DNA of 64,000 nucleotides. It comes from a virus (lineage: Duplodnaviria > Heunggongvirae > Uroviricota > Caudoviricetes). Location: the IMG/VR virus record IMGVR_UViG_3300035208_001992; one strand, 5' to 3'. The notes under the pieces were generated by a model that made no database searches, was not told where the DNA came from, and saw only the letters and a program-made list of their open reading frames with translations. Both the position numbers and the translations under genes were made by a program. This document shows positions 1-64,000 of the stretch, piece after piece; position 1 is the first letter of the stretch; each line of letters begins with the position of its first letter.

Positions 1-917
1 GCTTCACCAGGCTTACGACCAAACAAGTAGTACTGGCCAGGGCCAGCGCCAGGTTTGATCGTCAGCACTGAAGGATTTGAGCTTGACAGAGATTGCTGTG
101 GTTGCATATGTCGTGCAATGCCAATTGCTTGACGATTGACGTGAACCACTTCAGGAAAACTGAGCTCGCACTTTGGCATGTTGCCAGGAGATACGCGTTG
201 CACCTCATAATGTGGCTCAGTGAACGGCACCAAGAACGAATCTTCATAGTCGAGATTCAGCGTGGTCATTGAAGACCAATACTGATCCTTGACATCGTCA
301 CCTTGGTTGTTGTGTTCGACTCCACCAAGCTCTGGCTGACGCGGCAACCGAATCAACCAATGGCCACCAGCTGATTCATCAGTGATCGAGAAGCCTGAAG
401 TGAAACCGTTGAGCTCTCCGAAGATCAGAGATAGTACGTCAACGATCGATTCAGTCGTGCCTTGATCTCCAGCAAACACAGACAGCGTACAATTGAGCGA
501 TCTGATGATGTGCACAATGCGATAGCAAGTGCGATCAGCAGCGCGAATGACGCCTTGGTCTCTGCCGATGCCCGATGACTTCGGGATCAGGTCACTGCCT
601 GAAATCACGATGCACGGCATGTGCGACTTGATCTCATTCCAGTACTTGAAGATCGGCATCTTGACTTTGTTGTCAGCGTTGGTTGCTTCGTCTGGCACGA
701 AATCAAGATCAGTGACGAACTTCAGCATCGATGGGAATACCGATTTCGTGAGATATCGGTACTTGCCGTCTTCATTGAAATACTTGCCTAGATGGCCCAC
801 TACTGCCGATTTGCAGATGGATTTCACCTGCGTGTGAGACGTTCTGTGAGCGGCCTCCATTGGAGTGACCGCTACAGCTTTTGGAATGTAGCCGTTGCTA
901 GAATAGTCGACTGGCAT
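1..917 (-). CDS. hypothetical protein, partial (C-terminus runs off the window start)
   Basis: Manual minus-strand translation from ATG at 917 (MPVDYSSNGYIPKAV...) stays open for 305 codons to position 1. It is absent from the ORF track because it has no in-window stop. The plus-strand ORF 529..837 is antisense to it. Confidence 0.5.
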   Translation of the reverse strand, partial: MPVDYSSNGYIPKAVAVTPMEAAHRTSHTQVKSICKSAVVGHLGKYFNEDGKYRYLTKSVFPSMLKFVTDLDFVPDEATNADNKVKMPIFKYWNEIKSHMPCIVISGSDLIPKSSGIGRDQGVIRAADRTCYRIVHIIRSLNCTLSVFAGDQGTTESIVDVLSLIFGELNGFTSGFSITDESAGGHWLIRLPRQPELGGVEHNNQGDDVKDQYWSSMTTLNLDYEDSFLVPFTEPHYEVQRVSPGNMPKCELSFPEVVHVNRQAIGIARHMQPQQSLSSSNPSVLTIKPGAGPGQYYLFGRKPGE

Positions 918-974
918 GGTACAATATGAATTGAGTCAAATGTTGGCGTAGCGGTTGAACAATGCGGCTGTTTT

Positions 975-1028
975 GCTCCAGAGAAAACACAAAAAGGCCG
1001 CGAGAGAACTAACTCCCGCGGCCTTGTC
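975..1028 (-). terminator. rho-independent terminator (minus strand) downstream of CDS 1055..1510
   Basis: GC-rich hairpin AAGGCCGCG...CGCGGCCTT (994-1025). On the minus strand it is followed by TTTTTGTGTTTTCTC. Confidence 0.6.
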
Positions 1029-1054
1029 TTAGAAGACTATGTTTGACGCGCTTA

Positions 1055-1510
1055 TTACGTCACTACTACAACCAGATTCGAACGACCAATTGCTGGCTCA
1101 ACGTAAATGCAACGTCGCGACTTCGATACGTAAACTGGAATGTTGACTACCTGCAACATGGTATGAACGTCATCGAAGACTTGAGCCTCTGCTGATTCGT
1201 ATACCGTGACCTTTGGAATGCAGTCGTCACTGAAGTGGCGTTCAATGCCTGCAAGTTGAACAACGTTCTTTGGCGCGTTTTGGTCTGAAGCAAGACTAGC
1301 GCAAAATGAACGATTCACGTCAAACCTGAACACGCTGCTGATTATCTCATAATCAACAGCGTTGACCGACACTATTGCGCAAGCTGTCACAGCCTTCTTG
1401 CTGAGCTCGCAAATGTCCAGTGATTTAATGACGTTGAACTTAAGAGGCATAGTGCTTCTCCTTAAAGCTTTGCGGCAAGTAGCCGCGCTTGATTTTCGTA
1501 CTCGGCCCAT
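1055..1510 (-). CDS. hypothetical protein
   Basis: 151-aa ORF that fits the compact minus-strand gene array; no recognisable motif. Confidence 0.5.
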   Translation of the reverse strand: MGRVRKSSAATCRKALRRSTMPLKFNVIKSLDICELSKKAVTACAIVSVNAVDYEIISSVFRFDVNRSFCASLASDQNAPKNVVQLAGIERHFSDDCIPKVTVYESAEAQVFDDVHTMLQVVNIPVYVSKSRRCIYVEPAIGRSNLVVVVT

Positions 1511-2313
1511 TGTGGCCAGCGTTTTGCTTTAGTCGCATCCAAGATGATGAAGCTATCGATCGAAGGTGCTGGTGTCCGACGCCGCAACAAATCGATCAAG
1601 TCTAACACGTCAGCGCCGAAGTCATGCGGTCGCATATTCAAGTATTGCTCGTAGATCTTGATGAGTTGCTGACGCGGTATCTGCAATGCATTCGAGATCA
1701 ACTTGAGTGACTTGAAGAGCTGCAATGCCGCTTGCAATACAAAGCGCACGTCAGTCTTGAAGACGTATTCGAGACGGACAAGTGACGGCGGGCGTTCACG
1801 ATAGCAGAGCTTGGAGCAGTACATGAACGGTCCAGCTTTGATGCTGTCATTGACGCAGATCATTCCGCAGTTCACGCAGACACGAGATGGCACCATTGAG
1901 TATCTGTTGTGCTTGCGCTGTGACAAGTTCTCGCGAAGCGATGCAACGCGCAGCTTACGTAGTGAACTCAACAAGTGCAATCGAGCATCATCTTCAGAGC
2001 ACTTCAGCGTCTCTGCAATGTCGATGTACGGCCGTTCTGGATTACGACCACGCTGATGCAATCCACAATTCAGTGGCGCACCTTTGACGTGGAAATCGCA
2101 TTGCGCAAGTGAGCATGCAACAACGACAGGAGCTCGAGTTATTGAGCAGTAGTGGCGATCACCAACTATGCGCGCGTGCTCCAATCTTAGCTGATCGATC
2201 AGTTGCGTCTTAGATGCGCTGTCGAGAGCATCGTACTCGCCAAGAAACCACTTGAGTTCTTTCTCCGATGTCATGAGCGCTCCTTCCATATTCGTCGAAG
2301 CGACTTCTTGCAC
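1462..2313 (-). CDS. hypothetical Cys-rich (possibly Zn-binding) protein
   Basis: 283-aa ORF with a CVNCGMICVN...CSKLC cysteine cluster. Confidence 0.5.
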   Translation of the reverse strand: MQEVASTNMEGALMTSEKELKWFLGEYDALDSASKTQLIDQLRLEHARIVGDRHYCSITRAPVVVACSLAQCDFHVKGAPLNCGLHQRGRNPERPYIDIAETLKCSEDDARLHLLSSLRKLRVASLRENLSQRKHNRYSMVPSRVCVNCGMICVNDSIKAGPFMYCSKLCYRERPPSLVRLEYVFKTDVRFVLQAALQLFKSLKLISNALQIPRQQLIKIYEQYLNMRPHDFGADVLDLIDLLRRRTPAPSIDSFIILDATKAKRWPQWAEYENQARLLAAKL

Positions 2314-2915
2314 GTTTCAAAAGTCTTCTTTGGATCTGGCACCTTCAACGAAAGTCGTCTATGCTGCTCGACAGCAACGAACCACAGGCCAATACCAATC
2401 GCATCGAACTGATGTTCTTTGATCGGAAAGTTGTCTGTCTTGCGCTCGCTTTTCAGCACTTGCGGAAAGCCAAAAGCAACAGGCGATGACTCAAGCGCTC
2501 GTACGTTCTTCTCTCCACTGACAACTGAGCCAAGCCAACCTTTCCAAGTCGACGGCATAGTCGGCACAATGAGTTTGATGCCGCGAAGTCGCGCAAGCAC
2601 GTACAAAGCGCCAATCATCAGATTGACGTACTCAGCTGCAGCGCCGCTACCCATGCCTGGTCGCGGAGTTAGTCTCTCCACGCAGAGAGCAGAAAAGTTC
2701 ACGTCTTTGCGACGAAGCAATGCCTTTACCTGAACAAGATGACGACGCCACTGTTGCACGAACTGCATGAACGTGAGGTCATATAGCGTGTTGCCAAACA
2801 TGCCTGTATCAATCACAGCGCCTGTGCTGAGATCTAAAATCGCCCAAGCATAGTTGTCTTTGCCTGGATCGCAAGAGAGGACTGCATTCACAGTTGGCTT
2901 AGTCTTCGTCATCAT
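2271..2915 (-). CDS. RuvC-like Holliday junction resolvase (A22/RuvC fold)
   Basis: N-terminal LSCDPGKDNYAWAILD beta-strand with catalytic Asp, typical of RuvC/YqgF-like resolvases. Start moved to the internal MMTKTK to remove overlap with the upstream gene. Confidence 0.5.
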   Translation of the reverse strand: MMTKTKPTVNAVLSCDPGKDNYAWAILDLSTGAVIDTGMFGNTLYDLTFMQFVQQWRRHLVQVKALLRRKDVNFSALCVERLTPRPGMGSGAAAEYVNLMIGALYVLARLRGIKLIVPTMPSTWKGWLGSVVSGEKNVRALESSPVAFGFPQVLKSERKTDNFPIKEHQFDAIGIGLWFVAVEQHRRLSLKVPDPKKTFETCKKSLRRIWKERS

Positions 2916-3984
2916 CGTCTCCGGCGATTGTCTCAGCAACGTTGTTCCGAGATTGCAGATAATTGGATACAAGCTCGACAGCTAGTTGTTGCTGTTGCGG
3001 TTGCAAACCTTGGCCAGCAAGGTATGTCGGAAGCGGTGAGATCAAATCCATGTCAAACTTGAACTCGTCAGGCTCACCTTCAGTTCCTGTGAAGTCGATG
3101 TCGAGTTCAATTGCAGCGATGTCGCCGTTGGCAGCGACGTTTATCGGTAGTGTTGCGCCTTTTGGCACTGTGCCAGTGAACCTGACATAGTGGCCTTCAG
3201 CTGCAAACGCGATTGCTTCGTCATAGTCGTTAGTGAACCTGAATCCACGTGACTTGATCTCGTGGAACTTGACAAAGTAGCCACGCCACTCGAGAATGCC
3301 ACCGCGAGGATCTTCGTCAGACTTGATTTGGATTGGTGGACCGCTATAGTAAGCGTTCTCAGCAATCTTCTGACGCTTGTGAATGTCACCAAGCATCCAA
3401 CCTGTCACGAAGTCGAGCTTAGGTATCTTGAGATACTTGTCTGACTTGGCTCGCCATGTCTGGCGATGATTCATTGCACCGTACACTGCCTCATGCACAA
3501 CCATGTAGAACGTGTCAACAGGCTGTTGCTTGTACAAGCGTTGCGCGATCGCTGACAACTGCTCTGTTGTTAGATTCTGCTGACACGGAATGCATCCGAA
3601 TCCAATGCCGTAGACATCGATGCGAGCAGGCTTGCCAAGAACCACATGCAAGTTCTTGTTCAACCGCGCGAGGTAGCGCAATGGTTCTAGCAGCGTCAAT
3701 CCCTCAACATAGAAATCGTGATTGCCGTTAATGATGATCACGACAACGCCAGCCAGCAATAAGCGGGTCACGAAATCTAAGAAGAGGTTGCGCTCCTCTT
3801 CCGTGATGTTCTTGCGATCATAGACGTCACCGACAATGTTCGCAATCTTTCTCGGATTTGGATGCGCAATAATGCGCTCATATAGTGCGTCATACATTTC
3901 TTGACAACGCACTAGCTGATCTGGCACAAAGCGGTACGCGCCTGTGTGCAGGTCAGATATGTGGAAGAGTGCTGGAAGTTGCAT
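2899..3984 (-). CDS. SbcD/Mre11-like calcineurin-type phosphoesterase (recombination nuclease subunit)
   Basis: Metallophosphoesterase motifs DLHTG, GDVYDR and IINGNHDF in the expected order; 361 aa. Confidence 0.8.
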   Translation of the reverse strand: MQLPALFHISDLHTGAYRFVPDQLVRCQEMYDALYERIIAHPNPRKIANIVGDVYDRKNITEEERNLFLDFVTRLLLAGVVVIIINGNHDFYVEGLTLLEPLRYLARLNKNLHVVLGKPARIDVYGIGFGCIPCQQNLTTEQLSAIAQRLYKQQPVDTFYMVVHEAVYGAMNHRQTWRAKSDKYLKIPKLDFVTGWMLGDIHKRQKIAENAYYSGPPIQIKSDEDPRGGILEWRGYFVKFHEIKSRGFRFTNDYDEAIAFAAEGHYVRFTGTVPKGATLPINVAANGDIAAIELDIDFTGTEGEPDEFKFDMDLISPLPTYLAGQGLQPQQQQLAVELVSNYLQSRNNVAETIAGDDDDED

Positions 3985-3998
3985 GCGCTAATGATCCA

Positions 3999-5585
3999 TC
4001 AAGCTTCGAGGCCATTGTCGTCTGAAGCAACTGCAGCTGACTCTTCGCCGCCTGCAACGATCAAACGCGAAACAGACTCGCGCTCTAACTGGAACGCGTA
4101 GCCAGAACGGATCTGACGGAGGCAATGCATGTAGACAGCGCGCTTGTATTGCGGGCTCTCAACGAGTTCCTTGAACTGCGCGCGTGAGATGCGTTGACCT
4201 TCATCGAAGATCGGGTTGTCACGACCCTTTTCCTTGACTGGCCGCACATGCATGGTCATCGTGTTGCCACGCTGAAGCATCTGGCCAGTTGCTGTCAGGA
4301 ACGATGCGCAATCCCAGCTTTCGCAGATGCCATCACCGGGAGATCCGTCCTTGAGGAAGCGGATACGGAATGTCGATTCACGGAACGGAGCGAAGGCTTT
4401 GTTCTTCGTGTTCTGGATCTTGGCATACACAAAGCGGTCGACACCGCCATTGAGGCCAGGCTCTTCAGAATACTTCGCGCCAGCGCCAGACGGCACACCA
4501 GCTGTATTTGGACTTACGCGCATGATGCGCGTACGGTTGTCGGAATAGAACTTGAGCGCCTCGCCACCTGGTTCGTATGTTGGATCGCCCATACGCACGC
4601 CAGGATTGAGTCGCAACTGGTTAGTCGAGAACAGCAAGCAGTTCTTCTGGCTGAGTAATGACTTCACAAGCTTGATGTTGTCAGAGAACATGCGTGCCTG
4701 GACTGCCATTGGGCTCTTATCCGGATTCTCGTCGATCGCCTCTGGCAGCAAAGCTGGCCATGAGTCAACGATGAACAGGTACTGCGGCTTGCCTTCACGC
4801 TCGTCCTCAACCCAGTCCTTCCTGGTCTTCGTGACGATCAGCTTCCACCAGTTGCCGTTCGAGTCTTGCCGAACAGTTGGAAGTAGCTTAAGCATACCGT
4901 GCATCGTATTGAAGACGCGTTCGCCAATTGAGTCATCTGAGTAACGAATGATTGGAGGAACGTCCCAACGCGCTTTGTTCTTCATGTCACGAATGCCGAG
5001 CAACTCGTTGAAGCGTAGCCCGAACTTCGAGAAGATCTTGCTGACGTAGTCAGGCGACAACGCGCCTTCGGCGTCGAACCAGTAGATTGGCGTGCCTTGC
5101 AATACGCAAGTAGACGCGAGATAGTTGACAAGCGTCGATTTGCCTGATCCTTCACGACCTGGCGTGATCGTGAAGCGCCGAGGTGCTACGCCACCGCCGC
5201 ATACGAAGTCATACATCAAGCAGCCAGACGCGATCGCGTTCTGGACGAACGATGCCGTGCTGAGCGTTGACGTTGAGATTCCGGTATGGGCTTCGACCTT
5301 GTCGACCAATGAGCTGAATTCAGCAAAAGCAGCAGATGTCAAGATCGCTGGAATCTTCACAAGACCAGTGCGTGAAGCGGTGATCACTGCTGGTGCGTGT
5401 TCGACATCGATAGCGTCGACTTCTGATTCAATTGCACGCTGTGACTTCGCAGGCTTTGCAATAGGCCGTTCATTCACGGTCGCTTCAACCTTGCGCGAGC
5501 GACCAGTGCTGTCTGAGACAGCTGCTGGTGCTTTGGCAGGCTTCATTGGTCTGGCTGGACGGGTCGGTGGCGCAGTTGTCGGCAT
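3999..5585 (-). CDS. RecA/UvsX-like recombinase with Pro/Ala-rich N-terminal extension
   Basis: Walker A GREGSGKST. The block FIVDSWPALLPE...QARMFSDNIKLVKSLLSQKNCLLFSTNQLRLNPGV parallels RecA IVVDSVAAL...QARLMSQALRKL...LIFINQIR. The first ~100 aa are low-complexity PTRPARPMKPAKAPA. Confidence 0.75.
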   Translation of the reverse strand: MPTTAPPTRPARPMKPAKAPAAVSDSTGRSRKVEATVNERPIAKPAKSQRAIESEVDAIDVEHAPAVITASRTGLVKIPAILTSAAFAEFSSLVDKVEAHTGISTSTLSTASFVQNAIASGCLMYDFVCGGGVAPRRFTITPGREGSGKSTLVNYLASTCVLQGTPIYWFDAEGALSPDYVSKIFSKFGLRFNELLGIRDMKNKARWDVPPIIRYSDDSIGERVFNTMHGMLKLLPTVRQDSNGNWWKLIVTKTRKDWVEDEREGKPQYLFIVDSWPALLPEAIDENPDKSPMAVQARMFSDNIKLVKSLLSQKNCLLFSTNQLRLNPGVRMGDPTYEPGGEALKFYSDNRTRIMRVSPNTAGVPSGAGAKYSEEPGLNGGVDRFVYAKIQNTKNKAFAPFRESTFRIRFLKDGSPGDGICESWDCASFLTATGQMLQRGNTMTMHVRPVKEKGRDNPIFDEGQRISRAQFKELVESPQYKRAVYMHCLRQIRSGYAFQLERESVSRLIVAGGEESAAVASDDNGLEA

Positions 5586-5607
5586 ATGTTTCTCCTTCAG
5601 CTCGCGG

Positions 5608-5632
5608 CTGTTAGTCTTTATTTACAAAGTTG
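5608..5632 (-). promoter_or_regulatory. upstream element ATTTACAAAGTT (plus-strand spelling); representative copy ahead of the recA-like gene
   Basis: Other copies at 8858-8870, 15043-15054, 23393-23430, 29102-29114, 38711-38741, 42161-42175, 49535-49572, 52739-52755, 55846-55871, 60921-60960 and 63730-63746. All have the same orientation and all lie 10-120 nt upstream of minus-strand starts. Confidence 0.45.
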
Positions 5633-5638
5633 TTCGAG

Positions 5639-7282
5639 TTAGCTCGGCAGTGTTGTAACCGGATATGTCTTGTGGCAGGCGGGGCAGTGATATTCCATCT
5701 CGTAGAACGAGTTGAATCTCGTTCGCAATGGAGAGTTGCCGCAACTGCACATGACTGGCAGTTCCAGTTCTTGTCGAACTGCACGCATACGACCGTCAGC
5801 AAGAGCTAAACCAAGGAACCGTGACGAGTCTTCTCTGTTTCCATTCGGCATGAAGAACGTTGCTGCAACACTTGTAGTTGCAATAGCTTTTCCGCGTGTG
5901 AACGAATCCCAGAATGACACGTCATGCTCAGCAACGTACTCGCTGAAGTAAGCGTTCAAAGTTGCAACGCGTTGCTCGTCATCTTGTTCAAGGATGAGAT
6001 CATCATAGAGCTCTGTGAGGCCAGTATTCAATGATGAAGGGAAAGCCGCGTCTAACGCCATGACAACGCTACAGCCACGCGATGACAAGTAGATTCCATG
6101 TCCGTTCTTGACAATGAATTTCTTGCGTAGCAACCAGCTTAATGCTGACCAAACTTCTCGTTCACTCAACAAATTGCGTGCAGCATCAGCGATCTCTCGT
6201 AGCGGAACGAGATTGGCGTTCAACTCAAGCCTCGACGCAACTGGTTGCTCAAGCATTATCGGCTTCGTTGTCTTGATGTCTGCAAGCGGTGCAAAGCTTG
6301 GGTAGTGCTCAATTGCGCCCATGTAACGTAGTGATCCAGCAACGCCTGTAAGTTCTACTGCGTCGATCGGCTCACAACACGCGATGCCTGCTTGCACAAC
6401 GAGCCATTCGTACAACGGACGTGCAGCAAGCTCGTCAACAATCATTCGCGGATTGAAGCTTGATGGTTGCGTTGGCCAGAGATACAAATTGCGCGGCGGG
6501 TTTGGCGCTGCTTTCAAGCCCCAAGATTCGACTAACTTGACGTACTCGTCATAGCACTCGTCAGGCATGCCGATTTCGCCACTCGTGATGACGCCTTGAG
6601 CTTGCAGCTTTTCAACAGCAGCCCATAAGCGCTCCCAAGGTACTGGCGCGCAGATTATTGATGCAGGTTGAGCAATAAGTACAGCGTTGCGCTGCGTTGT
6701 TCTCAACGTATCGATGTTGCGTCCACCAGTAAATTCGCGACCATGCTTGTCTTTGAACGAGTATGGTTTATACGCCTGGCAACTACGATGCAATATGCCA
6801 AGTACATATGCTTGTTGACGCGTCAGCTCGATGCTTGCGCCAACGTTGTACATCTGCTCGAACAATGAATTCAAACGTTGACTCAGCATGCGATCGATGA
6901 CGAAGCGCGTATCTGGTCCTGATTCAAGTTCTGTCGTTTGTGTAGACGCGATCGTTGCAGGCCTGAAGTCGTCCGGAAACAAAAAAGAGACCTGTGCGTT
7001 GACACCGCACAAGGCCTCTTGCATGTCTCGAGCTAAAACCCTACCATAGCTGTTAGCGTCGAACACGCCTACAACTTGCTGGCAGCGTGAAGCGAGTGAC
7101 ACGAGCTTCTCAATCTTAGCTTTTGCAAGCGGCTTGAGCTTTGGCCACGCGTCACTCTTCACTTTTGCTGTTTTAGTGTAACGACCGAACAGGGGAAAAT
7201 CCACTGCAACGACTTGGTCCGCTGGAAACGCTGTGCGAAGACTTGGAATCTTCGAACTAGCGTCAGTGACTACAAGTCGCAT
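5639..7282 (-). CDS. Toprim-domain protein, type IA topoisomerase-like with C-terminal zinc ribbon
   Basis: N-terminus MRLVVTDASSKIPSLRTAF resembles the TopA block LVIVESPAKAKTI. Acidic DANSYGRVLARD Toprim motif. LLRKKFIVKNGHGIYLSSRG resembles the topo IA domain-IV LIxRGYV...LxPTxxG. C-terminal CSCG...HCPACH zinc ribbon. Confidence 0.4.
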   Translation of the reverse strand: MRLVVTDASSKIPSLRTAFPADQVVAVDFPLFGRYTKTAKVKSDAWPKLKPLAKAKIEKLVSLASRCQQVVGVFDANSYGRVLARDMQEALCGVNAQVSFLFPDDFRPATIASTQTTELESGPDTRFVIDRMLSQRLNSLFEQMYNVGASIELTRQQAYVLGILHRSCQAYKPYSFKDKHGREFTGGRNIDTLRTTQRNAVLIAQPASIICAPVPWERLWAAVEKLQAQGVITSGEIGMPDECYDEYVKLVESWGLKAAPNPPRNLYLWPTQPSSFNPRMIVDELAARPLYEWLVVQAGIACCEPIDAVELTGVAGSLRYMGAIEHYPSFAPLADIKTTKPIMLEQPVASRLELNANLVPLREIADAARNLLSEREVWSALSWLLRKKFIVKNGHGIYLSSRGCSVVMALDAAFPSSLNTGLTELYDDLILEQDDEQRVATLNAYFSEYVAEHDVSFWDSFTRGKAIATTSVAATFFMPNGNREDSSRFLGLALADGRMRAVRQELELPVMCSCGNSPLRTRFNSFYEMEYHCPACHKTYPVTTLPS

Positions 7283-7561
7283 TGTTTGACTAGCTCCTGA
7301 TTGTTGCGTCGACTAAACGCGTGATCTCAAGGTCTCCAACAGCTGAAGCAGTCTCTTCTCCAGCTGCGTTGTAAAGCACTAGCGCTGGTACGCGCACCCG
7401 CTTGAACACTTCGCAGATTTCGGGCGTTGCCTTGATCCGCTTTATGCGCCAGTTCTTAGCAAGCCTTGACAACGCATCTTCAACGAGACGCGTTGTCAAG
7501 CCAAGCTCAAGAAAAACAGCGGTTGCAATCCCGTCAGCCAGTGCGGTTGCACCGGCATCCA

Positions 7562-8000
7562 TCAGCGTGACTGACGAGGCGGAGGAGCTGCAGGACGACG
7601 TGCTGCGGCCTGTGGAGGCGGAGCAGCGCGACGAGCAGGAGCAGCAGGCGGAGCCGTCATTGGACGCCTGTTAGCGGCCGGAGGCGGAGCAGCATTGCGG
7701 CGCTGCGGTGGCAGCGGAGGATCGTCGAGGTCTACCTCGAATCCATCACCGTCTTCGGGCTCGAGCGGAAGGTCGCCGCCGTCATCGTCGAGTGGCAGAT
7801 CATCATCATAGCTCGGTGCAGGAGCTGCACGACGGCTTGCAGCAGGAGCTGCACCACGGCGGGCTGGAGTCGGAGGCAGATCATCGTCGAGTCCGAGCTC
7901 GTCATCACCGCCGTCATCGAGAAGCGTCTGGCTGCGTGCTTGTCCACGAGCTGGAGCAGCGGCTGCTCCGCGGCCCGGCTGTGCACGTGCATTGCCTCCG
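7562..8000. repeat. GC-rich low-complexity/repetitive segment (CAGGAGCTGCAC(G/C)ACGGC direct repeats)
   Basis: GCAGGAGCTGCACGACGGC at ~7814 and GCAGGAGCTGCACCACGGC at ~7841. GC content rises sharply relative to the ~50% window average. Confidence 0.6.
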
Positions 8001-8740
8001 CCGATGACACCGCCAGTGCGATCCAGCGTGCCGTCGAGAAGAAGAGGGTACTTCTTCTGCGTCAAGTCGCGGATCATCTCGTCGGCGTCGCCAGGAACGT
8101 ACACGGATGCGAAGTCTGTGGCCTCGGACTTGACGATCTGGTACTGCTCGCGAGTGAGACGAACAGGCTGGCCGTATTCAACGATCCAGGTCTCTTGCCC
8201 GGCGTTAGGCGTGTACGTGACATAGACCGAATAGCCGTCAGCCGGATGCCAGATGTTGCCACCGTAGCGCTTGATGATGCGACCGAGCTTCTTGTTGACG
8301 CCCTTGGGCATCATGAACGGCACGAGAGACTTCGACCACTCACGCAGTGCAGGCTGAGCTGCCGACGGGATGCGGAAGAAGACGTCGACCAATGCGCAAC
8401 GCTCAGGCCAACCAAGGTACTCGGAATAAGTCGAGCAGAATGGGCAGCTTTCGACGTTCGTCTGGCCGTTAGCGTGGTTGACGTCGGGGCACTCGAAGCC
8501 GACCTTTTTGGCCTTGCGAGCATCACCGTGCTTGGCTTTGAGTCCGTCTTGTCCTTCGTTCTTGAAGATCCAAGCGTCTTGGACGTCCAAGTACCACCAG
8601 TGACTCGCGATGTAGTACGGGTCCTTAGTGACGATGCGAACTTCGATTTCCTGCTGTGGGTACTGTGACGGCTGCAGCATCTGAATCTGCTGATACCACT
8701 TGATACGTGCTTGGCCTTGGCCAAATCCATCCCATGACAT
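7562..8740 (-). CDS. Zn-binding protein with long disordered Pro/Ala/Arg/Asp-rich C-terminal tail; possible gp32-like ssDNA-binding protein
   Basis: SD AGGAGAACGAAAT precedes the ATG. The globular N-half carries a His+3Cys cluster (ECPDVNHANGQTNVESCPFC) like the T4 gp32 Zn site, and KKLGRIIKRYGGNIW resembles gp32 FKYRFGKKIWDKI. The C-half (nt 7562-8000) is 70% GC and encodes DDDLPLDDDGG...PPAANRRP...ARRAAPPPQAAARRPAAPPP. Confidence 0.4.
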   Translation of the reverse strand: MSWDGFGQGQARIKWYQQIQMLQPSQYPQQEIEVRIVTKDPYYIASHWWYLDVQDAWIFKNEGQDGLKAKHGDARKAKKVGFECPDVNHANGQTNVESCPFCSTYSEYLGWPERCALVDVFFRIPSAAQPALREWSKSLVPFMMPKGVNKKLGRIIKRYGGNIWHPADGYSVYVTYTPNAGQETWIVEYGQPVRLTREQYQIVKSEATDFASVYVPGDADEMIRDLTQKKYPLLLDGTLDRTGGVIGGGNARAQPGRGAAAAPARGQARSQTLLDDGGDDELGLDDDLPPTPARRGAAPAASRRAAPAPSYDDDLPLDDDGGDLPLEPEDGDGFEVDLDDPPLPPQRRNAAPPPAANRRPMTAPPAAPARRAAPPPQAAARRPAAPPPRQSR

Positions 8741-8880
8741 ATTTCGTTCTCCTATGAGCTATTTCGCCTTTGCCGAATTCACGGACTGGCTTACTGCGCA
8801 TTGTGTTGACCGGCCTTTGTTGTTAGACGAAACCGACCGGTAGTTCCATCTGTTGTCTCTTTACAAAGTTAGTTCAAACA

Positions 8881-10005
8881 TCAATGACTCTCGCATTGAC
8901 AAGCGTATAATTGCCTAGCAGCTTCGCGATCGAGCATCTGTTGATCAATGTCGTTCAGATGCAGGTCGATGTCAAATGCGATTGAGAGCACCAAGCGATC
9001 TCGCGCAGAAAGGCCTTTGCTATACGCCTCAATCTGTTGTCGCGTTTGAGCTACTTCGTTTTCGCGCTCAACGCGACGATCATGGTAGTCTTCGAGGCTT
9101 TCAGCGTTCTCATCTGACTCTTCGATGATCGGCATTGCATTGCGAATGTCGAGTAGATGCGCTGAGTCGTGAAGTAGCTTTGCATCGATTCCCTCGCGCT
9201 TAGCGATCTGCTCGATCTCAAGATGAGAGTTGCGCTCGAGTATGCTACGGTGCTTCCATACGCGGCTCGGCATCTTGATCGTGTTGCTTGCAACTGAGAT
9301 GCCGTTGACCATGTAGCTCTTGATCCACATGTCTGCTATGAACGCGTAAGCTCCAATGCGCGTGTCATATCGGCCAATGGCTAACAGGATCCCGTGGTAG
9401 CCATTCTGGTAATTCTCGAAGAAAGCCCAAGGCTCATTTGCGAATGCGCGTGCAAGTGACACGATTTTGCGCAGATACGGACGAACCATGCGCTCAATGA
9501 TGCCAGAGACTCGATTCAGCTGGTGACGCGCTTCAGCAATCGCTCCGTAGAGACTATGACTGCTCGCATCAAGCTCGAGCTCTATTGCTTCGGCTTTCTT
9601 CCTCGCGGCTGGGTCATCACTTATGCAAAGATCCTGGTAGCACTCGTAGCGCTTCAAGAAACCTTGTATCGCTTTGATCCAGTGACCACGGTGTAAATTT
9701 ATGTCCTTGCGGACAAGATCAAGCCAATTCGGCCCGTTGAGCTGCGGTAGCATTGTATACAGCAAGTGATCACCAACGCTGCTGTGCGATTTGCGCAATT
9801 GCTTGAAGATCGCGCTTGTCGCAAATCGTGCGTACTGATGTCTAACCCAATCAGTGTGGCAATCCAGTGTTCTCAGCGCGCGATAAACGCAATCGTCCAC
9901 GAGACCAACAAGCATCACTGCGTCTTCGTTTCGAAGAGTTGGGTACTTGAAGGCGCTGTACAACTGCGCATTCGATCGATCGTATGCGGCGCGTGCATTA
10001 CGCAT
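8881..10005 (-). CDS. sigma-70 family RNA polymerase sigma factor
   Basis: Region 2-like YQNGYHGILLAIGRYDTRIGAYAFIADMWIKSYM matches DLIQEGNIGLMKAVDKFD...FSTYATWWIRQAI. Region 4-like LSARDRLVLSIAFDI matches LTPREREVL. Confidence 0.7.
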   Translation of the reverse strand: MRNARAAYDRSNAQLYSAFKYPTLRNEDAVMLVGLVDDCVYRALRTLDCHTDWVRHQYARFATSAIFKQLRKSHSSVGDHLLYTMLPQLNGPNWLDLVRKDINLHRGHWIKAIQGFLKRYECYQDLCISDDPAARKKAEAIELELDASSHSLYGAIAEARHQLNRVSGIIERMVRPYLRKIVSLARAFANEPWAFFENYQNGYHGILLAIGRYDTRIGAYAFIADMWIKSYMVNGISVASNTIKMPSRVWKHRSILERNSHLEIEQIAKREGIDAKLLHDSAHLLDIRNAMPIIEESDENAESLEDYHDRRVERENEVAQTRQQIEAYSKGLSARDRLVLSIAFDIDLHLNDIDQQMLDREAARQLYACQCESH

Positions 10006-10654
10006 GTGTTGGGTGCCTCAGCATACGGTGATCGCGCCGGTCAATGCAGCTTTCGTAGTCGTTGCTTGATATGTGAAGCCAATCAGTGTTGTCAATGCAC
10101 CTGTAGCCTTCGGTTCCATGATCGTAGACGGTTGCGGATGCGATCTTGATCCATGCATCATCTTCGGTTGCGAGCCTTCGAATCTCGCGTGCAACTGGAA
10201 CAAGCGAAGGATCGCGTGAGACGAACAAAGCAACATCGAACTCAGCATCATTGTATAGTCGAAGAGCGTCGATCGCCATTGTGACGACCATTTCTTCGTG
10301 ACCATAAACGCGCGTCATCTTTGTTTCACGTATCGAGCCATCTTGATTGAAGATCGGGCACTGACGTGGCGCAGGACGATTCACAAACGCATTGACGTCA
10401 ACGCCATCTCGCTGGTGTGCCGCGATCTTGTTAGCCCAGAACCCGCACCAGTATTCGCTTTGCTCGATTGATGGAGTCATCACGTAAAGACGTGTCGAAG
10501 TAAGAGTCCAACCGTTCTTTTCGCAAAGCAACTTCGAGATCTTCTGTGGCTCGTAGTTCGGATATGATGCGCCAGTGACAGCTTGAGCAGCTCGATGCAA
10601 GGACGTGGAGTCAATGAATGTGATACAGCGTTTCTCAGCTGGCTCGTGCATCAA
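9998..10654 (-). CDS. NYN/LabA-like (PIN-fold) putative nuclease
   Basis: CITFIDSTSL (IAVFIDGENL-like) and DVALFVSRDPSLVPVAREI (DTLVLVSGDGDF-like). Confidence 0.4.
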   Translation of the reverse strand: MMHEPAEKRCITFIDSTSLHRAAQAVTGASYPNYEPQKISKLLCEKNGWTLTSTRLYVMTPSIEQSEYWCGFWANKIAAHQRDGVDVNAFVNRPAPRQCPIFNQDGSIRETKMTRVYGHEEMVVTMAIDALRLYNDAEFDVALFVSRDPSLVPVAREIRRLATEDDAWIKIASATVYDHGTEGYRCIDNTDWLHISSNDYESCIDRRDHRMLRHPTHA

Positions 10655-11844
10655 ATGGCTCCTTTAATTACGCGTGCAATTGTCACAGGCGGATTGCTGC
10701 GTTCACGATAAAAATGATCGATTGACACAAGTTGAATGCTGAACGGAAGCGTCGCGTTGAACGGCGTTAACAATCCGCTTAGTGCTTCATCAATCTTGGT
10801 TCGATCTACAGAGTCAAACTTGACTATATCAATGCTTAAACCAAGGCTAGCACAAATTGAGAAGTGCTCGATATCGTAGGCGTCACTTTCATCTGTCGCA
10901 ATCTCAAGAGTGACGTTGTCGTCCTTGTCTATGACAAATTGTGCATCTTCAGATTTGAAGAGCAACATTCCAATGTTCACAGCGCGCAACAAGTGCTCTG
11001 GCGTGATGTAAGCAGCTAACTCAGAGATACCGATGAGTGAACGACGGCCGCTAAGCATCAAGCTCAGCGAATTGAATGGAGCTCGACGCTCGTTTAGCAA
11101 CATGCGCTCATATACAATAGCAGCGTCAACAAATTTGCGTATGAAGTCGAGCGGGACTTTCGTCTTGCTGTATTGGCGCTGGTTGAATCGCGGGCCAGTC
11201 TTTTCGAATTGCAACTTAATGTCACGATCTTGATCCTTGATCGTGATCATGAAATTGGTGCCTTCACATGTTGCGACAAAATTCGAAAGCTGTCGCGATA
11301 CTGGATGACGCATGCTGTCGGAGAACATCTCTGCTCGAATCCGATCGTACTCTTCTTCATTGATTGGGAATGGAAGCTTCCGGTCAATGCCGCAGTTTCC
11401 GGCGATCGCAGCGCGTGAAAGCACCGAGTCAGCATAGACATAGTCATAGATTGAGATGTGCTCAACGAACAGTTGAGGCCCACCTAAATTGATGTATGTG
11501 AAATTGTCATAAGTGACAGGCTTGCCAAGACTAGCGATGAATTGAACGCGACCAGAGATGTTGCTTTGCTGCTTAACATCAAATGAGTTCGGGATGATCA
11601 ACAATGGCTTCGTGATCAAATCTAGATGTTCGTGAATCCAGTCAAGGATCTTCTCCCAACCGCCAGGCATATGGCCGTCGAGGAATATCGCGTCAGGCAT
11701 CTCGTCAAAGCCTTCGAAATCGACTGTATTCGCACTGTGCACATATGTGACGTCGGGCAGCATCAGTTGCTGATCATGACGGCATTTCGAAAGTACTTCG
11801 TGCGCTGTAAAGAACTGATCGTCAAATCCATGAATGAGCGGCAT
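10651..11844 (-). CDS. hypothetical protein
   Basis: Long ORF. Start trimmed to the internal Met (MPLIHGF) one nt below the stop of the upstream gene; the track ORF extends further 5-prime across the neighbour. Confidence 0.45.
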   Translation of the reverse strand: MPLIHGFDDQFFTAHEVLSKCRHDQQLMLPDVTYVHSANTVDFEGFDEMPDAIFLDGHMPGGWEKILDWIHEHLDLITKPLLIIPNSFDVKQQSNISGRVQFIASLGKPVTYDNFTYINLGGPQLFVEHISIYDYVYADSVLSRAAIAGNCGIDRKLPFPINEEEYDRIRAEMFSDSMRHPVSRQLSNFVATCEGTNFMITIKDQDRDIKLQFEKTGPRFNQRQYSKTKVPLDFIRKFVDAAIVYERMLLNERRAPFNSLSLMLSGRRSLIGISELAAYITPEHLLRAVNIGMLLFKSEDAQFVIDKDDNVTLEIATDESDAYDIEHFSICASLGLSIDIVKFDSVDRTKIDEALSGLLTPFNATLPFSIQLVSIDHFYRERSNPPVTIARVIKGAI

Positions 11845-11845
11845 G

Positions 11846-12661
11846 TCAGACTCCGAGTTTGAATGAAGATAATGGTTGTGTAAGCCAGTTGCGTGCTGTG
11901 TCGAGCGTTGCGCACCATTCGCTGACGTTGATGTACTCATCAGGTGTGTGCTCGTTGTAGTAGCCAACGCCGATGTTAGCGCCAGGAATGCGTGTGCACA
12001 AGAACGAAATGTCGCTGAATGACTTTGGTGGAGCCATTGGTCGACCAATTGCTTTGGATACATATGAATCGAATTCAGGCGTGCCTACTTCATATGTCTT
12101 GAAGTCTGCAACGCCCATGCGGTCGAACTCGATGCAGAATGAATGGCGATCTTGTATAGCATTCCATTCAGGCCAGCGCTCAGCAACGTATCGAGCGCCG
12201 AGACCGCCTGCTTCCTCGCCATCAGTGATCAGGATAGAGTGTCCAAGCGACGCAAGTTGCCAGATCATCGCAATTCCTGCACGGTCATCAGCGCCGATGC
12301 CAAAGCGACTCGAGCGTGACCTGATCTTGTCTTTGTGGAACTCGATCGCTGTGTATGCTAACGCGTCAAACGGGATATATGACATTGAGCCGAATGACCA
12401 CGCAGTATCAGCATGCGCGACCATGATGCAACGATCTTCGCGCGTGCCCTCGATGAAGAGAGCCCGCTTGTTGCCAAAGCCAATGTCTATCGCTTGTGGA
12501 AAGCGACGACAGAACGACATGAAGATCCTGCCAGTGTCATACACTACGTTTTCGCGAATGAAGTGAATCAGCGCACTAGCATCTAGCTCGAATTGTCCGT
12601 TGTCACGGACGTCGAACTTGGATTGCGCAGCATCAAAGATCGCGAACTTTGATTCATTCAT
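11846..12661 (-). CDS. M28/M42-family metallopeptidase-like protein
   Basis: Metal-ligand order VAHADTAW (H-x-D), GIGADDRAGIA (D), DGEEAGGLG (EE) and a C-terminal NEHTPDE (H). Confidence 0.55.
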   Translation of the reverse strand: MNESKFAIFDAAQSKFDVRDNGQFELDASALIHFIRENVVYDTGRIFMSFCRRFPQAIDIGFGNKRALFIEGTREDRCIMVAHADTAWSFGSMSYIPFDALAYTAIEFHKDKIRSRSSRFGIGADDRAGIAMIWQLASLGHSILITDGEEAGGLGARYVAERWPEWNAIQDRHSFCIEFDRMGVADFKTYEVGTPEFDSYVSKAIGRPMAPPKSFSDISFLCTRIPGANIGVGYYNEHTPDEYINVSEWCATLDTARNWLTQPLSSFKLGV

Positions 12662-13091
12662 GTTGCGCCTTTTCCTGTTTGATCACGTCGATCTCAAAAT
12701 TGGCATCAACTGAAATGCAGTCGCCAGGGACAGCTGTTTTAAGACCTGTCTGAGTCATTATTTGATAATAGACGCCACTCGGATTGTCAGCTGTTGGTTC
12801 AAGAACAGGTGACGGCACAATTCGGTTATGTCCCAGCAGATTACGTAGTATGTGAACAGTCGATTCATCAATGACAAAACTCTTCTGCCCGTTGCTAGCA
12901 AGCTCAATCGAACCGAATGTTGGATCCATACGGTAGCGACTAACAACCGTGTTGCCACGCATTATCGATAGCAGCAGTGTCCCATGCTGGTCTTCAATGC
13001 GCAAGTGATGGCCAATGCGATCAGGCATCACGTTGAACGGAAAGAACTCCGACAATGCGATCTCGCTGCCGTTCACGATTGATGTCTTCAT
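12654..13091 (-). CDS. hypothetical protein
   Basis: Start set at MKTSIVNG; its ATG overlaps the upstream stop as ATGA. Confidence 0.45.
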   Translation of the reverse strand: MKTSIVNGSEIALSEFFPFNVMPDRIGHHLRIEDQHGTLLLSIMRGNTVVSRYRMDPTFGSIELASNGQKSFVIDESTVHILRNLLGHNRIVPSPVLEPTADNPSGVYYQIMTQTGLKTAVPGDCISVDANFEIDVIKQEKAQHE

Positions 13092-13456
13092 CACACAACG
13101 CCGCGAATAACGTCGATTGCCGCTGTACGAGCTTCTTCCTGCAGCATCAAAAGCTCTTCCCAATCACGGACGTAGTTTTCATTGAAGTGATGCTTGAATG
13201 ATCCAGCAATTGTGATCACATTGAATGCTTGTTCATGCTTGACTTGAGCGTCTGAACAAGACACACCAACAATGTGATCCCAGTTGTAGCTTGAATGTTC
13301 GTCAGCTCTCAAATGCATTGCAGCAACGATATCGCCAACGCTTGTCTCATCATGGGAGCTGTCTGATCCTTCATCATCGGGCACAAAGCCTTCAAGCGCA
13401 TCTTCTGCAATTTCTTCTGCTGGATTTTCAATCAGTGTTTCGTTTTTGTCAGACAT
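13091..13456 (-). CDS. hypothetical acidic protein
   Basis: 121-aa ORF in the operon-like array. Confidence 0.45.
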   Translation of the reverse strand: MSDKNETLIENPAEEIAEDALEGFVPDDEGSDSSHDETSVGDIVAAMHLRADEHSSYNWDHIVGVSCSDAQVKHEQAFNVITIAGSFKHHFNENYVRDWEELLMLQEEARTAAIDVIRGVV

Positions 13457-14021
13457 TGAAAATTGCCTTTTCTGTTAGAGATTCGAGTCCGCGTATGCTT
13501 GTATCAAGCCGCCAAATAGCAATGCTAGCAAGGCGATCACGTTCTTTGCGTGCCTCACCAAGATTGACGATGGCCTCACCATATTTTGTCGCTGCATCAT
13601 CATTAAGATGCAGCATTTTAGCACTATTTGCAAGTTGCTCTACAAGTGTTGTGCATGCATCAAGCTTGATAGCATTGTGTGCAACTGCAATATAGTGTTC
13701 ACGATTTGCTTCATCAATCACTGGAACAACGACGCTCATGATTGCTCTGTGAGCAAGCCTGACGCTGTCTGCATCGTTGATTTTGATACGAATAGATCCA
13801 GGCTTCTTCATGAATGGTTTGGCGGTGTCATTCTTGGTGAGATGCGCTGCAGTAAGTCTGTCTTCGTTCAAACGCGCTTGAACAGTTCTATGCAAATCAC
13901 TTTTGACGACGTCAAAAATCCCAGCAAACGTTGCTTCATGCATGAGCCCGCTAACAGCGGGGAGGAAGACTGACGCAGCGTCTATACTGCCGACGTTGAT
14001 TGCGATGGTATTATGTTCCAA
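13449..14021 (-). CDS. hypothetical protein
   Basis: 190-aa ORF; its ends overlap neighbours by 4-8 nt, typical of phage translational coupling. Confidence 0.5.
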   Translation of the reverse strand: MEHNTIAINVGSIDAASVFLPAVSGLMHEATFAGIFDVVKSDLHRTVQARLNEDRLTAAHLTKNDTAKPFMKKPGSIRIKINDADSVRLAHRAIMSVVVPVIDEANREHYIAVAHNAIKLDACTTLVEQLANSAKMLHLNDDAATKYGEAIVNLGEARKERDRLASIAIWRLDTSIRGLESLTEKAIFNV

Positions 14022-14646
14022 GGTTTCTCCTTAGCGAGTCCTGTTCGAATTTGGACATCGCGGGTTGAAAGCACGACGGGTTGTACGTCAACTGAGACAT
14101 GCTGTTGAAATTGAAATGGTAGTATCCTGTAGCATCATGGAAAACGCTTTCGTCAAGCCGTGTGTGATGACTCTTTCCGTAAGTGGATCTAGGCCACCAA
14201 CGCAAATTGTCAACGACATGGAGCTCTACCATGTGCTGATCTTTGTTGATCTCATCATTGGAGTGGATGAAGAAATGAACAAGTCCTGTCCACTGCTCGA
14301 CTGGCATTGTGCTCTCATCTGTGCAAGAGCCAAATGAGCCAGCTTGGTAGTAAAAGCGGCGTGAGTCAAGCTGTTTTCCGAAGTCGGCTACTACGTCATC
14401 GCCAACTAGACTGTCGAGTATAAGTTTGCGCGTCTTGATCGTGTTGATGATCCATAGCAACTTGTCAAGGTTCGTGCCGAACTGGACGTTGAAATGTCCA
14501 GTCATAAACTGGGCCACGTCAACTAACCTGACTGCGAGCGGCGTCTTTGATCGGTGAATGAGCTTGTCGCCGATCTTGTAGAACTCGCGCTCATTGCTTA
14601 TGAGCTTGTCAGATGCTTGGAAGCCACTTGGAACGCTCAGCTTCAT
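14011..14646 (-). CDS. hypothetical protein
   Basis: 211-aa ORF. Confidence 0.5.
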   Translation of the reverse strand: MKLSVPSGFQASDKLISNEREFYKIGDKLIHRSKTPLAVRLVDVAQFMTGHFNVQFGTNLDKLLWIINTIKTRKLILDSLVGDDVVADFGKQLDSRRFYYQAGSFGSCTDESTMPVEQWTGLVHFFIHSNDEINKDQHMVELHVVDNLRWWPRSTYGKSHHTRLDESVFHDATGYYHFNFNSMSQLTYNPSCFQPAMSKFEQDSLRRNLGT

Positions 14647-15035
14647 GTTTCACCTCTAATGTTTGAATCAGCGCTCAATTCGAGCTGTTGACTTTGATTG
14701 AACATTGCTAGGTATCGCTCGTGCAGTTCACGCACGGCACCAACAATGATTTCTGGCTGTATTGCTACTTGAGCGTAAGAACCGATGGGCATGATCTGCT
14801 CACCGATGCGTGTTAATGCATTGAGGTACTTTGTCTTAGCAGCGTACGCTAGACCATAGAGTTCAACGAGGAGCAATGCGTTGTTCAATGCAGCTTCTGC
14901 CGAGAAACAGCCGTTTGAATCTGGCCCGGCAATGCGCTCTATTGCAACGCCGTTTGTCATCAGAAACGATACAAGCTCGTGATGGCCCGAGCTTGCTGTG
15001 TTAGTCACTGCTAAAGAGCGCTCAATGCTATCCAT
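14643..15035 (-). CDS. hypothetical protein
   Basis: 130-aa ORF; a CCTTTACAAGGTTG motif lies just upstream. Confidence 0.5.
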   Translation of the reverse strand: MDSIERSLAVTNTASSGHHELVSFLMTNGVAIERIAGPDSNGCFSAEAALNNALLLVELYGLAYAAKTKYLNALTRIGEQIMPIGSYAQVAIQPEIIVGAVRELHERYLAMFNQSQQLELSADSNIRGET

Positions 15036-15243
15036 GTTGATCCTTTACAAGGTTGCAAGTGTGGAACAGATTCAAGCGCCTCGACAAGTCATGGTTGTCA
15101 GCAAGCATGTGCTCAACCAATGACATATCAGAGCCTGGACCTTCAGCAGCTCCAGCGTCGCGCATCACTTCCAACAACCGATTCAGTCTACGATTGCTCA
15201 TGAACATGTGCGTGCTGATGAGCTCGCGCTCTTGGGCTTCCAT
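15028..15243 (-). CDS. hypothetical small protein
   Basis: Start trimmed to MEAQERE so that it abuts the stop of the HAD gene. Confidence 0.35.
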   Translation of the reverse strand: MEAQERELISTHMFMSNRRLNRLLEVMRDAGAAEGPGSDMSLVEHMLADNHDLSRRLNLFHTCNLVKDQHG

Positions 15244-15638
15244 TACTGTTTCGGCTTCGTAAGAAAGCCTTCCTCGATCAGGAGCAATCGAAGTGCACGC
15301 CAATCAGCACATGGCCGATGAAAATTGTGGATGCGAATCAATGGGCAGCCCAATGCGTCATCGCCAATGTAGCGCTGTGCATATACCTTCGGTGATGACG
15401 TCCATGAAGACTGCTCTGGATTCTTATTCGCGTCCCAAAGCTTGATGTTGTTAGCCTTGCACCAGGCTACGGCTTGTTGCAGTTCTTCTCCGGATCGCAT
15501 TGTGCTCAAGATGAGATACACACCGGCCGCGTTCAGTTCTTGACAGACCTGAATTGCTTCAGGCGCTTCTTCACCAATGTCAGGGTACCTGTGGTCGACG
15601 AGCGTGCCGTCGAAATCCACTGCGATGATTTTCTTCAT
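15243..15638 (-). CDS. HAD-superfamily hydrolase/phosphatase
   Basis: MKKIIAVDFDGTLVD (DxDGT motif I) and later GDD. Confidence 0.6.
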   Translation of the reverse strand: MKKIIAVDFDGTLVDHRYPDIGEEAPEAIQVCQELNAAGVYLILSTMRSGEELQQAVAWCKANNIKLWDANKNPEQSSWTSSPKVYAQRYIGDDALGCPLIRIHNFHRPCADWRALRLLLIEEGFLTKPKQ

Positions 15639-16591
15639 GGTTGCGATCCGTTTCGTTTGAACGTCAGCGTCAGAGTGATCTCGTCTTTGTTAGTTTCAGC
15701 TACGCCAAGATGAGATGACTTGTAGTCACAGTTGAGTTTCTCGATCTTGTCTTTGACGGTAAGGCCAGCCTGACGAAGCACATTGAAGATGTCTACGCGC
15801 GGCTCGTCATCATCGTCGAGTTCCATGTGGAGCTGTTCAACACTTGCTGGACTTTGGCGCACTGGCGGCATTGGCACGTGCACTATTGGTGCCCAATCAT
15901 AGAAGCTGAATTGCGTGATGTAGCGATGAACGCGCTGCTTTAGGTAATGAGCAGTCTTTGCAAACTCAGTACCACCATCAAGCATTTTTGACTTGTTCTC
16001 ATTGCCGATGATAAAATCAATGTCGCACACTTTGTTCTTCAACAAAATGTCGACCAAATTGCTGACTTGAATAGCAGCTAAGTTAGCTGCCATGCCTTGG
16101 TTGTCAATCACTGCGTACAGATTGACAGTGAAGCCTGACTTGAAATACCTGATGTGATTTGCGATGGTCAATGACAGCTGTGGAGGAGATTGAGTAAGTG
16201 ACGCGATATGCAAGTTCATCGCTACGCAATGAACATTCATGCAAGCAAACATCTGCTGTGTGATCAACACTATGTCGTAATGTCCTGAATTGAGGATCTG
16301 CGCGCGTTCATCCGAAGGGACTTGCGCATTGATCGAGCCAACTGTGCGTTCAATGACTCGTGTGATCATGTCTGACAGCTGTGACATCAATTCAAGCTTG
16401 TCAACAACGACGATTGCTCGTTCATGACTTGGCATCAATCGCAGCTGTTCAAGTATGACGCTGAGATACGCCGATGCGCCAGTGATGCCACGCGAATACC
16501 TAGCAAAGTTCTGGACAGATGACTGTCGAAGTCTCGGTCCTTCCTTTGTGAGCATCTTGACCACATGCATCTTGATTGTAGCAGTTGACAT
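15635..16591 (-). CDS. hypothetical protein
   Basis: Long ORF; start trimmed to MSTATIK to avoid an 86-nt overlap. Confidence 0.45.
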   Translation of the reverse strand: MSTATIKMHVVKMLTKEGPRLRQSSVQNFARYSRGITGASAYLSVILEQLRLMPSHERAIVVVDKLELMSQLSDMITRVIERTVGSINAQVPSDERAQILNSGHYDIVLITQQMFACMNVHCVAMNLHIASLTQSPPQLSLTIANHIRYFKSGFTVNLYAVIDNQGMAANLAAIQVSNLVDILLKNKVCDIDFIIGNENKSKMLDGGTEFAKTAHYLKQRVHRYITQFSFYDWAPIVHVPMPPVRQSPASVEQLHMELDDDDEPRVDIFNVLRQAGLTVKDKIEKLNCDYKSSHLGVAETNKDEITLTLTFKRNGSQP

Positions 16592-16601
16592 GTTAGATCT
16601 C

Positions 16602-17033
16602 CTAATGATTGAATGCGTTCTTGAGCTCAGACAATTTGATGTCGATGCGCTCATTGATTTTCGTTTCGAATGCTTGAATCTCTTCACTTATCTTTGGTAT
16701 CGTAAATGCTCGCGCTGTCACTAGCGACATTTTGCGATCATGAAGCTTGCCGATGTCTGAAGACAGCCCAAGGATGCCGATGTACAAAGCAGCTTGCTCT
16801 GTAGGCGTCATTGAAGCACCATCGAGGTAGACATTGCGTATGGCGTTCTCAGCCATCCATTTTATACCCCACTGCTTGACTGCGACGTTCTTGACATTTA
16901 CGAAATGCGCGTCTAACTTGGTATTCAAATCAGCAAGCGCATCTTCAATCACCACTATGCCAACGTCGCAGGCTTTTGTGATGAGTGATCTGACTGCGTC
17001 TTCAAAGCTCTCGTCATAGTTGAATGCTGACAT
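16602..17033 (-). CDS. hypothetical protein
   Basis: 143-aa ORF. Confidence 0.45.
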   Translation of the reverse strand: MSAFNYDESFEDAVRSLITKACDVGIVVIEDALADLNTKLDAHFVNVKNVAVKQWGIKWMAENAIRNVYLDGASMTPTEQAALYIGILGLSSDIGKLHDRKMSLVTARAFTIPKISEEIQAFETKINERIDIKLSELKNAFNH

Positions 17034-18070
17034 CAGATCTCCTCTAAGAGACGCATCTCTTCATCCCAAGCTCCGAGTATCTGCCAATAGAAACCGAAAG
17101 GTGATTGTACAAGCAGAATCGGATCGCGCTTGCCGCGCACTTCGCTTTTACGCTTGAAGTCTTCGGCTTTAGCAATCAGATAGAACACTGGTTTCTTCTC
17201 TGTGACCTTGTGCGTGAATTTCGCATACTCGGTCATGATCTCGAGAGCGTCATCAGGCATCTCGGGAATGAAATCGTCTGCAGGTCCAATCCGCAGATGC
17301 GCGTACTTCTCGAGGAGCTCTTGAACTCGATCATCATTCGTGTTCTGGAACTGGTCGAAGAATGAGCGAATCTCTTTATTGTTGCGATACTTCAGTCTAG
17401 CTTCAAGACGGATCGCAACGTCCTTGATCGTATTCGTGATGCCTCCGTTGCCACCATTGCGTACTAACCCGCCGAGAGACCGGTAGAGCTTGATCTTCTT
17501 TTCCATGTCAAGCAGATTGAATGGCGTTGGCATACGCTGCAACTCGCCAACAACAGCCTTCGGCGTGATGAGTGCATGCTCAGGTAATACTCCAGCTTCG
17601 ATCGCTTGAGTGGCCTCAGGCACTGCAATGAGTTCGTTCAACTGCGGTTCTTCTGGATTCGAGATTTCGCTTGCGATTCCGATCGTTGGCACGTTATTGA
17701 ACAATGACGCGTCAGTAGCAATCATCGACGAGTTGCCAGTCGATATATAGATCGTGCCGCCAAGAATCGAGTTCGTGGTCCCGCCAGTTGAGATGCTTGT
17801 ACCACTCATCATCCCGTACATCAAATTCTGCATCACGATCGGGTTAGCGGTTGTGATCTGGCGTTGACCTGGAGATGCATTGTGCCAATGCTTTGCTGGA
17901 ATTCTCGAATAGACAATGAAGTCTTCGAGAAAGCCAATGCCGTTCACTTGGAAGATGTCAACATCTTCTTTGATCGGCTTCAGCTTGACCTCAAACGGGA
18001 TGAGACCAAAAACTGTCTCTTTGACCCGCTTAAGATTGGCCTTGGAAAAGAATGGCTTTTTACTTGGCAT
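17033..18070 (-). CDS. hypothetical protein (Gly/Ser/Thr-rich central segment)
   Basis: 345-aa ORF with SGTSISTGGTTNSILGGTIYISTGNSS low complexity. Confidence 0.5.
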   Translation of the reverse strand: MPSKKPFFSKANLKRVKETVFGLIPFEVKLKPIKEDVDIFQVNGIGFLEDFIVYSRIPAKHWHNASPGQRQITTANPIVMQNLMYGMMSGTSISTGGTTNSILGGTIYISTGNSSMIATDASLFNNVPTIGIASEISNPEEPQLNELIAVPEATQAIEAGVLPEHALITPKAVVGELQRMPTPFNLLDMEKKIKLYRSLGGLVRNGGNGGITNTIKDVAIRLEARLKYRNNKEIRSFFDQFQNTNDDRVQELLEKYAHLRIGPADDFIPEMPDDALEIMTEYAKFTHKVTEKKPVFYLIAKAEDFKRKSEVRGKRDPILLVQSPFGFYWQILGAWDEEMRLLEEI

Positions 18071-18073
18071 GTG

Positions 18074-18463
18074 TCACCTTAGTTTGATTGATTCGACTAC
18101 AGAGTCAGCGCATGGATTGAAATGCGTGTTGATCAACTTCAAGTTGCTTTTGAGGAGCTCGACAGTAGCTCTAGCTGAGTCTAAATATGACGAGCTGTAC
18201 TTGAACGCGATGTAGTCACCAGATGCAAGGCAGCGAGCCTCTTCGTACGTGCCAGTGTCGCTGCCTTGGATATAGCGAATGACGTACTGATCTTCTTCAG
18301 AACCATTCGAATTTGCTTGCTTGACAATGAAGATCTCACTAACGCCATTGTACTTTGATTTGCGCTCGCGATCAGCCGACTCGATGATCAAGACGATCAT
18401 TGTGCAAACAGCAATGAAAGCAGCTATGAGCCACGTGTAAACAAAGGCTGATTTGAATTTCAT
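18074..18463 (-). CDS. membrane-anchored hypothetical protein
   Basis: N-terminal TM segment AFVYTWLIAAFIAVCTMIVLII. Confidence 0.45.
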   Translation of the reverse strand: MKFKSAFVYTWLIAAFIAVCTMIVLIIESADRERKSKYNGVSEIFIVKQANSNGSEEDQYVIRYIQGSDTGTYEEARCLASGDYIAFKYSSSYLDSARATVELLKSNLKLINTHFNPCADSVVESIKLR

Positions 18464-18465
18464 GA

Positions 18466-18618
18466 TCAGTTCTTGTCAATGAATCTGAAATGACCGAGGC
18501 CATGCGCGATGCCGACCAGCGTCAATCCAATGAGCCCGAAGAACATGAACGAGACCACGCCGTTCCAGAAGCCGCAACGGAATGAGAAATCCATCAGCAT
18601 CATGATGTCACTTGCCAT
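18466..18618 (-). CDS. small hydrophobic membrane protein
   Basis: TM segment VVSFMFFGLIGLTLVGIA; start trimmed to MASDIMM. Confidence 0.35.
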   Translation of the reverse strand: MASDIMMLMDFSFRCGFWNGVVSFMFFGLIGLTLVGIAHGLGHFRFIDKN

Positions 18619-18865
18619 GGTTGGCCTCACGTTCGCGCTCGTCGAGAATCTCGAGCATTTGGTTGCGCAGTTCGCGCGGTGTCGGCTTCTTGTTGCCAGC
18701 ACTCGCTAAACGTCGACGAGCTGTCATCGACAGTGCGAGATCGTTGAGTGCTTCGTCACTGTGTGCCTGATGGGTAGGTTCTTGTGACTGCTCCATAGCC
18801 ATCGCAGCTGACAGCATTGTGACAAGACCTGAGCTTGGATGGCGCGTTGATTGCATTGTGCCCAT
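18608..18865 (-). CDS. hypothetical protein
   Basis: 85-aa ORF preceded by a CCAAAGTTAG upstream motif. Confidence 0.4.
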   Translation of the reverse strand: MGTMQSTRHPSSGLVTMLSAAMAMEQSQEPTHQAHSDEALNDLALSMTARRRLASAGNKKPTPRELRNQMLEILDEREREANHGK

Positions 18866-19020
18866 TGTTACTTTCCAAAGTTAGTCTCAGTGAGGTTCTC
18901 TGCGGCGACGTAGACTCTGGCCTACGCGCTTCTCCCAATTAACCACAATCACCTCGAACGTCATAAACGTTTGAGCTGCATTTTATCTCAGACTGAGACC
19001 GCAGAGAACCAGACTGTGAA

Positions 19021-20211
19021 TCATCGAATAGCTGACTTGACTAGCTGCATGAATTCCTTGCAATAGGCACTGTGGTCAAACTCTGTCACCGACTGTGACG
19101 TTCGCACTAAGTCGAGCAACAGCTGTGGAGAACGTTTGACTTGACGAAGTACTTTTGCAACGTGCTCTCGATCAGAGGCGTACAGCCACTTCGACAATGA
19201 CTTGTGATTGCCATACACGCGACGTTGTGGATCCAATGCAGAGTCGATGAGCGTCAGCGTACCAGCAAGCAAACTTTCGTATGTGCGATGCGGTACAACG
19301 TCACTATCATAGTAGATCGGGTCGCCGATCACTACGTGCGCAAGCATTCGTTGATTCTTCGCCAACATGTCGTTGTAAGGGACCATCGGACCGAATGTTG
19401 GAGGTCTTAGTCCTTCATATTCGACATGCTTGTTCTGCACCTTAGTGCTATCGAAGTCCTTGCGAGTTATCTTGCCGAACATCTCGACTGAGATGTCTTT
19501 TGGATAGCCCCAATAGAAGTCGATCATCTTCTGCGCGCGAGATCCATCGCGCATTGTGCCGCCATAGGAAAGATCGACTTCACGATCTCGCAATGGTAGC
19601 ACTGACACGCCGCCTTGCTTGAGAAAGGCATTTGAAAACGCAACGACCTTTTCAAACGCGAACGGCAGGTACTGATGGCCAGGAATGCCGTGCTTCAACT
19701 TCGATACGCGATGACTGTACCATGCCGTGTTGAACGTCTGACAGATGTAGGTCACGTCACGGCGCTTCACGACAATGTCTGACTCGCGATACTTGTTGGC
19801 CCATGACTTATAGCGAATCCAACGCCATGACTGCTGAAACGGAAGTGCTGGGTCACACAGGATGTAGACCAGAGGGCATCGAATCCTGTTGATGATGAAC
19901 ATGTTAGCAGTCTGCTTCTCGAAGTCGTCTTTACCACCGAAGTAATTCAGATTGCCGTTCATGATGATGCAGACGTCGAAATTCATTCGCCGGACTGAAT
20001 CGATGCAGTCGGCCATGTGCAGCCACTTGATGCGCTTCGAGTCGACGGCCTTGTCGCTCTCCAAGATCTTCGTGAAGACCGTGATCTCATTACGTGGATC
20101 TGCTTGGAGAAGCATGTTCATCACAGCATGCGTCTCACCAATCGAGACCTGTACGTTGCGCTCGTCACTTGGTGTGACTCGGCCACCTAATTTCAATAGT
20201 GCAATTTTCAT
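19021..20211 (-). CDS. putative glycosyltransferase (GT-B fold, GT1/GT4-like C-terminal motif)
   Basis: HVVIGDPIYYDSDVVPHRTYESLLAGTLTLID resembles the GT-B E-x7-E acceptor/donor motif. It sits next to the sugar-activation genes. Confidence 0.4.
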   Translation of the reverse strand: MKIALLKLGGRVTPSDERNVQVSIGETHAVMNMLLQADPRNEITVFTKILESDKAVDSKRIKWLHMADCIDSVRRMNFDVCIIMNGNLNYFGGKDDFEKQTANMFIINRIRCPLVYILCDPALPFQQSWRWIRYKSWANKYRESDIVVKRRDVTYICQTFNTAWYSHRVSKLKHGIPGHQYLPFAFEKVVAFSNAFLKQGGVSVLPLRDREVDLSYGGTMRDGSRAQKMIDFYWGYPKDISVEMFGKITRKDFDSTKVQNKHVEYEGLRPPTFGPMVPYNDMLAKNQRMLAHVVIGDPIYYDSDVVPHRTYESLLAGTLTLIDSALDPQRRVYGNHKSLSKWLYASDREHVAKVLRQVKRSPQLLLDLVRTSQSVTEFDHSAYCKEFMQLVKSAIR

Positions 20212-20774
20212 GGTTGCCTCATGACGTAGGTGCTCAACAAGCTGCGATCAAACAGATTGATGAGCAAGTTTTCAACAAGGTTTGTGAATGCTCCTTGATG
20301 CGGTGCAACATAGGCTGTACTCGACATCTTTGCGCGTACCAAACGCTGTAAGCATTCTGGAGCAGCGTCTGTGGTACCAATTGCGCAACAGCCTTGTCCA
20401 GGTTGTCCAACTGAATCAAAGATCTCAGCGTCTGGTAGATCATCGCCAAAGTAGAAAAAGCTGAAGTTAGACTCAGACATGCGATACCGTGTGTTGAGCC
20501 AATTTGCTTTCGACTCGTTGCCGCAATGATAAAGCTCTACGAAGTCCCCTAATTGAAGATCTTCGACGCGCTTTTGCACCACTTGAAAGCCAGGACCACC
20601 GTCGCCTGTGAGGATGATGATCTTGTCAATGATGTCGCGATGCTTCTCTTTGAGTAGCCTCATTGTGATCGAGTCATTGACGTAGAAGTGCTTTTCAGCT
20701 TTGCCAGTGGCATTGTATGTGAAGTACGGCGTCGTAAGAATGCCGTCACAATCTGTCACGATGGTGAAGCTCAT
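20208..20774 (-). CDS. KdsC-family HAD phosphatase (sugar-phosphate phosphatase)
   Basis: MSFTIVTDCDGILTTPYFTYNATGKAEKHFYVNDSITMR matches the KdsC block DVDGVLTDGxxyydxxGxexKxFnvrDG, and ILTGDGG follows. Start moved to the Met that overlaps the upstream stop as ATGA. Confidence 0.6.
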   Translation of the reverse strand: MSFTIVTDCDGILTTPYFTYNATGKAEKHFYVNDSITMRLLKEKHRDIIDKIIILTGDGGPGFQVVQKRVEDLQLGDFVELYHCGNESKANWLNTRYRMSESNFSFFYFGDDLPDAEIFDSVGQPGQGCCAIGTTDAAPECLQRLVRAKMSSTAYVAPHQGAFTNLVENLLINLFDRSLLSTYVMRQP

Positions 20775-22438
20775 TTTGTTCCTTTGTCCGCTAGGTAGAA
20801 CTTGTTTGCGAGAAGCGCACCATGGTGCAATGCTGCAAACGCCTTGATCGGATTGTTTGACGAGTACGCTGCGAGATTCAGCCAAATCAGCGCAACCCAA
20901 CGCTGACGAATGTCAGAGCTAATCACAGCGTTGATCCAAGCAAGTTGGCCATCTGAGAAGCATTCGTATTGCGGCATCTTGAAGCTAACAGACCGACCTT
21001 CAAGCGTATCGAGTTTGAAGAGCTTGGCACTGTTGAACAGATCGTAACCGCTCAAGCTGTACAAGATCTTTGCGTAGTCATAGTCGAAAAGACCCAAGAT
21101 ACCTTGATGATTGCCAAAGTACCCACGTGGGTCGATGAGTGTGATTGGCCCATTGCTGTATTGACCAGTGACTAGAGCATTTGAGAAATTGCAGTCACCG
21201 TGGATTGGCCCGATGCTGCGGTCGAAGTCTGGGCCAGACAATGCACGGTAGTACTCGAAGATCGACTCACCAAGATGCTCTGCAAGCTCGTCGATTGGCG
21301 CTGCTAGCGTCACGCCATTGACTTCGTTCACGTTCGACCTGATGTTGTCAGTGATCGACAGAGCCTTAGTGATACGATGACTGGTCTTGACTGTCGTTTC
21401 TTGACGAATATCTTTGAGCGAGTCCAAGCGTGACTGACGCGCGCTTGTCGATAGATCATGAATTGAGTGGACAGCTTTGATATGCCGTGCAACCAGAGAA
21501 ACGCGATCACGACCTGACGGGTCTGCCATGTTCAATATCGCGTTAGCGACTGTTTCGCCGTGGATGCGCTCCATCATAAACCCGTCACTGTCTGATGCGT
21601 TCAACTTGCACCAGACTTCTGCAACGCGTGGATGAGATCCTTCGCACTGAGCTATTTGCTTGTACCAATTGATCTCGCGCACGCTGAGAACTCGACCAAG
21701 TTCATTCAGTGGTCTCTTGTGCATGATCTTGCGTTCACCAATTGCATTGAATGGACGCGTGACATAGTCAGTCTCAAGTTTTGCTGTGCTTTCCAACTTG
21801 TCAATGTCGCCGACGTCTCTGAGCTCATAGCCCATCTGGCCGATGCGGAACTCGTCAAGCCTTGCGTCGTGACTCAACTGTGTGATCACGTCGACGAAGT
21901 CATCACCGTTGTTGTAGCTGAACGGCTTGAACTCTGGAACGTGATAAATGCCAACAACGTTGCCACAATTGTCGTCAAGCTTTATGACTTCGCCTGTGTT
22001 GTGACGATACCGATATCGGCATGATGCATCGTGCTGTGTGAACACTGTTGGCCTGTTAGATTCGCCAATCTGAATCTTGGATGTGAGTCGCGTGCTGAAA
22101 TAGATGTCACTCCATGTGATCAACACAGGCTTGCCATCCATCATGTCAGCTGCGCCGTGCATCAGTGCATATGCTGTACCAAATGGCTCGTCAACGTATT
22201 CGACAGAAACGTTGACCAATGGCAGATGTTCTGCAAGAAACGCTTTGATCAGCGCGATGAACGAGCTATGGCAAATGATTCTATAGTGCTTTTCGACGCC
22301 GTACGTGTCAATAATGCGTTCAAGAACTGTCTTAGATCCGATGTTCACTAAGACCTTTGGAATGCCATTCACAACCGATCCCATGCGCGTTGCGAGACCG
22401 GCTGCCACAATTATCACGCGATCAGCGTTGTCAATCAT
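20771..22438 (-). CDS. bifunctional sugar-phosphate nucleotidyltransferase (LicC/GlmU-like) / APH-choline-kinase-like kinase
   Basis: N-terminus VIIVAAGLATRMGSVVNGIPKVLVNIGSKTVLERI carries the G-x-G-T-R-(L/M) NTP-transferase signature. The C-terminal half has IHGDCNFSNALV (HGDxxxxN catalytic loop of APH/choline kinases) and a DPR(G) motif. Confidence 0.65.
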   Translation of the reverse strand: MIDNADRVIIVAAGLATRMGSVVNGIPKVLVNIGSKTVLERIIDTYGVEKHYRIICHSSFIALIKAFLAEHLPLVNVSVEYVDEPFGTAYALMHGAADMMDGKPVLITWSDIYFSTRLTSKIQIGESNRPTVFTQHDASCRYRYRHNTGEVIKLDDNCGNVVGIYHVPEFKPFSYNNGDDFVDVITQLSHDARLDEFRIGQMGYELRDVGDIDKLESTAKLETDYVTRPFNAIGERKIMHKRPLNELGRVLSVREINWYKQIAQCEGSHPRVAEVWCKLNASDSDGFMMERIHGETVANAILNMADPSGRDRVSLVARHIKAVHSIHDLSTSARQSRLDSLKDIRQETTVKTSHRITKALSITDNIRSNVNEVNGVTLAAPIDELAEHLGESIFEYYRALSGPDFDRSIGPIHGDCNFSNALVTGQYSNGPITLIDPRGYFGNHQGILGLFDYDYAKILYSLSGYDLFNSAKLFKLDTLEGRSVSFKMPQYECFSDGQLAWINAVISSDIRQRWVALIWLNLAAYSSNNPIKAFAALHHGALLANKFYLADKGTK

Positions 22439-23070
22439 TTCGATTCATCTCCGAGTTCAGAACGAAGCTTCTCGCCAAGAGAGCCATTCGGGTGGTAGCG
22501 CAAAAAGTCGCGAGGTGACCAACCAACGCGATGCGAAAGCACGACAGATATTGTATCTAACGCGCACAGAAGCGTTGTTGTCGATGACGTTGGAGCAAGT
22601 TGATACTCGTCACCTTCAACGACATCGCCGCAATGCAGTACGCGGCTGAAATGATGTTGCTGGTCAAACGAGCTATTGAGATGCAACAGCAATTGATAGA
22701 CTTCTGGCTTAATGCTCTTTATGTGCTGTGCACATGCGAGCAATTCAGCTGTCTTGCCTGACTTGGAAATGTAGATGATCGCGTCGTGCGGTCCAACAAA
22801 TCCGTAGTCGCCATGTGATGCATGAGACACGTTTAGCGCAAGACTCGGTAGTCCAATCGACACCATTGTCTCTGCGATCTTCGCTGCGATGTTAGCATTC
22901 TTGCCAACGCCAGCGATGATGATGCGATGCGAGTAGTCATTGAATCGCGAAAGCTCATCAATCACTTGTTGAAACTCGAGTGTCGTAACCATGCGTTGCA
23001 GATTCGTGATGCCTTGCAATTGGTTGTTGACGCAGTTCACTGCAAGTGCTAGTTCTTCAGCTTTTAGCAT
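22435..23070 (-). CDS. single-domain SIS sugar-phosphate isomerase, KdsD/KpsF (arabinose-5-phosphate isomerase)-like
   Basis: IIIAGVGKNANIAAKIAETMVSIG, HASHGDYGFV, YISKSGKTAELL and LAPTSSTTTLLCALD...FLRYHPNGSLGEKL parallel the KdsD blocks GMGKSGHIGRKMAATFASTG, HGDLGMV, ISNSGES and APTSSTTATL...HPGGALGRKL. No CBS domains. Start set at MLKAEEL behind a strong GGAGGAAAT SD. Confidence 0.65.
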   Translation of the reverse strand: MLKAEELALAVNCVNNQLQGITNLQRMVTTLEFQQVIDELSRFNDYSHRIIIAGVGKNANIAAKIAETMVSIGLPSLALNVSHASHGDYGFVGPHDAIIYISKSGKTAELLACAQHIKSIKPEVYQLLLHLNSSFDQQHHFSRVLHCGDVVEGDEYQLAPTSSTTTLLCALDTISVVLSHRVGWSPRDFLRYHPNGSLGEKLRSELGDESK

Positions 23071-23119
23071 ATTTCCTCCAGGCAGCCGCAAATGAGGCTG
23101 CTCATTGGAGAATTGATTT

Positions 23120-23371
23120 TTAGTCTGCACGGTCGGCAGCATCTCCATTGACGCGCGCCTCAAGCAGCTTTACTGTTGGGCCAAATTCTGGCCAATCGCT
23201 CTCAATCACGATCACACCAAGCTCTGACTTGCCGTCATGAGCGCGTCCGACGCTGATCTTGCGCATGATGACAGACAAAGCTTGACAATCAGCAGTGTTC
23301 AAGTACTTCTCTGCATCGCTACCTTTGACAACTACATATCGTGGTTCTAGTTTGAATGCTGGTTTCGCCAT
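23120..23371 (-). CDS. hypothetical protein
   Basis: 83-aa ORF with a CTATTTACAAGG upstream motif. Confidence 0.45.
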   Translation of the reverse strand: MAKPAFKLEPRYVVVKGSDAEKYLNTADCQALSVIMRKISVGRAHDGKSELGVIVIESDWPEFGPTVKLLEARVNGDAADRAD

Positions 23372-23424
23372 TGAGCCCTCTGTGGTTGTCTATTCTATTT
23401 ACAAGGCACGATGTTTACAACGCG

Positions 23425-23811
23425 TTAACATGGGTCTTCAACTGGAGTCAAGCGTCGCACAAGAATCATGAAGCCTATGTCAGGTGACTTGAAATTGATG
23501 CCAGCGTTTCCGTTCGTGCATACACTGTAATCGATTGGTGACTGACCGCTCTTAGTATACAACAGCACGGGATGCTCGAACTTGCGCATGTTGTACAACC
23601 AAGTCTTGCACGGTTCATGCACAAACTGCATTGACGCTACTTGTCCTGGAGCGCACAAGCCCAAGATTTGCGCAAAGCACTCATTGCGCAGTTGCTTGAG
23701 TTCAGCCTTTCCATATTGAGCGTCAGTGCAGTAATGCATCTTGACATCAACCCACCAATCGAGCTGGAACGCCGTGTATGCTAACGCGTTGATCGCTAAA
23801 TTGTCGATCAT
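23425..23811 (-). CDS. hypothetical protein
   Basis: 128-aa ORF. Confidence 0.45.
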   Translation of the reverse strand: MIDNLAINALAYTAFQLDWWVDVKMHYCTDAQYGKAELKQLRNECFAQILGLCAPGQVASMQFVHEPCKTWLYNMRKFEHPVLLYTKSGQSPIDYSVCTNGNAGINFKSPDIGFMILVRRLTPVEDPC

Positions 23812-24035
23812 GATCTTATCATGGTCAATACGTCGATGACCATGCCGTCAGCGTCAGCTGCTAAGTAACCAGCGCCGCCGCTCAGACACTTCATGTTATT
23901 GAACCAGTAGATTTTAGTGCCGGTTGGTTGCTTACTAAGCCAGTCATCTGTGCGCTTGCTACCTGGCTCAATTTCGACTTCTTTCAACTCACGGAAATCT
24001 TCTTTGAGCTCTGCAATATTTGACCCTCGAATCAT
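23808..24035 (-). CDS. hypothetical protein
   Basis: 75-aa ORF with a 4-nt overlap. Confidence 0.4.
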   Translation of the reverse strand: MIRGSNIAELKEDFRELKEVEIEPGSKRTDDWLSKQPTGTKIYWFNNMKCLSGGAGYLAADADGMVIDVLTMIRS

Positions 24036-24274
24036 GATTTGCCTCCAGCTGGATATTCAATGCAGTTCTTGCACCATGCCTTAGTTGCAACTTCTGAATC
24101 TAGCAACTTGATCTGATCACGATCGCGTGACGACATATGTCCATCAGCAAGCCAACGGATCGTGTAGAAATCGTAGCCGTGAATCATGTGATCGATTGCA
24201 ATGATCGCTATGGCATCAAGGTCTGTGTCTTCAACGTCTGCAATGAAGCTACCGATTTTTAGTCTCTCAGTCAT
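24032..24274 (-). CDS. hypothetical protein
   Basis: 80-aa ORF with a 4-nt overlap. Confidence 0.4.
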   Translation of the reverse strand: MTERLKIGSFIADVEDTDLDAIAIIAIDHMIHGYDFYTIRWLADGHMSSRDRDQIKLLDSEVATKAWCKNCIEYPAGGKS

Positions 24275-25548
24275 CCGAAGCGACCTCCCATGATTTGTCC
24301 AGCTGCGCCCATCCTGCTAGCAAGTTCAGTGATGGCCATGCGCAGATTGGTTACCTCACGCACAAGCACAGAGCTTGTATGAAATGGCAGAACTTCAGCT
24401 AACTGGTCAACCCAGTGCGCGTATTCTTGCTTACTCAACTGCTGAGACTTGTCGATCTCATTTTCGCTTTCTTCAAGAATGCGATTGATGATTTCGTCGT
24501 AGCCGATCTCTTTGGCTATTGCTTCAAGCACGCTGTTTTCGACGCTGAATCGATTTTGGAGATTATCGGTACCCCATGACTTGCATCGCTGATAATCGAG
24601 CGGCGACATGTATATCAACGCTGTAAACGTAGTTGCAGGCTTCACAGATTCGTCATAAATTGATGACGTCGACTTGCACATGCGAGTCTTCAAATTTGCG
24701 AGACTTTGCGTAGCTTGGACATACCCAGGCCAACGCAATCCTGAATTGAACGTTGCTTTTGATTGTGATTTATTGCTATAGTCTCCAGCATAGTCATTGC
24801 TGTTCGAATTTTGCTGATCTGCTATGATAGTTAGCAGTGAGTGCAGCACGAACGAGAGCATACTAGCATGATCTGCATAGGCAAAGTCAAATGATTCAAT
24901 CTCTTCAAGCCATGTTTTGATATGACGGCGTTGAGCTATGTAGTAAGCAACATAGCCGCTGTCATCAGTCTCCGTCGGCATGATCGAGATGAGATATTCG
25001 TCGATGACTGCTCGAGATTTTGCCACGTACTTTTCCATGTACTTGCGCATTGCTGCGTAGATCTCAGAAACGATTTGCTTTGTTACGCTGGTCGGATGCA
25101 CGTAGCGACGCGTTATCCCAACATCGTACTTTAGAGTAATGAACTGATAAGAATCACCTGGCAGACACTTCAATGAAGTGCTGTTGCTATGAGACAACGA
25201 CAATGGCGCGCATCCGTCGCTGTTGTTAGACGCGGCGAACATCTGATCTATGAATGACAATTCAGGAGTTTCGTACTCGTAAACTGGTACTGCAGCGCAT
25301 GACTGCTGGATATTGTTGCTAAGGCAAGAAACAGCAGCCTCGGTCAGCAGTGACTCGTAAAAGTGATAATGACTGTCACTGCTTGAATCATGATAGAGGC
25401 GTTCGCCAAAGATAGCTGGACGGCTCATTTTCTTTTGTACAGCACGCACGATGTCACGAACAACAAGTGCGTTGATCGTTGCTTGGCCTTGTGTAGTCAT
25501 GAATGATTGCATTGATCTCTCCTTCAGCCGCCAAAGCGGCTTATACAA
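24271..25548 (-). CDS. hypothetical protein
   Basis: 425-aa ORF; no motif recognised. Confidence 0.5.
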   Translation of the reverse strand: MYKPLWRLKERSMQSFMTTQGQATINALVVRDIVRAVQKKMSRPAIFGERLYHDSSSDSHYHFYESLLTEAAVSCLSNNIQQSCAAVPVYEYETPELSFIDQMFAASNNSDGCAPLSLSHSNSTSLKCLPGDSYQFITLKYDVGITRRYVHPTSVTKQIVSEIYAAMRKYMEKYVAKSRAVIDEYLISIMPTETDDSGYVAYYIAQRRHIKTWLEEIESFDFAYADHASMLSFVLHSLLTIIADQQNSNSNDYAGDYSNKSQSKATFNSGLRWPGYVQATQSLANLKTRMCKSTSSIYDESVKPATTFTALIYMSPLDYQRCKSWGTDNLQNRFSVENSVLEAIAKEIGYDEIINRILEESENEIDKSQQLSKQEYAHWVDQLAEVLPFHTSSVLVREVTNLRMAITELASRMGAAGQIMGGRFG

Positions 25549-26249
25549 GCGTGTGATCTGAAGTAGCTGTTCTCAGCGTTACTTGCTGCTTTCAATTCTT
25601 CTGGCATACGCTGAGGAAGATGACAGTATTTGGACTGCGACCGATGAATCATGAAGTTGCATTCTGCGCTGCAGCAGCGTGAGTCATTGCGCATTACTGA
25701 AATCGCGTCACGCGTCACAGCATTGACGCATAGCACTGTTTTGTGATAGTCAACTACGAACTGCGCGATGTTTTCAAGCATCACGGTTATTGCATAGTGA
25801 TTCTCTGTAGTTGAACCTACCGTGCCAACAAATTGCACTACGAGCCTGTGAAGATCGCGCGCCAGTTTAGTTGCGTCATTGATGTTCTGCGCTAGCATCA
25901 ACTGCTCGGTCATTGTTTCGATCTTGCTCTGTAGACGCTTGACGCGAAGCATGACAAACGTCAAAGCAGCAGTAATGAACAACGTAAGCACAATTGAGAT
26001 CACGTTAGTTAGCAGAATGCTGTAGCCATGAGCAACGAATCTGAAGCCTACGCTAAAAATCGTCAATGCGAACAATGCCACGATTGACGCGTGCAGCAAT
26101 CTGACGTTGTACAAGCCACGAGCATGCTGCAAGCGCGGTGTCATAAGTGACTTGACTGAACGCAAACTGGATACACAATCTGTCACATATATTGCTCTTA
26201 TGATCGATGTATTTAGGTCGTCATTACTTGTATTCATGCTCATATTCAA
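25524..26249 (-). CDS. 2-TM membrane protein with cytoplasmic domain
   Basis: Two hydrophobic helices (LLHASIVALFALTIFSVGF and ILLTNVISIVLTLFITAALTFVML) followed by a ~140-aa soluble domain. Confidence 0.5.
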   Translation of the reverse strand: MNMSMNTSNDDLNTSIIRAIYVTDCVSSLRSVKSLMTPRLQHARGLYNVRLLHASIVALFALTIFSVGFRFVAHGYSILLTNVISIVLTLFITAALTFVMLRVKRLQSKIETMTEQLMLAQNINDATKLARDLHRLVVQFVGTVGSTTENHYAITVMLENIAQFVVDYHKTVLCVNAVTRDAISVMRNDSRCCSAECNFMIHRSQSKYCHLPQRMPEELKAASNAENSYFRSHACISRFGG

Positions 26250-26809
26250 CCAATCTTCCGTTTGACAATAAGCCGTTGAAATTCTGGAGTGTAGCCGAAG
26301 CCATGCTGACGGACAGAAAAGAAACTGGTCAAGTGCTTGATCACGTACAAGTGACGCGAGCTTATGATCAATGATGCTTCTTCAGTCCCGGTACTTGCTT
26401 TTGCCTGTTCTTGCAACGAACTAAGTACGTCAATCACTTCGTGCGGCGTGCCTGATACGTCAAGACGATCTTTGATTGAGCCGATCAGCGACGAAACGTC
26501 GAGATAGTCACTACCGATTTCCTGCTTCAACTTTGACGCTATATAGCGCACAACGAAGTGATCAATTGCAATCGCGATCATGAACGCATATGCAGTAAGC
26601 TGCATTGCATAGCCATGCGTCTTCGTGAGTGACATGCCACTTATCAATGCTGTGGCAATGCTGCCTAAGCCAAGGCTAAAATATGTGATGATTATGCAAA
26701 TTGCGCGAATGGTGCAGCCACGATGCGTCATGGAGAAAATGCCTGTCGACATCACATCATAGAACGACGAAGCGGTCAGATCTTTGCGTTGCTCAAGCTT
26801 GTAATTCAT
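26246..26809 (-). CDS. 2-TM membrane protein with cytoplasmic domain (same architecture as 25524..26249)
   Basis: Helices TIRAICIIITYFSLGLGSIATALI and AMQLTAYAFMIAIAI followed by a soluble domain. Confidence 0.5.
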   Translation of the reverse strand: MNYKLEQRKDLTASSFYDVMSTGIFSMTHRGCTIRAICIIITYFSLGLGSIATALISGMSLTKTHGYAMQLTAYAFMIAIAIDHFVVRYIASKLKQEIGSDYLDVSSLIGSIKDRLDVSGTPHEVIDVLSSLQEQAKASTGTEEASLIISSRHLYVIKHLTSFFSVRQHGFGYTPEFQRLIVKRKIG

Positions 26810-27483
26810 GCGACTGCTTTCCCTTCCAAAATAGTGTCAATCACAATCCCACAATATTCAGGCGATTCAAGCATCACTCTTAAGCGTTTGACACGCTCAG
26901 TCTCTTTAGGACTGTCCATGATGCCTTTGCGCTGTTCAGCTTGCCAGATCACGTGCAGCAACGCATTCGACTTCTCTTTGCCGCCGCATGTTAGCAATTT
27001 CACTAAAAGTGCTTTGTAGTCTGGCTCGATTCCAGCAGTTGTATTTCCTGGAGTCAGCTGCACAACACCAGGCGACACGAGGTCGAAGAAGACATCAGCG
27101 CTTGACAGCATATATTCGTCAATGAGCTCGACGACTCCGTTGTTGGTGCCAACAACGCGATATGACAGATTAGGAATCAGAACGCCGTGTGAGTCGGTAC
27201 TAAATTGCGCAGTGACGAAATGGTCTTGAAAGAACCGATGACCTCTGTCACCAATGTTTGTGAACTCAAGCATAGCGTTAGCGCCAGAAACGACTTCCTT
27301 CCTGTAAGGAGCGTCCTCAGCGTCGAGCTTTGCCAAGTAAGCTGGATCGACACGTTGGATGATGTTTGTCGCAATGCGTTTACGAGTCGTGATCATTGTG
27401 TGGCTCCAAGTAGTTTGAGTGCTTTGTCCAAAGCTGATGACAAGCAGTCGCCAAGACCACTGCGTGAACAGATACGTATACAA
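26806..27483 (-). CDS. hypothetical protein
   Basis: 225-aa ORF. Confidence 0.45.
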   Translation of the reverse strand: MYTYLFTQWSWRLLVISFGQSTQTTWSHTMITTRKRIATNIIQRVDPAYLAKLDAEDAPYRKEVVSGANAMLEFTNIGDRGHRFFQDHFVTAQFSTDSHGVLIPNLSYRVVGTNNGVVELIDEYMLSSADVFFDLVSPGVVQLTPGNTTAGIEPDYKALLVKLLTCGGKEKSNALLHVIWQAEQRKGIMDSPKETERVKRLRVMLESPEYCGIVIDTILEGKAVA

Positions 27484-27860
27484 TGACTGTCCAAATCAGA
27501 ATCATGCGTGTAGTGCACGGCCTCATCGTCAATGATCAGGTAGTGCTTCACGTCTGGATGCGTATCTAACCAAGCGCGAGTTGCTTTACCACGATGTATG
27601 ATCTCAGGATCGAGCGTGCCGATGATGCATACATGAGATCGCGAATCGCTTCTTAGCAAAAGCTGTTTGATCGCTTCAAGCGGCATAGTGAAACGAGCAG
27701 CAGAACATATCACAATCTGCGCGTTGCTTGACTCAGCCAATTCATCAAGCACAGCTATGCTCTTTGGATCGAGCTCAGGCATGCTATGGATTCGAGTTGA
27801 CAAGTAGCTTATCGGATCTAGCACACCGCCGATATCGAGAAATATGACAGGTTGTGACAT
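27393..27860 (-). CDS. hypothetical protein, weak HAD-like features
   Basis: VIFLDIGGVL and LIIDDEAV; motif I is not canonical (DIGG rather than DxDG). Confidence 0.35.
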   Translation of the reverse strand: MSQPVIFLDIGGVLDPISYLSTRIHSMPELDPKSIAVLDELAESSNAQIVICSAARFTMPLEAIKQLLLRSDSRSHVCIIGTLDPEIIHRGKATRAWLDTHPDVKHYLIIDDEAVHYTHDSDLDSHCIRICSRSGLGDCLSSALDKALKLLGATQ

Positions 27861-27874
27861 GATCTGCCTCCTAG

Positions 27875-37133: not shown

Positions 37134-37680
37134 ATCATCATCAAGATTGCGATCTAGGTTGTTCGCATCGGTGATGAAGTTCTTGAGATTGCGCAGATAG
37201 TCACGTAGCTTGGCGTTGTCTATGTCGTTTCCTTATCTGTAAATGTTGCCGAACCAAGTTACCACATTCAGCTGTCCTGTTTCGCGGCTGTTAAGGCCCA
37301 GGAGTTTTGCTCGTGTCTCTGAATCGCCTTTGAGACTCAAGCTTGAAACGTGCGGCGATCACGTTAGATTACGAGTGGCGCTGCTGCGTTTTGCAACAAG
37401 CTTATGTCTTGGACGTATGGCCGTGAGGCCAAGGTAAAGTATCCCGCAAGGGACCACTCAATAGAAGTGCGCGCTCCAAGCACTGGAACAAGAACGCGCT
37501 GCTAGTTCATCCTGCGATCAGCAATGCAGGATCAATGCCTTGGCAAGGCATGACTGCATCTACTGGCAACGTTGAGTCTCACCTGCTGAAACCCAACTGA
37601 ATGTATGCATACTAACGTAAGAACTGGCAGTGTTGTCTCACGTACGTAAACTAGGTTTGCTCCGCTTACCGAGCGGCATG

Positions 37681-38001
37681 TTATAGATATTGGTTGATCA
37701 TGCTTTCGATCTTGTCCTTGGGCAAAACACCGATGAGCTGATTCACCACTTCGCCGTTCTTGAACATGAGCAATGTTGGGATAGAACGGACACCGAACTT
37801 GGCAGCGATGTTCTCGTTGCCGTCGGTATTGAGCTTGCAGATTTTGACTTTGCCGTCATATTGAGCGGACAAAGCTTCGATAGCCGGATTCAGCATCTTG
37901 CAAGGACCGCACCATGGAGCCCAAAAGTCAACCATGACAAGATCTGTGCTTTTGATGACGTCGTCGAATGATTCTGCTGTCAGCACAATAATGTTGCTCA
38001 T
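37681..38001 (-). CDS. trx: thioredoxin
   Basis: WAPWCGPCK active site. Start set at MSNIIVLTAESFDD behind a GGAG SD, which gives a canonical ~106-aa thioredoxin. Confidence 0.85.
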   Translation of the reverse strand: MSNIIVLTAESFDDVIKSTDLVMVDFWAPWCGPCKMLNPAIEALSAQYDGKVKICKLNTDGNENIAAKFGVRSIPTLLMFKNGEVVNQLIGVLPKDKIESMINQYL

Positions 38002-38207
38002 GAGAACTCCGTTGAAGATTTTGGTTGACCAAGTCGCCACGTCAACCTGCTGGATGTTACTGGCGTCTCTATGCTTTATCGGTATGCCCCACACGCCGAC
38101 AAGCATTTCCAGGTTTTCAAGAGCCTGCTAAGCAAGCTCTTGCGTTCGCTGCGCAACAACGAATGCCCCAACGACACCCAACCCCAACGCAGCGAAACAT
38201 TCCCTGA

Positions 38208-38279
38208 CGGATTCGAACCGCCGCGTGCGCTATGAGATAGCGCCGTCCTGACCTCTAGACGAAGGGAACAAAGTGTTGC
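38208..38279 (-). tRNA. tRNA-Glu-like (CTC), divergent copy
   Basis: Begins GTTCCCTTCGTCTAGAGGTCAGGAC like tRNA-Glu. The anticodon loop ATCTCAT is unusual and the T-stem has one mismatch. Confidence 0.5.
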
Positions 38280-38612
38280 CGACCAAAGCTTAGTACATCG
38301 ACATGCTGGAGATCAAAACTGCCCTACTTCTGACGTTGCGCAACATCAGGTATCGGACTCCAGGTTTTTCGCGAAAGCGCACCAGAGCGACTAATAACGC
38401 GACATTCCCACGTTGAGGTTGCCTAAGCCTCATCTGCTTTCGCAGGTCTTGTGCCACTAAGCCATCCGGAACGTAAAGGTACTAGTCCAATCATCGCCCT
38501 TGTACTCGTATCCGGTAGACTAAAGCAGCGGCTCACGTTCGGCCTCGATCAGTGTGGTCAAATGGACATGCCCACCAATGTATCCGAGTTATGCATAAAC
38601 GAAACGTGGAAG

Positions 38613-38685
38613 CATTCCCTAGGGGAGTCGAACCCCTGCACCCGCCGTGAGAGGGCGGTGTCCTAGGCCACTAGACGAAGGGAAC
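38613..38685 (-). tRNA. tRNA-Glu (CTC)
   Basis: GTTCCCTTCGTCTAGTGGCCTAGGACACCGCC-CTCTCAC-GGCGG...GGGGTTCGACTCCCC, close to the E. coli tRNA-Glu backbone. An upstream CAATTTACAAAGTTTGC motif lies at 38711. Confidence 0.75.
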
Positions 38686-38750
38686 GTTGTGTGCCTTATC
38701 AGCACAAGATCAATTTACAAAGTTTGCATTGTTTACACTAGATTAACGCG

Positions 38751-39320
38751 CTAATATAGTCCAGTTTGAACTTGCCAAAAGTCTGGAACGCCATCGATCT
38801 CATCTCCGGCACGATTGAAGTACCACTCGTTGTATGTCTCTGGTTGAGCCACGTTTGTGTCAGCCTCACCCATGATGTCTTCGAATGATCGCTCTGTCTC
38901 AAGCTGTTCAGCAACTTTGCTGTCGTCAAACATTGTCTTCTGACGCTTGTCGAGTTCTTCCTTGATGAACAAGTGGAACCAGTAGGCACCACCACGAACG
39001 ATACCAGAGATTCGACCAAAGCCTGTCGTGAAGCCTGTGCAAGTTACCGCGAACGCTGCTGCGTAATCACTAACGTCACATTTGCCGTCCGGGAATTCTG
39101 CCATAAGCCCATTTAGCTTTATGCGCTCATCGTCAATGGCTTTGGCTTGCTCATGTGATGTCTTGATCAATTTGGAAGCCATGTCTTTGGCTGTTTCAAG
39201 ATCTGGCGCTTCGAACGCTGTGAACTTAGCGCCATCGAATTCTTTGCCAGTGTCGTTCTTGAAGTATTCCATGCCAATCGTCCAGATCACGATTTGGGTC
39301 CTTGATTTTGATCGAGCCAT
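38751..39320 (-). CDS. hypothetical protein
   Basis: 189-aa ORF. Confidence 0.45.
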   Translation of the reverse strand: MARSKSRTQIVIWTIGMEYFKNDTGKEFDGAKFTAFEAPDLETAKDMASKLIKTSHEQAKAIDDERIKLNGLMAEFPDGKCDVSDYAAAFAVTCTGFTTGFGRISGIVRGGAYWFHLFIKEELDKRQKTMFDDSKVAEQLETERSFEDIMGEADTNVAQPETYNEWYFNRAGDEIDGVPDFWQVQTGLY

Positions 39321-39499
39321 GCTTCATGATCGATCTTATGTTGGAAGTTGACGTACGACGATCGTGCTTTATCGAAGTCCCAGCATATCATCACTGTTAG
39401 TATAGCAACGCAAGCTGCTAGTCCAAGCAACACGAACAAAAGCGTCATGGTTGTGATCTCTGAACTTGCGGAAACTTGTACGTGGTCTCGATTGAGCAT
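39287..39499 (-). CDS. small membrane protein
   Basis: 70 aa with TM segment TLLFVLLGLAACVAILTVMICW. Confidence 0.35.
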   Translation of the reverse strand: MLNRDHVQVSASSEITTMTLLFVLLGLAACVAILTVMICWDFDKARSSYVNFQHKIDHEAWLDQNQGPKS

Positions 39500-39807
39500 T
39501 CCATTGGTGCGAGATCAGAGTTAATGGCACAAGTTGGTCCAGGATATATTGGGATGTCTCCTGGCACTGGACCTATTTGCCATGGCCATGTCCAAGGAAG
39601 CGTTGGAACAAATCGAGGTTGAGGCACTGGACTGAGTTGAGGCTCAAGCCAACGTTTCAACTCAACAAGAAGATCGAATGCTTCGGCATGCGTCAACGCG
39701 ACTATTTGATCTTTCACGCGTATCGACATCGTGAGACTCAACTTGTCATCGTTTGACATACGTTCTCCTAAATTGGTGATGCCGCCCAGCGGGATTTGAA
39801 CCCGCAA
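39445..39807 (-). CDS. hypothetical protein
   Basis: 120-aa ORF. Confidence 0.4.
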   Translation of the reverse strand: MRVQIPLGGITNLGERMSNDDKLSLTMSIRVKDQIVALTHAEAFDLLVELKRWLEPQLSPVPQPRFVPTLPWTWPWQIGPVPGDIPIYPGPTCAINSDLAPMECSIETTYKFPQVQRSQP

Positions 39808-39895
39808 CCACCTATGCGCTCACGAAACGCTGCAAGGCTCGCACTTGATCCGTGACTAACAAGGGTAGCTCTACCGTTGAGCTTATGGGCAACGT
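39781..39895 (-). tRNA. atypical ~112-nt tRNA-like gene (intron-containing tRNA, or pseudo-tRNA / other structured RNA)
   Basis: Clear 3-prime half GGTGGTTGCGGGTTCAAATCCCGCTGGGCGG. The 5-prime acceptor/D-arm-like stretch is TTGCCCATAAGCTCAACGGTAGAGC. About 40 extra nt lie where the anticodon arm should be. Confidence 0.35.
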
Positions 39896-41214
39896 GCGAT
39901 GCTTCACATTATTCACGTAAAGCTTCGCTGAAATTTGGGAGGCTCTCCATTGGAATGCTGGAGGCCGTCCCGCGACTGCATTGTACTGCATTTGATGACG
40001 AGCGCCTTTGCTCGGTTGGGCTGGAAGGGATTGCAGTCCTTCACCCTCATCTACCGTACAGCCGCTTGAGTTGGCGCGAGTCATTATCGTGGTTTATGAC
40101 CGCAAGTTCATCCCAGTTGATTAGCGAGATTTGGAGTAGTCACTGCTAAAGCCTAGTGCTCCTTAATGCACCGTGCCCAGTGTAGTTTATCCAAACACTT
40201 TGATCGTCTCGCGTCTCCGTCCTGCAACCAAGCAGAAACGTCTCACTGTGGACTGCGTCGGCAACTCCAGTGCGCAAGTTGCATTCTAAGATCTGTCCCG
40301 GATGACAGGTAAAAAGATCCAAGCATTGCTGCTCGAAATCACGCCCGACGCTTTAATCATGTTGGCATGGTATGACCACCCAAGTTAGTCTGACTATGTT
40401 TGCATTGCCAATGCAAACCGATCCAGCTGTATAATCACAATTGCCGCTGGACTGCCACGTGTTTCCACGCTGTCAGACGGTGTCACAAGCATCAATGCTG
40501 TGCCACCAACAATTGCGAACGCACAAACGCTGGCCTTGAAACAAGTATAGGCCAGTATGACGGTTCGTGTCTTTGCTCTGCACTGGATTCTGGCTTGAGC
40601 GCGCCAGTTTGGCTTAAAGCCGATTATGTGCGCGATGATTGTTTGCGAACTTGATGCAGACGTCATTTCCAGCTACTGCGTCAAGTGAGAACCTACTCAC
40701 GAATTACTCCAACCAGCTAGGATTCTCTTGTCCCGCAAACTCATGCCCATACATCACGCGTTGTGTAATGATAGCCAGGCAGCTCTGGTTGGTTCGCTTT
40801 CGAGAGTTATGTCAGCCACGAAGGTGTGGTGAGTCTCTCGGAAGATCAAAAGGGTGCGCGCGTTTTATCATGGTTTTACCGCGCGAATTCGCCACAGTTG
40901 ATTAGCCAAACATACTTGTGAGATCAATTGAACGCGTTTCGCGGCGTTCAGAGCTCAATCACAAGTTAGTCGATTGGTCTGGCATCTCCGGCTCGTGAAC
41001 AGCCGTCTCACTGATGGCCACGCAGGGCAACGAGACTATTCGTTGAATTCTCGACCAACAGCAACTTTGCAGCTACTGTCGTCAAGTGGTCAAGCAATTT
41101 GCAACTTCGGAAAGTACTCCAAGGCTGCTACGAGTTGCAACGTGTACTTACGTTCCAACTCCCTTGCTCAACTCATGCCCGAGCGCGTTGTGCGTCCGTA
41201 GACGCTCAAGTTAC

Positions 41215-41646
41215 TTAGCTTAGAACTTCAGGTTCGGTCCGATCTGGCAAACCCATATTGGTCACAATTTCGTTGTACTTCTCACGACACTCTTTGTACG
41301 CAATTGTACTTCGGAATCTGTCTTGCGACTTCGATCCGATGATCGTCACTTGCGCTATTAAGTAGCAAAGAAAGAAACCGAACAGCTTGCCGGCTCTCAA
41401 GTGCCGCCAAGCATTGTCCAGCGCATCTTGCATATGCTGGTCTTGAGAGCTAGAACTGCTTGCTCTCAATGTTAGTCTACCCTCAGCATCGAGTATCTCG
41501 TTTATGCGCTTGAGATACTTCGAATTGAAGCGGTGCCTATCCAGCTTTGACAAACGGAAGATGCATAGTGAGTACAACACTATTGTCTGAAAATCGTCCT
41601 TCGCGGCTTCCATGACAGACAACGTGTCTTTATACGAAGTTCCCAT
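41215..41646 (-). CDS. hypothetical protein
   Basis: Track ORF begins at GTG 41703; the more likely start is ATG 41646 (MGTSYKD), behind an AAGGA SD. Confidence 0.4.
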   Translation of the reverse strand: MGTSYKDTLSVMEAAKDDFQTIVLYSLCIFRLSKLDRHRFNSKYLKRINEILDAEGRLTLRASSSSSQDQHMQDALDNAWRHLRAGKLFGFFLCYLIAQVTIIGSKSQDRFRSTIAYKECREKYNEIVTNMGLPDRTEPEVLS

Positions 41647-41928
41647 GTTTGTCCTTGTAGAAAGCGAATTGGTGCAGTGCATCGTTATTGCAGTTTCTCG
41701 CACTGCTGCAGTTTGACCCAGTTGATTAGCAGGAACTAAAAGCTTCCTCGCGTTTAGCGCCCTGTCATCGACGCTAACTTACCTGCATCTCCGATTGTCG
41801 AGCAATCGTCTCACTGTGATTCGCGCTGGCACCGGCAGGATACCGATGTTGGCACTACAAGAACATGGTGGAAATTGTAGTGCTGCAACCTCACGCGTTT
41901 GAGCGCGGCTATTAACCAACGCTCAAAG

Positions 41929-42001
41929 AGCCACCAATAGGAGTCGAACCTACGACCGACTGATTACAAATCAGTTGCTCTACCAACTGAGCTACGGTGG
42001 C
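41929..42001 (-). tRNA. tRNA-Thr (TGT)
   Basis: GCCACCGTAGCTCAGTTGGTAGAGC; anticodon arm ACTGA-TTTGTAA-TCAGT. Confidence 0.7.
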
Positions 42002-42177
42002 ACTCAATACTACGAATTAAGGATATTGCTGATCGATCGATCTGATTTGACGAAAGCAACTGGAGACATCCCATAGATGAACCAGATCTTCAGCATCAAT
42101 GTTGGTGCAATGATCATCAGCAAGACGCGACCTAATGTTTTCATGATTGCCTCACTTTTCTGATTTACAAAGTTCAA

Positions 42178-42465
42178 TCACCAGACGATGGCAACAATAA
42201 TTACGGCAGCGATCGAAATGATCAATGACGAAAGTACAGTTGCAATCGCTTTACTGTCATTTTGGTTGTCGTATTCGCTTGCATCGATCGTTGAGATCGC
42301 GCAGTCAATGTCTTTTCGAGTTACTGCAACACCGGTCTCTTCATCGATACCAGCATCAGCCAAAGCGTCTTTGAACTCGATCCTGATTTTGTCGAGCTCT
42401 TCATCTGTTGGTTGCCATGCGTTGCTACCGACTGTGATGTGAATGATCGACCGTTGCTTGTGCAT
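42178..42465 (-). CDS. tail-anchored small membrane protein
   Basis: 95 aa; C-terminal TM segment LSSLIISIAAVIIVAIVW; upstream TCACAA motif. Confidence 0.45.
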   Translation of the reverse strand: MHKQRSIIHITVGSNAWQPTDEELDKIRIEFKDALADAGIDEETGVAVTRKDIDCAISTIDASEYDNQNDSKAIATVLSSLIISIAAVIIVAIVW

Positions 42466-42491
42466 AGCGTTCTCCTAGTGTGAGTTGTGAA

Positions 42492-42565
42492 TGGGCCTAC
42501 AGGGATTCGAACCCTGGACCAAGCGATTATGAGTCGCGTGCTCTAACCAGCTGAGCTATAGGCCC
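42492..42565 (-). tRNA. tRNA-Met/Ile2 (CAT), elongator-type
   Basis: GGGCCTATAGCTCAGCTGGTTAGAGC, anticodon loop CTCATAA, T-arm GGGTTCGAATCCC. Confidence 0.65.
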
Positions 42566-42570
42566 GGTAA

Positions 42571-43770
42571 TCAACGCCGCTTACGCTTGTGACGCGACAG
42601 CGATGCATACGGTGAAATCGGCTGATTTGCGCGAGCAAAGTCATTGTCGAGAAAGTCGACTGACTCATTGAGTTTGTTGGCGATGTATTCCTTAGCTTGA
42701 TCAATCGAGATCGCAACGACTTCTGCAACGATCGGGAACAGCGTCGTGACTGATGCTCGTGGATTGATTGCGTACACAGATTGATTGATGTGTTCATAGT
42801 CACCAATGGACGCTGACACAATGATTATCGACTTCTTTATGATCACGGTGAAGATGGCAGACGCCTTAGTCGCTGCGTTTTTGTTTGGAATGAGTGTTAG
42901 ATCAAGCCGCGTCGAAGATGACAGTTGATAGATTGAACGCGCCAAATTGAGATGCGAAGTACGCTTGTTCTTTCTCAAAGCGTTTAAGAAACGTGATGCA
43001 AGTTCATTCTGGATGTCTGGAGATTGCTCGTTGCCACTGTTGACAACCTGGTTCAACAGTAGATTCTCTCTGAAGTCATATAATCGATAATTGCGGCCTT
43101 CAGTCTTTGGCTCGAGATAGTAGCCATTGTAAAATAGCCAGTCAGCAAGCTTGATCAACTTGATATTGAATTTGTCAAGTTTTGACCAGACATATATCAT
43201 GGCTGCAGCAATGGCTGCGCACATAATCAACGAGATGACAAAAACTGCAAGCTTAGGGCCAAACGAAGCTAAACACAAGTGATCAGACACCCATATGCAA
43301 TTCATGACCAGGCCTATGATAGCGCCGATGACAATCACAATAGCTTGAGCAGTGCGATCAAGAACGATTTGCATAACGAAGCTGCCAATGAAGCGTCGAA
43401 GCAATCCTGCTTGCGCTGTTGGCATGTCACTTAGGAAGCGTTTGTCAATTGGAGTCTTTACGACCTTCTGCTTGATCTTAGGCTGGCTAGGTTGCCGCCT
43501 GAACGGCTTCAACCAGTTGATCGCAGCTAGCGCACTTGCAGCTATGACTACAATAGCGCATGTTGCAGCAAATGACGCGGCAACAACTGAGCGCATAATG
43601 AGCATCCAGATCACACTGTAGAATCGTCCAACGCTGTCGATCTGGTTAGTGCTGCATTGCGGCGCAACATAGTTTGTGCCTGGCAGTTTGTTCCAGACGA
43701 AAGCGCTTGCAACAGCTGCAATGACAGCCGCAGACCAAAGCACGCGCTTCTTGTATTTTGACATCGCCAT
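42571..43770 (-). CDS. polytopic membrane protein
   Basis: 399 aa with at least five hydrophobic helices; SD AGGAG and an upstream TTCCAATTCACAACTT motif. Confidence 0.5.
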   Translation of the reverse strand: MAMSKYKKRVLWSAAVIAAVASAFVWNKLPGTNYVAPQCSTNQIDSVGRFYSVIWMLIMRSVVAASFAATCAIVVIAASALAAINWLKPFRRQPSQPKIKQKVVKTPIDKRFLSDMPTAQAGLLRRFIGSFVMQIVLDRTAQAIVIVIGAIIGLVMNCIWVSDHLCLASFGPKLAVFVISLIMCAAIAAAMIYVWSKLDKFNIKLIKLADWLFYNGYYLEPKTEGRNYRLYDFRENLLLNQVVNSGNEQSPDIQNELASRFLNALRKNKRTSHLNLARSIYQLSSSTRLDLTLIPNKNAATKASAIFTVIIKKSIIIVSASIGDYEHINQSVYAINPRASVTTLFPIVAEVVAISIDQAKEYIANKLNESVDFLDNDFARANQPISPYASLSRHKRKRR

Positions 43771-43802
43771 TTCGATTCTCCTAAGTTGTGAATTGGAAGC
43801 AA

Positions 43803-43876
43803 TTGAGACGAGTGGACTCGAACCACCGGCCTTCTCCTTATCAGAGAGACGCTCTAACCAACTGAGCTACATCTCA
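43803..43876 (-). tRNA. tRNA-Ile (GAT)
   Basis: Anticodon arm TCTCT-CTGATAA-GGAGA; D-arm TAGCTCAGTTGGTTAGAGC. Confidence 0.7.
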
Positions 43877-43882
43877 GTACAT

Positions 43883-43954
43883 GGGGCGGACGGGACTTGA
43901 ACCCGTGACCCGCGGCTTAAAAGGCCGCTGCTCTACCAACTGAGCTACCACCTC
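43883..43954 (-). tRNA. tRNA-Lys (TTT)
   Basis: Anticodon arm GCGGC-CTTTTAA-GCCGC; T-arm GGGTTCAAGTCCC; one A-C mismatch in the acceptor stem. Confidence 0.65.
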
Positions 43955-43964
43955 GAAAATTAAG

Positions 43965-44047
43965 TGCGAGAGAAGGGAGTCGAACCCTCAGTGCCTTGCG
44001 GCGCCAGATCCTAAGTCTGGTGCGTCTGCCAGTTCCGCCACTCTCGC
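43965..44047 (-). tRNA. tRNA-Leu (TAG)
   Basis: Acceptor GCGAGAG/CTCTCGC; anticodon arm CCAGA-CTTAGGA-TCTGG; long variable arm. Confidence 0.75.
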
Positions 44048-44052
44048 AGAGG

Positions 44053-44472
44053 CTAAGCTCTGATGATCTGTGCACCAACGATGTTTGATGGAACCAGATC
44101 TTTGTGCATGTTAGACCATGGATTGCTCTGTCCATCAGGCTTGTAAGGATTGCGAACCAAAGGAGCAATTTCCCAGACGTCTCCATCTTGTGTCTGCTTC
44201 ACATATGCAACGTCGTAATTGTAGTTCCCAATTGCGTGTGCAATGAACGGAATCTTTCCGGTAGTCCAAGCGTCGATGCGCTCAATCAACTGCTCAAGCG
44301 ATTCTGCAGCACCAATCAGAGATACGAATTGCTCTCTGTGATCAATCGCGTTGGCGGGAATCCAGAACAGGCCAGCAACGGCCGCGTCATAAAGTGACAT
44401 CGTTGGAAAGGCATTGATTGCAATGCCTGGCATCAAATGATGCCCGAGCTTGATTATCGTTGGTTTGTACAT
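44053..44472 (-). CDS. hypothetical protein
   Basis: 139-aa ORF. Confidence 0.45.
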   Translation of the reverse strand: MYKPTIIKLGHHLMPGIAINAFPTMSLYDAAVAGLFWIPANAIDHREQFVSLIGAAESLEQLIERIDAWTTGKIPFIAHAIGNYNYDVAYVKQTQDGDVWEIAPLVRNPYKPDGQSNPWSNMHKDLVPSNIVGAQIIRA

Positions 44473-44480
44473 GACTTGTC

Positions 44481-44732
44481 CTATTGAACTGGTTCGAGAT
44501 ATGCGTTAGTGTATCCGACGTAACTTTCTTTGTCACCTGCAAACGCTACGCGATATTCGTCCCAGCCATTGCGTTCATTGTAGCCATGATACACGCAATG
44601 CATTGGTATCTGGAGATTGACAGCGTGCTGCACGTCAGTCAACGAACTGATCTCAGAAGCTTGCGCCATTGACGCTTTAGTCATTGTAGCGCGTGGTCTA
44701 AATAGGATCGGCATCTTCGCAAGCCTTTTCAT
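44481..44732 (-). CDS. hypothetical protein
   Basis: 83-aa ORF. Confidence 0.35.
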   Translation of the reverse strand: MKRLAKMPILFRPRATMTKASMAQASEISSLTDVQHAVNLQIPMHCVYHGYNERNGWDEYRVAFAGDKESYVGYTNAYLEPVQ

Positions 44733-45177
44733 TTACTTGTGCACAAAGCTCTTCCATTTCACGCTTGAACTGCTCAACGTCCATGCCTTCTGGCTTGTCA
44801 ATCGAGAAATTGATTGTCTTCAGCGCTGTCACTGTATGCAATGCATACGTAAACGAGTACTCGCGGTCACCAGTTTGCTTAACAGATATGTTTGTTGCTC
44901 CAGCGCGAGCTAACGCATGCTCGTGAGCAACAAGAAGCTGCTTCAAGTATTCTGGTTCGCAGAGCTGCTTGAAGATGTGATTACGTAATGCGTCGCGAGT
45001 CCTATCAAGGATTGCTGCAACGTACAATGCACTCCGCTTGAGCTTTTTCTTCTTCTTACGCGGGATTTTCACCGGTGTGTTGCGTGATGCGTACTTGCAG
45101 AGTGAACGATGCAACGCTTGTTCGAACGGCTTAGTCTTAAGCGTCATGCTGTCATACATGATGATGTCTTCAGACAT
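44698..45177 (-). CDS. hypothetical basic protein
   Basis: 159 aa with a KIPRKKKKKLKR basic patch. Confidence 0.45.
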   Translation of the reverse strand: MSEDIIMYDSMTLKTKPFEQALHRSLCKYASRNTPVKIPRKKKKKLKRSALYVAAILDRTRDALRNHIFKQLCEPEYLKQLLVAHEHALARAGATNISVKQTGDREYSFTYALHTVTALKTINFSIDKPEGMDVEQFKREMEELCAQVNEKACEDADPI

Positions 45178-45498
45178 TCAAGTTCTCCTCTGCTTGGAAT
45201 TATCAACCGGACGGTGAATGAGACGACCGGAATTTCCTGACAGCGCGAACGCTGCTCTCACTCGCCTAGGCCTTCTCGTCAGTACATTCAGTCAGGCTTT
45301 GGCAATCAGGTTCAGCCGACAGAGTTGTCACGTATTCGACAGGGTTTACCACTCCCCTGTTGGCGTCGAACCGCATTGACCATCGACCGAGCTTCTATCA
45401 GGTCCGATGCCTCTCGCTGGAACAAGAAGTGGCCGGGCCCAATAGCTCAACTGCTAGCATTCTACTGCTAACAGACCGCATCGCAAGTGCGTCGTTTA

Positions 45499-45750
45499 TT
45501 ACTCGTATTCATGCATCCAAAAGATCGTATCGTCGTGTAGTGCTTCGACCTTCTCTTTGAAAGATCGTGTTTGCCAGCGGCTGTCATTGACTTTGTCGAG
45601 ACAGACGCCTCCGTCATAGTTCGGATGTGACTCGCGAAGCATGCTCTTGACTGCGCTGAACACCTTTTCGTCTTCAGTACGGTTGTCAACTACTGTCATA
45701 TCGGGCTTGCGACGTTGCAAGCGCGACAGATCAATGGTATGCGCGGTCAC
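45499..45750 (-). CDS. hypothetical protein
   Basis: 83-aa ORF. Confidence 0.35.
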   Translation of the reverse strand: MTAHTIDLSRLQRRKPDMTVVDNRTEDEKVFSAVKSMLRESHPNYDGGVCLDKVNDSRWQTRSFKEKVEALHDDTIFWMHEYE

Positions 45751-46226
45751 TTTGAAATCCGCTTGCCGATCACAGTCAACTTCATTTCACCGAGTGATCC
45801 CTTCATGAACAGGCTGCCAGAGCGGAATTCATCGACTAGGTGATCACCGACATTGATGTTCTTATAGAATGCTGCATCGACTGGAATCTCGAATGTGAAC
45901 GCGTTCATCGCGTCTTTGGCATGCTCACTAATGCTGAGTGAGAAGTGAGATTGCTTACCCTCAATCTGGAGAACGTAACGGACGTTGCCTGATTGCAGAG
46001 CTTCGAGATAGTCTGCAGTACTGTCAAGTTCAGATTGCTGACGTTGGATATTTCCTGTCTTGAGCTGCAACGCGCTGAGCATGCTGCGCTCATTTGACAA
46101 CTGCATCTGAATGACGTTGCGTTCTCGCTTGAGCGACCCGATGTCTTCTTTGATGTCGCATGCGTTTTGGCATGCATTCAGTGCGAGCACGATGATGATG
46201 GCTATGGCAGTGATGATTTTGTTCAT
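45747..46226 (-). CDS. lipoprotein with coiled-coil periplasmic domain (spanin-like?)
   Basis: Signal peptide MNKIITAIAIIIVLALNAC with a lipobox LALNAC, then a heptad-rich segment (RERNVIQMQLSNERSMLSALQLK). Confidence 0.5.
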   Translation of the reverse strand: MNKIITAIAIIIVLALNACQNACDIKEDIGSLKRERNVIQMQLSNERSMLSALQLKTGNIQRQQSELDSTADYLEALQSGNVRYVLQIEGKQSHFSLSISEHAKDAMNAFTFEIPVDAAFYKNINVGDHLVDEFRSGSLFMKGSLGEMKLTVIGKRISK

Positions 46227-46673
46227 GGCGTTAGCATCCAGACGATTAGGATTATGACTAGGACAATGACTAGGACAATGCTAGCAAGTGTGTATGCTCC
46301 ACGTGGAGAGTACGGATCAGGCTTCTTTTGCTGGCTAGCAGCTTTCAAGAGCGCGTCCAAATCTCCAAGCGGATCTTCCAGTGCTGGCACGAACTTGACA
46401 AAGAATGGATCTTGCCAACCGCGCGGAAAATCGTGTGGCACTTTGAATGTTGCTTTATTCGGTGAACCATAGAATGTTTTGTCACCAGAATAAAACGCAT
46501 CTGGCGTGAATTCAGCGAAGCCACCGTCACGCCGCATTGTCATTAAGCCAAGCGGCGCGTTGATATACAAAAGCAAACCGTCGGCGTCACCATGTCCTGC
46601 TAGCGTGCCTTGTTTGAAAAAAATGATCAATCACCGCATTGGTTTGCGTGAATGTCATTGGCGTGTATGTCAT
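46223..46673 (-). CDS. tail-anchored membrane protein, reading frame split by a T7 run (frameshift or sequencing indel)
   Basis: The conserved upstream motif plus AAGGA SD point to ATG 46673 (MTYTPMTFTQTNAVIDHF...). That frame stops at 46587. The long ORF (to 46223) continues in the adjacent frame from the TTTTTTT run at 46617-46623. C-terminal TM segment LASIVLVIVLVIILIVWML. Confidence 0.4.
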
Positions 46674-46976
46674 TGCGTAATCCTTGAATTGTGAATTGAA
46701 AGAGCGCGTCCTGCAGTTGCCGCTGTACGTTGTATCGGGTCAATGTGGCGAAACCTACTTGTCCTCTTTCGAGGCATTACCCATTCAGTTAGCTCGCCGT
46801 TGACAATTTTAGTCATTGCAGGCACGAAGCGCAAGAGGATCATACAGACTTGTTCGACGGTTGATAGTCGAGCCTTCGAGCGTTATCACATAGTCTTGTG
46901 GACTTGCTGTACTCGTGGGGTATCTTGCGTTTTCTGTCATACGCGTCGAAACTTTCGTCTCGAACGCGCTCTTAAG

Positions 46977-47048
46977 TTGGGGCGGCAGGATTCGAACCTA
47001 CGAATGCCGGGACCAAAACCCGGTGTCTTACCGCTTGACGACGCCCCA
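46977..47048 (-). tRNA. tRNA-Gln (TTG)
   Basis: TGGGGCGTCGTCAAGCGGTAAGAC, anticodon arm CCGGG-TTTTGGT-CCCGG. U1-A72 as in enterobacterial tRNA-Gln. Confidence 0.7.
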
Positions 47049-47309
47049 ATAAACGATTGCTACGATTGCTCTGCTAGCATCCGTTGAATTCTTGCGCTCT
47101 CTAACGTGATGCCTTCTTCCTTGTATAAGTGCTCGTTCTCTGCCATTGGAGGAATGAAGTGCTCTCCGATCGCTGGAATTGAGCTGCACACTGGAAAATA
47201 TGCGTGCCACAACGGAGGAAAAGATCCAAGACCAGGAATGAAAGAAACGTCTTTCACTATGTCATTCTCATCTGTTAGCACGAACATATGAAATGTCTTT
47301 CAGCTAAAT

Positions 47310-47393
47310 TGGGAAACGGAGACAGGAGGATTCGAACCTCCGGTACCTTTCGGTACAGACATTTAGCAAACGCCCGCTTTAGACCGCTCAGCC
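47310..47393 (-). tRNA. tRNA-Ser (GCT)
   Basis: Acceptor GGAGACA/TGTCTCC, anticodon loop TTGCTAA, long variable arm, T-arm GGAGGTTCGAATCCTCC. Confidence 0.7.
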
Positions 47394-47815
47394 ATGTCTC
47401 CAAAACTCTATCTGCTTTTACTCTTGCTGTCAAAGCCTCCGCCAAGCATGACTAGTCGCTCGTCTGACGTGATCGGCGAATGGTCTAAGCAGACGCCATC
47501 AGCATCTATGTCAACAGTCGCGTCATGCTGTACACCACAATGCTTTTCTTGATTGTGATGTATGCAATCTTTTGCGCGACACGCAATTGCAGGCATTGAC
47601 TAGCTCCTTGATTGGAAAATCTCTATGCAGGGTTTGCGCGAGTCACCTGCGTTCCCGAGACTTAAAAGAAGTACGTCTTCACGCGTACCTCAATGCTCGT
47701 GTCCTATCTTTGTCTCGCAAGCCGGACTGAGCGCGAGACTGAGCATTCAGCAACGCTAACTATCCGTAGTGCGTGCCTTTGTGGATTTCAACCCACTTGG
47801 ATGAATAGAGAAAAG

Positions 47816-47897
47816 CGGAGGGACTCGGACTCGAACCGAGAAGCCCTTGCGGGCGGCGGTTTTCAAGACCGCTGACTTACCATTGGCCTACCCCTCC
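47816..47897 (-). tRNA. tRNA-Ser (TGA)
   Basis: Acceptor GGAGGGG/TCCCTCC, anticodon arm GCGGT-CTTGAAA-ACCGC, long variable arm. Confidence 0.65.
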
Positions 47898-47910
47898 GGG
47901 TAATAATGAT

Positions 47911-48156
47911 TTAATGCATGAAGCGTATAGTCACGTACAATGCGATTGCCCAAAGCACTGCGCCGACCAACCGAGCGAAATCCGTTACTGTGGTTGACAT
48001 CGAGAACAGCGATGGTACACGCGTAGCATTCTTGTCCTGGTAACGAACAAAGCCATAATACATGAAGTTGAGCAACAGCCAAAGTGGCAAGACAATTGCT
48101 GCATCAAGAAACATGACGAGCGTATTGCGCTTAGCTACCTGTTCGTTAGTGTCCAT
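47911..48156 (-). CDS. small membrane protein
   Basis: Two hydrophobic helices; start trimmed to MDTNEQV. Confidence 0.35.
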   Translation of the reverse strand: MDTNEQVAKRNTLVMFLDAAIVLPLWLLLNFMYYGFVRYQDKNATRVPSLFSMSTTVTDFARLVGAVLWAIALYVTIRFMH

Positions 48157-48745
48157 AGTTGAATCCGATCTTGTACTTGCTTGTGTGAGTGACCATGCCA
48201 AAGATCTTGTGCTTGAACTCGAAAGTCTCTGAGTAGCTGCCGCAACAGCCATCGTCTTCAATGTCATCGTAGACGCCTTCAGAAACTGGATCACCAATCT
48301 TGCAGATTCGCAAGTGGCTCAAGCATTCTGCTTTGCGCTTACGAATCATGCTTGCAAGACGATTGGTCAAGAACTGACCAAGCTTTGGGCCGTATCGCTC
48401 AACAAGCTTACGTGACATTGAGTCATACTTATCAGACTTCGACACTTGCAGATCAAATGACGGCCTAGTCAACGTGACTACAATTGGTGTTTCAGGTAGC
48501 ATGTTGATGTTAAGCTGATTTGTTGCATCGAGCGATACCTCGATGTTCACACCGTGCTGCTTAGCTAGATCTTCGATGAAATACTTTGTCTCTGGCGTAG
48601 TGAATGCTCGTGTTGTTTCATTGAACCATTTTGTCATGGCATCACGAAAATTGTCGAAGCGTTGCTGGTAACTTTCTTGTCCGCCATATGCAGCTTGATT
48701 TGAACTAAACCATGTCTCTTCTGAGTGACTTGGATCACTTATCAT
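48146..48745 (-). CDS. hypothetical protein
   Basis: 199-aa ORF. Confidence 0.45.
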   Translation of the reverse strand: MISDPSHSEETWFSSNQAAYGGQESYQQRFDNFRDAMTKWFNETTRAFTTPETKYFIEDLAKQHGVNIEVSLDATNQLNINMLPETPIVVTLTRPSFDLQVSKSDKYDSMSRKLVERYGPKLGQFLTNRLASMIRKRKAECLSHLRICKIGDPVSEGVYDDIEDDGCCGSYSETFEFKHKIFGMVTHTSKYKIGFNYGH

Positions 48746-49518
48746 AGCAATGCTTGCGCCATCAACGCGTGGAAGTCATCATCACTGATCGCTGGCTGCT
48801 TTGCGTTAGCTCGCGCAGCATCGATCAACAAACGAATAGAGGCGATGTGCTCTCGCTTGACTCGATCTTCACGCTCGGCTATGGCTTGTACGTATTTGCT
48901 CGCATTCCAACCAACAAGCAAAAGCGCGCCAACTAAAGCTTTGCATTGATCGTTGCTCATTGGGCTAAGCTCATCTACCACGAGTGAGAAGCTCAATGAT
49001 ACGCCTTCTACAGCAAGAAAATCTTGCGAAGCAATTAGCTGAAAAGCCGCTGCTCCAAACAATTCGGAATAGACTAGAAATGTGTCAATGCCGAATCCAT
49101 TGGAACTTGACCTAAAGCTATATGTGTAAACCGGCTCAACTGCGCGCGTTATGCCACGCTTGGCTCGAACGTAGTCGATGATTGTGTCAGGCTTGTCTTT
49201 GTCGATGAATACGTTGTCGTCGCTGGACATCGCAAGTATCTTACTTTTGCCTGTGCTAAGCATTTCATCTAGTTGCACAGAAATTCTGGTTGATGAATCA
49301 CCGACTGCAACGTTGTTAGTTGGCCACACGCCACGCCTGACAAATAATACAGGTATCACGTTGTCGAGAGTCAACGGTGTGAATTCAACTTCGTGCAAGC
49401 CGAGGCGCGAACCGCCGTGACGCGACGCAACGTAATCGCGTAGCTCACGTATGACTTTGTTTGGGTACAACTGCGTCTTACTGTCAAGACTCATTTTCGG
49501 CATGGTCATTTGCTGCAC
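48742..49518 (-). CDS. hypothetical protein
   Basis: 258-aa ORF with tandem TTTAC-containing upstream motifs. Confidence 0.5.
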   Translation of the reverse strand: MQQMTMPKMSLDSKTQLYPNKVIRELRDYVASRHGGSRLGLHEVEFTPLTLDNVIPVLFVRRGVWPTNNVAVGDSSTRISVQLDEMLSTGKSKILAMSSDDNVFIDKDKPDTIIDYVRAKRGITRAVEPVYTYSFRSSSNGFGIDTFLVYSELFGAAAFQLIASQDFLAVEGVSLSFSLVVDELSPMSNDQCKALVGALLLVGWNASKYVQAIAEREDRVKREHIASIRLLIDAARANAKQPAISDDDFHALMAQALL

Positions 49519-49723
49519 CTTTCGTTCACTAGATCAATTTACGCAGTTGCACAGTTTACAGCAAGTTAACGCTTGTCTGAGAGTTCGTTGAACAGCGCAA
49601 CGAGGTCAGCTAAGAACTTGGCACGATCAATGAACGGTCGATTGAGATTGTCTTGCAGCACTGCATCGATTCTCGCGTTCAACGCTGGCTTGACTTCTTC
49701 TTGTTCGTTAGTTGGCTGAGTGC

Positions 49724-49981
49724 TCATTCGGCGGCCTCCGCAGTAAGATCGATGCCATGCTTCTCGAGAATCTTGACGATGTCATTTACTGTCTTGCATC
49801 CATCAAGCAGATCATCAGAGATCTCAATGTTGAATTTGTCTTCAAGTGCCATTATGGCTTCGAGTTCATCGAGGCTGTCAAAGCCAAGCGTGACCGTTGT
49901 CTCGTCACCAGTGACGATGTCGGCAGCATTGATGCCAGACACTTCTACGATGATCTTGATTGCTTTTTCTCTGTTGTTCAT
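49724..49981 (-). CDS. acp: acyl carrier protein
   Basis: 85 aa; LGFDSLDELEAIMALEDKFNIEISDD with the phosphopantetheine-attachment DSL motif. Confidence 0.8.
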   Translation of the reverse strand: MNNREKAIKIIVEVSGINAADIVTGDETTVTLGFDSLDELEAIMALEDKFNIEISDDLLDGCKTVNDIVKILEKHGIDLTAEAAE

Positions 49982-49994
49982 TATTGTCTACCTG

Positions 49995-50423
49995 TTAGAG
50001 GATTGCGTGTGGATCTGAGTTGTATTCTGGAACAAGTATGCCAAGTTCTGTCTCGAACCAACGAGCTGACAGACATCGATGGCAAAAGTCTCCTGGCTTT
50101 TCATAGCATAGCAGTATCGCGTTCTCACCGAGCTCTTCGAAGACTTGTTGTGGATCGAGATGCTTGAGAACGTGCTCATAGAACTCTACAGTGTACTTGT
50201 TAGAGTCTCCGGTGCGTTTGTAGTCATCGAAGAACCAGCGCTTTGGCGCTAGTTTCTTGTATTGCCTGCCAGTCCACCAAGGCGGAGGCCAACCAGCAAT
50301 ACTTACTGCATCTGGATGCTTGCCGCAAGTTGCGTAGTTGCTAGTCTGCATGGCCAATGACCAAAGAATGACCAGGCATAGCCATAGTGAAATTTCCGTA
50401 TTCGCCTTTTCGTGCTTTACCAC
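49995..50423 (-). CDS. DUF488-like protein
   Basis: LLCYEKPGDFCHRCLSARWFE (the CHR motif of DUF488). The 5-prime end overlaps the upstream gene, so the true start is probably the internal Met at 50351. Confidence 0.4.
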   Translation of the reverse strand: MVKHEKANTEISLWLCLVILWSLAMQTSNYATCGKHPDAVSIAGWPPPWWTGRQYKKLAPKRWFFDDYKRTGDSNKYTVEFYEHVLKHLDPQQVFEELGENAILLCYEKPGDFCHRCLSARWFETELGILVPEYNSDPHAIL

Positions 50424-51186
50424 TGTGGTGACACAATATGGTCTTTGATTGCCAGTCAGCAGGGTATGTTAGCAAATCGACTAAGCGAGCGTGGACGCGT
50501 GACGTTGTCTCATAGTCGGCGCAATCATGAAACACCTTATCTGCGTAAGCATAGATCGGTTCCATGAGCAACGAATTGAATTGGCAATCACTCGTGAAGA
50601 AGATTGACTTGCCAGCATACGTTAGCATGTAGCCGTATGTGATGCCAATGTCTCTTGGGTTTTGAGCGTCATCTACTTGCCGAATGTGCGGCAGCTTGTA
50701 GTAAGCTACTTGGAACGATATTCCGTTGAGCTCAATCGTTGTTGGCTCACGTCCTTTGAATGCGAATGGCAAGCATTGCGTGAATCCGAAGTAGTCGATC
50801 AACTGCAGATCAGCGTCTTCAATTGGGCCCATTGACGGTTGGAAAACTCCGTTTAGCGTGTTGTAGACGCTGTTAGTCGCAGACGGACGCAGAGGCTCGA
50901 TGATCAATGGCTTGCGCGACGCCTTCGACACAAACCTGTTGTAGAAGCCAAGCCATTCCAAACCATGGATATGATCACCATGGAAATGAGTGAAGAGAAC
51001 CGCATCTACATCGGCCGCAGAAATGCCAATACCTTGCAAACTATGTCTAGCGTCAGGCGAACAATCAACAAGAATTGTCACCTTCTTGGCATCATCTGTC
51101 AGCGTCACAACTGGCTGATTGTTCCATAGCCTTGAATCAGCAAATGCTCCGCCAACCCCAGCAAAACTAACAGTCAGCTGTTTCAC
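50341..51186 (-). CDS. metallo-beta-lactamase-fold hydrolase
   Basis: FTHFHGDHIHGL (HxHxDH) and downstream His/Asp ligands. Confidence 0.65.
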   Translation of the reverse strand: MKQLTVSFAGVGGAFADSRLWNNQPVVTLTDDAKKVTILVDCSPDARHSLQGIGISAADVDAVLFTHFHGDHIHGLEWLGFYNRFVSKASRKPLIIEPLRPSATNSVYNTLNGVFQPSMGPIEDADLQLIDYFGFTQCLPFAFKGREPTTIELNGISFQVAYYKLPHIRQVDDAQNPRDIGITYGYMLTYAGKSIFFTSDCQFNSLLMEPIYAYADKVFHDCADYETTSRVHARLVDLLTYPADWQSKTILCHHSGKARKGEYGNFTMAMPGHSLVIGHAD

Positions 51187-51932
51187 GCTGTGGCACCTTT
51201 CACGAGATTGCCAAGCGTCTTTGGATCAGCGTTGGCGACGAACACGGCAAGCTTCCTTGCTGTCTTGTATTGTGCGACAGCATCGTAGAGCGGATGATGC
51301 GGCGTGTTTGGGTTGAAGTCGTCATGATCTTGCCCGAAGATGTCAGACATCTGACGAATGTCCAAACTGAAGTAGCACCAGTTGTCTGGCATATTGCGCA
51401 TGCCGCCAAACAAGTTAGCAAGACACACGTGATCATGCGCGTTGTAATCGCCCCAAGGCCTGACTGTCGTTTCACCTGCAGGGCTTGCAGCAGAGACGAC
51501 CTTGAGCAAAGCTTCTTTGATCTCATCAGGTGTTCCGACAACAACTGTCGGTACCGGCTTTGAAACAGGCTTCTGATCTTCTGCGTGAATCGAGAACTTG
51601 CGGCCATGAGCAATAGCCAAGCGCGCGTCGCTGATGCTGACGGTCTTAGCGCCGACGCGACAAATGATGTGCTTGAACACGTTTTCAAACATCCACGTGT
51701 TGTTAGACTTCTCGCTCAACTTACCTTCATCATTGACCATGTCTAGGAAGACGTCGCTGTTGAAGAAGTCATTGTTGATTCCGTAGAACAGGCTTCGCTT
51801 CTTTGGACCGTCAATGACAGCACCGATGCTAATCACATGGAGTCCATTTAGCCCACAGTCAACGAACTCGAAATCGTGGTGGATGTCAATTGTTGACGCT
51901 TGATCTTTCTGCGACAGCTTAAAGATGCTCAT
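51183..51932 (-). CDS. DEDDh-type 3-prime to 5-prime exonuclease-like protein
   Basis: C-terminal HHPLYDAVAQYKTARKL (Exo III H-x4-D motif); N-terminal DFEFVD and ISIGAV. Confidence 0.45.
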   Translation of the reverse strand: MSIFKLSQKDQASTIDIHHDFEFVDCGLNGLHVISIGAVIDGPKKRSLFYGINNDFFNSDVFLDMVNDEGKLSEKSNNTWMFENVFKHIICRVGAKTVSISDARLAIAHGRKFSIHAEDQKPVSKPVPTVVVGTPDEIKEALLKVVSAASPAGETTVRPWGDYNAHDHVCLANLFGGMRNMPDNWCYFSLDIRQMSDIFGQDHDDFNPNTPHHPLYDAVAQYKTARKLAVFVANADPKTLGNLVKGATA

Positions 51933-52450
51933 CTTAATTCCTGCCTCTCATTGAAATTGATTGTGCTAAAATCAAGAGACTCAATCAAAGCTAACGCGTC
52001 ACAGAAGAACTCGCCAGCGCCAAGTCGAATGACAGGTGATTGCGCCGTATCAAGATCGTCAATGAAGCTGTCCCACTTAGCAACCATCATGTCGCAGAAT
52101 GCTACAGGGCTTCCTCGATCGATATAGCGCTCGATGTACTCCTCACGTAGGTCGCGCTGTGGATACACGATGATTGAAGGAAACCGCCGCAAAAGCAGCT
52201 CGTCAAGAACTGCTTTGTGCGTTGAGCAACAGATGTGAACGAAGCGCTCTTCACCATCGTGCTGTTGCATCAGCCTGGTAAGATGATCGAGATAGTCGCT
52301 GACGAAATTTGGATTGCGCGTTGTTGTGCCAGGCAACCATGACCAAGCACTTGAATCGGCGTCAATGATTTGACGTGTCATCGATGGCTTCATAGACGTG
52401 TGAGACTTGCCGACTCCTGGGAAACCAGGAACGATGATCTGACTGCTCAT
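51929..52450 (-). CDS. P-loop kinase (nucleoside/nucleotide kinase-like)
   Basis: Walker A PGFPGVGKSHT; small (173 aa) kinase-like fold. Confidence 0.5.
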   Translation of the reverse strand: MSSQIIVPGFPGVGKSHTSMKPSMTRQIIDADSSAWSWLPGTTTRNPNFVSDYLDHLTRLMQQHDGEERFVHICCSTHKAVLDELLLRRFPSIIVYPQRDLREEYIERYIDRGSPVAFCDMMVAKWDSFIDDLDTAQSPVIRLGAGEFFCDALALIESLDFSTINFNERQELR

Positions 52451-52683
52451 TCTTTACCTCGAGTTGCGCGATGGCAGTTGAACGTGCGAACAAACTTTTC
52501 GGTCTTTGGATCGTACTGCAGTTCCGTGTTCTTGCAGTCTTCAGCACTGCGCAAAGAGCAGCTTGCTTCATGACCTGACCGAGGCATCATGTGCTCACAC
52601 TCTATGGCACAAAACTTTGGCGCGACATCGTCGATCACAATCTCGACGTTCAGTGTCATTGGCGTTTTGACTAACATGCTCAC
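52447..52683 (-). CDS. hypothetical Cys-containing small protein
   Basis: 78-aa ORF. Confidence 0.35.
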   Translation of the reverse strand: MSMLVKTPMTLNVEIVIDDVAPKFCAIECEHMMPRSGHEASCSLRSAEDCKNTELQYDPKTEKFVRTFNCHRATRGKE

Positions 52684-52761
52684 TTCCTTTGATGAAACTA
52701 TGAAAGGCCATGCTTGCGCATGGCCTTATGATCAGTACCTATTTACAAGGAGTTGTGATCA

Positions 52762-53745
52762 TCAGTTGTCGAAATACTTTGTCGTGTCATGGTTGACGAC
52801 GTTGTTCTTCAGTGTGACACGCGCAACGATCCTGTTGTAACGCTTCAGCGAGTCATAAATTGCGTAGGTATAGTCAAGCGTCTTAGGATCGACTAGTGGC
52901 TCAGTGTTGAATTGGTAACGAGTTGCACTTGCAGTATTTACCCAGTTAGTGTCATTAGCAAGTCTCCATTCAACAAGCTTAACATCATTGGAATAGTTTG
53001 AGCTGTCAAGTTTTAGCTTGACGATGTGACGGCCAGTTCCAATGACTGTGGGAATCAATGAGTCCTTGTTGAATGTGAACACCGGCACATAGTTGTTGTA
53101 GCGGATCGGAAGCATCTGCACATCACCAGCTTCAGTCGTGAACTCCATCGGCGTCTTCGACTTGCTGATTGTGTCACCCAAAGAATCGCGCACAACCAAG
53201 CTGATCAAATACGTTTGGATCGAGTCAGACGAGACAAGGTAGAAGAACTTCGAGTAGTTGGCGCTGGCCTTGTTGTACCAGAAGTTCAACAGGTACTTCG
53301 TCGAGTCAGGCATGTTGATCACTGCGCTGACTTGCAGTGCTTTCCCAATTGGCGCGTTCAACAGCGTGCCAAAGACGTCGCGTTGCACGACATACAACGG
53401 AGGCAATTCAACGTTGTATGACGTAACTGGCTTGGCTACAATAACTTGCGAGTCCTTGCTGATGACGATCGAATCCGTGGCATCGAAGGTCCTGCCTGCG
53501 ACAGCGCGTGCGGCGCTAACACTCAACGACCACTTGCCATCTGCGTCCGTGGTGGCTGTGGCTCCAGTGGACTTGAGACGCACTTTGGCATTGGGAATGC
53601 CCTTGCCGTTCGGATCGAGGATGGACCCGTGCAGACCTGTGACGGACGTGAGACCGCCGTTGTCAGGGTTGTTGCTGCTTGTGGAACTGTCGCACGCTGC
53701 AATGGCAAGCGTTGCGAGCATGGCGATGAATAGCTTGGTGTTCAT
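52762..53745 (-). CDS. lipoprotein with Ig-like/CarboxypepD_reg-like domain
   Basis: MNTKLFIAMLATLAIAACDSS (lipobox), then GSILDPNGKGIPNAKVRLKSTG; SD AAGGAG. Confidence 0.55.
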   Translation of the reverse strand: MNTKLFIAMLATLAIAACDSSTSSNNPDNGGLTSVTGLHGSILDPNGKGIPNAKVRLKSTGATATTDADGKWSLSVSAARAVAGRTFDATDSIVISKDSQVIVAKPVTSYNVELPPLYVVQRDVFGTLLNAPIGKALQVSAVINMPDSTKYLLNFWYNKASANYSKFFYLVSSDSIQTYLISLVVRDSLGDTISKSKTPMEFTTEAGDVQMLPIRYNNYVPVFTFNKDSLIPTVIGTGRHIVKLKLDSSNYSNDVKLVEWRLANDTNWVNTASATRYQFNTEPLVDPKTLDYTYAIYDSLKRYNRIVARVTLKNNVVNHDTTKYFDN

Positions 53746-53859
53746 GCTGTTTCTCCTTTAGGTGAATCCTTCCAAAATGGAAGAATTTGTGGCATTGGGA
53801 TTGGATGTACCCAGTATAAATATAATGCAACTAAAGTAGAAAGTACACTTATTTGTGAA

Positions 53860-54345
53860 CTATAAAACGCCGCGTGTTGACAGATAATTGACCACATCGC
53901 GTGGCGCGCGAAACTTGTTAGAGTCATCATCGCTGATGTCGAGACCGTATGCGTCTTCAAGCGCCAAAAGCATTTCCATCTTGTCAAGACTGTCTGCGCC
54001 TAGATCTTCATAGCACTCAAGTCCTGTGACAATCCGTATTGCGTCGGTGCTCAAGATGCGTTCATGTATAATCGCGACTTTGCGAGGAATGACAACGAAA
54101 TCAGCGGTAGATTCTTTGATGGCTGAAGCTATGTTCAACATACGATCACCAACTGTAGCTACAGCTTCGCATTCTTCACGTACGGCATCGGTGCCTTTGA
54201 ACACAGTGAAAACGCTTGGCACATGATGCTTGTAGTTCAACGCTGTTGCATTGAGATATTCTACGAGCCAAATTGCATCTTCATACTTCAGCTTGATTTC
54301 GATTGATTGCATGGTACCTCCGATGATTTGTAGAATCGTGTGCAA
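53860..54345 (-). CDS. protein with C-terminal acyl-carrier-protein domain
   Basis: C-terminal LGADSLDKMEMLLALEDAYGLDISDD (DSL motif) after a ~75-aa N-terminal extension. Confidence 0.6.
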   Translation of the reverse strand: MHTILQIIGGTMQSIEIKLKYEDAIWLVEYLNATALNYKHHVPSVFTVFKGTDAVREECEAVATVGDRMLNIASAIKESTADFVVIPRKVAIIHERILSTDAIRIVTGLECYEDLGADSLDKMEMLLALEDAYGLDISDDDSNKFRAPRDVVNYLSTRGVL

Positions 54346-54371
54346 CTCCTATCATAAGGAGACCACAAGTC

Positions 54372-54947
54372 ATGATTAGTCTCGCAACGATTTTGCATCG
54401 TACACCAGCGCGCATCCACCGCAATAGTCAAAGCTGCCGTGCGCGCATTACGTCGTCAGTGATGAATGCAGACGAGCGCGGTGCCTTCTATCTCGTGAAG
54501 GGCATCGCGATGGATGCGAACACAACGAGAAAGAACTATCGGCAAGTCGCTAAAGTGTATCTTGACAAGTCGAACAAAGTTCCGCTGAACCCAAAGATCT
54601 TCATTTGGTGCGGTTGCTCTTGGTTCAAGTATCACTGTGAAGTTGCACTAGCGATTCGTGGATCAAGCTACATTGTGAGCTCGAATGGCGCACTGCCAAA
54701 GATCACGAACCCCACTGCTCGACCACAAGTCTGCAAACATGCTTTGGCGTTCTTGAAGGTGATCAGATCACAGCCGATGAAGATCGAAACGAAGAGTGCA
54801 AAGAGTCCTCAACAAGTGAGGGCTGCTTTGAAAGAAGGATCGAACATTGACAAGATCGAAAGGCGTGGTCAAAGCACTGTGGCCAAAGCTAACGCAGCTA
54901 GGCAATCAGGTGATTTTGATGATTCGGTCCAACGAATAAACATGTGA
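54372..54947 (+). CDS. SWIM zinc-finger protein (basic)
   Basis: The only convincing plus-strand gene. SD AAGGAG 7 nt upstream. WCGCSW...CKHALAF matches the CxCxnCxH SWIM signature. Confidence 0.55.
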   Translation: MISLATILHRTPARIHRNSQSCRARITSSVMNADERGAFYLVKGIAMDANTTRKNYRQVAKVYLDKSNKVPLNPKIFIWCGCSWFKYHCEVALAIRGSSYIVSSNGALPKITNPTARPQVCKHALAFLKVIRSQPMKIETKSAKSPQQVRAALKEGSNIDKIERRGQSTVAKANAARQSGDFDDSVQRINM

Positions 54948-54964
54948 TCTTTAGCTAAAGCAAC

Positions 54965-55000
54965 GAAGTAAAGAGGGTGTCAGGCGAAGAGCTTGGCACC
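54965..55000 (+). terminator. rho-independent terminator after the plus-strand gene (possibly bidirectional)
   Basis: AAGAGGGTG-N17-CACCCTCTT followed by TTGTTTT. Confidence 0.6.
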
Positions 55001-55010
55001 CTCTTTTGTT

Positions 55011-55823
55011 TTACATCGAATCATCAGTTGGATCGACGTCGTCTTCGAGCCATTCAGTGCGGTTGAACGGTAATGTGCGGCCACGGCCATGCTGATTTGA
55101 GTCATGCATTGTGTCGTTGGCTTCGTCATCAAAGCCGCCGCCGAGCGCTGGATCGTGATCACCAGATTCGTCATCCCAGTCTTCTTCTGTCGCCAATGGT
55201 TGGTCGTCGCGCGGGACGTCAAACACGTCGATTCCGTCGTATTCTGGGTGTGGATCTTCACTAACTTTGACAGCGTGCTTGAAGTGACGGGCCATCTCGA
55301 AGTGATCGCATGTCGTAGTGACGCGCTCAGCTTTGTCGCGATCAGGTCCTAAGAACACAGTGATCTTCCAAAGAGGAACGTCGTCTCCGAATTCGGAGTC
55401 TTCTTCGTCAGCGTCAATTGAGATCACGTCCTGATCTTCAGCACCGCCGATCAACCAACGCTCAGTATGATGGTACTTCGAGACTTTGCTGAGATCTTCA
55501 AGCTGCTGATCGTGAACATCGTCAAAGAGGCTCTGCAGTTCTTCGAGTTGCTCGGACAGCTGATGATTGCGCGTGATCGCATCACCACCGACGGCCTCAA
55601 GCAAGCTGTAAACGAAGTCGAAGTTGTTGAGAAGCAACTTACAGAAGTTCTTCGGTTCTTGATACTTCGGTGGCAGGTCTTCAACGAAGGCTCCAAGCTG
55701 CGCAATTGCAGTTGGCATACCGGTCTTGACGAAGTCGTCAGCGCTCACGCCGAGATAGATGCAGAATGATTCGATACGGCCACGCAGTTGAGGGCCAAAG
55801 CGATCTAGATGACTATTGCTCAT
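55011..55823 (-). CDS. hypothetical acidic protein
   Basis: 270-aa Asp/Glu-rich ORF. Confidence 0.5.
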   Translation of the reverse strand: MSNSHLDRFGPQLRGRIESFCIYLGVSADDFVKTGMPTAIAQLGAFVEDLPPKYQEPKNFCKLLLNNFDFVYSLLEAVGGDAITRNHQLSEQLEELQSLFDDVHDQQLEDLSKVSKYHHTERWLIGGAEDQDVISIDADEEDSEFGDDVPLWKITVFLGPDRDKAERVTTTCDHFEMARHFKHAVKVSEDPHPEYDGIDVFDVPRDDQPLATEEDWDDESGDHDPALGGGFDDEANDTMHDSNQHGRGRTLPFNRTEWLEDDVDPTDDSM

Positions 55824-55875
55824 GATATGTATTCTCCATGTAGGTCATTTACACGGTTGTGCAATTTACTGATGA

Positions 55876-56298
55876 TTAACGTGATCCAGACTCGTATTGT
55901 GCGCGTTCAGCGCGCTGAGCTAGCTGGTTCAGCATAGCCTCTAGAATCTCGTCTTCGATCGCCGCAAGTTCTCTTACCGCGCTCTCATTACCAGACTCTA
56001 GTCTGACAATTCTTGTATTGAGTTCTGCATCGCGCTTTTGCTCAAGCATGATGCTGAATTCAAATGTTGCTGTAAGCACGTTGATGATTCGGCCGATCGT
56101 GACTACAGCCACATAGCGCTCATCGGCAATCTTGACTCCGCGTAGACTTGAACGCAGTATTTCGATATGGTTCGATAAGCGCTTGATACGCGCAATGAGT
56201 TTCGTCAATTGGACATTATTTTGAACTGGCACGTCTGTACCTCTCAGGAATGTCTTCTGCTTTTCGTGGCTTGCTGATTCCAGGAAGGACCTTCTCAA
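55876..56298 (-). CDS. hypothetical protein
   Basis: 140-aa ORF. Confidence 0.4.
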   Translation of the reverse strand: MRRSFLESASHEKQKTFLRGTDVPVQNNVQLTKLIARIKRLSNHIEILRSSLRGVKIADERYVAVVTIGRIINVLTATFEFSIMLEQKRDAELNTRIVRLESGNESAVRELAAIEDEILEAMLNQLAQRAERAQYESGSR

Positions 56299-57151
56299 GA
56301 GCCTTCATTGGGTTAGGCGCAAAGCATGCACTGTTGTACTCACAGAATCGATCATCGCTTGCGTTTTTGCAGATACCAACTAGTCGATTGTAGCAACCGA
56401 TCTCAATGATGCGACGTGTGCGGCGGACATTCTTGATCTCATCATGAAATATGGACGGATCATATGGCACTGCAAAGATGACGCGTTTTCTTACGTCTTG
56501 ACGACTGATGTAAATGACGAACACGTAGTCATGCCACATGTCAAGTGGCACAGTTGGCGCGAGCAGCTGTGGAAGTTCATGCCTGTACGCTGTCACTTGC
56601 AACAAGTTAGCGAACTTAGGAACGCCATGCGTCGCGTATGTGTCGATCTCATCTTGGTTGCGCTCTTTGAACTCGGCTGTAGTGAACTTGCCACAGATCT
56701 GAACTACACCGTCGCAGTGACCACCGAAATCAAAGTCCTTGTTCTTCATGTCGTATTCGACATATTCTGTAGGATCATTGCAACAATAGACTGGTCCCAT
56801 GACGCCAGTCTGCTTTGTGTCTTCAGGATAGACCTTGTTGCACTTGCGGCATTTCCACTTGCCGAACATGATGCCAATGATGCCAAGCCACTTCTGTGTC
56901 ATCTCATGAGTGAGCCTGCCACGCTCTGACACGAAGTCAAGCATGAAGTTTCTCTCATCAGGCGTTGGAACTTGCTTATGGAATTCAGCAGCCCAGCGGA
57001 TTGGACAGTGAGGAATACCTGAGCCACGAAATTCAGGCATGCGCCCTGGACTCGTAATAACGAAATCCGAGCGCCAACTGACGAACATGTCAAAGCGAGA
57101 CTTCAGAGTGTTAGCTAGCTTGATCTGTTCGAGATCGATTTTGCCGGTCAT
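56216..57151 (-). CDS. PD-(D/E)XK-like nuclease with Cys cluster
   Basis: GHCDGVVQICGKFTTAEFKER (D...E-x-K) plus CRKCNKVYPED...CCNDP cysteines. Confidence 0.4.
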   Translation of the reverse strand: MTGKIDLEQIKLANTLKSRFDMFVSWRSDFVITSPGRMPEFRGSGIPHCPIRWAAEFHKQVPTPDERNFMLDFVSERGRLTHEMTQKWLGIIGIMFGKWKCRKCNKVYPEDTKQTGVMGPVYCCNDPTEYVEYDMKNKDFDFGGHCDGVVQICGKFTTAEFKERNQDEIDTYATHGVPKFANLLQVTAYRHELPQLLAPTVPLDMWHDYVFVIYISRQDVRKRVIFAVPYDPSIFHDEIKNVRRTRRIIEIGCYNRLVGICKNASDDRFCEYNSACFAPNPMKALEKVLPGISKPRKAEDIPERYRRASSK

Positions 57152-58332
57152 GCCTTCGGCTCGAATCTGAACTTATGACCATTGAACAGCATGAGCAGTG
57201 GCTTCTCATCAATCCCAACTGGCCACCAATTGCGGTTGTTGTGCCACTTTGGACTGCGATTGAACTTGACTGGATGACGCGACTTTGCAAGCACGTCAGT
57301 ATCTGTCTCACCTTGGAACCCAGCGATGCGCACGAGTTCTACCATCCCGTAGTAACCACGCTTCAATATGATTGTTTGGCATGACGAGTTGTGTGAGATG
57401 ATTGGCTCACGGCTGTTCTTGACGTTTGTTGGCGTTGGAACATCCTTGAGTGAAAGCCGTTTTGCGATCACGTTTGCTAGTCCAACGTCACACCCTGTTT
57501 CAGCAGCTGCAAGTGACCACGGGCGCTTGCTCACGAATACCTTCCACGCAAATGCGATTGCTGTGCGCGGAACAGACGTGGCTTGCATCTCCTTGATGTA
57601 CAATGCAGCTTCTCTCGTCATCGGGATCTTCTTGGCCTTCACATATGCTGTGAATGCCTTGGCGTTAGCAGAGATGAACTGCTTGCGCTTAGCGATCGAC
57701 ACAACAGTTTCGATGTCGGTTGCTGCCTTTGCAATCGCTTGCGTGACAAAGCCGTATACGAGCAGCTTAAGCAACGCGTATTCACCTACGTCTGAGCGCT
57801 TGTCTCCTAGAAGAGCAAATGCGCGCTTGATGTCGATGTTCTTGACCACTGCGTTCTTCGGATTCGAGAACTGCTTTTCGACGCGCTCGACCTTCTTGAT
57901 GATCTTTTGCATAGTGTCGTCATCGATTCCTGTGCTGTGCATCAGTGCATCAGTCGCATTTGAACCGATACTCGACTTTGCTTGCCAGGCTTCACCCTTG
58001 AACGTGGCGTCGAATGGATCAAGCTCATGCTCTTCGAGCTTTGATGGTGAAGCACACAAAATATATCGTGCGTCTTGCGAGAACTTTCCAGACTTCAATA
58101 TCGCCGATAGAGTCTCGAAGTTCGGGAAAATGAAGACTACATGCTGTCTCGATGGCTTTGTTAGCGCCTCGTTGTAGAATGAGAACGCTTGCTTCATGTT
58201 CGTGCCTGCAGATGGCACGATATGAACGTTGAACTTTGATCGATCCAGCATTAAGCGGATCACCTGTGGGTTGATGAATCCAAAGCAGAGCACGGGTTTG
58301 TCTCCTTTACCGGTGAGTATTGTCTTTGACAA
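57148..58332 (-). CDS. hypothetical protein
   Basis: 394-aa ORF. Confidence 0.45.
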   Translation of the reverse strand: MSKTILTGKGDKPVLCFGFINPQVIRLMLDRSKFNVHIVPSAGTNMKQAFSFYNEALTKPSRQHVVFIFPNFETLSAILKSGKFSQDARYILCASPSKLEEHELDPFDATFKGEAWQAKSSIGSNATDALMHSTGIDDDTMQKIIKKVERVEKQFSNPKNAVVKNIDIKRAFALLGDKRSDVGEYALLKLLVYGFVTQAIAKAATDIETVVSIAKRKQFISANAKAFTAYVKAKKIPMTREAALYIKEMQATSVPRTAIAFAWKVFVSKRPWSLAAAETGCDVGLANVIAKRLSLKDVPTPTNVKNSREPIISHNSSCQTIILKRGYYGMVELVRIAGFQGETDTDVLAKSRHPVKFNRSPKWHNNRNWWPVGIDEKPLLMLFNGHKFRFEPKA

Positions 58333-60916
58333 CTACATGCGTCACGCCATTCTTTTCCTTCGTGACGGTAAGCGTCCTATCGAATGTCTTGGGATCGATC
58401 TCCTGCGAGTGACTGATGACGAATAGCCCGTCTTTGCGCTTACGCATCAGCGGAATGAAGATACCAGCCAGCAGTCGCTGGCCATATGGATCAAGTGAGC
58501 GGTCTGCCTCGTCAAGTACAAGCAAGTTAGAGCGCTTCTCGCGAGCAACAAGCTCTGACATGGTCAGCATCAAGCAGACAGCTAAGCGTGAGCGCTCACC
58601 GCCGCTAAGAGCAGATACGTCAATCTTCTGCGTCTTCATTTTGCCGTCGACAAGAATTCGCTTTGCAACAGTCAAACTCAGCTTGCGCTCGTCACCGTTG
58701 ACTTCGACAGCGAAGTCCTTCTCTGTGAAGAGAATGCGAGTCCAGTATGGAAGCCGACCAGCGAGGGCTTGAAGCAGCTTGCGTAAGCCTTCACGCTTGA
58801 ATCCCGTCTTGGAGTAAGCAGGCTTCGTCTTCGCGATCACGAGCTCACGGTTCTCAAGCTCGTTGAGCCGCTTGATTTTCTCTTGGAGCGCAGCTAGATG
58901 ATCGCGCTTTTGACGGTAATTGTCAGCGATTTGCTTGTATCTGTCGTACTGCACGCGTGCGTCATTGATCTTGGCGTTAGCTTGTTCTAAACGCATCTCA
59001 AGACGCTCACGTTGCGAGTTCAGCTGTTGCAGCTCGCTGACAACGTCAAGCTCAAACGGATCGCTGATTGAGAGTGCCTCAGCGCTGGCAATCACTTGCG
59101 CGCTGACATGCTCAGCTTGGTAATATGTGTCGCGCCGCGTCTCGTTGTCTTCAACTATGCGCGTATAGTGTTGGACAGCTTTCGTCAATTTGGAGACGTT
59201 GACGCCTTGCAAGTCAGTCTTGAGTTGACTGCGCTGATCAAGCAATTTGCGATGCTGTCTAGCAACACGCAATGTTTGATCTATGTTGAGAACGCGTGCG
59301 TGCGCTTGATCGAGTGCATCGAGATCTTGAAGTGACGCAGCAGCATCGCGAGCTTCGTTTGCAAGCTTTGAGTAATCGACGAATTTGGAGTGCAGTGACT
59401 CGATCGCATCGTGCTTATCCTCGATTTCGATACATTTCGAATCGAGTGCTTGCCCACGATCTAACAGCTGATCGATCACACGTTGTACTGCTTTGACATC
59501 AATGTCTTGCAAGCACATTGGGCACTTACAAGCAGACTTGCTGTGGTCTGAGATATTCGCTACAAGAGAGCTCAGTGTGCTATGCTGCTCGCTAGTTGCG
59601 CGCATATCAGCTGTGATCTCAGACAAGTACTGCTTGATCTTCTCGTAAGATTCGCTTATCAAACGCTGGTCAGGCTTGATGCGCAGTTGCCGGCACGCAT
59701 CTGCAATTTGTGTCTTCAGTGCAGCTGCACCGCGAGTCAACAGATCGATTTGCGATCGATTCCAACGCGTCTTACGTGACAACTCTGGTATCACGCGCGT
59801 GTTCAAGTTGGATAGCTCTTTTTCTAGGAGCTGCAAGTCAACAGTCGGCAGATTCAGCGTTGCGAGCTTCTCTTCAATCTCAACAAGCTGAGCATATTTG
59901 TCTTGCAGCTGTTGAGCCTTTTCAAGCTTTCTCTCAATTGCGCGACAGCTCTCGTCGAACGTTGACAGCAGCTTGCCATCAACAAGAAGCGTGCGCTCTT
60001 GCGTGTCAAGCTCAAGCTTCTGAAAGTCGTCTAACTGACGTGATATTTCATTGTAACGATCTACGCGACGCGATGTGTCTGTGAGTTGCGCGCGCATAGC
60101 TGTGAGCCTTGGCGCGTTCTGATCGATCAATGCGCGCAAAGATCGTGCCTTTGCGATGATGTCATTGATGTTGCCTGCATGAGACACTTCTTGTTCAACA
60201 GCGCGGTACTCGCCTTTGAACTCTAGAAGCTTCTCGATTTCTGACTTCACTTCTATGTGCAGTCCGTCGAGATATCGATAGATGTCATCATACTTGGTGA
60301 AGCCGTAGAGATCAGACAGGAACGTGATGCGCTCTTGTGGCTTGCCACAGATCAACGTATGCGTGAAGTCCTGAGGCCAGATCGTGGTGCCGATCATCTC
60401 GTTGTAAGTCATGCCGATCAGCGCTTGCAGCTTGGCACGCAGCATGTTCGGATCATTGACAGCGCCCCATGGCTTGAGCTTCTTGCCGACTATCTCATAG
60501 GCGTGCAGACCTTCGGGGTATGACTCATGATTGTGAGCCTCACGAACGAGATACCACTTGTTGTGGCGCTTGACTGTGTTCTCTATGCGGAAGTTCTTAC
60601 CAAAGACCATAGCGTCTTTGATTGACTCAGCAGAGCCAAGTGCCTTCCTGCCGTACCATAAGTACAGCATGAGCTTCCACATGCGCGTTTTGCCAGCGCC
60701 AGAACTTGACGGCTCTTGCGACTGCAGATTATGTCCGACCACGCAGACGAGACCAGCATTAGCAATGTCAATTTTGTGCACGCCTGCATAGCCGTACGCA
60801 TTTTCAAATAGGAAGTATCCGTACTTGGTGCCGTACTCACTAGAAACACGAGAAGCCGCTAACTCGGTTGAGTCAAGCGGCTTCGTTGTTGCGCGTTTAA
60901 TTTGTGTCTTCTGCAT
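58307..60916 (-). CDS. SbcC/Rad50-like SMC ATPase (gp46-like)
   Basis: Walker A GAGKT; ~500-aa coiled coil with CKCPMC zinc hook; signature LSGGERSRL; Walker B LLVLDEADRSLD. Confidence 0.85.
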   Translation of the reverse strand: MQKTQIKRATTKPLDSTELAASRVSSEYGTKYGYFLFENAYGYAGVHKIDIANAGLVCVVGHNLQSQEPSSSGAGKTRMWKLMLYLWYGRKALGSAESIKDAMVFGKNFRIENTVKRHNKWYLVREAHNHESYPEGLHAYEIVGKKLKPWGAVNDPNMLRAKLQALIGMTYNEMIGTTIWPQDFTHTLICGKPQERITFLSDLYGFTKYDDIYRYLDGLHIEVKSEIEKLLEFKGEYRAVEQEVSHAGNINDIIAKARSLRALIDQNAPRLTAMRAQLTDTSRRVDRYNEISRQLDDFQKLELDTQERTLLVDGKLLSTFDESCRAIERKLEKAQQLQDKYAQLVEIEEKLATLNLPTVDLQLLEKELSNLNTRVIPELSRKTRWNRSQIDLLTRGAAALKTQIADACRQLRIKPDQRLISESYEKIKQYLSEITADMRATSEQHSTLSSLVANISDHSKSACKCPMCLQDIDVKAVQRVIDQLLDRGQALDSKCIEIEDKHDAIESLHSKFVDYSKLANEARDAAASLQDLDALDQAHARVLNIDQTLRVARQHRKLLDQRSQLKTDLQGVNVSKLTKAVQHYTRIVEDNETRRDTYYQAEHVSAQVIASAEALSISDPFELDVVSELQQLNSQRERLEMRLEQANAKINDARVQYDRYKQIADNYRQKRDHLAALQEKIKRLNELENRELVIAKTKPAYSKTGFKREGLRKLLQALAGRLPYWTRILFTEKDFAVEVNGDERKLSLTVAKRILVDGKMKTQKIDVSALSGGERSRLAVCLMLTMSELVAREKRSNLLVLDEADRSLDPYGQRLLAGIFIPLMRKRKDGLFVISHSQEIDPKTFDRTLTVTKEKNGVTHVVVKDNTHR

Positions 60917-60961
60917 GCTTTTTATTTACAATCCTTATGCATTTACAGTGTGTTAACACGC

Positions 60962-61810
60962 CTAAATACTTGCGGCCATATTGAAAGCTTTGCTAGTGAC
61001 TGTGCAAACAAGTTGGTCATATGACAACATGTGTACCTTGAACCCGCAACGTCTCAGCAACCTTGCGTAGATCCTGAAATCGTTTTGTTGGCGTGGACCA
61101 AGTGTAAGCGGAGACATTGGTACGTCGAACAAGAGAACGCCGCCAATGATCAAGATCCTAGTTATCTCTGACAAAAGCTGTTCAAGCTCTGGCCAGTTGA
61201 TCGTTCCATGAGCTGAGCAAATGACGACGTCAAATGAGTCAGGTTTTGACCACCACGTATCTACAAGAGCATCGCCGTATGCAACGCGCTCACGAATCAT
61301 CGGATGCAGATCTGTGAAGTACCTTGGATTTGCCTCAATGCCGTAAGTATCGAATCCGTGGGCCGCTAACTGCAGTAAGTGTCTACCGCCTGCGCAGCCA
61401 AGATCAAGCAATCGTCGATTGTTGAAATGCTTGCGTTTGAACGCTTTGTACAAAGCAGTCAATCGATGCTCAGTCGGAATGTAGCTGTTCCAAGCAAGCG
61501 CATATGCGTTCTTTGTGCCAGCATAGTTGTGCGAGTGCTCGATTGGATCGAACTGCACATCTGAATTGAGCCGAACGCGACCAATCATCTCTGTTGCAGC
61601 TCTAGTGCTTAGCTTGTCCCATTTGCACCAGCAGTATTGGAAGAAATCATCAGTGAGATCTGGATGCGTGCGCTTTGTTGGAAATGAGTCGACAAGTGAC
61701 TTTGCAGCTGTGTACACTTGAGTCGGCGTGTACATTCCACGATGATGAATTCCAAACCCAAATTCGGTAGCTATTAACTCACCGTCATTGAGCGCGATTC
61801 TGTGAATCAT
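60962..61810 (-). CDS. SAM-dependent methyltransferase
   Basis: LLDLGCAGGRHLLQLAAHGFDTYGIE (motif I) and later VVICSAHG. Confidence 0.6.
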   Translation of the reverse strand: MIHRIALNDGELIATEFGFGIHHRGMYTPTQVYTAAKSLVDSFPTKRTHPDLTDDFFQYCWCKWDKLSTRAATEMIGRVRLNSDVQFDPIEHSHNYAGTKNAYALAWNSYIPTEHRLTALYKAFKRKHFNNRRLLDLGCAGGRHLLQLAAHGFDTYGIEANPRYFTDLHPMIRERVAYGDALVDTWWSKPDSFDVVICSAHGTINWPELEQLLSEITRILIIGGVLLFDVPMSPLTLGPRQQNDFRIYARLLRRCGFKVHMLSYDQLVCTVTSKAFNMAASI

Positions 61811-63108
61811 GCACTCGTCGAACTTGCAACAAGATTGACAAGCGCGTGATCGACATTGATTGCGTAGCTAGCCGCGCGATGCTGAATCTCTTGAAGACGC
61901 ATGCCAAGCTTAGCGACAGCATTTGTCGTGATTGCGCTACGAGCCAAGTCACGCGCTGAAAATGTTGGTCCGCCTTGCTTAACGTACTTTGGATTCACGC
62001 GATACCTGATCACGTCTGTGTTCTGCTCGATCATGACTTTGAGCATGAAGTTGTGGTTATCAAAGCTTGCAATTGCTTCGAGCAGTCCACCAACGTTGGA
62101 ATTGTACAATGCAAGCAACGCGCACTTCGATGCTTCGTACGGTGACTTACCTGCAGCCTTTGCAATCACTGCTGTAGCGAGTGACTTGTCTTTCAAGATC
62201 TCTTCGCCACTGTCGATTACGACGTCAAGAATCTTGATCGCGTTTCGCATGATACCATCAGCATAGTCGGCAATGATCGCCAGCACGCTGTTAGCGACTT
62301 CTACCTTTTCAGCTTTGACGATCTTTGCTAAGTGCTCAGCGACTTCTTCATTGGTCGGATGAGGCAACAAAACTTCGGTGACGCGACTCTTCATTGCAGC
62401 GCCGGGCTTGTCGCCATAGAACTTCTCAGGCTCCATGGTCGACAAGATGATCACCGTGAATTTTGGTGGCTCTTCTACGAACTTGAGAAGAACGCTCTTA
62501 GCACTCTCTGACAGTTTCTGTACTTCGTCAAGATGGAACACGCGATATCGACCAATGAGTGGCCGTGCGTTGCCCATTTGAATGAGCTGTCGCATGTCAT
62601 CGACACCAGTCTTGTCAGAGCAGTTTATCTCGACAAAATCTGGATGTCCAGCAGCGCCGTTCGATTTGAAGTATGTACAGCTAGAGCACACGCGACATGG
62701 ACGGCCGTCTGGTCCAGGGTCATTACATGTCAATGATTGCGCAAAAATGCGACCGCATGTCGTTTTGCCAGTTCCAAGCGGCCCAATCATCATGAGTGAA
62801 CGATTGAGCGTGCCGTTCGCTAACTTGCGAACAGCGCTGTTCAACGTCGGACTTTTGCCAACGATGCCGTTGAACCAACGGACGCGATACCGAACAGCTA
62901 AGCTATCAATAGCTTCGACTGCGTTGCTCGCGGAAGTTGCCTTGGCGTTGCTGGCGGTCGAACGGGCTGTGACTGCGCTCTTCTTTTGGCTGTTCATGAA
63001 CTGTTGGCTTCCTGACGTAGGTGCTGTTTGGTTTGCCTGATGTCCACTTCGAAATGAAGTCTTTGCCCTTTTGCGAAAGCTGCAGTGCTTCGTCAACAGA
63101 GACCACAA
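61807..63108 (-). CDS. AAA+ clamp-loader subunit, DnaX (tau/gamma)-like
   Basis: Walker A GPLGTGKTT; Zn module CRVCSSC; Walker B/sensor-1 FHLDEVQKLSESAKSVLLKFVEEPP...TVIILST. Confidence 0.7.
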   Translation of the reverse strand: MWSLLTKHCSFRKRAKTSFRSGHQANQTAPTSGSQQFMNSQKKSAVTARSTASNAKATSASNAVEAIDSLAVRYRVRWFNGIVGKSPTLNSAVRKLANGTLNRSLMMIGPLGTGKTTCGRIFAQSLTCNDPGPDGRPCRVCSSCTYFKSNGAAGHPDFVEINCSDKTGVDDMRQLIQMGNARPLIGRYRVFHLDEVQKLSESAKSVLLKFVEEPPKFTVIILSTMEPEKFYGDKPGAAMKSRVTEVLLPHPTNEEVAEHLAKIVKAEKVEVANSVLAIIADYADGIMRNAIKILDVVIDSGEEILKDKSLATAVIAKAAGKSPYEASKCALLALYNSNVGGLLEAIASFDNHNFMLKVMIEQNTDVIRYRVNPKYVKQGGPTFSARDLARSAITTNAVAKLGMRLQEIQHRAASYAINVDHALVNLVASSTSA

Positions 63109-63225
63109 GACCTTTTCTCTTCGACTCTGTTAGAATCTCATGAGGGTCCTGGCCAGTTTGAGACCAAGCGTTGAGCTTGTTAGCGAGATCAGCGTTGATA
63201 TGCACTGCAACTTTCTCCTGTTTGA

Positions 63226-63726
63226 TCAGTTTTGTTCGCTGGGCACAATGACTGCGTACGGCCGCATATTGATTTCGCGATCGTAGTATGCGAGTGCTCC
63301 ATCAAACACAGCGCGAAGCTTGATGAGCTCGTCAATGCTTGTCATCTCGGCGGGAGTGTCGCAGCCGAACAGGACTTGCGCAATCAAATGATCATCATAG
63401 CGGTTTCCATTGCTACGGAAGTGCGCAACAAGGTTCTTGAACAGCTGACTCTTCATGTTCGAAAGCACAGCGCCTTCGAACGATGAGTGCTTTTCGCCCT
63501 TTGCGTCCTTGAACTCGACGACAGGAACAGCGTCAACCGAGATCTGTGCAGGATCGTCGGCGCGCTCGTCCGAGCTGTTTACGGATCCAGCTGTAGCACT
63601 ATCACGCGCTTGCTTGCGCAATGCAGCAGCAAGTGCACCGCCACTGAGCTTCTTGCCGCTAAACTTCTTGTCGCTTGGCATGTTGATCTCCATTGTTGAT
63701 GTTGATTCCACGTGACTGTGGGACAT
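63226..63726 (-). CDS. hypothetical protein
   Basis: 166-aa ORF with a CTATTTACACAGTTTGC upstream motif. Confidence 0.45.
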   Translation of the reverse strand: MSHSHVESTSTMEINMPSDKKFSGKKLSGGALAAALRKQARDSATAGSVNSSDERADDPAQISVDAVPVVEFKDAKGEKHSSFEGAVLSNMKSQLFKNLVAHFRSNGNRYDDHLIAQVLFGCDTPAEMTSIDELIKLRAVFDGALAYYDREINMRPYAVIVPSEQN

Positions 63727-63733
63727 TATCTAT

Positions 63734-63979
63734 TTACACAGTTTGCTTAGCAACAGGAATGAACGTATGCATGTCTGATTCATTGATACCGTTGAGAGCT
63801 GCATACGGAATCTCATTTACGCTGACGATGACAATGCGTGCAACATCGTGCTTGACGCAAATGATCTTCATCAAGTCTAACAAGACGTACTCGCAGTTGA
63901 TTGTCCTGAAACACAAAGAACCAAAATCGAGATTTGGGCCATCGCGCTCTGATTGAGGCATGTTGGCGCTCGAATGCAC
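63734..63979 (-). CDS. hypothetical protein
   Basis: 81-aa ORF. Confidence 0.35.
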   Translation of the reverse strand: MHSSANMPQSERDGPNLDFGSLCFRTINCEYVLLDLMKIICVKHDVARIVIVSVNEIPYAALNGINESDMHTFIPVAKQTV

Positions 63980-64000
63980 TGCAATGTAACTGAGAACAAA

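Follow-up and report, generated by a model that had tools for sequence, protein, structure and literature searches.

Does a short sequence element that recurs in one orientation between the genes of an uncultured giant phage define a promoter class of its own and, if so, which factor reads it? We pursued this question in a 64-kb window, i.e. the whole stretch of DNA analysed, of a genome of ~306 kb. In gene sense, which here is the minus strand, the element reads aACTTTGTAAAT, in its simple form AACTTTGTAAAT, with TGTAAA as the invariant part; the literal consensus proposed in an earlier sequence-only reading, MATTTACAMRGTT, matches just two sites. The recurrence of an intergenic, uniformly oriented element, which that reading had also claimed, is real, non-random and strand-specific: When all 4096 hexamers are ranked without bias for coding-strand intergenic enrichment, TGTAAA comes first (13/18 copies, p=1.4e-7) and TTGTAA second. 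In shuffle controls, the pattern ACNNNGTAAAK yields 13 matches against 2.04 ± 1.5 expected, with 11 of the 13 on the minus strand, and ATTTACAAAGTT with ≤1 mismatch yields 6 matches against 0.19 expected, all six sharing a single orientation. Gene-sense GTAAAT has 13 of its 19 copies inside the 12.4% of the window that a crude gene model leaves non-coding. A scan with a position weight matrix (PWM) returned 11 sites of at least 15.5 bits, all on the minus strand, compared with a plus-strand maximum of 11.4; the PWM had been built from these same sites, which makes this result circular. In total, the window holds 11 strong copies, all of them intergenic and on the minus strand, plus two weaker variants.

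The simple elements, given here by the plus-strand coordinates of the 12-mer and all located on the minus strand, occupy six positions. The copy at 5620-5631 (AACTTTGTAAAT) precedes a RecA/UvsX-like gene (3999-5585; RecA assignment from Pfam) with a predicted start at ~5612 and the ATG (5585) 26 nt further on, and that at 29103-29114 (CACTTTGTAAAT) lies 40 nt ahead of the ATG (29062) of an M16-peptidase-like gene (27875-29062). The site at 42163-42174 (again AACTTTGTAAAT) is followed 18 nt on by a short ORF (MKTLGRVLL...) and then by tRNA-Thr (41928-42001), whereas the site at 63732-63743 (AACTGTGTAAAT) is upstream of a gene ending at 63226, whose likely ATG is ~50 nt downstream with GGAG in front of it. 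At 8859-8870, AACTTTGTAAAG is found downstream of a sigma gene, between its stop (8881) and a 392-aa gene (7562-8740) with a leader of ~110 nt; the latter had been called gp32-like, for which the sequence gives no confirmation, but its position supports such a role, as it occupies the slot of the annotated single-stranded DNA-binding protein (SSB) gene in phages PaBG and AD1. The remaining genes that had been named behind the element (recA-like, M16, SbcC, tRNA-Glu) agree with our assignment except for the lipoprotein gene: The site at 52741-52752 (CTCCTTGTAAAT) lies just past the stop (52762) and hence downstream of this lipoprotein-like gene (52762-53745), which has a canonical-looking promoter of its own, a conserved TGTACT-N17-TATAAT. 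What follows this site is a strong hairpin in the predicted leader (52704-52727) and then a short ORF, the ATG of which is ~62 nt downstream.

The other strong sites, five out of 11, are composite; the doubled and GTTAAC-linked copies noticed earlier are confirmed. In these, the proximal element is joined by a distal module of the form GTTAAY-N4-WGTAAAY, which was found five times against 0.01 expected in the shuffle control. All five composites are on the minus strand: 23397-23429 (proximal TGCCTTGTAAAT, 23397-23408; distal GTTAACGCGTTGTAAAC, 23413-23429) upstream of an 83-aa gene (23120-23371); 38713-38747 (proximal AACTTTGTAAAT, 38713-38724; distal GTTAATCTAGTGTAAAC, 38731-38747) with tRNA-Glu(CTC) (38612-38685) 27 nt downstream; 49537-49570 (proximal AACTGCGTAAAT, 49537-49548; distal GTTAACTTGCTGTAAAC, 49554-49570) with the ATG of a gene ending at 48742 ~27 nt downstream; 55847-55880 (proximal AACCGTGTAAAT, 55847-55858; distal GTTAATCATCAGTAAAT, 55864-55880) upstream of a 270-aa gene (55011-55823); and 60924-60957 (proximal AGGATTGTAAAT, 60924-60935; distal GTTAACACACTGTAAAT, 60941-60957) at the SbcC-like gene (58307-60916).

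The bases downstream of the core carry a positional signature. Counted after GTAAAK, position 8 is a purine at 10 of the 11 window sites and position 7 a pyrimidine at 8 of 11; in PaBG, the position-8 purine is present at 17/17 intergenic sites compared with 11/20 control copies from coding regions, and in AD1 at 3/3. This regularity is consistent with a fixed distance to a start at a pyrimidine (-1)/purine (+1) step. According to the resulting model, transcription would start at the purine 8 nt past the last base of GTAAAK, and invariant TGTAAA, usually as TGTAAAT or TGTAAAG, would act as a -10-type element at ~-14 to -8. Simple promoters would extend upstream as AAC-TT(T), without a -35 element. 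The predicted start places T at -12 and A at -11, while -8 and -7 are variable. Of the canonical TATAAT pattern (A at -11, T at -7), a conserved T at -7 is thus missing from the sites, no -35 hexamer is conserved 16-18 bp upstream at window or PaBG sites, and the TG of TGTAAA directly abuts TA instead of occupying the canonical extended position at -15/-14.

This geometry is also seen at the SbcC-like gene, where the arrangement is GTAAAT-N7-ATG in four genomes (the window, L034, L035 and L036): The ATG sits at position 8, lacks a Shine-Dalgarno sequence and is separated from the motif by N7 stretches that differ between the genomes at invariant spacing. Moreover, the internal TAA of the motif is an in-frame stop. 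Because the ATG coincides with position 8 and has no Shine-Dalgarno sequence in any of the four genomes, a leaderless mRNA is predicted for this gene, as the aligned sequences suggest. The same N7-ATG spacing recurs at L036 3662 and L032 9341.

Conservation beyond the window supports a function of the element. In nine related metagenomic loci, sites are retained at the orthologous places while the flanks have diverged; these syntenic relatives have sigma or SbcC proteins 45-79% identical, and those carrying the TGTAAA core range in GC content from 44% to 58%. The motif after the sigma gene is present in five genomes (the window, L027, L029, L030 and L031), 120-124 nt from the next start in the relatives, the one before the RecA-like gene in three, including L027 (14393) and L029 (14387), and the CAAACTGTGTAAATA site also in three, including L034 (2596) and L036 (7188). 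The L034 ortholog of the 55847 composite reads GTTAAC-N3-TGTAAAC-N9-TGTAAAT (10411/10427), and in L031, TGTAAAG is located 13 nt upstream of the orthologous tRNA-Glu pair. In L030 and L033, a strong intrinsic terminator directly precedes the motif, which in turn is followed by the gene, and terminators also lie upstream of several PaBG and AD1 motif sites; a terminator in this place means that a new promoter is needed there. As the window, L031 and PaBG also have the motif in front of tRNAs, a purely translational role is excluded.

The signal extends to two distantly related jumbo phages that are in culture. Unannotated intergenic TGTAAA(C/T) sites occur in Pseudomonas phage PaBG (Baikalvirus) and Dickeya phage AD1 (Alexandravirus), and our literature search found no published description of these sites or of such a promoter in the PaBG/AD1 lineage. 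The core is enriched in both, with 18 of 38 PaBG copies being intergenic, and it shares with the window sites the coding-strand orientation, the intergenic restriction and the pyrimidine-purine at positions 7/8. It often follows terminators and precedes DNA-metabolism genes and tRNAs; the genes downstream in PaBG include DNA polymerases, topoisomerase II and SbcD. PaBG and AD1 furthermore have the sigma-SSB-RecA and clamp loader-SbcC gene orders in common with the window clade, and the sigma-SSB spacer of AD1 carries AACTGTAAAC in the same spacer as the window site at 8859. In contrast, the upstream half in PaBG is aAA(C/G)TGTAAA and not AACTT-TGTAAA, PaBG mostly has C or T as the last base where the window has T or G, and the RecA proteins of the two phages are only ~28-31% identical to the window's.

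Taken together, the restriction to one strand and to intergenic DNA, the orthologous conservation, the start signature, the invariant SbcC spacing and the terminator-motif-gene order support what the sequence-only reading had put forward as its main interpretation, a phage promoter class; on these genomic patterns, we consider it highly probable that the TGTAAA element is a promoter. The promoters would drive the RecA-like and SbcC-like genes, the putative SSB operon, the M16 peptidase-like gene, small ORFs and tRNA. We favor, with somewhat less confidence, the complete account of a lineage-specific phage promoter class that is most likely read by a phage sigma.

The candidate reader is the divergent sigma-70-family gene at 8881-10005 (minus strand, 374 aa), which in the proposed mechanism would join the host core RNA polymerase. 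Its family membership, already suspected from the sequence, is borne out by profile comparison (family profile vs SigA/RpoD from the PDB, E=3.7e-13; PHROG 351, E=3.5e-11). Regions 2-4 align with SigA/RpoD, but the residues that read the -10 element are substituted: At the positions that we take, from their placement on the SigA alignment, to be E. coli Y430, W433, Q437, T440 and R441, the phage protein has I, L, S, I and S. The segment ahead of the region 4.2 recognition helix is ~5 residues shorter, and the helix itself retains R, E, R and Q, which hints at -35-type recognition even though the simple sites have no conserved -35. The AlphaFold model of the protein is poor (pLDDT 64). The sigma-SSB-RecA gene order is conserved in the window clade, PaBG and AD1. 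As PaBG gp118 and the window sigma are barely alignable (hhalign E=0.028), we argue for co-inheritance of sigma and promoter from synteny and not from sequence. That this sigma reads the motif is slightly better than an even bet; it is the likeliest reader, and its identity is, more than promoter activity and the exact start site, what we infer here with the greatest reserve.

The reading that survives best beside this one is that the promoter is recognized by the host primary sigma, alone or modified by small phage proteins, while the phage sigma serves another class, e.g. late genes. It is favored by the position of the motif relative to the sigma gene: In both L030 and AD1, the motif immediately precedes the sigma gene, in L030 with a terminator ahead of the motif; for the phage sigma to read it, the gene would have to be autoregulated and some basal sigma be supplied from another source, and a host-sigma reader fits this arrangement more simply. 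The T at -12 and A at -11, as in canonical -10 elements, and the early/middle-type functions and tRNAs behind the motif point in the same direction. However, T at -7 and a -35 are not conserved, TG abuts TA, and the core is kept across relatives of widely different GC content as well as in phages of Pseudomonas and Dickeya. A visibly different canonical sigma-70 class exists in the same genomes. Within the window, sites of the E. coli-type sigma-70 consensus show no enrichment; the lipoprotein-like gene has a promoter of the canonical class, and small genes of PaBG and AD1 are preceded by canonical TTGACT-N17-TACAAT and TGnTATAAT promoters. The TGTAAA consensus is distinct from these host-type promoters, and the coexistence of the two classes in the clade, PaBG and AD1 favors the phage sigma as reader. 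We regard recognition by the host sigma as unlikely, albeit worth keeping in view.

Known systems place the phage-sigma reading in context. Phage sigmas with promoters of their own include gp28 of Bacillus phage SPO1 and gp36 of coliphage phiEco32; they work by the logic proposed here, with a phage sigma steering the host core polymerase to a phage consensus, but that consensus is another one, and some of the relatives studied here have the motif before the sigma gene as well. Extended -10 promoters (TGnTATAAT) resemble the element in that a TG comes shortly before an A/T-rich block beginning with TA and that the -35 is dispensable, whereas in the window the TG has no spacer base before TA and no conserved T follows at -7; genuine TGnTATAAT promoters are present separately in AD1. 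The T4 late promoter, TATAAATA at -13 to -6, is recognized by gp55 together with gp33 and the gp45 clamp, and Aeromonas phage Aeh1 has the variant CTAAATA (PMC1524935). Like it, our element is a single short A/T-rich stretch near -10 with no -35 and a similar distance to the start, and TGTAAATa, found in about half of the window sites, agrees with TATAAATA at 7 of 8 positions, the one difference being at the position that also varies in Aeh1; GTAAAG and GTAAAC are common too, and the geometry is offset by ~1 nt. In contrast to T4, the last two positions are unconserved, the sigma, the only one found in the 64 kb, has 374 aa with regions 2-4 and is not of the small gp55 type, and the motif precedes replication and recombination genes (RecA-like, SbcC-like), an M16-like gene and tRNAs instead of late or structural genes, which speaks against a T4-type late system. 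T4 middle promoters, which combine a MotA box at ~-30 with a sigma-70 -10 and AsiA, differ as well: The five composites do have a second module at ~-30 to -40, but this module is unrelated to the MotA box and a canonical -10 is absent. For jumbo phages that have sigma homologs but no RNAP of their own, the general assumption is that the host polymerase is diverted to promoters specific to the phage (PMC7824862, PMC13282480). Tentatively, TGTAAA might be the cognate -10-type element of the divergent sigma, independent of -35 and T(-7) and co-inherited beside SSB/RecA across an RNAP-less jumbo lineage (PaBG, AD1 and the uncultured clade), with leaderless mRNAs in the uncultured clade and a composite form that recruits the shortened region 4 or a phage activator; taken as a whole, this extended scenario has a somewhat less than even chance of being right.

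The composite sites bear on a further alternative, namely that a phage DNA-binding regulator uses the motif as its operator or activator site beside promoters, and that the motif is not itself what the polymerase recognizes. Composite promoters would combine a weaker upstream half with GTTAAY-N4-WGTAAAY at ~-42 to -25, and over the same interval GTTAAY-N5-GTAAAY forms an imperfect inverted repeat, in a position typical of activators and repressors; that the module accompanies only a subset of the strong sites would also suit a regulator. The proximal element, on the other hand, has no dyad symmetry, no other conserved promoter-like element lies near the sites, and its fixed distance to the pyrimidine-purine signature and to the leaderless ATG is a property of a core promoter element, which argues against an operator. 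An activator site, which the earlier reading had offered as its second option, may describe the distal module, for which the role of an activator site or of an auxiliary contact is probable, but it does not fit the proximal element, and for the motif as such we consider this explanation improbable.

Still less probable is an element acting at the RNA level, i.e. a processing site or a translation signal that makes or marks 5' ends. An NYN-like ORF at 9998-10654, whose Pfam match (E=5e-4) stays below the curated cut-off, overlaps the sigma gene at its start and could supply a processing protein, and the N7-ATG spacing could likewise result from cleavage a little ahead of the AUG. Against this, the terminator-motif-gene order in L030, L033, PaBG and AD1 implies that transcription from upstream would frequently fail to reach the motif; besides, the distances to start codons range from 7 to ~120 nt, tRNAs also lie downstream, and the element has neither a conserved RNA structure nor an Rfam match. 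Finally, chance matches or remnants of repeats or mobile elements, for which nothing but the shortness of the core speaks, are effectively refuted by the shuffle controls, the hexamer rank, the orthologous conservation amid diverged flanks and the independent enrichment in PaBG.

Conceptually, such a promoter is an expected kind of element and not a new mechanism. For the PaBG/AD1-type lineage, it provides a specific and conserved candidate in the TGTAAA core, from which transcription is predicted to start 8 nt downstream. As two cultured phages with the tractable hosts Pseudomonas aeruginosa and Dickeya solani carry the same signal, the pairing of sigma and promoter can be tested directly. 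The annotation of operons and start codons in these genomes would benefit from the motif as well, as for the leaderless SbcC gene, and orthogonal sigma/promoter parts could eventually be obtained from it. The two weaker variants, both on the minus strand, lie close to start codons: The candidate at 15043-15054 (AACCTTGTAAAG, 13.9 bits) falls within the 3'-terminal part of the preceding ORF and reads GTAAAG-N7-ATG into the gene at 14643-15035, which could alternatively be just a stop codon in a Shine-Dalgarno context, and the candidate at 18871-18882 (AACTTTGGAAAG, 13.8 bits) is situated 5 nt before the ATG of the gene at 18608-18865.

The sequence-only reading had described a recurrent element, AACTTTGTAAAT in gene sense, lying between genes and always in the same orientation, and this observation is confirmed. 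The window has a GC content of ~49% and carries nearly all of its genes on the minus strand, so that "upstream" corresponds to higher coordinates. When all 4096 hexamers were ranked by intergenic enrichment on the coding strand, a procedure that makes no use of the motif, TGTAAA came first (13 of 18 copies, p=1.4e-7) and TTGTAA second. Likewise, 13 of the 19 gene-sense copies of GTAAAT fall into the 12.4% of the window that remains non-coding after a crude gene model. The relaxed pattern ACNNNGTAAAK matches 13 times against 2.04 expected, with 11 matches on the minus strand, and ATTTACAAAGTT with at most one mismatch is found six times against 0.19 expected, in a single orientation throughout. 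A PWM yields 11 sites of at least 15.5 bits, all on the minus strand and set apart from everything else (top plus-strand score: 11.4), a separation that is circular as a test and shows the gap in score. Column counts give the consensus a-A-C-T-T-T-G-T-A-A-A-T with an invariant GTAAA; the consensus as originally worded fits two sites only. Some gene assignments also had to be revised: The site at 52741, placed in front of the lipoprotein-like gene, is actually downstream of it, and the label "gp32-like" could not be confirmed by sequence comparison. The site at 8859 lies downstream of the sigma gene.

The proposal that these sites form a phage promoter class is backed by their restriction to one strand and to intergenic DNA, their conservation, a start-site signature, and their order relative to terminators. 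The promoter interpretation is thus well supported by computation, and the element is very probably a promoter. Upstream of SbcC, GTAAAT is separated from the ATG in four genomes by precisely seven bases, which are not conserved, and there is no Shine–Dalgarno sequence. The reading frame cannot extend further upstream because the TAA within the motif is an in-frame stop, and no alternative ATG, GTG, or TTG precedes the conserved N-terminal SbcC residues in these four genomes. This arrangement would look like that of a leaderless mRNA whose first base is the A of the ATG, which would place GTAAAT at −13 to −8. An identical N7-ATG spacing recurs in two of the metagenomic relatives (L036 3662 and L032 9341). 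Counted downstream from GTAAAK, position 8, the predicted start, is a purine at 10 of the 11 window sites, and position 7 is a pyrimidine at eight.

Alternative roles account less well for these features. A signal acting on the RNA is disfavored by the variable distance from the motif to the start codon (7 to ~120 nt, mostly 18–50 nt) and by the order seen in two relatives (L030 and L033), where the motif stands between a strong intrinsic terminator immediately upstream of it and the next gene, an order that calls for a new promoter. A purely translational role is excluded by the motif upstream of tRNA genes in the window, which has 16 tRNA genes on the minus strand, and in L031. Reading TTGTAA as a −35 element is impossible at the sites that have an ATG within 7–9 nt, and there is no downstream −10 element; a Bacteroidetes-type TAnnTTTG box was ruled out, as its TA is not conserved.

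The sigma-like protein has relatives in only 14 clusters among 5.8 billion proteins. Nine related loci, gathered via sigma and SbcC homologs at 45–79% identity, are all syntenic with the window; in them the motif is kept at orthologous positions and the non-coding flanks diverge. It follows the sigma gene in five genomes, with the next start codon 118–124 nt further on in each, and precedes the RecA-like gene in three genomes and SbcC in all four genomes available; the CAAACTGTGTAAATA site is kept in three. The most distant relative (L032, 58% GC) keeps GTAAAT and differs in the upstream half, which reads GCGTGGTTY. The ~115-nt leader after site 8859 is, in five genomes, not predicted to fold more stably than shuffled sequence. 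A metagenome scan with the clamp-loader alignment returned relatives of ≤33% identity only. No close match to the window was found in the cultured-phage collection, near-identity DNA and protein searches with the sigma region gave no match in the phage collection, and scanning viral contigs with the RecA-like protein alone gave none either. Because proteins identical to the sigma-like and SbcC-like ORFs are recorded on a 305,891-bp contig in a public protein collection, we take the source to be an uncultured jumbo phage.

The same core is present in two cultured jumbo phages, Pseudomonas phage PaBG and Dickeya phage AD1. These and Y3-type jumbo phages provide the top cultured matches of the RecA-like protein (~28–31% identity); PaBG and AD1 share the gene order sigma factor, SSB, RecA/UvsX, and PaBG also shares the order of clamp loader followed by SbcC. 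The 241 kb of PaBG analyzed contain 38 coding-strand copies of TGTAAA, 18 of them in the 8.4% intergenic fraction, compared with eight antisense copies, none intergenic. TGTAAA ranks third among its hexamers for intergenic enrichment (p=2.6e-10), after two terminator T-run hexamers only. The PaBG sites have the consensus aAA(C/G)TGTAAA(C/T), and several of them come immediately after terminators; the genes that follow include DNA polymerase I, topoisomerase II, SbcD, a second DNA polymerase, regulators, and tRNA-Thr. Purines occupy position 8 after GTAAAN at 17 of 17 intergenic sites, compared with 11 of 20 copies in coding regions, and 13 of those 17 sites have a pyrimidine at position 7. AD1 carries CTGTAAATA upstream of its sigma gene, AACTGTAAAC within the sigma–SSB spacer, which is the location of window site 8859, and a third copy after a terminator; each copy shows C or T at position 7, followed by A at position 8. 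The presence of the core in PaBG and AD1 means that the TGTAAA element is not specific to the window and is a lineage-wide signal.

The claim that some copies are doubled or accompanied by GTTAAC was borne out and could be extended to a module, GTTAAY-N4-WGTAAAY, which occurs five times in the window against 0.01 expected, on the minus strand every time, and lies 16–18 bp upstream of a proximal copy at five sites. Four of these five composite sites have a proximal upstream half that deviates from AACTTT; the relative L034 retains a complete composite site. Tandem promoters were ruled out for the doubled sites: Read by eye, the distal WGTAAAY copies are without the start signature, with a purine at the start position in two of five only. 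This favors an auxiliary upstream contact or an activator site over a second promoter as the role of the distal module, whose location at about −42 to −25 resembles the placement of activator boxes. Across viral contigs the composite pattern gave 26 single matches, which we regard as chance because none carries ACTTTGTAAA.

As for the protein that reads the motif, the ORF at 8881–10005 had been called a sigma-70 factor, and its membership in this family holds: It matches PHROG 351 (E=3.5e-11), and a profile built from its 14 relatives finds SigA/RpoD structures, with the match spanning regions 2 to 4 (E=3.7e-13). A single-sequence Pfam search gave a weak Sigma70_r2 match only, and the AlphaFold model (pLDDT 64, region 2 <50) was too poor for a fold search. 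In the SigA alignment, I, L, S, I, and S of the ORF align with E. coli Y430, W433, Q437, T440, and R441, residues that read the −10 element. The stretch ahead of the region 4.2 recognition helix is ~5 residues shorter, and R, E, R, and Q of this helix are retained. The window shows no enrichment of canonical sigma-70 consensus promoters. A TGTACT-N17-TATAAT promoter ahead of the lipoprotein-like gene is conserved in three genomes, and PaBG and AD1 have clear TTGACT-N17-TACAAT and TGnTATAAT promoters ahead of small genes, which sets host-type promoters apart as a separate class; the TGTAAA sites possess neither a −35 element nor a conserved T at −7. Reading of the motif by the phage sigma is the most economical explanation and may well be the actual one, a link that is plausible and unproven. 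This reading is complicated by two findings: The motif is predicted to drive the sigma gene itself in L030 and AD1, and the window sigma is barely alignable with PaBG gp118.

Closest in form are T4-type late promoters, with a single −10-centered A/T-rich element and no −35 element: Those of T4 carry TATAAATA at −13 to −6 and those of Aeh1 CTAAATA (PMC1524935), each one base off TGTAAATa. In contrast to the T4 late system, the sigma does not resemble gp55, and the genes downstream of the motif are not late genes. In logic, the nearest counterparts are promoters of other phage-encoded sigmas, and reviews on jumbo phages expect promoters read by a phage sigma in phages that encode a sigma and no RNAP (PMC7824862, PMC13282480). 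The PaBG paper notes the sigma gene and reports no promoter motif (PMC7412058), and the literature searched yielded no account of the TGTAAA class. Its importance is raised somewhat by the lineage-wide conservation, the apparently leaderless SbcC arrangement, and its testability in cultured phages.

Several further elements were noted near these genes. In six genomes the gene following sigma is preceded at ~40 nt by another conserved block, GCCnGTGCCGTAAATTCGGc (window 8772–8790, minus; L027 11226; L029 11218; L031 8291; L032 11158), whose core is mutated to GTGAAT in the window and GTGAAA in L030. It could be a second GTAAAT-type promoter, as it resembles the L032 consensus CGTG..GTAAATACC, or alternatively a small CCG/CGG hairpin. 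An ORF resembling an NYN domain (Pfam E=5e-4, short of the curated cut-off) overlaps the sigma gene at its start (window 9998–10654, minus; L027 9352–10008) in a layout conserved in relatives, and may encode an RNase co-expressed with sigma. The lipoprotein-like gene (52762–53745) is preceded by the canonical-looking sigma-70 promoter (window 53819–53847, minus; L034 ~11895–11925; L035 ~12165–12195), which reads TGTACT-N17-TATATT in the window and TATAAT in relatives; three genomes share its −35-like and −10 blocks without variation, and after it come a conserved TGGGTA and, in the leader, the conserved inverted repeat TTCTTCCAyTTTGGAAG (window 53768–53785). A strong hairpin, AAGGCCATGC-GCAA-GCATGGCCTT (52704–52727, minus), begins 6 nt past the predicted start of promoter 52741–52752 and hence lies within the predicted leader, not upstream of the promoter; it may serve as a stabilizing 5′ stem–loop or as an attenuator, or it may terminate the lipoprotein-like gene.

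A strong intrinsic terminator (994–1025, minus), conserved in all relatives, is followed by GCAAAACAGC (967–976); in three relatives the corresponding sequence forms a perfect palindrome of 16 bp, CAAAACAGCTGTTTTG (L027 18969–18984; L029 19699–19714; L033 19546–19561). A second promoter class was ruled out for GCAAAACAGC, given its single occurrence in the window; together with CAAAACAGCTGTTTTG it looks like an operator before a 337-aa gene and a ~1,420-aa gene. A perfect 12-bp inverted repeat, GGTTCTCTGCGG ... CCGCAGAGAACC (18894–18905 and 18999–19010, minus), flanks ~90 nt of the 155-nt spacer 18866–19020 just upstream of the variant site AACTTTGGAAAG and may be a structured RNA or an insertion remnant. 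Within the tRNA region, a leader motif, (T)TCAATTCACAAyTyAAGGA, recurs directly before Shine–Dalgarno sequences (34058–34069, 42485–42494, 43786–43796, and 46689–46700, all minus), with two copies beginning exactly at tRNA gene 3′ ends, and CTAATCAACTG(G/T)G has three copies in non-coding stretches (40114–40124, 40895–40905, and 41719–41729, minus). An Rfam search returned tRNAs only; a second tRNA-Glu(CTC) called by ARAGORN (38197–38270, minus) scores below the Rfam tRNA gathering threshold, has no motif directly upstream, and may be a degenerate copy.

The RecA-like gene contains a LAGLIDADG endonuclease intein (Pfam) in three metagenomic relatives (L030 14289–16919; L031 11344–14016; L033 14331–16982), where it abuts the ORF upstream of it, with a motif-like ACnnTGTAAAG ~95 nt into that ORF. 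The AD1 gene (L063 19881–22406) is similarly enlarged (841 aa), and the Pfam identification of the intein covers the three metagenomic relatives; the window copy (528 aa) is free of it. At the end of a 135-kb contig, the protein P0021 (L036 10001–12325) joins an SbcC-like N-terminal half to 3-dehydroquinate synthase, with GrpE coming after it, and is probably a chimera of phage and bacterial DNA created during assembly. Relatives (L030 133–1029; L027 1–845) further encode a 5-hmdU DNA kinase helical domain (PF18723) and a T4-type glucosyltransferase (PF09198), which points to the presence of hypermodified thymidine or of glucosylated DNA in this clade, a modification that could affect how a T-rich promoter is read.

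Follow-up and report, generated by a model that had tools for sequence, protein, structure and literature searches.

In a 64,000-nucleotide stretch of DNA (the window) from a ~306-kb tRNA-rich phage without a close cultured relative, we have identified four coupled genes that probably constitute a self-contained cassette for activating D-arabinose and transferring it to a pyrimidine in DNA, shielding the phage genome from nucleases. The family of each encoded protein, the conserved catalytic motifs, the operon structure and the conservation of the cassette are established. We regard the cassette as a new variation on an established type of anti-restriction DNA modification, differing in its glycosyltransferase and phosphatase families.

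An ORF check confirmed four adjacent co-oriented genes on the minus strand where the first-pass annotation had placed them, and all three junctions are 4-bp ATGA stop/start overlaps. The order, comprising a SIS isomerase, a nucleotidyltransferase/kinase fusion, a HAD phosphatase and a glycosyltransferase (GT), is identical in two diverged relatives (L003 and L006/L008), so the arrangement is conserved and chance adjacency is excluded. The GTs of these relatives are 83% and 69% identical to the one described here, and three related lineages of the phage keep the cassette. Its GC content equals that of the window (0.493), and many of the ORFs beside it have no detectable family.

In the proposed pathway, the SIS enzyme would convert ribulose-5-phosphate to arabinose-5-phosphate, the fusion's APH-type kinase domain, at its C-terminus, would phosphorylate C1 to give arabinose-1,5-bisphosphate, the HAD would take off the 5-phosphate, and the N-terminal nucleotidyltransferase domain would combine arabinose-1-phosphate with UTP into UDP-arabinose. 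The GT would then flip a hydroxyl-bearing pyrimidine, most likely 5-hydroxymethylcytosine (5hmC) or alternatively 5-hydroxycytosine (5hoC), out of duplex DNA and attach arabinose with anomeric inversion, and the product would guard the phage DNA against host nucleases. The same series of intermediates, from ribulose-5-phosphate to UDP-arabinose, and the roles of the enzymes are published for RB69, DLP3 and HY126 (PMC13326640; PMC6024577). The proposal of this arabinose module dates back to 2018 (PMC6024577), and PMC13326640 states that the module was biochemically characterised in phage HY126. From the enzyme logic of isomerase, 1-kinase, phosphatase and nucleotidyltransferase beside a transferase, the first-pass annotation had suggested a route via arabinose-5-phosphate to a nucleotide-activated pentose that might decorate phage DNA. 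The present analysis supports this logic, the route and the suggested destination; the transferase itself is a relative of T4 beta-glucosyltransferase (BGT).

The most likely start of the isomerase gene (22435-23070) is an ATG at 23070, giving 211 aa, whereas the longest ORF reaches back to 23163. This ATG is preceded by GGAGGAAAT, with a GGAGG Shine-Dalgarno sequence, and the resulting N-terminus agrees with those of relatives. In its longest form (22435-23163) the ORF matches Pfam SIS (9.6e-08) and phrog_5670, "arabinose 5-phosphate isomerase" (6.6e-64). NCBIfam KpsF/GutQ (TIGR00393 kpsF) matches at 1.6e-27 over model positions 2-154 of 268; since this match is confined to the SIS half of the model, the CBS pair is absent, and the protein is a single domain of KpsF/KdsD type, as first annotated. 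PDB entries 5uqi (2.3e-22), 3etn (3.7e-18) and KdsD 2xhz (1.1e-13) match the protein, and a GxGKS-type loop, an HGD motif and a C-terminal HPxGxLG are in line with them. The protein, which is 41.4% identical to RB69 gp55 and 44.6% to PspYZU05 gp76, is predicted to be a D-arabinose-5-phosphate isomerase of the RB69 gp55 type.

The AfhE-like fusion gene (20771-22438) encodes a sugar-1-phosphate nucleotidyltransferase domain at its N-terminus (21740-22438, residues ~1-233) and an APH/choline-kinase-type sugar kinase domain at its C-terminus (20771-21739, residues ~234-555 and the stop codon), which upholds the fusion called in the first annotation. The whole protein matches phrog_4098 (1.2e-83). 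Residues 8-116 match Pfam NTP_transf_3 (3.2e-06), the N-terminal domains of NCBIfam Arch_glmU, HddC and GlmU match the same end (2e-08 to 3e-07), and the domain can be aligned with residues 3-218 of RB69 ORF053c; the nucleotidyltransferase signature G14-L-x-T17-R18 ... P27-K28 is unchanged in all four homologues. Pfam APH reaches only 0.004, below its cut-off, on residues 254-436, and the kinase domain can be aligned with residues 5-287 of RB69 ORF052c (E 1.7e-25), with a Brenner motif H413-G-D415-x-N417..N420 and D436-P-R-G invariant. Over ~95% of its length the fusion is 29-32% identical to RB69 ORF053c:052c and PspYZU05 gp75, both of AfhE type. Homology to RB69 and HY126 enzymes points to the isomerase, 1-kinase and nucleotidyltransferase steps; with characterised AfhE-type enzymes sharing only ~30% identity with the fusion, sugar and nucleotide specificity are given here as predictions.

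The HAD gene (20208-20774), whose start was corrected to the ATG at 20774, encodes 188 aa of KdsC type, in agreement with the first annotation. Its longest form (20208-20900) matches the NCBIfam KDN-9-P phosphatase NF058599 (6.4e-10) and KdsC TIGR01670 (4.6e-08), both below the curated cut-offs, as well as PDB KdsC 1j8d (8.1e-06), with DxDG and GDDxxD motifs in line. The relatives' KdsC-type HADs are 54-61% identical to it. It does not resemble RB69 gp51 (hhalign probability 0.1%) and gave zero tblastn matches across 50,697 phage records. KdsC enzymes usually take the terminal phosphate off Kdo-8-P, whose phosphorylated end comes from arabinose-5-phosphate. From its position, its coupling and this family chemistry, the protein is predicted to be the arabinose-1,5-bisphosphate 5-phosphatase; its place directly after the fusion gene is the slot of the AfhF-type HAD in Straboviridae. 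Fusion homologues are everywhere accompanied by a HAD phosphatase of varying subfamily, of AfhF type in Straboviridae and of HAD_2 type in other viral loci, where it is a neighbour or is itself fused, either to the fusion gene or to SIS; this supports an interchangeable but real pathway step.

Downstream of the cassette, at a distance of 3.4 kb, lies a second, small HAD phosphatase of 131 aa (15243-15638, minus strand). It matches phrog_1238 (1.1e-27), to which RB69 gp51 (AfhF) also belongs (1.9e-42), the gp51 family alignment (hhalign probability 90%, E 1.5e-06) and PDB 2obb (1.1e-17), and relatives keep it at 50-66% identity. Its closest homologues (48-53%) belong to Ackermannviridae, crAss-like, Lak and Herelleviridae phages, none of which is among the genera where fusion homologues were seen. 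Its membership of the system is uncertain: it may replace or supplement the KdsC-type enzyme, and with a HAD of the AfhF PHROG so near, either of the two may serve the pathway.

The GT (19021-20211) belongs to the T4 BGT family (GT63) and has a GT-B fold. It matches Pfam T4-Gluco-transf (PF09198; 3.1e-12, 46.9 bits, cut-off 27), phrog_7922 beta-glucosyltransferase (1.4e-39) and PDB 1bgt (7.4e-28). In a Foldseek search of the PDB with its AlphaFold model (pLDDT 89, pTM 0.88), the best six matches were all T4 BGT (4.7e-24, TM 0.78/0.87), followed by the next GT-B fold at 8e-09. The catalytic Asp and the UDP-binding residues of T4 BGT are conserved: E26, D120, R221, R225, R309 and E312 correspond to T4 E22, D100, R191, R195, R269 and E272, and are invariant across 120 homologues. 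We predict an inverting DNA base glycosyltransferase fed UDP-pentose by the three upstream genes, adjacency being what suggests this donor.

A scan for dCMP hydroxymethylase, proposed in the first-pass annotation, returned no thymidylate-synthase homologue in the window or its ~16 kb of flanks. More broadly, neither a thymidylate-synthase-family enzyme nor a dNMP kinase or dCTPase turned up in the 64-kb window, the 8.5 kb before it (L046), the ~8 kb after it (L049) or the relatives' loci; the search covered ~80 kb of the ~306-kb phage. With no such enzyme found in these ~80 kb, we infer the acceptor only from the genomic company of other family members. In every beta-GT context examined (T4, Acinetobacter phage AB1I1M-1 and jumbo-phage loci L004 and L005), a gp42-type dCMP hydroxymethylase lies <6 kb from the beta-GT, and these enzymes keep D169 and carry N177D. 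As other members adjoin such 5hmC synthases, arabosyl-5hmC is a plausible product. It is rather unlikely that the same sugar is instead attached to 5hoC, as in RB69, DLP3 and HY126, yielding the known arabinosyl-5hoC with swapped transferase and phosphatase families. The SIS and fusion genes do accompany a D169N thymidylate-synthase homologue at all examined Straboviridae loci, D169N being the 5hodCMP synthase signature (PMC13326640), and UDP-arabinose has so far been linked to 5hoC alone; however, the transferase here comes from the beta-GT family, and the D169N homologue is absent from the ~80 kb and from the relatives' loci.

It is improbable that the GT keeps host UDP-glucose as its donor while the upstream trio feeds a separate acceptor pathway, with adjacency reflecting no more than operonic co-expression of two functions related to DNA or glycans. 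Every known UDP-binding and catalytic residue of T4 BGT is conserved, and we know of no demonstrated pentose use in the family. The GT is nevertheless ATGA-coupled to the HAD gene within a four-gene block kept in three lineages, and no further glycosyltransferase able to use the NDP-sugar was detected among ~75 window ORFs. Its clade is moreover only 37% identical to a tight jumbo-phage clade (64% identical internally) and carries 30 specific substitutions relative to the 117 jumbo-phage homologues; several of these adjoin residues R221 and Y300-R309 of the donor site, a pattern that would fit a changed donor.

That the cassette acts on something other than DNA (for example host lipopolysaccharide or capsule, a virion protein or some other glycan), in the manner of giant-virus NDP-sugar genes, seems very improbable. 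Fusion homologues adjoin sulfotransferase and NAD-dependent epimerase genes in giant-virus-binned IMG/VR contigs, where the modules probably modify a glycan, and a base-modifying enzyme was not found near the cassette; yet the GT is specifically a T4 beta-GT relative by the Foldseek ranking, the sole characterised member of that family works on DNA, and homologues of the GT are located within modules for nucleotide modification. A Kdo-like or other higher sugar completed by host or unannotated enzymes is scarcely credible: the isomerase is in the KdsD family, the phosphatase finds its nearest matches among Kdo-8-P and KDN-9-P phosphatases and numerous neighbouring ORFs lack a detectable family, but CBS domains are missing, scores fall far under equivalog cut-offs, Pfam or PHROGs scans of ~75 window ORFs gave no KdsA, KdsB (as first annotated) or NeuB match, and the cassette encodes a homologue of the UDP-arabinose enzyme, the 1-kinase/nucleotidyltransferase fusion, whereas activation of Kdo to CMP-Kdo involves no 1-kinase.

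The preferred arabinose cassette most resembles the Straboviridae arabinosyl-5hoC system (RB69 gp55, gp52:53, gp51, gp48, gp46:47 and gp3; HY126 AfhE/AfhF; DLP3 gp76-83). The first-pass annotation considered its enzymes distinct from those of arabinosylating T4-like phages. This holds only for the phosphatase subfamily (KdsC-type here, phrog_1238/1xpj-like AfhF type there) and the transferase family (inverting GT63 here, GT4-like Aat there), and is contradicted by the homologous isomerase (41-45%) and bifunctional fusion (29-32% over its full length) and by the shared order isomerase, fusion, HAD; the predicted UDP-arabinose and the purpose, DNA hypermodification, are also common to both. The cassette further lacks the adjoining D169N homologue, nucleotide kinase and gp50-like gene, and the Straboviridae are ~170-kb T4-like phages. 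The arabinosylated hmC named for such phages in the first-pass annotation has since been revised in RB69 to arabinosyl-5-hydroxycytosine (PMC13326640).

With T4 BGT, which acts with gp42 to form glucosyl-5hmC, the GT shares family, fold, catalytic Asp100, UDP-binding Arg/Glu and an expected post-replicative, base-flipping mode of DNA glycosylation, but identity is only 24%, and T4 draws on host UDP-glucose without sugar-activation genes, whereas the GT here is joined to an arabinose-activation operon with no gp42 homologue nearby. RsoM2USA-like modules (beta-GT homologue, gp42-type ThyA homologue, CofD, NTP_transf_3, guanylate kinase and PRA-PH) also belong to very large phages and hold the closest GT homologues beyond the window clade (33-39%), but they lack SIS, fusion and KdsC-like genes and place base-modifying genes beside the GT, the opposite of the arrangement here. 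NDP-heptose synthesis (GmhA, HldE/HddA, GmhB, HldE-C/HddC) follows the same chemical logic of ketose-phosphate isomerase, anomeric kinase giving a 1,n-bisphosphate, distal-phosphate HAD and nucleotidyltransferase, but with a GmhA-type rather than a KpsF/KdsD-type isomerase, a PfkB or GHMP rather than an APH-type kinase and a GmhB-type rather than a KdsC-type phosphatase, the substrate of the cassette being a pentose.

On the minus strand, 19021-23163 holds four co-oriented ORFs, and with corrected starts all three junctions between them are 4-bp ATGA stop/start overlaps, an arrangement typical of translational coupling. The SIS isomerase gene comes first, with a longest ORF of 22435-23163 and a most likely start at the ATG at 23070, behind GGAGGAAAT, which gives a protein of 211 aa, equal in length to RB69 gp55. 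It is followed by the fusion gene (20771-22438; 555 aa), encoding an N-terminal nucleotidyltransferase and a C-terminal APH/choline-kinase-like domain, by a gene that profile searches place with KdsC/KDN-9-P phosphatases of the HAD superfamily (ORF 20208-20900, starting at the ATG at 20774; 188 aa), and by the glycosyltransferase gene (19021-20211). The GC content of the cassette equals that of the window (0.493), and a promoter and terminator scan around it returned counts no better than those from shuffled sequence.

The same four genes occur in the same order in two diverged relatives, on 200-kb and 76-kb Logan contigs (loci L003 and L006/L008). Identities to the window proteins in L003 and L006, respectively, are 69% and 83% for the transferase, 69% and 81% for the isomerase, 54% and 61% for the HAD protein and 43% and 44% for the fusion. 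The fusion is thus far more diverged across this three-lineage clade than its neighbors, which could reflect relaxed or diversifying selection, or recombinational replacement. In L003, an M16 peptidase gene abuts the isomerase gene and a 4.7-kb block of the window (23120-27860) is missing; in the window, this minus-strand block places about nine ORFs between an M16-peptidase-like gene (27875-29062) and the isomerase gene, including a HAD_SAK_2 domain protein (27393-27860; 2.3e-17) of a family linked to RNA repair. The contigs of relatives L003, L006, L007 and L008 terminate at or near the cassette. Close downstream of the transferase gene, a 345-aa ORF (17033-18070, minus strand) has 62-70% identity across all three lineages; neither Pfam nor PHROGs gave a match for it, and a single-sequence AlphaFold prediction reached a pLDDT of 35, too low to be of use.

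The isomerase was placed by Pfam (SIS, 9.6e-08), NCBIfam (TIGR00393, 1.6e-27) and PHROGs (phrog_5670, ‘arabinose 5-phosphate isomerase’, 6.6e-64). Its TIGR00393 score of 96.8 bits lies below the cut-off of 203.7, and the match covers positions 2-154 of 268, with the protein ending after the SIS domain. Because the TIGR00393 match is confined to the SIS half, the protein is without CBS domains; it lacks the tandem CBS pair and the above-cut-off score expected of KdsD/KpsF (TIGR00393, NF008141), and is more like 3etn and 5uqi, isomerases with a single domain. Among phage proteins, it is 41.4% identical to RB69 gp55 over 210 aa (E 4e-59) and 45% identical to PspYZU05 gp76.

The fusion falls in phrog_4098 (1.2e-83) and has homologues in 368 phage records by tblastn, the matches listed being T4-like Straboviridae and large Vibrio phages. 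Its best match is Pseudomonas phage PspYZU05 gp75 (32% identity, E 1.4e-60), and it aligns over its full length with RB69 ORF053c/ORF052c at 29% identity. The nucleotidyltransferase signature G-L-x-T-R ... P-K and the kinase signatures H-G-D-x-N-x-x-N and D-P-R-G are all intact and invariant in the alignment of homologues, and the nucleotidyltransferase domain is weakly HddC-like (8.7e-08, far under the cut-off). By homology, the protein would be a counterpart of AfhE and RB69 gp52:53, the predicted arabinose-5-phosphate (A5P) 1-kinase/UDP-arabinose pyrophosphorylase.

The RB69 genes were proposed to serve UDP-arabinose synthesis by Thomas et al. 2018 (PMC6024577). Lee et al. 2026 (PMC13326640), citing biochemistry of phage HY126 AfhE and AfhF, set out a route from ribulose-5-phosphate (Ru5P) to Araf5P by gp55, to Araf-1,5-P2 by the kinase domain, to Araf-1-P by the HAD protein gp51 (AfhF) and to UDP-Araf by the nucleotidyltransferase domain. 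By analogy, the SIS isomerase would convert Ru5P to A5P, the kinase domain of the fusion would convert this to Ara-1,5-P2, the KdsC-type HAD would release Ara-1-P, and the nucleotidyltransferase domain would form UDP-Ara; the first, second and fourth steps lean on homology to the RB69/HY126 enzymes, and the third on where the gene lies, on its translational coupling and on the chemistry of the family. The first-pass annotation had read the four genes as a sugar-activation cluster, possibly leading through A5P to an activated pentose. Profile searches agree with its family placement of the four ORFs, and homology to the RB69/HY126 genes, with their assigned UDP-arabinose route, supports its pathway logic and its guess of arabinose. 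It had further held the enzyme set to be distinct from that of arabinosylating T4-like phages, which is so for the phosphatase and the transferase but not for the isomerase and the fusion, both of which have homologues in RB69 and PspYZU05. Two other sugar pathways fit poorly: NDP-heptose synthesis (GmhA/HldE/GmhB/HddC) works alike but uses a GmhA-type SIS, a PfkB or GHMP kinase and a GmhB-type HAD where the cassette has KpsF-, APH- and KdsC-type proteins, and in the Kdo pathway KdsC has KdsA and KdsB as partners, whereas no KdsA or KdsB family match was found in the window, as the first-pass annotation had also noted, and the cassette HAD scores below the KdsC cut-off.

The phosphatase is the first point at which the cassette departs from RB69, HY126 and DLP3. 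In RB69 and PspYZU05 the gene order is isomerase, fusion, small HAD, the HAD after the fusion gene being of the AfhF type, whereas the cassette carries a KdsC-type protein there. The latter aligns with PDB 1j8d (8e-06), including DxDG and GDDxxD (HAD motifs I and IV), although its TIGR01670 (KdsC) score of 33.1 bits is under the family cut-off of 106.95. It had no BLAST match to RB69 gp51 or PspYZU05 gp74, an hhalign probability of 0.1% against gp51, no PHROG match and no tblastn match in 50,697 phage genomes. KdsC takes the terminal phosphate off Kdo-8-P, and the phosphorylated end of Kdo-8-P comes from A5P; a KdsC-type HAD is therefore chemically reasonable as an arabinose-1,5-bisphosphate 5-phosphatase.

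A competing candidate for this step lies 3.4 kb from the cassette, where a 131-aa minimal HAD (15243-15638, minus strand; PDB 2obb, 1e-17) is kept in the relatives. It falls in phrog_1238 (1.1e-27) together with RB69 gp51 (1.9e-42), and hhalign against the gp51 family alignment gave a probability of 90%; that the KdsC-like HAD is a non-orthologous replacement for AfhF is accordingly put forward only tentatively. However, the nearest homologues of the 131-aa protein (48-53%) are from Ackermannviridae, crAss-like, Lak and Herelleviridae phages, whose genera are absent from the fusion-holding genera among the matches listed. Since its homologues lie outside the genera with fusion homologues, we class it among the generic small HADs and count it only as a rival candidate, favoring the in-operon KdsC-type HAD as the pathway phosphatase. 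Phrog_1238 is labelled ‘phosphoheptose isomerase’; for a family of phosphatases, this is apparently a misannotation that has been propagated.

Fusion homologues at other IMG/VR loci, several of them giant-virus-binned (GVMAG), are accompanied by a HAD_2-type phosphatase, which adjoins the fusion homologue in L024 (9995-12908), is fused N-terminally to it in L033 (8879-12506; 891 aa) and is fused to the SIS protein in L028 (9819-12493; 399 aa). Because a HAD_2 protein is adjacent or fused at these loci, the phosphatase step is constant and the HAD in charge of it interchangeable. Further IMG/VR loci with fusion homologues include L017, L031 and L034-L036, and a sulfotransferase and an NAD-dependent epimerase/dehydratase are among the neighbors of such homologues. 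The isomerase, kinase/nucleotidyltransferase and HAD module thus seems to serve purposes other than phage DNA modification as well.

The second departure is the transferase. Arabinosylation in RB69, HY126 and DLP3 uses a GT4-like Aat (RB69 gp46:47, DLP3 gp79), whereas the sole glycosyltransferase of the cassette belongs to the T4 beta-glucosyltransferase family (PF09198, GT63) by sequence, fold and key residues. It scores 46.9 bits against the curated PF09198 cut-off of 27, falls in phrog_7922 (1.4e-39) and matches T4 beta-glucosyltransferase (BGT) by sequence (PDB 1bgt, 7.4e-28). The six best Foldseek matches of its AlphaFold model (pLDDT 89, pTM 0.88) in the PDB are all T4 BGT (E 4.7e-24, TM 0.78/0.87), the next GT-B fold following at 8e-09. 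Residues E26, D120, R221, R225, R309 and E312 correspond to T4 E22, D100, R191, R195, R269 and E272 and are invariant in 120 homologues; we take T4 D100 to be the catalytic base, and Glu22, Arg191, Arg195, Arg269 and Glu272 to be UDP-binding. A tblastn search with gp46 and gp47 found no RB69-type arabinosyltransferase in the window; PspYZU05 gp72 was searched against the IMG/VR loci only.

Among 5.8 billion proteins, the transferase clade comprises only three clusters (100%, 83% and 69% identity), followed by matches at 33-39% that form a tight family (~64% identity among themselves), many of them on 230-370 kb contigs. The best match in a cultured phage is Ralstonia phage RsoM2USA (37%), and scans of IMG/VR and JGI metagenomes gave no close relative. 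Neither a beta-GT nor a KdsC-like HAD was present at any of the 33 IMG/VR loci with fusion homologues. PspYZU05, which has the nearest fusion homologue, likewise has neither, and Acinetobacter phage AB1I1M-1, considered as a case of fusion plus beta-GT, lacks a fusion homologue over the 40 kb surrounding its beta-GT and is a phage with gp42 and the transferase.

From its family and operon linkage, the GT63 enzyme would move arabinose, with inversion, onto a flipped-out hydroxylated or hydroxymethylated cytosine of the phage DNA. The most serious alternatives concern the two partners of this reaction. One is that the transferase still acts on UDP-glucose, as its conserved BGT catalytic and UDP-binding residues would allow. 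Against this, a transferase coupled to a pentose-activation operon would be expected to use a donor other than UDP-glucose. The window clade also differs from its homologues by fixed substitutions at 30 positions, some beside R221 and between Y300 and R309 (among them residues 21-22, 222, 301, 305 and 308), which are compatible with a changed donor without proving one.

The other, equally among the most serious, is that the acceptor is 5-hydroxycytosine (5hoC). According to PMC13326640, this base, not 5-hydroxymethylcytosine (5hmC), is the acceptor in RB69 and DLP3, where a D169N thymidylate-synthase homologue makes it. Our search for base-modifying genes covered ~80 kb of the ~306-kb phage, namely the window and its flanks on Logan contigs (L046, 8.5 kb before the window start at 99.98% identity, and L049, ~8 kb past the window end), together with the relatives' loci L003, L006, L007, L044 and L047. 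None of these sequences yielded a thymidylate-synthase homologue, a dNMP kinase or a dCTPase; the D169N-type 5hodCMP synthase was likewise absent from this ~80 kb and the relatives' loci, and a gp42-type dCMP hydroxymethylase from the ~80 kb. A gp42-type enzyme does lie within 6 kb of the beta-GT in all contexts examined (T4, AB1I1M-1, L004 and L005). When aligned, they retain D169 and carry N177D, and RB69 gp48 and PspYZU05 gp73 have D169N (numbering follows E. coli ThyA; the alignment recovers the published D169N of RB69 gp48). Since the other beta-GT family members examined adjoin a gp42-type dCMP hydroxymethylase, we favor 5hmC, which is probably, if not by far, the acceptor; 5hoC we consider rather unlikely, and what probability remains is split between 5hmU and targets other than DNA.

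With 5hmC as the acceptor, we tentatively propose, as a possibility somewhat short of even, that this clade makes true arabinosyl-5-hydroxymethylcytosine by means of a GT63 enzyme switched from UDP-glucose to UDP-arabinofuranose and a 5hmC pathway of the gp42 type, whose genes would lie in another part of the genome. RB69 was once wrongly credited with this structure, which has since been revised (PMC13326640), and no documented case of it was found in the literature searched. Inverting transfer by a GT63 enzyme would possibly give an anomeric linkage differing from that of the first arabinose of RB69 and DLP3.

The sugar-activation core of isomerase and fusion is a known system. Searches of 50,697 phage genomes, of IMG/VR and of the literature gave no other case in which it is joined to a KdsC-type phosphatase and a T4 beta-GT-family transferase; here the three occur together in a ~306-kb phage of an unrelated lineage, with no base-modifying gene in the ~80 kb seen. 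DNA arabinosylation was previously regarded as belonging to T4-like Straboviridae and as relying on a single, fixed set of enzymes. The cassette presents the arabinose-activating core as a mobile module that this lineage has combined with another kind of phosphatase and with the scaffold of the classic T4 beta-glucosyltransferase, which amounts to a natural experiment in donor-sugar switching within GT63. The cassette possibly yields a new hypermodified base, which would widen the DNA glycosylation chemistries that face restriction, CRISPR and type IV defence; if the base is 5hmC, the transferase would also be the first pentose-transferring member of GT63. As a compact and self-sufficient four-gene operon that would need no host UDP-arabinose, the cassette could serve enzymatic 5hmC/5hoC labelling or the making of glycosylated DNA.

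The nearest outgroup of the transferase lies in a conserved module of RsoM2USA-like jumbo phages (L004, 3678-15554; L005, 916-11303), comprising a gp42-type dCMP hydroxymethylase, a helicase, the beta-GT homologue, a 609-649-aa CofD-domain protein, a guanylate-kinase-like protein and a PRA-PH (MazG-like) protein, with an NTP_transf_3 protein in L005 only and a SIR2 protein in L004. The CofD/NTP_transf_3 pair (CofC/CofD-like), lying beside a DNA glycosyltransferase, hints that 5hmC is hypermodified further in a way as yet undescribed.

The source of the window is a very large phage without a close cultured relative. A protein 100% identical to the transferase comes from a 305,891-bp contig, the cassette has no megablast match among 50,697 phage genomes, and the clamp loader encoded in the window has at most 32% identity to any of these genomes. 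Most window ORFs have no family in Pfam or PHROGs scans; UvsX-like, Mre11-like, SbcC-like and clamp-loader genes are encoded, as are 16 tRNA genes, which cluster at 34969-47897 on the minus strand (His, Pro, Leu x2, Asn, Tyr, Ala, Glu x2, Thr, Met, Ile, Lys, Gln, Ser x2) with small ORFs, an HNH endonuclease (35230-35778) and a thioredoxin (37681-38106) interspersed. Between the clamp-loader and SbcC-like genes, a minus-strand gene for a SAM-dependent methyltransferase (60962-61810; Methyltransf_25/23/11), whose start overlaps the clamp-loader stop by 4 bp judging by the coordinates (61807-61810), could encode another nucleic-acid modification enzyme. A metallo-beta-lactamase-fold protein (50341-51186, minus strand) matches the Pfam anti-Pycsar family Apyc1 (51.4 bits against a cut-off of 50) and may be a cyclic-nucleotide-degrading counter-defence protein; a protein with an Rv2179c-like 3'-5' exoribonuclease domain is encoded right after it (51183-51932). 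Small phosphopantetheine-attachment (acyl-carrier-like) proteins are encoded both in the window (53860-54345, minus strand) and in L003 (1181-1438).

Follow-up and report, generated by a model that had tools for sequence, protein, structure and literature searches.

A divergent AfhE-family nucleotidyltransferase–kinase fusion in a jumbo phage, encoded within a cassette that probably supplies an activated pentose for DNA glycosylation

The gene at positions 20771–22438 on the minus strand of the 64-kb window (the whole stretch of phage DNA analysed here) is a single ORF of 555 aa and encodes a genuine two-domain enzyme, with a defined fold and intact catalytic motifs in both halves. Judged by its sequence, the protein is a divergent member of the AfhE family and therefore of a type that has already been described. 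We consider it likely that this bifunctional enzyme forms the core of a coupled cassette producing a nucleotide-activated pentose for glycosylation of the phage's own DNA, with UDP-D-arabinofuranose as the most likely sugar donor. The genome, of ~306 kb, is that of a jumbo phage outside the Straboviridae, and the window represents about a fifth of it. A megablast search with 8 kb around the fusion gene returned no match in 50,697 phage records, indicating that the region has no close sequenced relative among them.

The N-terminal domain (residues 1–221; 21776–22438, minus strand) is a sugar-1-phosphate nucleotidyltransferase with a GT-A/RmlA-MurU fold. It matches Pfam NTP_transf_3, and a family profile searched against the PDB retrieved HddC (1e-15), the nearest solved sequence relative, and LicC (2.4e-11), while Foldseek retrieved RmlA (3.8e-11) and MurU (TM 0.70–0.73). 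The domain carries the motifs G14-x-x-T-R18, P27-K28, W109-S-D111 and a D-x-G around residues 208–210. The C-terminal domain (residues 228–555 plus the stop codon; 20771–21757, minus strand) is a protein-kinase-like small-molecule kinase with the ATP-binding Lys K241, E255, the catalytic loop H413-G-D415, N420 and the Mg-binding residue D436, which lies within IDPRGYF. In 56 sequences, the catalytic residues of the N-terminal domain (G14, R18, P27-K28, W109 and D111) and those of the kinase (K241, E255, H413-G414-D415, N420 and D436) are invariant or nearly so. The homologue alignment revealed five additional invariant basic residues in the kinase domain (R228, K351, R355, R438 and K457), consistent with an anionic phosphosugar substrate. 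High-confidence AlphaFold models and fold searches showed both the nucleotidyltransferase fold and the APH/choline-kinase-type fold, with the HGD loop placed inside the latter, protein-kinase-like fold. An earlier note on this DNA had described a single 555-aa ORF with a sugar-1-phosphate nucleotidyltransferase signature at its N terminus and an APH/choline-kinase-type loop at its C terminus; the ORF and both motifs were confirmed, on the minus strand, and the two domain assignments were borne out by the Pfam, Foldseek and PDB profile searches for the one and by the models and fold searches for the other.

BLASTP aligned residues 9–555 of the fusion with the 'GlmU' protein of Serratia phage 4S (31% identity, E=2e-62), and the fusion matches PHROG 4098 (1.2e-83); RB69 ORF053c and ORF052c both match the fusion gene. 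The family was described as RB69 ORF53_52c in 2018 and as AfhE in 2025–2026. A sequencing error initially led to the RB69 homologue being split into two annotated genes; it was subsequently recognised as a single 561-aa protein, ORF53_52c, belonging to a proposed UDP-arabinose module (PMC6024577). AfhE of Escherichia phage HY126 is reported to be both a D-arabinose-5-phosphate 1-kinase and a pyrophosphorylase for UDP-D-arabinose: its kinase converts arabinose-5-phosphate to arabinose-1,5-bisphosphate, the HAD phosphatase AfhF removes the 5-phosphate from this bisphosphate before the nucleotidyltransferase step, and the product serves the arabinosylation of phage cytosines (summary in PMC13326640). 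The orthologue TH1_060 of Shewanella phage Thanatos is essential and is inactive on xylose-1-phosphate in vitro (PMC12838424), the latter being compatible with arabinose specificity but not positive evidence for it. The window fusion resembles the AfhE orthologues (RB69 gp52:53, which is ORF53_52c; Acinetobacter phage DLP3 gp82; Thanatos TH1_060; and the 4S 'GlmU') in domain order, length (555 versus about 561 aa), end-to-end alignment and invariant catalytic residues. Unlike these Straboviridae proteins, it is ~70% diverged and is carried by a ~306-kb jumbo phage. Its identity to characterised family members is ~30%.

The fusion gene is the second in a four-gene cassette, all on the minus strand, in which an arabinose-5-phosphate isomerase, the fusion, a HAD phosphatase and a DNA glycosyltransferase follow one another and are joined by three ATGA overlaps. 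Predicted promoters and terminators near the cassette were no more numerous than in shuffled sequence, so that the ATGA overlaps alone define the operon boundaries. The SIS-domain isomerase (22435–23070, minus strand; 211 aa) matches PHROG 5670 (E=6.6e-64) and the NCBIfam models KpsF/GutQ (1.2e-27) and KdsD (6.4e-25), and is 41% identical to RB69 gp55 and 53% identical to the isomerase of Serratia phage 4S. Its start was placed at the ATG at 23070, which is preceded by GGAGG, although the mechanical ORF runs on to a TTG (23163); the isomerase stop and the ATG of the fusion gene overlap. An upstream arabinose-5-phosphate isomerase and a phosphatase gene directly downstream are features that the window fusion shares with the AfhE systems.

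The phosphatase (20208–20774, minus strand; 188 aa), whose ATG overlaps the fusion stop and whose stop overlaps the transferase ATG, is a HAD-IIIA enzyme of the KdsC/YrbI type. NCBIfam models for KDN-9-P phosphatase (3.5e-10) and KdsC (2.7e-8) match it, and a search against the PDB aligned all four HAD motifs (MSFTIVTDCDGILT..., ...LTGDG..., ...K... and ...FGDDLPD) with KdsC 1j8d (8e-6). In the AfhE systems this place is taken by the AfhF mini-HAD (about 128 aa, RB69 gp51 type); the 64-kb window contains no AfhF homologue, and its phosphatase has no similarity to the RB69 or 4S AfhF. We propose that the window enzyme is a putative arabinose-1,5-bisphosphate 5-phosphatase and a functional analogue of AfhF, the function probably having been kept by a non-orthologous KdsC/YrbI-type enzyme at the same position.

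The last gene (19021–20211, minus strand; 396 aa) encodes a true homologue of T4 DNA β-glucosyltransferase (β-GT), supported by Pfam T4-Gluco-transf (3.1e-12), PHROG 7922 (1.4e-39) and PDB 1BGT (7.4e-28 across residues 43–366). In the 1BGT alignment, the T4 residues D100, R191, R195, R269 and E272 pair with identical residues; the positions that T4 β-GT uses for catalysis and for binding UDP are thus retained, in support of a UDP sugar as donor and DNA as acceptor. Its top phage relatives are proteins of the Ralstonia jumbo phage RsoM2USA (37% identity) and an uncultured 462-kb phage (34%). The AfhE systems use a GT4-type transferase, whereas the window transferase is of the T4 β-GT type and has no similarity to the Straboviridae arabinosyltransferase, including the GT4/GT-B enzymes of the RB69 gp46:47 or gp3 type. 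T4 has no sugar-activation genes of its own and relies on the UDP-glucose of its host, whereas here the transferase is tied to a dedicated pentose-activation module. We propose that the acceptor of this transferase is a hydroxylated pyrimidine of the phage DNA, to which it would attach the activated pentose. Since neither the phosphatase nor the transferase is an orthologue of its counterpart in the characterised system, the sugar, the anomer or the acceptor could differ.

The coupling of these activities recurs in relatives. A 200-kb relative (L003) has the identical four-gene order, with a phosphatase counterpart 54% identical to that of the window, and the window fusion groups with three other proteins (P0002–P0004) in a small separate clade. 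Rosetta-stone fusions of 890–1011 aa carry the HAD, SIS, nucleotidyltransferase and kinase domains on one chain; the five examined (P0016/22/29/35/36) span 910–950 aa. In some megaphages the pathway is fused as a single ~900-aa polypeptide.

Homology and analogy suggest the following substrates, step order, nucleotide and target. The SIS isomerase would convert host ribulose-5-phosphate to D-arabinose-5-phosphate, which the C-terminal kinase domain would phosphorylate at C1 with ATP to give arabinose-1,5-bisphosphate. The KdsC-type phosphatase would then take off the 5-phosphate, the N-terminal domain would combine the resulting arabinose-1-phosphate with UTP to form UDP-arabinose, and the T4 β-GT homologue would move the sugar onto a hydroxylated pyrimidine in DNA.

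ADP- and GDP-heptose are made by GmhA (SIS isomerase), HldE or HddA (kinase), GmhB (HAD phosphatase) and HldE or HddC (nucleotidyltransferase). The proposed pathway would follow the same logic, from isomerase to anomeric kinase, bisphosphate, HAD phosphatase and nucleotidyltransferase, and HldE, like the window fusion, joins kinase and transferase while the phosphatase stays separate. The sugar differs, being C7 in the heptose pathway and C5 here, and the fusion kinase is protein-kinase-like, whereas that of HldE is a ribokinase and HddA is a GHMP kinase; the HldE transferase has a cytidylyltransferase fold and its domain order is reversed. HldE itself was rejected as an identity, as the fusion has no PfkB or CTP_transf_like match and the folds differ; the resemblance is confined to the logic of the pathway. 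LicC/LicA (with the LicCA fusions) and NahK/GlmU also pair a GT-A-type nucleotidyltransferase with an APH/choline-kinase-fold kinase, but there the kinase product, derived from choline or an N-acetylhexosamine, is itself nucleotidylated with no phosphatase in between. It was this logic that the earlier note invoked, together with the passage of a freshly phosphorylated sugar straight to NDP activation. The heptose pathway is the better analogy, because in the AfhE scheme the bisphosphate needs a separate phosphatase and a HAD gene is coupled directly downstream (20208–20774). Direct channelling within the fusion protein is probably wrong by analogy with AfhE, whose kinase is reported to make a bisphosphate that AfhF must process first; the same source gives arabinose-5-phosphate, one of the substrates the earlier note had named as candidates, as the substrate of the family (PMC13326640).

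The acceptor base was approached through base-modifying genes. A tblastn search of the 64-kb window with the RB69 and 4S proteins turned up no ThyA-family gene, nothing scored below E ~0.5 when phmmer and a 3-sequence HMM were run against all six-frame ORFs of the window (50 aa or longer), and Pfam identified none among 30 ORFs of the window, which is about a fifth of the ~306-kb genome. The AfhE systems have an adjacent 5-hydroxy-dCMP synthase, and the window cassette does not. Pfam and PHROG scans of ~40 other window ORFs likewise detected no TET/JBP, DNA methyltransferase, dCTPase, KdsA/KdsB or other sugar enzyme. With no base-hydroxylating gene in the 64-kb window, it is the homology to T4 β-GT alone that points to DNA as the target. 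In RsoM2USA and the 462-kb phage, the β-GT-like genes lie 2–5 kb from ThyA homologues of the dCMP-hydroxymethylase type, which retain Asp169 rather than Asn169; Asn at position 169 of E. coli ThyA is the signature of 5-hydroxy-dCMP synthases of the RB69/DLP3 type. 5-Hydroxymethylcytosine is slightly favoured as the acceptor. We tentatively suggest, as a possibility short of an even chance, that the clade formed by the window phage, P0002–P0004 and L003 couples UDP-arabinose to a β-GT-type enzyme and so makes a pentosylated base that no phage has yet been demonstrated to contain. One such base, β-arabinosyl-5-hydroxymethylcytosine, is hinted at by the homology of the transferase to a 5hmC-acting enzyme and by the Asp169-type ThyA beside related β-GT-like genes; it was formerly proposed for RB69 and later revised to arabinosyl-5-hydroxycytosine.

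Other readings of the cassette differ in step order, sugar or target. The HAD enzyme could act first, releasing free arabinose from arabinose-5-phosphate for phosphorylation at C1 and conversion to NDP-arabinose with no bisphosphate. This order is unlikely, given the bisphosphate route of the heptose pathway as a precedent and the five additional invariant Arg/Lys residues of the kinase domain, which fit a phosphosugar substrate; moreover, AfhE is reported to make Araf1,5P from Araf5P, and AfhF to act on the bisphosphate (PMC13326640). The jumbo-phage clade might instead use a different sugar or nucleotide, the sugar being for instance a ketose phosphate, the phosphate of some other pentose or a relative of Kdo. 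The low identity of the fusion to characterised members (only ~30%), a phosphatase of the Kdo-8-P/KDN-9-P type, KdsD-like and KdsC-like genes on either side of the fusion, a transferase homologous to a glucosyltransferase, and nearest solved nucleotidyltransferase-domain relatives that use GTP, CTP, dTTP or UTP all lend it some weight. It nevertheless appears improbable: the isomerase is 41–53% identical to Straboviridae arabinose-5-phosphate isomerases, so that the entry substrate is most likely shared with them, and the transferase keeps the UDP-contacting residues of T4 β-GT. A CMP-Kdo enzyme was rejected, as the scanned window ORFs hold no KdsA or KdsB homologue and CMP-Kdo synthesis requires no kinase.

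A nucleotide sugar destined for virion proteins or host envelope glycans, as presumably made by the cellular and giant-virus homologues, would be in keeping with the absence of a base-modifying enzyme from the 64-kb window, with the GT4/GT2 glycosyltransferases that adjoin the module in many bacterial and archaeal genomes, and with its presence in giant-virus MAGs, DNA modification not being expected in cellular or giant-virus settings. We regard this as quite unlikely, because the coupled transferase is specifically homologous to T4 DNA β-GT (1BGT, 7.4e-28) and, in two further jumbo phages, a related β-GT-like gene has a ThyA homologue of the dCMP-hydroxymethylase type nearby. A LicC-LicA-type enzyme combining a choline (or ethanolamine) kinase with a CTP:phosphocholine cytidylyltransferase, in line with the analogy drawn in the earlier note, is extremely improbable: the Choline_kinase HMM stays below threshold in the fusion and its relatives (no Pfam match in the fusion, a sub-threshold match in one relative), the genes conserved beside it encode an isomerase for pentose phosphates and a phosphatase for sugar phosphates, and the characterised homologues are reported to use arabinose phosphates (PMC13326640). 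GlmU was rejected as well; the NCBIfam GlmU models match residues 1–125 only, at 16–33 bits against cutoffs of 292–725, and the left-handed β-helix acetyltransferase domain is absent, the C-terminal half being a kinase fold. An AfhE-type pentose-activating enzyme remains the preferred reading.

A genome survey of fusion homologues based on a 12-sequence alignment placed the isomerase/fusion/mini-HAD module at no fewer than 533 bacterial and archaeal genome loci. Of 80 cellular loci, 57 have an isomerase in the vicinity and 67 carry an AfhF-like mini-HAD directly downstream. That the triad is so common in bacteria and archaea suggests an under-described way for cells to make an NDP-pentose, and phages probably took the module from there.

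For the ORF alone, the outcome is mainly the right annotation of a 'hypothetical protein'. More broadly, the AfhE-type pentose-activation module reaches past T4-like phages into jumbo phages, and the pathway appears modular, a kinase/nucleotidyltransferase core being combined with no fewer than three HAD phosphatases and two families of DNA glycosyltransferase, unrelated to one another in each case. The KdsC-type HAD, if its proposed role is true, would add a third independent phosphatase solution to the two represented by the AfhF mini-HAD and by enzymes of the HAD_2 type. DNA glycosylation guards phage genomes against restriction enzymes and CRISPR-Cas and exposes them to type IV systems, and for this reason the choice of sugars and bases matters for the enzyme toolbox as well as for the engineering of phages and their use in therapy.

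The fusion gene was found on the minus strand at 20771..22438 as one uninterrupted 555-codon ORF with an ATG start, and the plus-strand reading of this interval is full of stops. The peptides AAGLATRMGS (residues 12–21), GIPKVLV (residues 25–31) and IHGDCNFSNALV (residues 412–423) were all located in its product, bearing out the single 555-aa ORF described in the earlier note. Domain calls from this single sequence were weak: the Pfam models NTP_transf_3 and APH scored 27.8 bits (cutoff 27) and 17.4 bits (cutoff 23.2), respectively, and the NCBIfam GlmU, HddC and MurU models matched only the first ~125 residues, far under their cutoffs. The kinase assignment therefore needed independent testing. 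AlphaFold2, supplied with a 56-sequence alignment, modelled the whole chain at a pLDDT of 93.2 and a pTM of 0.92, with a dip in confidence at residues ~221–230 that marks the domain boundary. Foldseek matches of the N-terminal half in the PDB were dominated by RmlA (E = 3.8e-11) and MurU (TM 0.70–0.73), and by sequence the family profile matched HddC (1e-15) and LicC (2.4e-11); the same profile search found no structure in the PDB of the type of AfhE, the phage D-arabinose-5-P kinase and UDP-arabinose pyrophosphorylase. The C-terminal domain modelled alone (residues 222–555, pLDDT 92.7) matched only one group of kinases, comprising APH, choline/ethanolamine kinase and methylthioribose kinase, at a Foldseek probability of 1.00, so that the HGD loop sits in a protein-kinase-like fold. 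The matches of both halves uphold the proposed joining of a nucleotidyltransferase to an APH/choline-kinase-type kinase, and the possibility, raised in the earlier note, of an HGD loop outside a protein-kinase-like fold is contradicted by the kinase matches.

The family is broad. PHROG 4098, of unknown function, covers residues 7–545 of the fusion (E = 1.2e-83), and tblastn recovered full-length relatives, ~30% identical, from 368 phage records, the majority of which belong to T4-like phages of Escherichia, Acinetobacter, Klebsiella, Vibrio, Serratia and others. An exhaustive phmmer search of 1.84 billion cluster representatives returned 328 clusters at E ≤ 1e-10 (67 at E ≤ 1e-30), with nearly all alignments spanning residue ~7 to ~547. 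The (nearly) invariant columns of the 56-sequence alignment, namely G14, R18, P27-K28, W109 and D111 in the N-terminal half and K241, E255, H413-G414-D415, N420 and I435-D436-P-R-G-Y in the C-terminal half, are those expected for catalysis, and the fusion is a genuine, conserved protein. Five further invariant basic residues of the kinase domain (R228, K351, R355, R438 and K457) would fit a phosphosugar substrate.

An alignment to the orthologue from Serratia phage 4S spans residues 9–555 (31% identity, E = 2e-62), and on this alignment the fusion is assigned to the AfhE family. Among the tblastn matches, the RB69 homologue was split over the neighbouring ORFs 053c and 052c. Re-sequencing by Thomas et al. 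2018 gave one 561-residue gene, ORF53_52c, whose split is an artefact of a single-base sequencing error and for which a role in UDP-arabinose synthesis was proposed (PMC6024577). The RB69 RefSeq record NC_004928.1 (28094–29780; L001 6010–7696) still carries two ORFs, RB69p053 and RB69p052. The DNA of RB69, like that of Acinetobacter phage DLP3, was shown to contain mono- to tri-arabinosylated 5-hydroxycytosine (Lee et al. 2026; PMC13326640). Drawing on He et al. 2026 and Mahler et al., that paper places between the two AfhE steps a conversion of arabinose-1,5-bisphosphate to arabinose-1-phosphate by the HAD phosphatase AfhF. In Thanatos, the orthologue TH1_060 is an essential gene (PMC12838424). 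Since the AfhE family was recognised in 2018 and characterised in 2025–2026, the window fusion is a divergent new member of a known family and not a new type of protein. What is modestly new is its context: it lies in a jumbo phage and is partnered by a phosphatase of the KdsC type and a transferase of the T4-beta-GT type.

The fusion belongs to a cassette of four minus-strand genes linked by three ATGA stop/start overlaps. A SIS arabinose-5-P isomerase gene (22435–23070; PHROG 5670, 6.6e-64; KpsF/GutQ, 1.2e-27), with a product 41–53% identical to the RB69 and 4S isomerases, precedes the fusion. A 188-aa HAD phosphatase (20208–20774) follows; it begins MSFTIVTDCDGILT, has all four HAD motifs and is classed as KdsC/YrbI (HAD-IIIA) by its matches in NCBIfam (3.5e-10 and 2.7e-8) and to PDB KdsC 1j8d (8e-6). 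The product of the last gene (19021–20211), 396 aa long, is homologous to T4 DNA beta-glucosyltransferase (beta-GT; Pfam, 3.1e-12; PHROG 7922, 1.4e-39) and matches PDB 1BGT at 7.4e-28 over residues 43–366. T4 beta-GT residues D100, R191, R195, R269 and E272, the catalytic base and UDP contacts, each align with an identical residue. Sequence comparison revealed no similarity of the window phosphatase and transferase to the Straboviridae AfhF and arabinosyltransferase, respectively.

The best-supported reading of the cassette is a five-step route from ribulose-5-P through UDP-arabinose to DNA. The isomerase would convert ribulose-5-P to arabinose-5-P, the kinase domain would form arabinose-1,5-P2, and the KdsC-type HAD, a class whose natural substrates likewise bear a terminal primary phosphate, would release arabinose-1-P. 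The nucleotidyltransferase domain would then produce UDP-arabinose, and the beta-GT homologue would transfer the sugar to DNA. This proposed order mirrors that of the ADP-/GDP-heptose pathway (GmhA, HldE or HddA kinase, GmhB, HldE or HddC transferase), in which a stand-alone phosphatase likewise intervenes between the steps of kinase and transferase, two activities that are fused in HldE. Because a stand-alone phosphatase would likewise act between the two activities here, the straight channelling of a phosphorylated sugar to NDP-activation suggested in the earlier note is unlikely; the fusion more probably serves stoichiometry and co-inheritance than substrate tunnelling.

Searches of the 64-kb window revealed neither a ThyA-family gene (tblastn, phmmer and HMM on six-frame ORFs, and Pfam) nor another base-hydroxylating gene (Pfam and PHROG scans of ~40 other ORFs). 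The best relatives of the window transferase occur in Ralstonia jumbo phage RsoM2USA (344 kb; L006) and an uncultured 462-kb phage (LR756500; L007). There, the beta-GT-like gene lies 5.4 kb and 2.3 kb, respectively, from a ThyA homologue (2569–3405 and 7992–9122 in L006; 7698–8582 and 10001–11110 in L007), all annotated as 'hypothetical' or unannotated. Both ThyA homologues keep Asp169 and have Asp177 (MRSQD/MRSND; positions numbered on E. coli ThyA), which is the dCMP-hydroxymethylase pattern. For a transferase of the window type, this pattern is indirect evidence that slightly points to 5hmC as the acceptor. No pentose-activation module was found in the 11–21 kb around either beta-GT-like gene, and these two phages probably glycosylate 5hmC DNA with a host sugar nucleotide. 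The ThyA homologues of RB69, 4S and the 216.6-kb jumbo-phage contig L012 have Asn169, the 5-hydroxy-dCMP synthase signature (PMC13326640). In L012, a fusion of 32% identity lies two genes upstream of the homologue (10088–10984; MRSNN), and this signature predicts 5-hydroxycytosine DNA outside Straboviridae.

The window itself is not Straboviridae. Megablast with 8 kb around the gene gave no DNA-level match in 50,697 phage records, and the clamp loader, UvsX-like and gp46-like genes reach a best identity of only ~30% to anything. GC content is ~49%, and 16 tRNA genes (His, Pro, Leu x2, Asn, Tyr, Ala, Glu x2, Thr, Met, Ile, Lys, Gln, Ser x2) lie at 34969–47897 on the minus strand with small ORFs interspersed, a cluster typical of a jumbo phage. 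The record of a 305,891-bp contig includes an identical protein, P0001. The only close relatives, P0002–P0004, are metagenomic (43–46% identity), and in a rough NJ tree they form with the window protein their own branch beside other viral clades and apart from a roughly 500-aa cellular-type group. The 200,689-bp contig L003, which carries one of them, has the same order of isomerase, fusion, HAD and beta-GT, preceded by an M16-peptidase-like gene. In the window, nine minus-strand ORFs (83, 128, 75, 80, 425, 241, 187, 225 and 155 aa; 23163–27875, ~4.7 kb), with no Pfam or PHROG match, separate the isomerase from such a gene (27875–29062); since the L003 peptidase gene directly abuts the isomerase, the unknown genes of this stretch appear to have been inserted beside the cassette. 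Elsewhere on the minus strand, 50341–51186 encodes a 281-aa metallo-beta-lactamase-fold protein (Pfam Anti-Pycsar_Apyc1, 51.4 bits, threshold 50, E = 1.4e-13), a candidate anti-defence protein degrading cyclic nucleotides. The genes for an SbcD/gp47-like metallophosphoesterase (2899–3984) and an SbcC/gp46-like ATPase (58307–60916), usually adjacent in T4-like phages, lie 54 kb apart on the minus strand. A Class-I SAM-dependent methyltransferase gene (60962–61810, minus strand; Methyltransf_25, 3.4e-9) adjoins the clamp-loader gene, and its product had no match to a DNA-methyltransferase-specific family in Pfam.

Across 80 viral loci, the Straboviridae architecture of isomerase, AfhE, AfhF, ThyA and GT4-type transferase accounts for 26. 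The jumbo group L012 and L019 combines a KdsC-like HAD with a GT4-type transferase and a ThyA homologue that bears the Asn169 signature; in a further set, which includes giant-virus MAGs, HAD_2 is adjacent or fused; and the window and L003 share isomerase, fusion, KdsC-type HAD and beta-GT. The fusion occurs in IMG/VR GVMAG contigs (L028, L030, L034, L039, L051–L053, L055, L057, L058 and others), usually with HAD_2 adjoining. Rosetta-stone relatives of 890–1011 aa were also found, and the contigs that carry some of them reach 409 kb. In the five examined (P0016, P0022, P0029, P0035 and P0036; 910–950 aa), HAD_2, SIS, nucleotidyltransferase and kinase are joined, so that a single polypeptide holds the whole pentose-activation pathway. 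L005 carries a single-chain four-activity gene, and another lies at 10001–12793 of the 409-kb contig L004, where it is followed by a photolyase-like gene (DPRP/FAD_binding_7).

In a genome scan, bacteria and archaea yielded at least 533 loci, in Thermoplasmata, Micrarchaeota, Trichodesmium erythraeum IMS101, Lachnospiraceae, Treponema, Burkholderiales and others. Among the best 80 of these (L094–L173), 57 have a SIS isomerase close by, and 67 have directly downstream a conserved ~125-aa ORF (WFIDIDGVIF...TARK...INDK) that is an AfhF homologue by hhalign (94% probability, E = 1.2e-7). The triad, with examples in L008/L009 (Thermoplasmata MAG) and L110 (T. erythraeum IMS101), is often near GT4/GT2 glycosyltransferases, and on the Thermoplasmata contig it is duplicated with transposases on its flanks. 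Given these cellular loci, the triad of isomerase, fusion and AfhF-like mini-HAD is probably an old cellular module adopted by phages, and the phosphatase was probably replaced in the lineage of the window. The occurrence of the triad in at least 533 loci points to a cellular route to an NDP-pentose that is widespread and apparently uncharacterised.

Follow-up and report, generated by a model that had tools for sequence, protein, structure and literature searches.

A tRNA-derived element without an anticodon arm in the tRNA island of a T4-type jumbo phage

What becomes of a tRNA gene that has some 40 nucleotides (nt) too many where its anticodon arm should be? Such a locus lies on the minus strand of a 64,000-nt stretch of viral DNA (the window, by which we mean the whole stretch analyzed), where an earlier note had suggested a tRNA that contains an intron and has TGT or TAG as its anticodon or, failing that, a tRNA-derived RNA or decayed pseudogene. 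The element runs from position 39892 down to 39781 and measures 112 nt with a 7-base-pair (bp) acceptor stem, or 113 nt when G(−1) is included. It is derived from a tRNA and has no decoding module. The feature is real, but its kind is ordinary, that of a tRNA copy gone wrong within the tRNA island of a phage. Read in the RNA sense from 39893 to 39781, its parts are G(−1), UUGCCCA, UAA, GCUC-AACGGUA-GAGC, U, the 60-nt arm, U, GCGGG-UUCAAAU-CCCGC, UGGGCGG and C; the sequence 3′ of C73 is AUCACCAAUUUAGGAGAACGUAUG. The features are as follows.

39781–39893, minus strand: whole tRNA-like element, from the match to the Rfam tRNA model RF00005 and the MFE cloverleaf; no ARAGORN call.
39886–39893, minus strand: 5′ acceptor strand UUGCCCA (39892–39886) with G(−1) (39893), pairing with UGGGCGG.
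39883–39885, minus strand: connector UAA, that is, U8–A9 and one extra A; the Rfam alignment has one inserted base between positions 9 and 10.
39868–39882, minus strand: D-arm GCUC-AACGGUA-GAGC, from the sequence and with high posterior probability in the Rfam alignment.
39867, minus strand: U26, read from the sequence.
39807–39866, minus strand: 60-nt irregular arm replacing the 17-nt anticodon arm, from the MFE structure.
39789–39806, minus strand: U48 (39806) and the T-arm GCGGG-UUCAAAU-CCCGC (39805–39789), a perfect 5-bp stem with a canonical T-loop.
39781–39788, minus strand: 3′ acceptor strand UGGGCGG (39788–39782) and C73 (39781), from the sequence.
39445–39769, minus strand: downstream gene of 104 codons, with the Shine-Dalgarno sequence AGGAG at 39769–39765 and ATG at 39759; also called in the source contig.

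All stems outside the 60-nt arm are complete. The acceptor stem pairs at 7 of 7 positions, two of them as U1·G72 and U2·G71, and extends to 8 bp when G(−1):C73 is counted; the D-stem (4/4) and T-stem (5/5) are intact and the T-loop, UUCAAAU, fits the consensus UUCRANY. The D-arm has A14, A15, G18, G19 and A21, and the bases of the tertiary core are likewise all present (U8, A14, A15:U48, G18G19, U12–A23 with A9, G53–C61 and T54/A58). The element thereby shows the 7-bp acceptor, the D-arm with G18G19 and the T-arm of a canonical tRNA, but it has neither the 5-bp anticodon stem nor the 7-nt loop with U33 and a purine at position 37: in the MFE structure, the 60-nt arm ends in a terminal loop of three nucleotides (GCC). 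The D-stem and the T-stem are 62 nt apart, versus 22–23 nt in a class I tRNA, leaving about 40 nt extra.

These measurements bear out the anatomy given in the earlier note, namely a 112-nt tRNA-like gene with an insertion of about 40 nt in the anticodon region, a textbook T-arm and acceptor in the 3′ half and an acceptor- and D-arm-like 5′ end (UUGCCCA followed by a canonical D-arm). Details of its description need amending. The note had placed the gene at 39781–39895, of which the 39781 end stands, whereas 39895 takes in two to three bases 5′ of the acceptor stem. The sequence it quoted is present, on the minus strand (the note gave no strand), but the first C of its 'CTACCC' is the final D-stem base, already counted there; the correct reading is GAGC-TACCC.

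By its gene content, the window phage is a distant T4-type bacterial jumbo phage. Its genes encode a UvsX-like recombinase, a clamp loader, a gp46/47-like nuclease, a T4 beta-glucosyltransferase domain, an HNH endonuclease, a HicB-like protein and an Apyc1/MBL-fold protein, and the closest GenBank phage proteins are from Straboviridae at approximately 30% identity; at the nucleotide level, INPHARED has no match. The window is part of a 243-kb metagenome contig (ENA ERZ27247350), and its proteins are likewise recorded from a 305,891-bp JGI contig. The element is enclosed by an island of 16 same-strand tRNA genes (34969–47897), in which the HNH gene is also located. The downstream gene begins 21 nt past the element and has a good Shine-Dalgarno sequence; we found no homologues of this 104-codon gene outside the same phage, and the proteins adjoining the element are ORFans.

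The first question is whether the likeness to tRNA is more than chance. The covariance-model search against Rfam that the earlier note had proposed returned tRNA, below threshold: RF00005 matches the element end to end (model positions 1–71) with 27.4 bits, 1.6 bits under the gathering threshold of 29 bits, compared with 48–74 bits for the 16 real tRNAs of the window. The E-values, already multiplied by 4,227 Rfam families, were 0.0013 for a 501-nt search, 0.013 for 5 kb and 0.044 for 16.5 kb, and the alignment makes a 53-nt local skip precisely where the anticodon arm should be. The MFE structure of the complete element is a cloverleaf of −46.2 kcal/mol (z = −2.6), a value equaled by 1 of 200 shuffles, and it is the sole sub-threshold tRNA match in its tRNA island. 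Its T-arm is 94% identical to that of the phage tRNA-Leu(UAA) (family D11). An origin other than from a tRNA would be in keeping with the score under the Rfam cut-off and with ARAGORN, which does not call the element at default stringency with or without intron mode. Against such an origin are the end-to-end match at these corrected E-values and the presence, in correct order and spacing and within a tRNA island, of a perfect 17-nt T-arm, a 15-nt D-arm and a 7–8-bp acceptor stem. We give chance resemblance a negligible probability and consider it refuted in practice.

Does the 60-nt arm itself have a structure worth keeping? Folded alone, it reaches −17.9 kcal/mol, compared with −15.5 ± 2.7 kcal/mol for shuffled sequences (z = −0.9), and its inner 47 nt are closer still to shuffles (z = −0.2). 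With a predicted stability no better than that of shuffled sequence, the insert does not appear to be a selected hairpin. No second copy of the arm was found within the window, so the insert bears no sign of an origin as a MITE or by duplication.

If the insert were an intron, removal of an intervening sequence of 40–44 nt would restore a decoding tRNA, for example tRNA-Thr(UGU). Such a parse can be drawn: CUACC and GGUGG can pair, and a cut of 44 nt at position 37/38 leaves the loop CUUGUUA, with C32, U33 and A38. Short introns at this position do occur in other viral tRNA arrays, such as that of locus L134, which is probably from a eukaryotic giant virus. However, the parse uses C25 twice. 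Its product has a D-stem of 3 bp and a variable loop of 2 nt and lacks N26, and ARAGORN accepts it only at 90% or less of the default threshold; with the D-stem intact, the flanks ACCCU... and ...AUAGG/UAGGU do not form the 5-bp closing stem. At default stringency, ARAGORN with option -i finds no intron-containing tRNA here.

To be independent of any one parse, we made in silico all 910 deletions that are possible between D-arm and T-arm, and ran ARAGORN at rising stringency. No variant passes at 110% of the threshold and 19 pass at 105%, whereas all 16 real tRNAs, used as a control, pass at 110% and 15 of them at 115–120%. In 16 of the 19 excisions, the cut falls between the D-arm and an internal hairpin that is itself weak (giving Cys-GCA or Thr-CGU); in the other three, which give Thr-AGU, it falls within the anticodon region and position 37 is a C. 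Not one of them is a canonical splice. For comparison, we took 132 distinct public sequences that share the D-arm and T-arm at a distance of 40–70 nt. ARAGORN interprets 127 of these, and the element is one of two full-length sequences for which it offers no interpretation.

In tRNAs spliced by proteins, as in archaea and eukaryotes, the anticodon stem closes the intron, which usually sits at position 37/38, and a bulge-helix-bulge (BHB) motif marks the splice sites. Our own BHB scan, too permissive to count for much by itself, gave many weak candidates, none placed so that its excision would restore an anticodon arm. Group I introns of bacterial or phage tRNAs are inserted in the anticodon loop and have a catalytic core (P3–P9) that is typically at least 200 nt long, and the insert of about 40–44 nt is therefore far too short to be one. 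With the group I model RF00028, neither the gathering threshold nor an E-value threshold yields a match in the window, although the same model does detect such an intron in the related phage locus L127. Among the 40 ORFs of the window (64 kb of approximately 243–306 kb) that we compared with Pfam or PHROGs, none encodes a tRNA-splicing endonuclease or RtcB. Further points against an intron are that the genome is that of a bacterial T4-type phage and that the window already holds a normal tRNA-Thr(UGU) (42001–41928, 70.1 bits). No plausible splice exists; the intron proposed in the earlier note, with either anticodon, is not supported and should be dropped, and we rate it as very improbable. 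What survives of the note's interpretation is its fallback, a tRNA-derived RNA or a decayed pseudogene.

A decoding tRNA might also be had without splicing, as a class-II-like tRNA-Cys(GCA) with the internal hairpin CGAGCC-UUGCAGC-GUUUCG as its anticodon arm, or as a 90-nt alternative cloverleaf. ARAGORN at relaxed stringency does propose a 90-nt tRNA-Cys(GCA); the loop UUGCAGC has U33 and a purine at position 37, and tRNA-Cys is absent among the 16 tRNAs of the window. This reading, seen only below the default ARAGORN threshold, requires mismatches in the anticodon stem, an A–C mismatch in the acceptor and a D-arm of very poor quality (UAGU/AGUG), and it competes with the far better 112-nt fold. 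The matching excisions reach 105% of the threshold at best. We regard an unspliced functional tRNA as very improbable.

We searched widely for relatives of the element. Exact and gapped DNA patterns derived from it found no homologue in IMG/VR, only unrelated tRNAs sharing the T-arm. Scans of JGI metagenomes (gap of 40–70 nt between the D-arm and T-arm patterns) and GTDB genomes (48–70 nt) likewise found nothing related; their matches were intron-containing tRNAs of archaea, genes resembling allo-tRNAs, half tRNAs in tandem with full ones and, in a few bacteria, tRNA-like sequences with hairpin inserts. Two other assemblies of the same phage are 100% identical where comparable and end about 150 nt short of the element. 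Through a flotillin gene 7 kb away, we reached related phages in which that gene is 56–66% identical; in these, the region is absent or is occupied by tRNA islands in the same place without a sub-threshold tRNA-like match. With no homologue found, the element is lineage-specific as far as can be seen.

Among known RNAs, the closest documented analogue is species 1 RNA of phage T4 (rnaC), a resemblance in kind and not a demonstrated homology. A single T4 precursor of approximately 1.75 kb gives rise to eight tRNAs together with the species I and II RNAs and the segB mRNA (PMC2330249). Like the element, rnaC (139 nt) and rnaD (119 nt) are non-tRNA small RNA genes co-oriented with the tRNAs of a T4-type cluster. 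On inspection of the T4 cluster, the last 93 nt of rnaC proved to hold an acceptor-like stem and a perfect T-arm (CCGGG-UUCGAAU-CCCGG) without an anticodon arm. The element shares the attributes that define this type: it is non-decoding, lies in a T4-type tRNA cluster and has a tRNA-like acceptor/T-arm end. It is the more tRNA-like of the two, since rnaC has no canonical D-arm and scores 17.5 bits, to the tRNA-Sec model only, versus 27.4 bits for the element with the general tRNA model. We noticed no sequence similarity between the element and rnaC or rnaD, and the T4 RNAs, unlike the predicted RNA of the element, are stable RNAs known from experiment. We know of no solution to the function of the T4 species 1 and 2 RNAs.

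Large phages also carry defective tRNAs. In Xanthomonas phage XacN1, each repeat has 29 tRNA-like sequences, of which one is a pseudogene (PMC5852040). Like the element, a pseudogene of this type is a sub-threshold tRNA-like sequence among the many functional tRNAs of a large phage, but the defect of the element is a single discrete insertion or replacement of about 40 nt at the anticodon arm, not scattered decay.

Unusual acceptor geometry calls for comparison with tRNA-Sec and allo-tRNAs. tRNA-Sec has 8/5 geometry, a 6-bp D-stem, a 4-nt D-loop and the anticodon UCA. Membership in either group can be ruled out for the element: its D-arm has 4–5 bp and a 7-nt loop, UCA occurs outside a loop context and the stretch of about 61 nt exceeds an anticodon arm plus a V-arm, even though an 8/5 reading is possible; on the element, RF00005 also outscored its clan member tRNA-Sec. 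Soil metagenomes have yielded irregular and allo-tRNA-like sequences (Mukai et al. 2017), which are described as of uncertain function and not chargeable in tests (PMC7609411). They resemble the element in their non-canonical acceptor/T geometry, a G at −1 and extra bases between the acceptor and D stems. In allo-tRNAs proper, the acceptor domain measures 12 bp (8/4 or 9/3), the anticodon arm is normal and the variable arm is long. The element, in contrast, has 7/5 (or 8/5) geometry and lacks an anticodon arm.

tRNA-like top halves without an anticodon are known from several other RNAs. MALAT1 mascRNA is a tRNA-like mimic of this kind. The tRNA-like domain of tmRNA and YrlA likewise retain the acceptor/T-arm (plus elbow) that RNase P and other tRNA enzymes recognize, and have no anticodon (PMC3985003, PMC4201824). 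The tmRNA domain, mascRNA and YrlA thus share with the element an acceptor/T-arm half lacking an anticodon. A tmRNA, however, combines a tRNA-like domain that has no D-stem with pseudoknots and a tag-peptide ORF, and the element is not one: ARAGORN with option -m finds none, and the element is only 112 nt long, with a canonical D-arm and no tag ORF. Nor is it YrlA, whose model scores 13.5 bits against a cut-off of 69, at an offset from the element and with the wrong arm order (T-arm before D-arm); the Ro-binding stem of YrlA is also missing.

Could the element be a dedicated, trans-acting tRNA-like RNA without an anticodon, its L-shaped top half kept on purpose? We think this possible but unlikely. 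It might act as a decoy or sponge for anticodon nucleases, other tRNA-targeting defences, RNase P or the CCA-adding enzyme, or it might accept an amino acid: HisRS identity rests on G(−1):C73, which in bacteria is the main determinant of histidine identity and acts even when there is no anticodon. A G:C pair at −1:73 is found, among 17 elements (the 16 tRNAs and the tRNA-like element), otherwise only in the phage tRNA-His, although 1 in 16 would be expected to have it by chance. The perfect preservation of the acceptor, D-arm, T-arm and tertiary core despite the lesion, the 8-bp acceptor and 5-bp T-stem of the MFE structure and the two stable non-tRNA RNAs kept in the T4 tRNA cluster all speak for such a role. 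Weighing the other way, U1·G72 and U2·G71 weaken the acceptor end, the searches gave no homologue in which covariation could be read, and the 3′ trailer is unlike that of functional tRNAs.

Genes of a comparable layout do exist in bacteria, which lends some support to a dedicated role. In two loci of Verrucomicrobiota MAGs (L144 and L146), chromosomal tRNA-like genes of about 100 nt have a long hairpin replacing the anticodon loop, and their layout and D-arm sequence are the same as those of the element. They differ in having G3·U70, A73 and an encoded CCA, a 4–5-bp stem that closes the insert and a near-perfect long hairpin (z = −5.1 and −3.0), whereas the 60-nt arm of the element is no stabler than its shuffles, which argues against a dedicated mimic. 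The most specific version, a retained mimic of 8/5 geometry that is excised by RNase P, CCA-tailed and possibly histidylated, and that serves as a defence decoy or a non-ribosomal aminoacyl carrier, is more doubtful still. If a mimic is nonetheless what the element is, then together with the tRNA-Ala-like genes of L144 and L146 it would point to a class of tRNA-like RNAs without anticodons that has gone unrecognized in bacteria and phages.

The explanation we prefer is that the element is a non-decoding tRNA derivative, probably either a relic (pseudogene) or a piece of punctuation processed by RNase P. Some 40 extra nucleotides would have replaced or disrupted the anticodon arm of a tRNA gene copy in the island, and the top half and elbow, that is, the acceptor/T-arm minihelix, the D-arm and the tertiary-core bases, would have been retained. 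A possible origin is repair following cleavage by a homing endonuclease, given the HNH gene in the island and the T-arm motif targeted by SegB in T4 (PMC2330249). Having no anticodon stem-loop, the element almost certainly cannot decode.

As a non-decoding derivative, the element would still be expected to leave the transcript as a separate RNA. It directly adjoins tRNAs and small ORFs that share its orientation, and so most likely belongs to the same polycistronic precursor. RNase P would cut its 5′ end and host 3′-processing enzymes its 3′ end, and, since these enzymes need only an intact acceptor/T-arm half, the element should be excised. The product could be a useless by-product of about 112 nt, as from a young pseudogene. 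Alternatively, the cut could act as processing punctuation that sets the mRNA 5′ end of the gene 21 nt downstream, just before its RBS. We infer that the element has no dedicated function.

The 3′ flank is in line with a relic. CCA is not encoded by the element, and it is also absent from all 16 real tRNA genes; the trailer of the element, AUCACC, departs from the (C)UU with which those of 13 of the 16 begin. That tRNA pseudogenes are on record in jumbo-phage arrays, as in XacN1, likewise favors a relic. The flawless state of every arm outside the insert counts against it: such arms are unexpected for an old pseudogene, and would mean that the lesion is young or that selection maintains the top half.

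For annotation, the locus should not be counted among the tRNAs of the phage or among calls of intron-containing tRNAs. More broadly, it suggests how copies of tRNA genes come to be broken or repurposed in the tRNA islands of T4-type phages, which carry homing endonuclease genes. Should the element give rise to a stable processed RNA, it would add a second lineage to the T4 species 1 and 2 RNAs, a puzzle for 50 years, and a cleaner tRNA-like example for testing what such RNAs do.

Near the element lies a non-coding stretch of 1.3 kb that holds three covarying copies of a structured repeat of about 150 nt. A recoded gene can be ruled out, as all three stop codons occur in all three frames. A covariance model of the repeat found no further copies in the window or in relatives, and the one pattern match in IMG/VR (L136) falls within coding sequence and seems fortuitous. 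In our view, this stretch with its three copies is an odder feature than the tRNA-like element.

The tRNA-like element lies beside a stretch of ~1.3 kb on the minus strand (39894-41214) that lacks any gene call and in which each of the three frames contains all three stop codons. Within and adjoining this stretch, we identified three diverged copies of a ~150-nt repeat:

40095-40262, minus strand, repeat copy
40876-41027, minus strand, repeat copy
41700-41830, minus strand, repeat copy

The copies share the invariant motifs CAGUGAGACG...CGGAGAYGC...GCUAAUCAACUG...AAAC..AUAA, and pairing of the closing helix and an internal hairpin is maintained despite two-sided changes between copies. Copy A sits upstream of the tRNA-like element at a distance of ~200 nt, and copy C comes immediately after tRNA-Thr. 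The repeat has no match in Rfam, and a covariance model built from it recovered no extra copies, either elsewhere in the window or among related phages. The copies may be reiterations of a small RNA or of a promoter or leader.

None of the 16 phage tRNAs (34969-47897) encodes CCA and 13 are followed by a (C)UU trailer, which together suggest endonucleolytic 3' processing combined with CCA addition. Two genes are found 2.4-4 kb past the upstream end of this tRNA island:

50341-51932, genes for an MBL-fold protein (Apyc1/Lactamase_B_2) and a 3'-5' exoribonuclease-like protein (Rv2179c-like)

The MBL fold of the former is also that of RNase Z. The island additionally carries two diverged tRNA-Glu(CUC) paralogues, spaced 415 nt apart:

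38197-38270, minus strand, tRNA-Glu(CUC)
38612-38685, minus strand, tRNA-Glu(CUC)

The first ranks lowest of the 16 tRNAs by ARAGORN; it scored 48.8 bits in region scans and was absent from the whole-window scan at the gathering threshold, probably due to speed filters.

Related phages display further features. One of them, a jumbo phage (L127, Logan SRR30681675), carries a group I intron (4388-4841; RF00028, 58.4 bits) that overlaps an HNH gene beside tRNA-Leu(UAA), a class-II-like tRNA-Thr(UGU) of 83 nt (2931-3013) and, within its tRNA island, a 62-nt segment (2160-2221) matching positions 1090-1152 of bacterial 23S rRNA (26.8 bits, E = 2.6e-4), which could be a mimic of that rRNA segment. 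Thg1-like 3'-5' nucleotidyltransferases are encoded by other relatives (L125, L126 and L140), and L126 also has an unusually long tRNA-His(GUG) of 83 nt (703-785).

Beyond phages, three tRNA-like genes with a long, near-perfect hairpin in place of the anticodon loop were found on bacterial chromosomes:

L144, 4327-4407, tRNA-like gene in a Verrucomicrobiota MAG
L146, 1936-2014, tRNA-like gene in a Verrucomicrobiota MAG
L145, 3054-3151, tRNA-like gene of Saprospiraceae

These genes are ~100-120 nt long, encode CCA and have an acceptor, a D-arm and a T-arm of canonical form; their hairpin z values are -5.1, -3.0 and -3.4, respectively, and their flanking genes are ordinary (SDR, LysR and IS1 transposase). 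The two Verrucomicrobiota genes carry the alanine identity elements G3.U70 and A73 but lack an Ala anticodon.

In both metagenomes and MAGs, complete tRNAs (often Thr-UGU) recur with a 5' tRNA fragment fused directly to their upstream side; the fragment comprises the acceptor strand, the D-arm and a portion of the anticodon stem (L009, L010, L024, L058, L059, L080, L149 and L166). Class-II-like tRNAs that combine a UAU anticodon with a long variable arm and encode CCA are abundant across many metagenome loci (for example, L016, L021, L056, L077 and L106). They resemble the allo-tRNA(UAU)-like group reviewed in PMC7609411 and may share its 8/4 or 9/3 acceptor/T geometry.

Insert-bearing tRNAs were also identified in other viral contigs. 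In a phage contig that also has a tmRNA gene (IMGVR_UViG_3300036770_007267), a 138-nt tRNA (8294-8431) contains a 64-nt insert enclosed by a perfect anticodon stem (AGCGG/CCGCU); because this insert carries the T-arm-like UUGGGUUCAAAUCCCAA, the gene looks like a tRNA fragment nested inside a tRNA. A second contig (IMGVR_UViG_3300017963_000032), probably derived from a eukaryotic giant virus, holds a dense array of 13 tRNAs with spacers of 3-5 nt, including intron-containing genes:

989-1213, intron tRNA region
2298-2429, intron tRNA region

The introns of its tRNA-Ile (37 nt) and tRNA-Arg (36 nt) occupy the canonical position and share the 3' end ...CGAAGAG; the intron of tRNA-Trp is 61 nt long.
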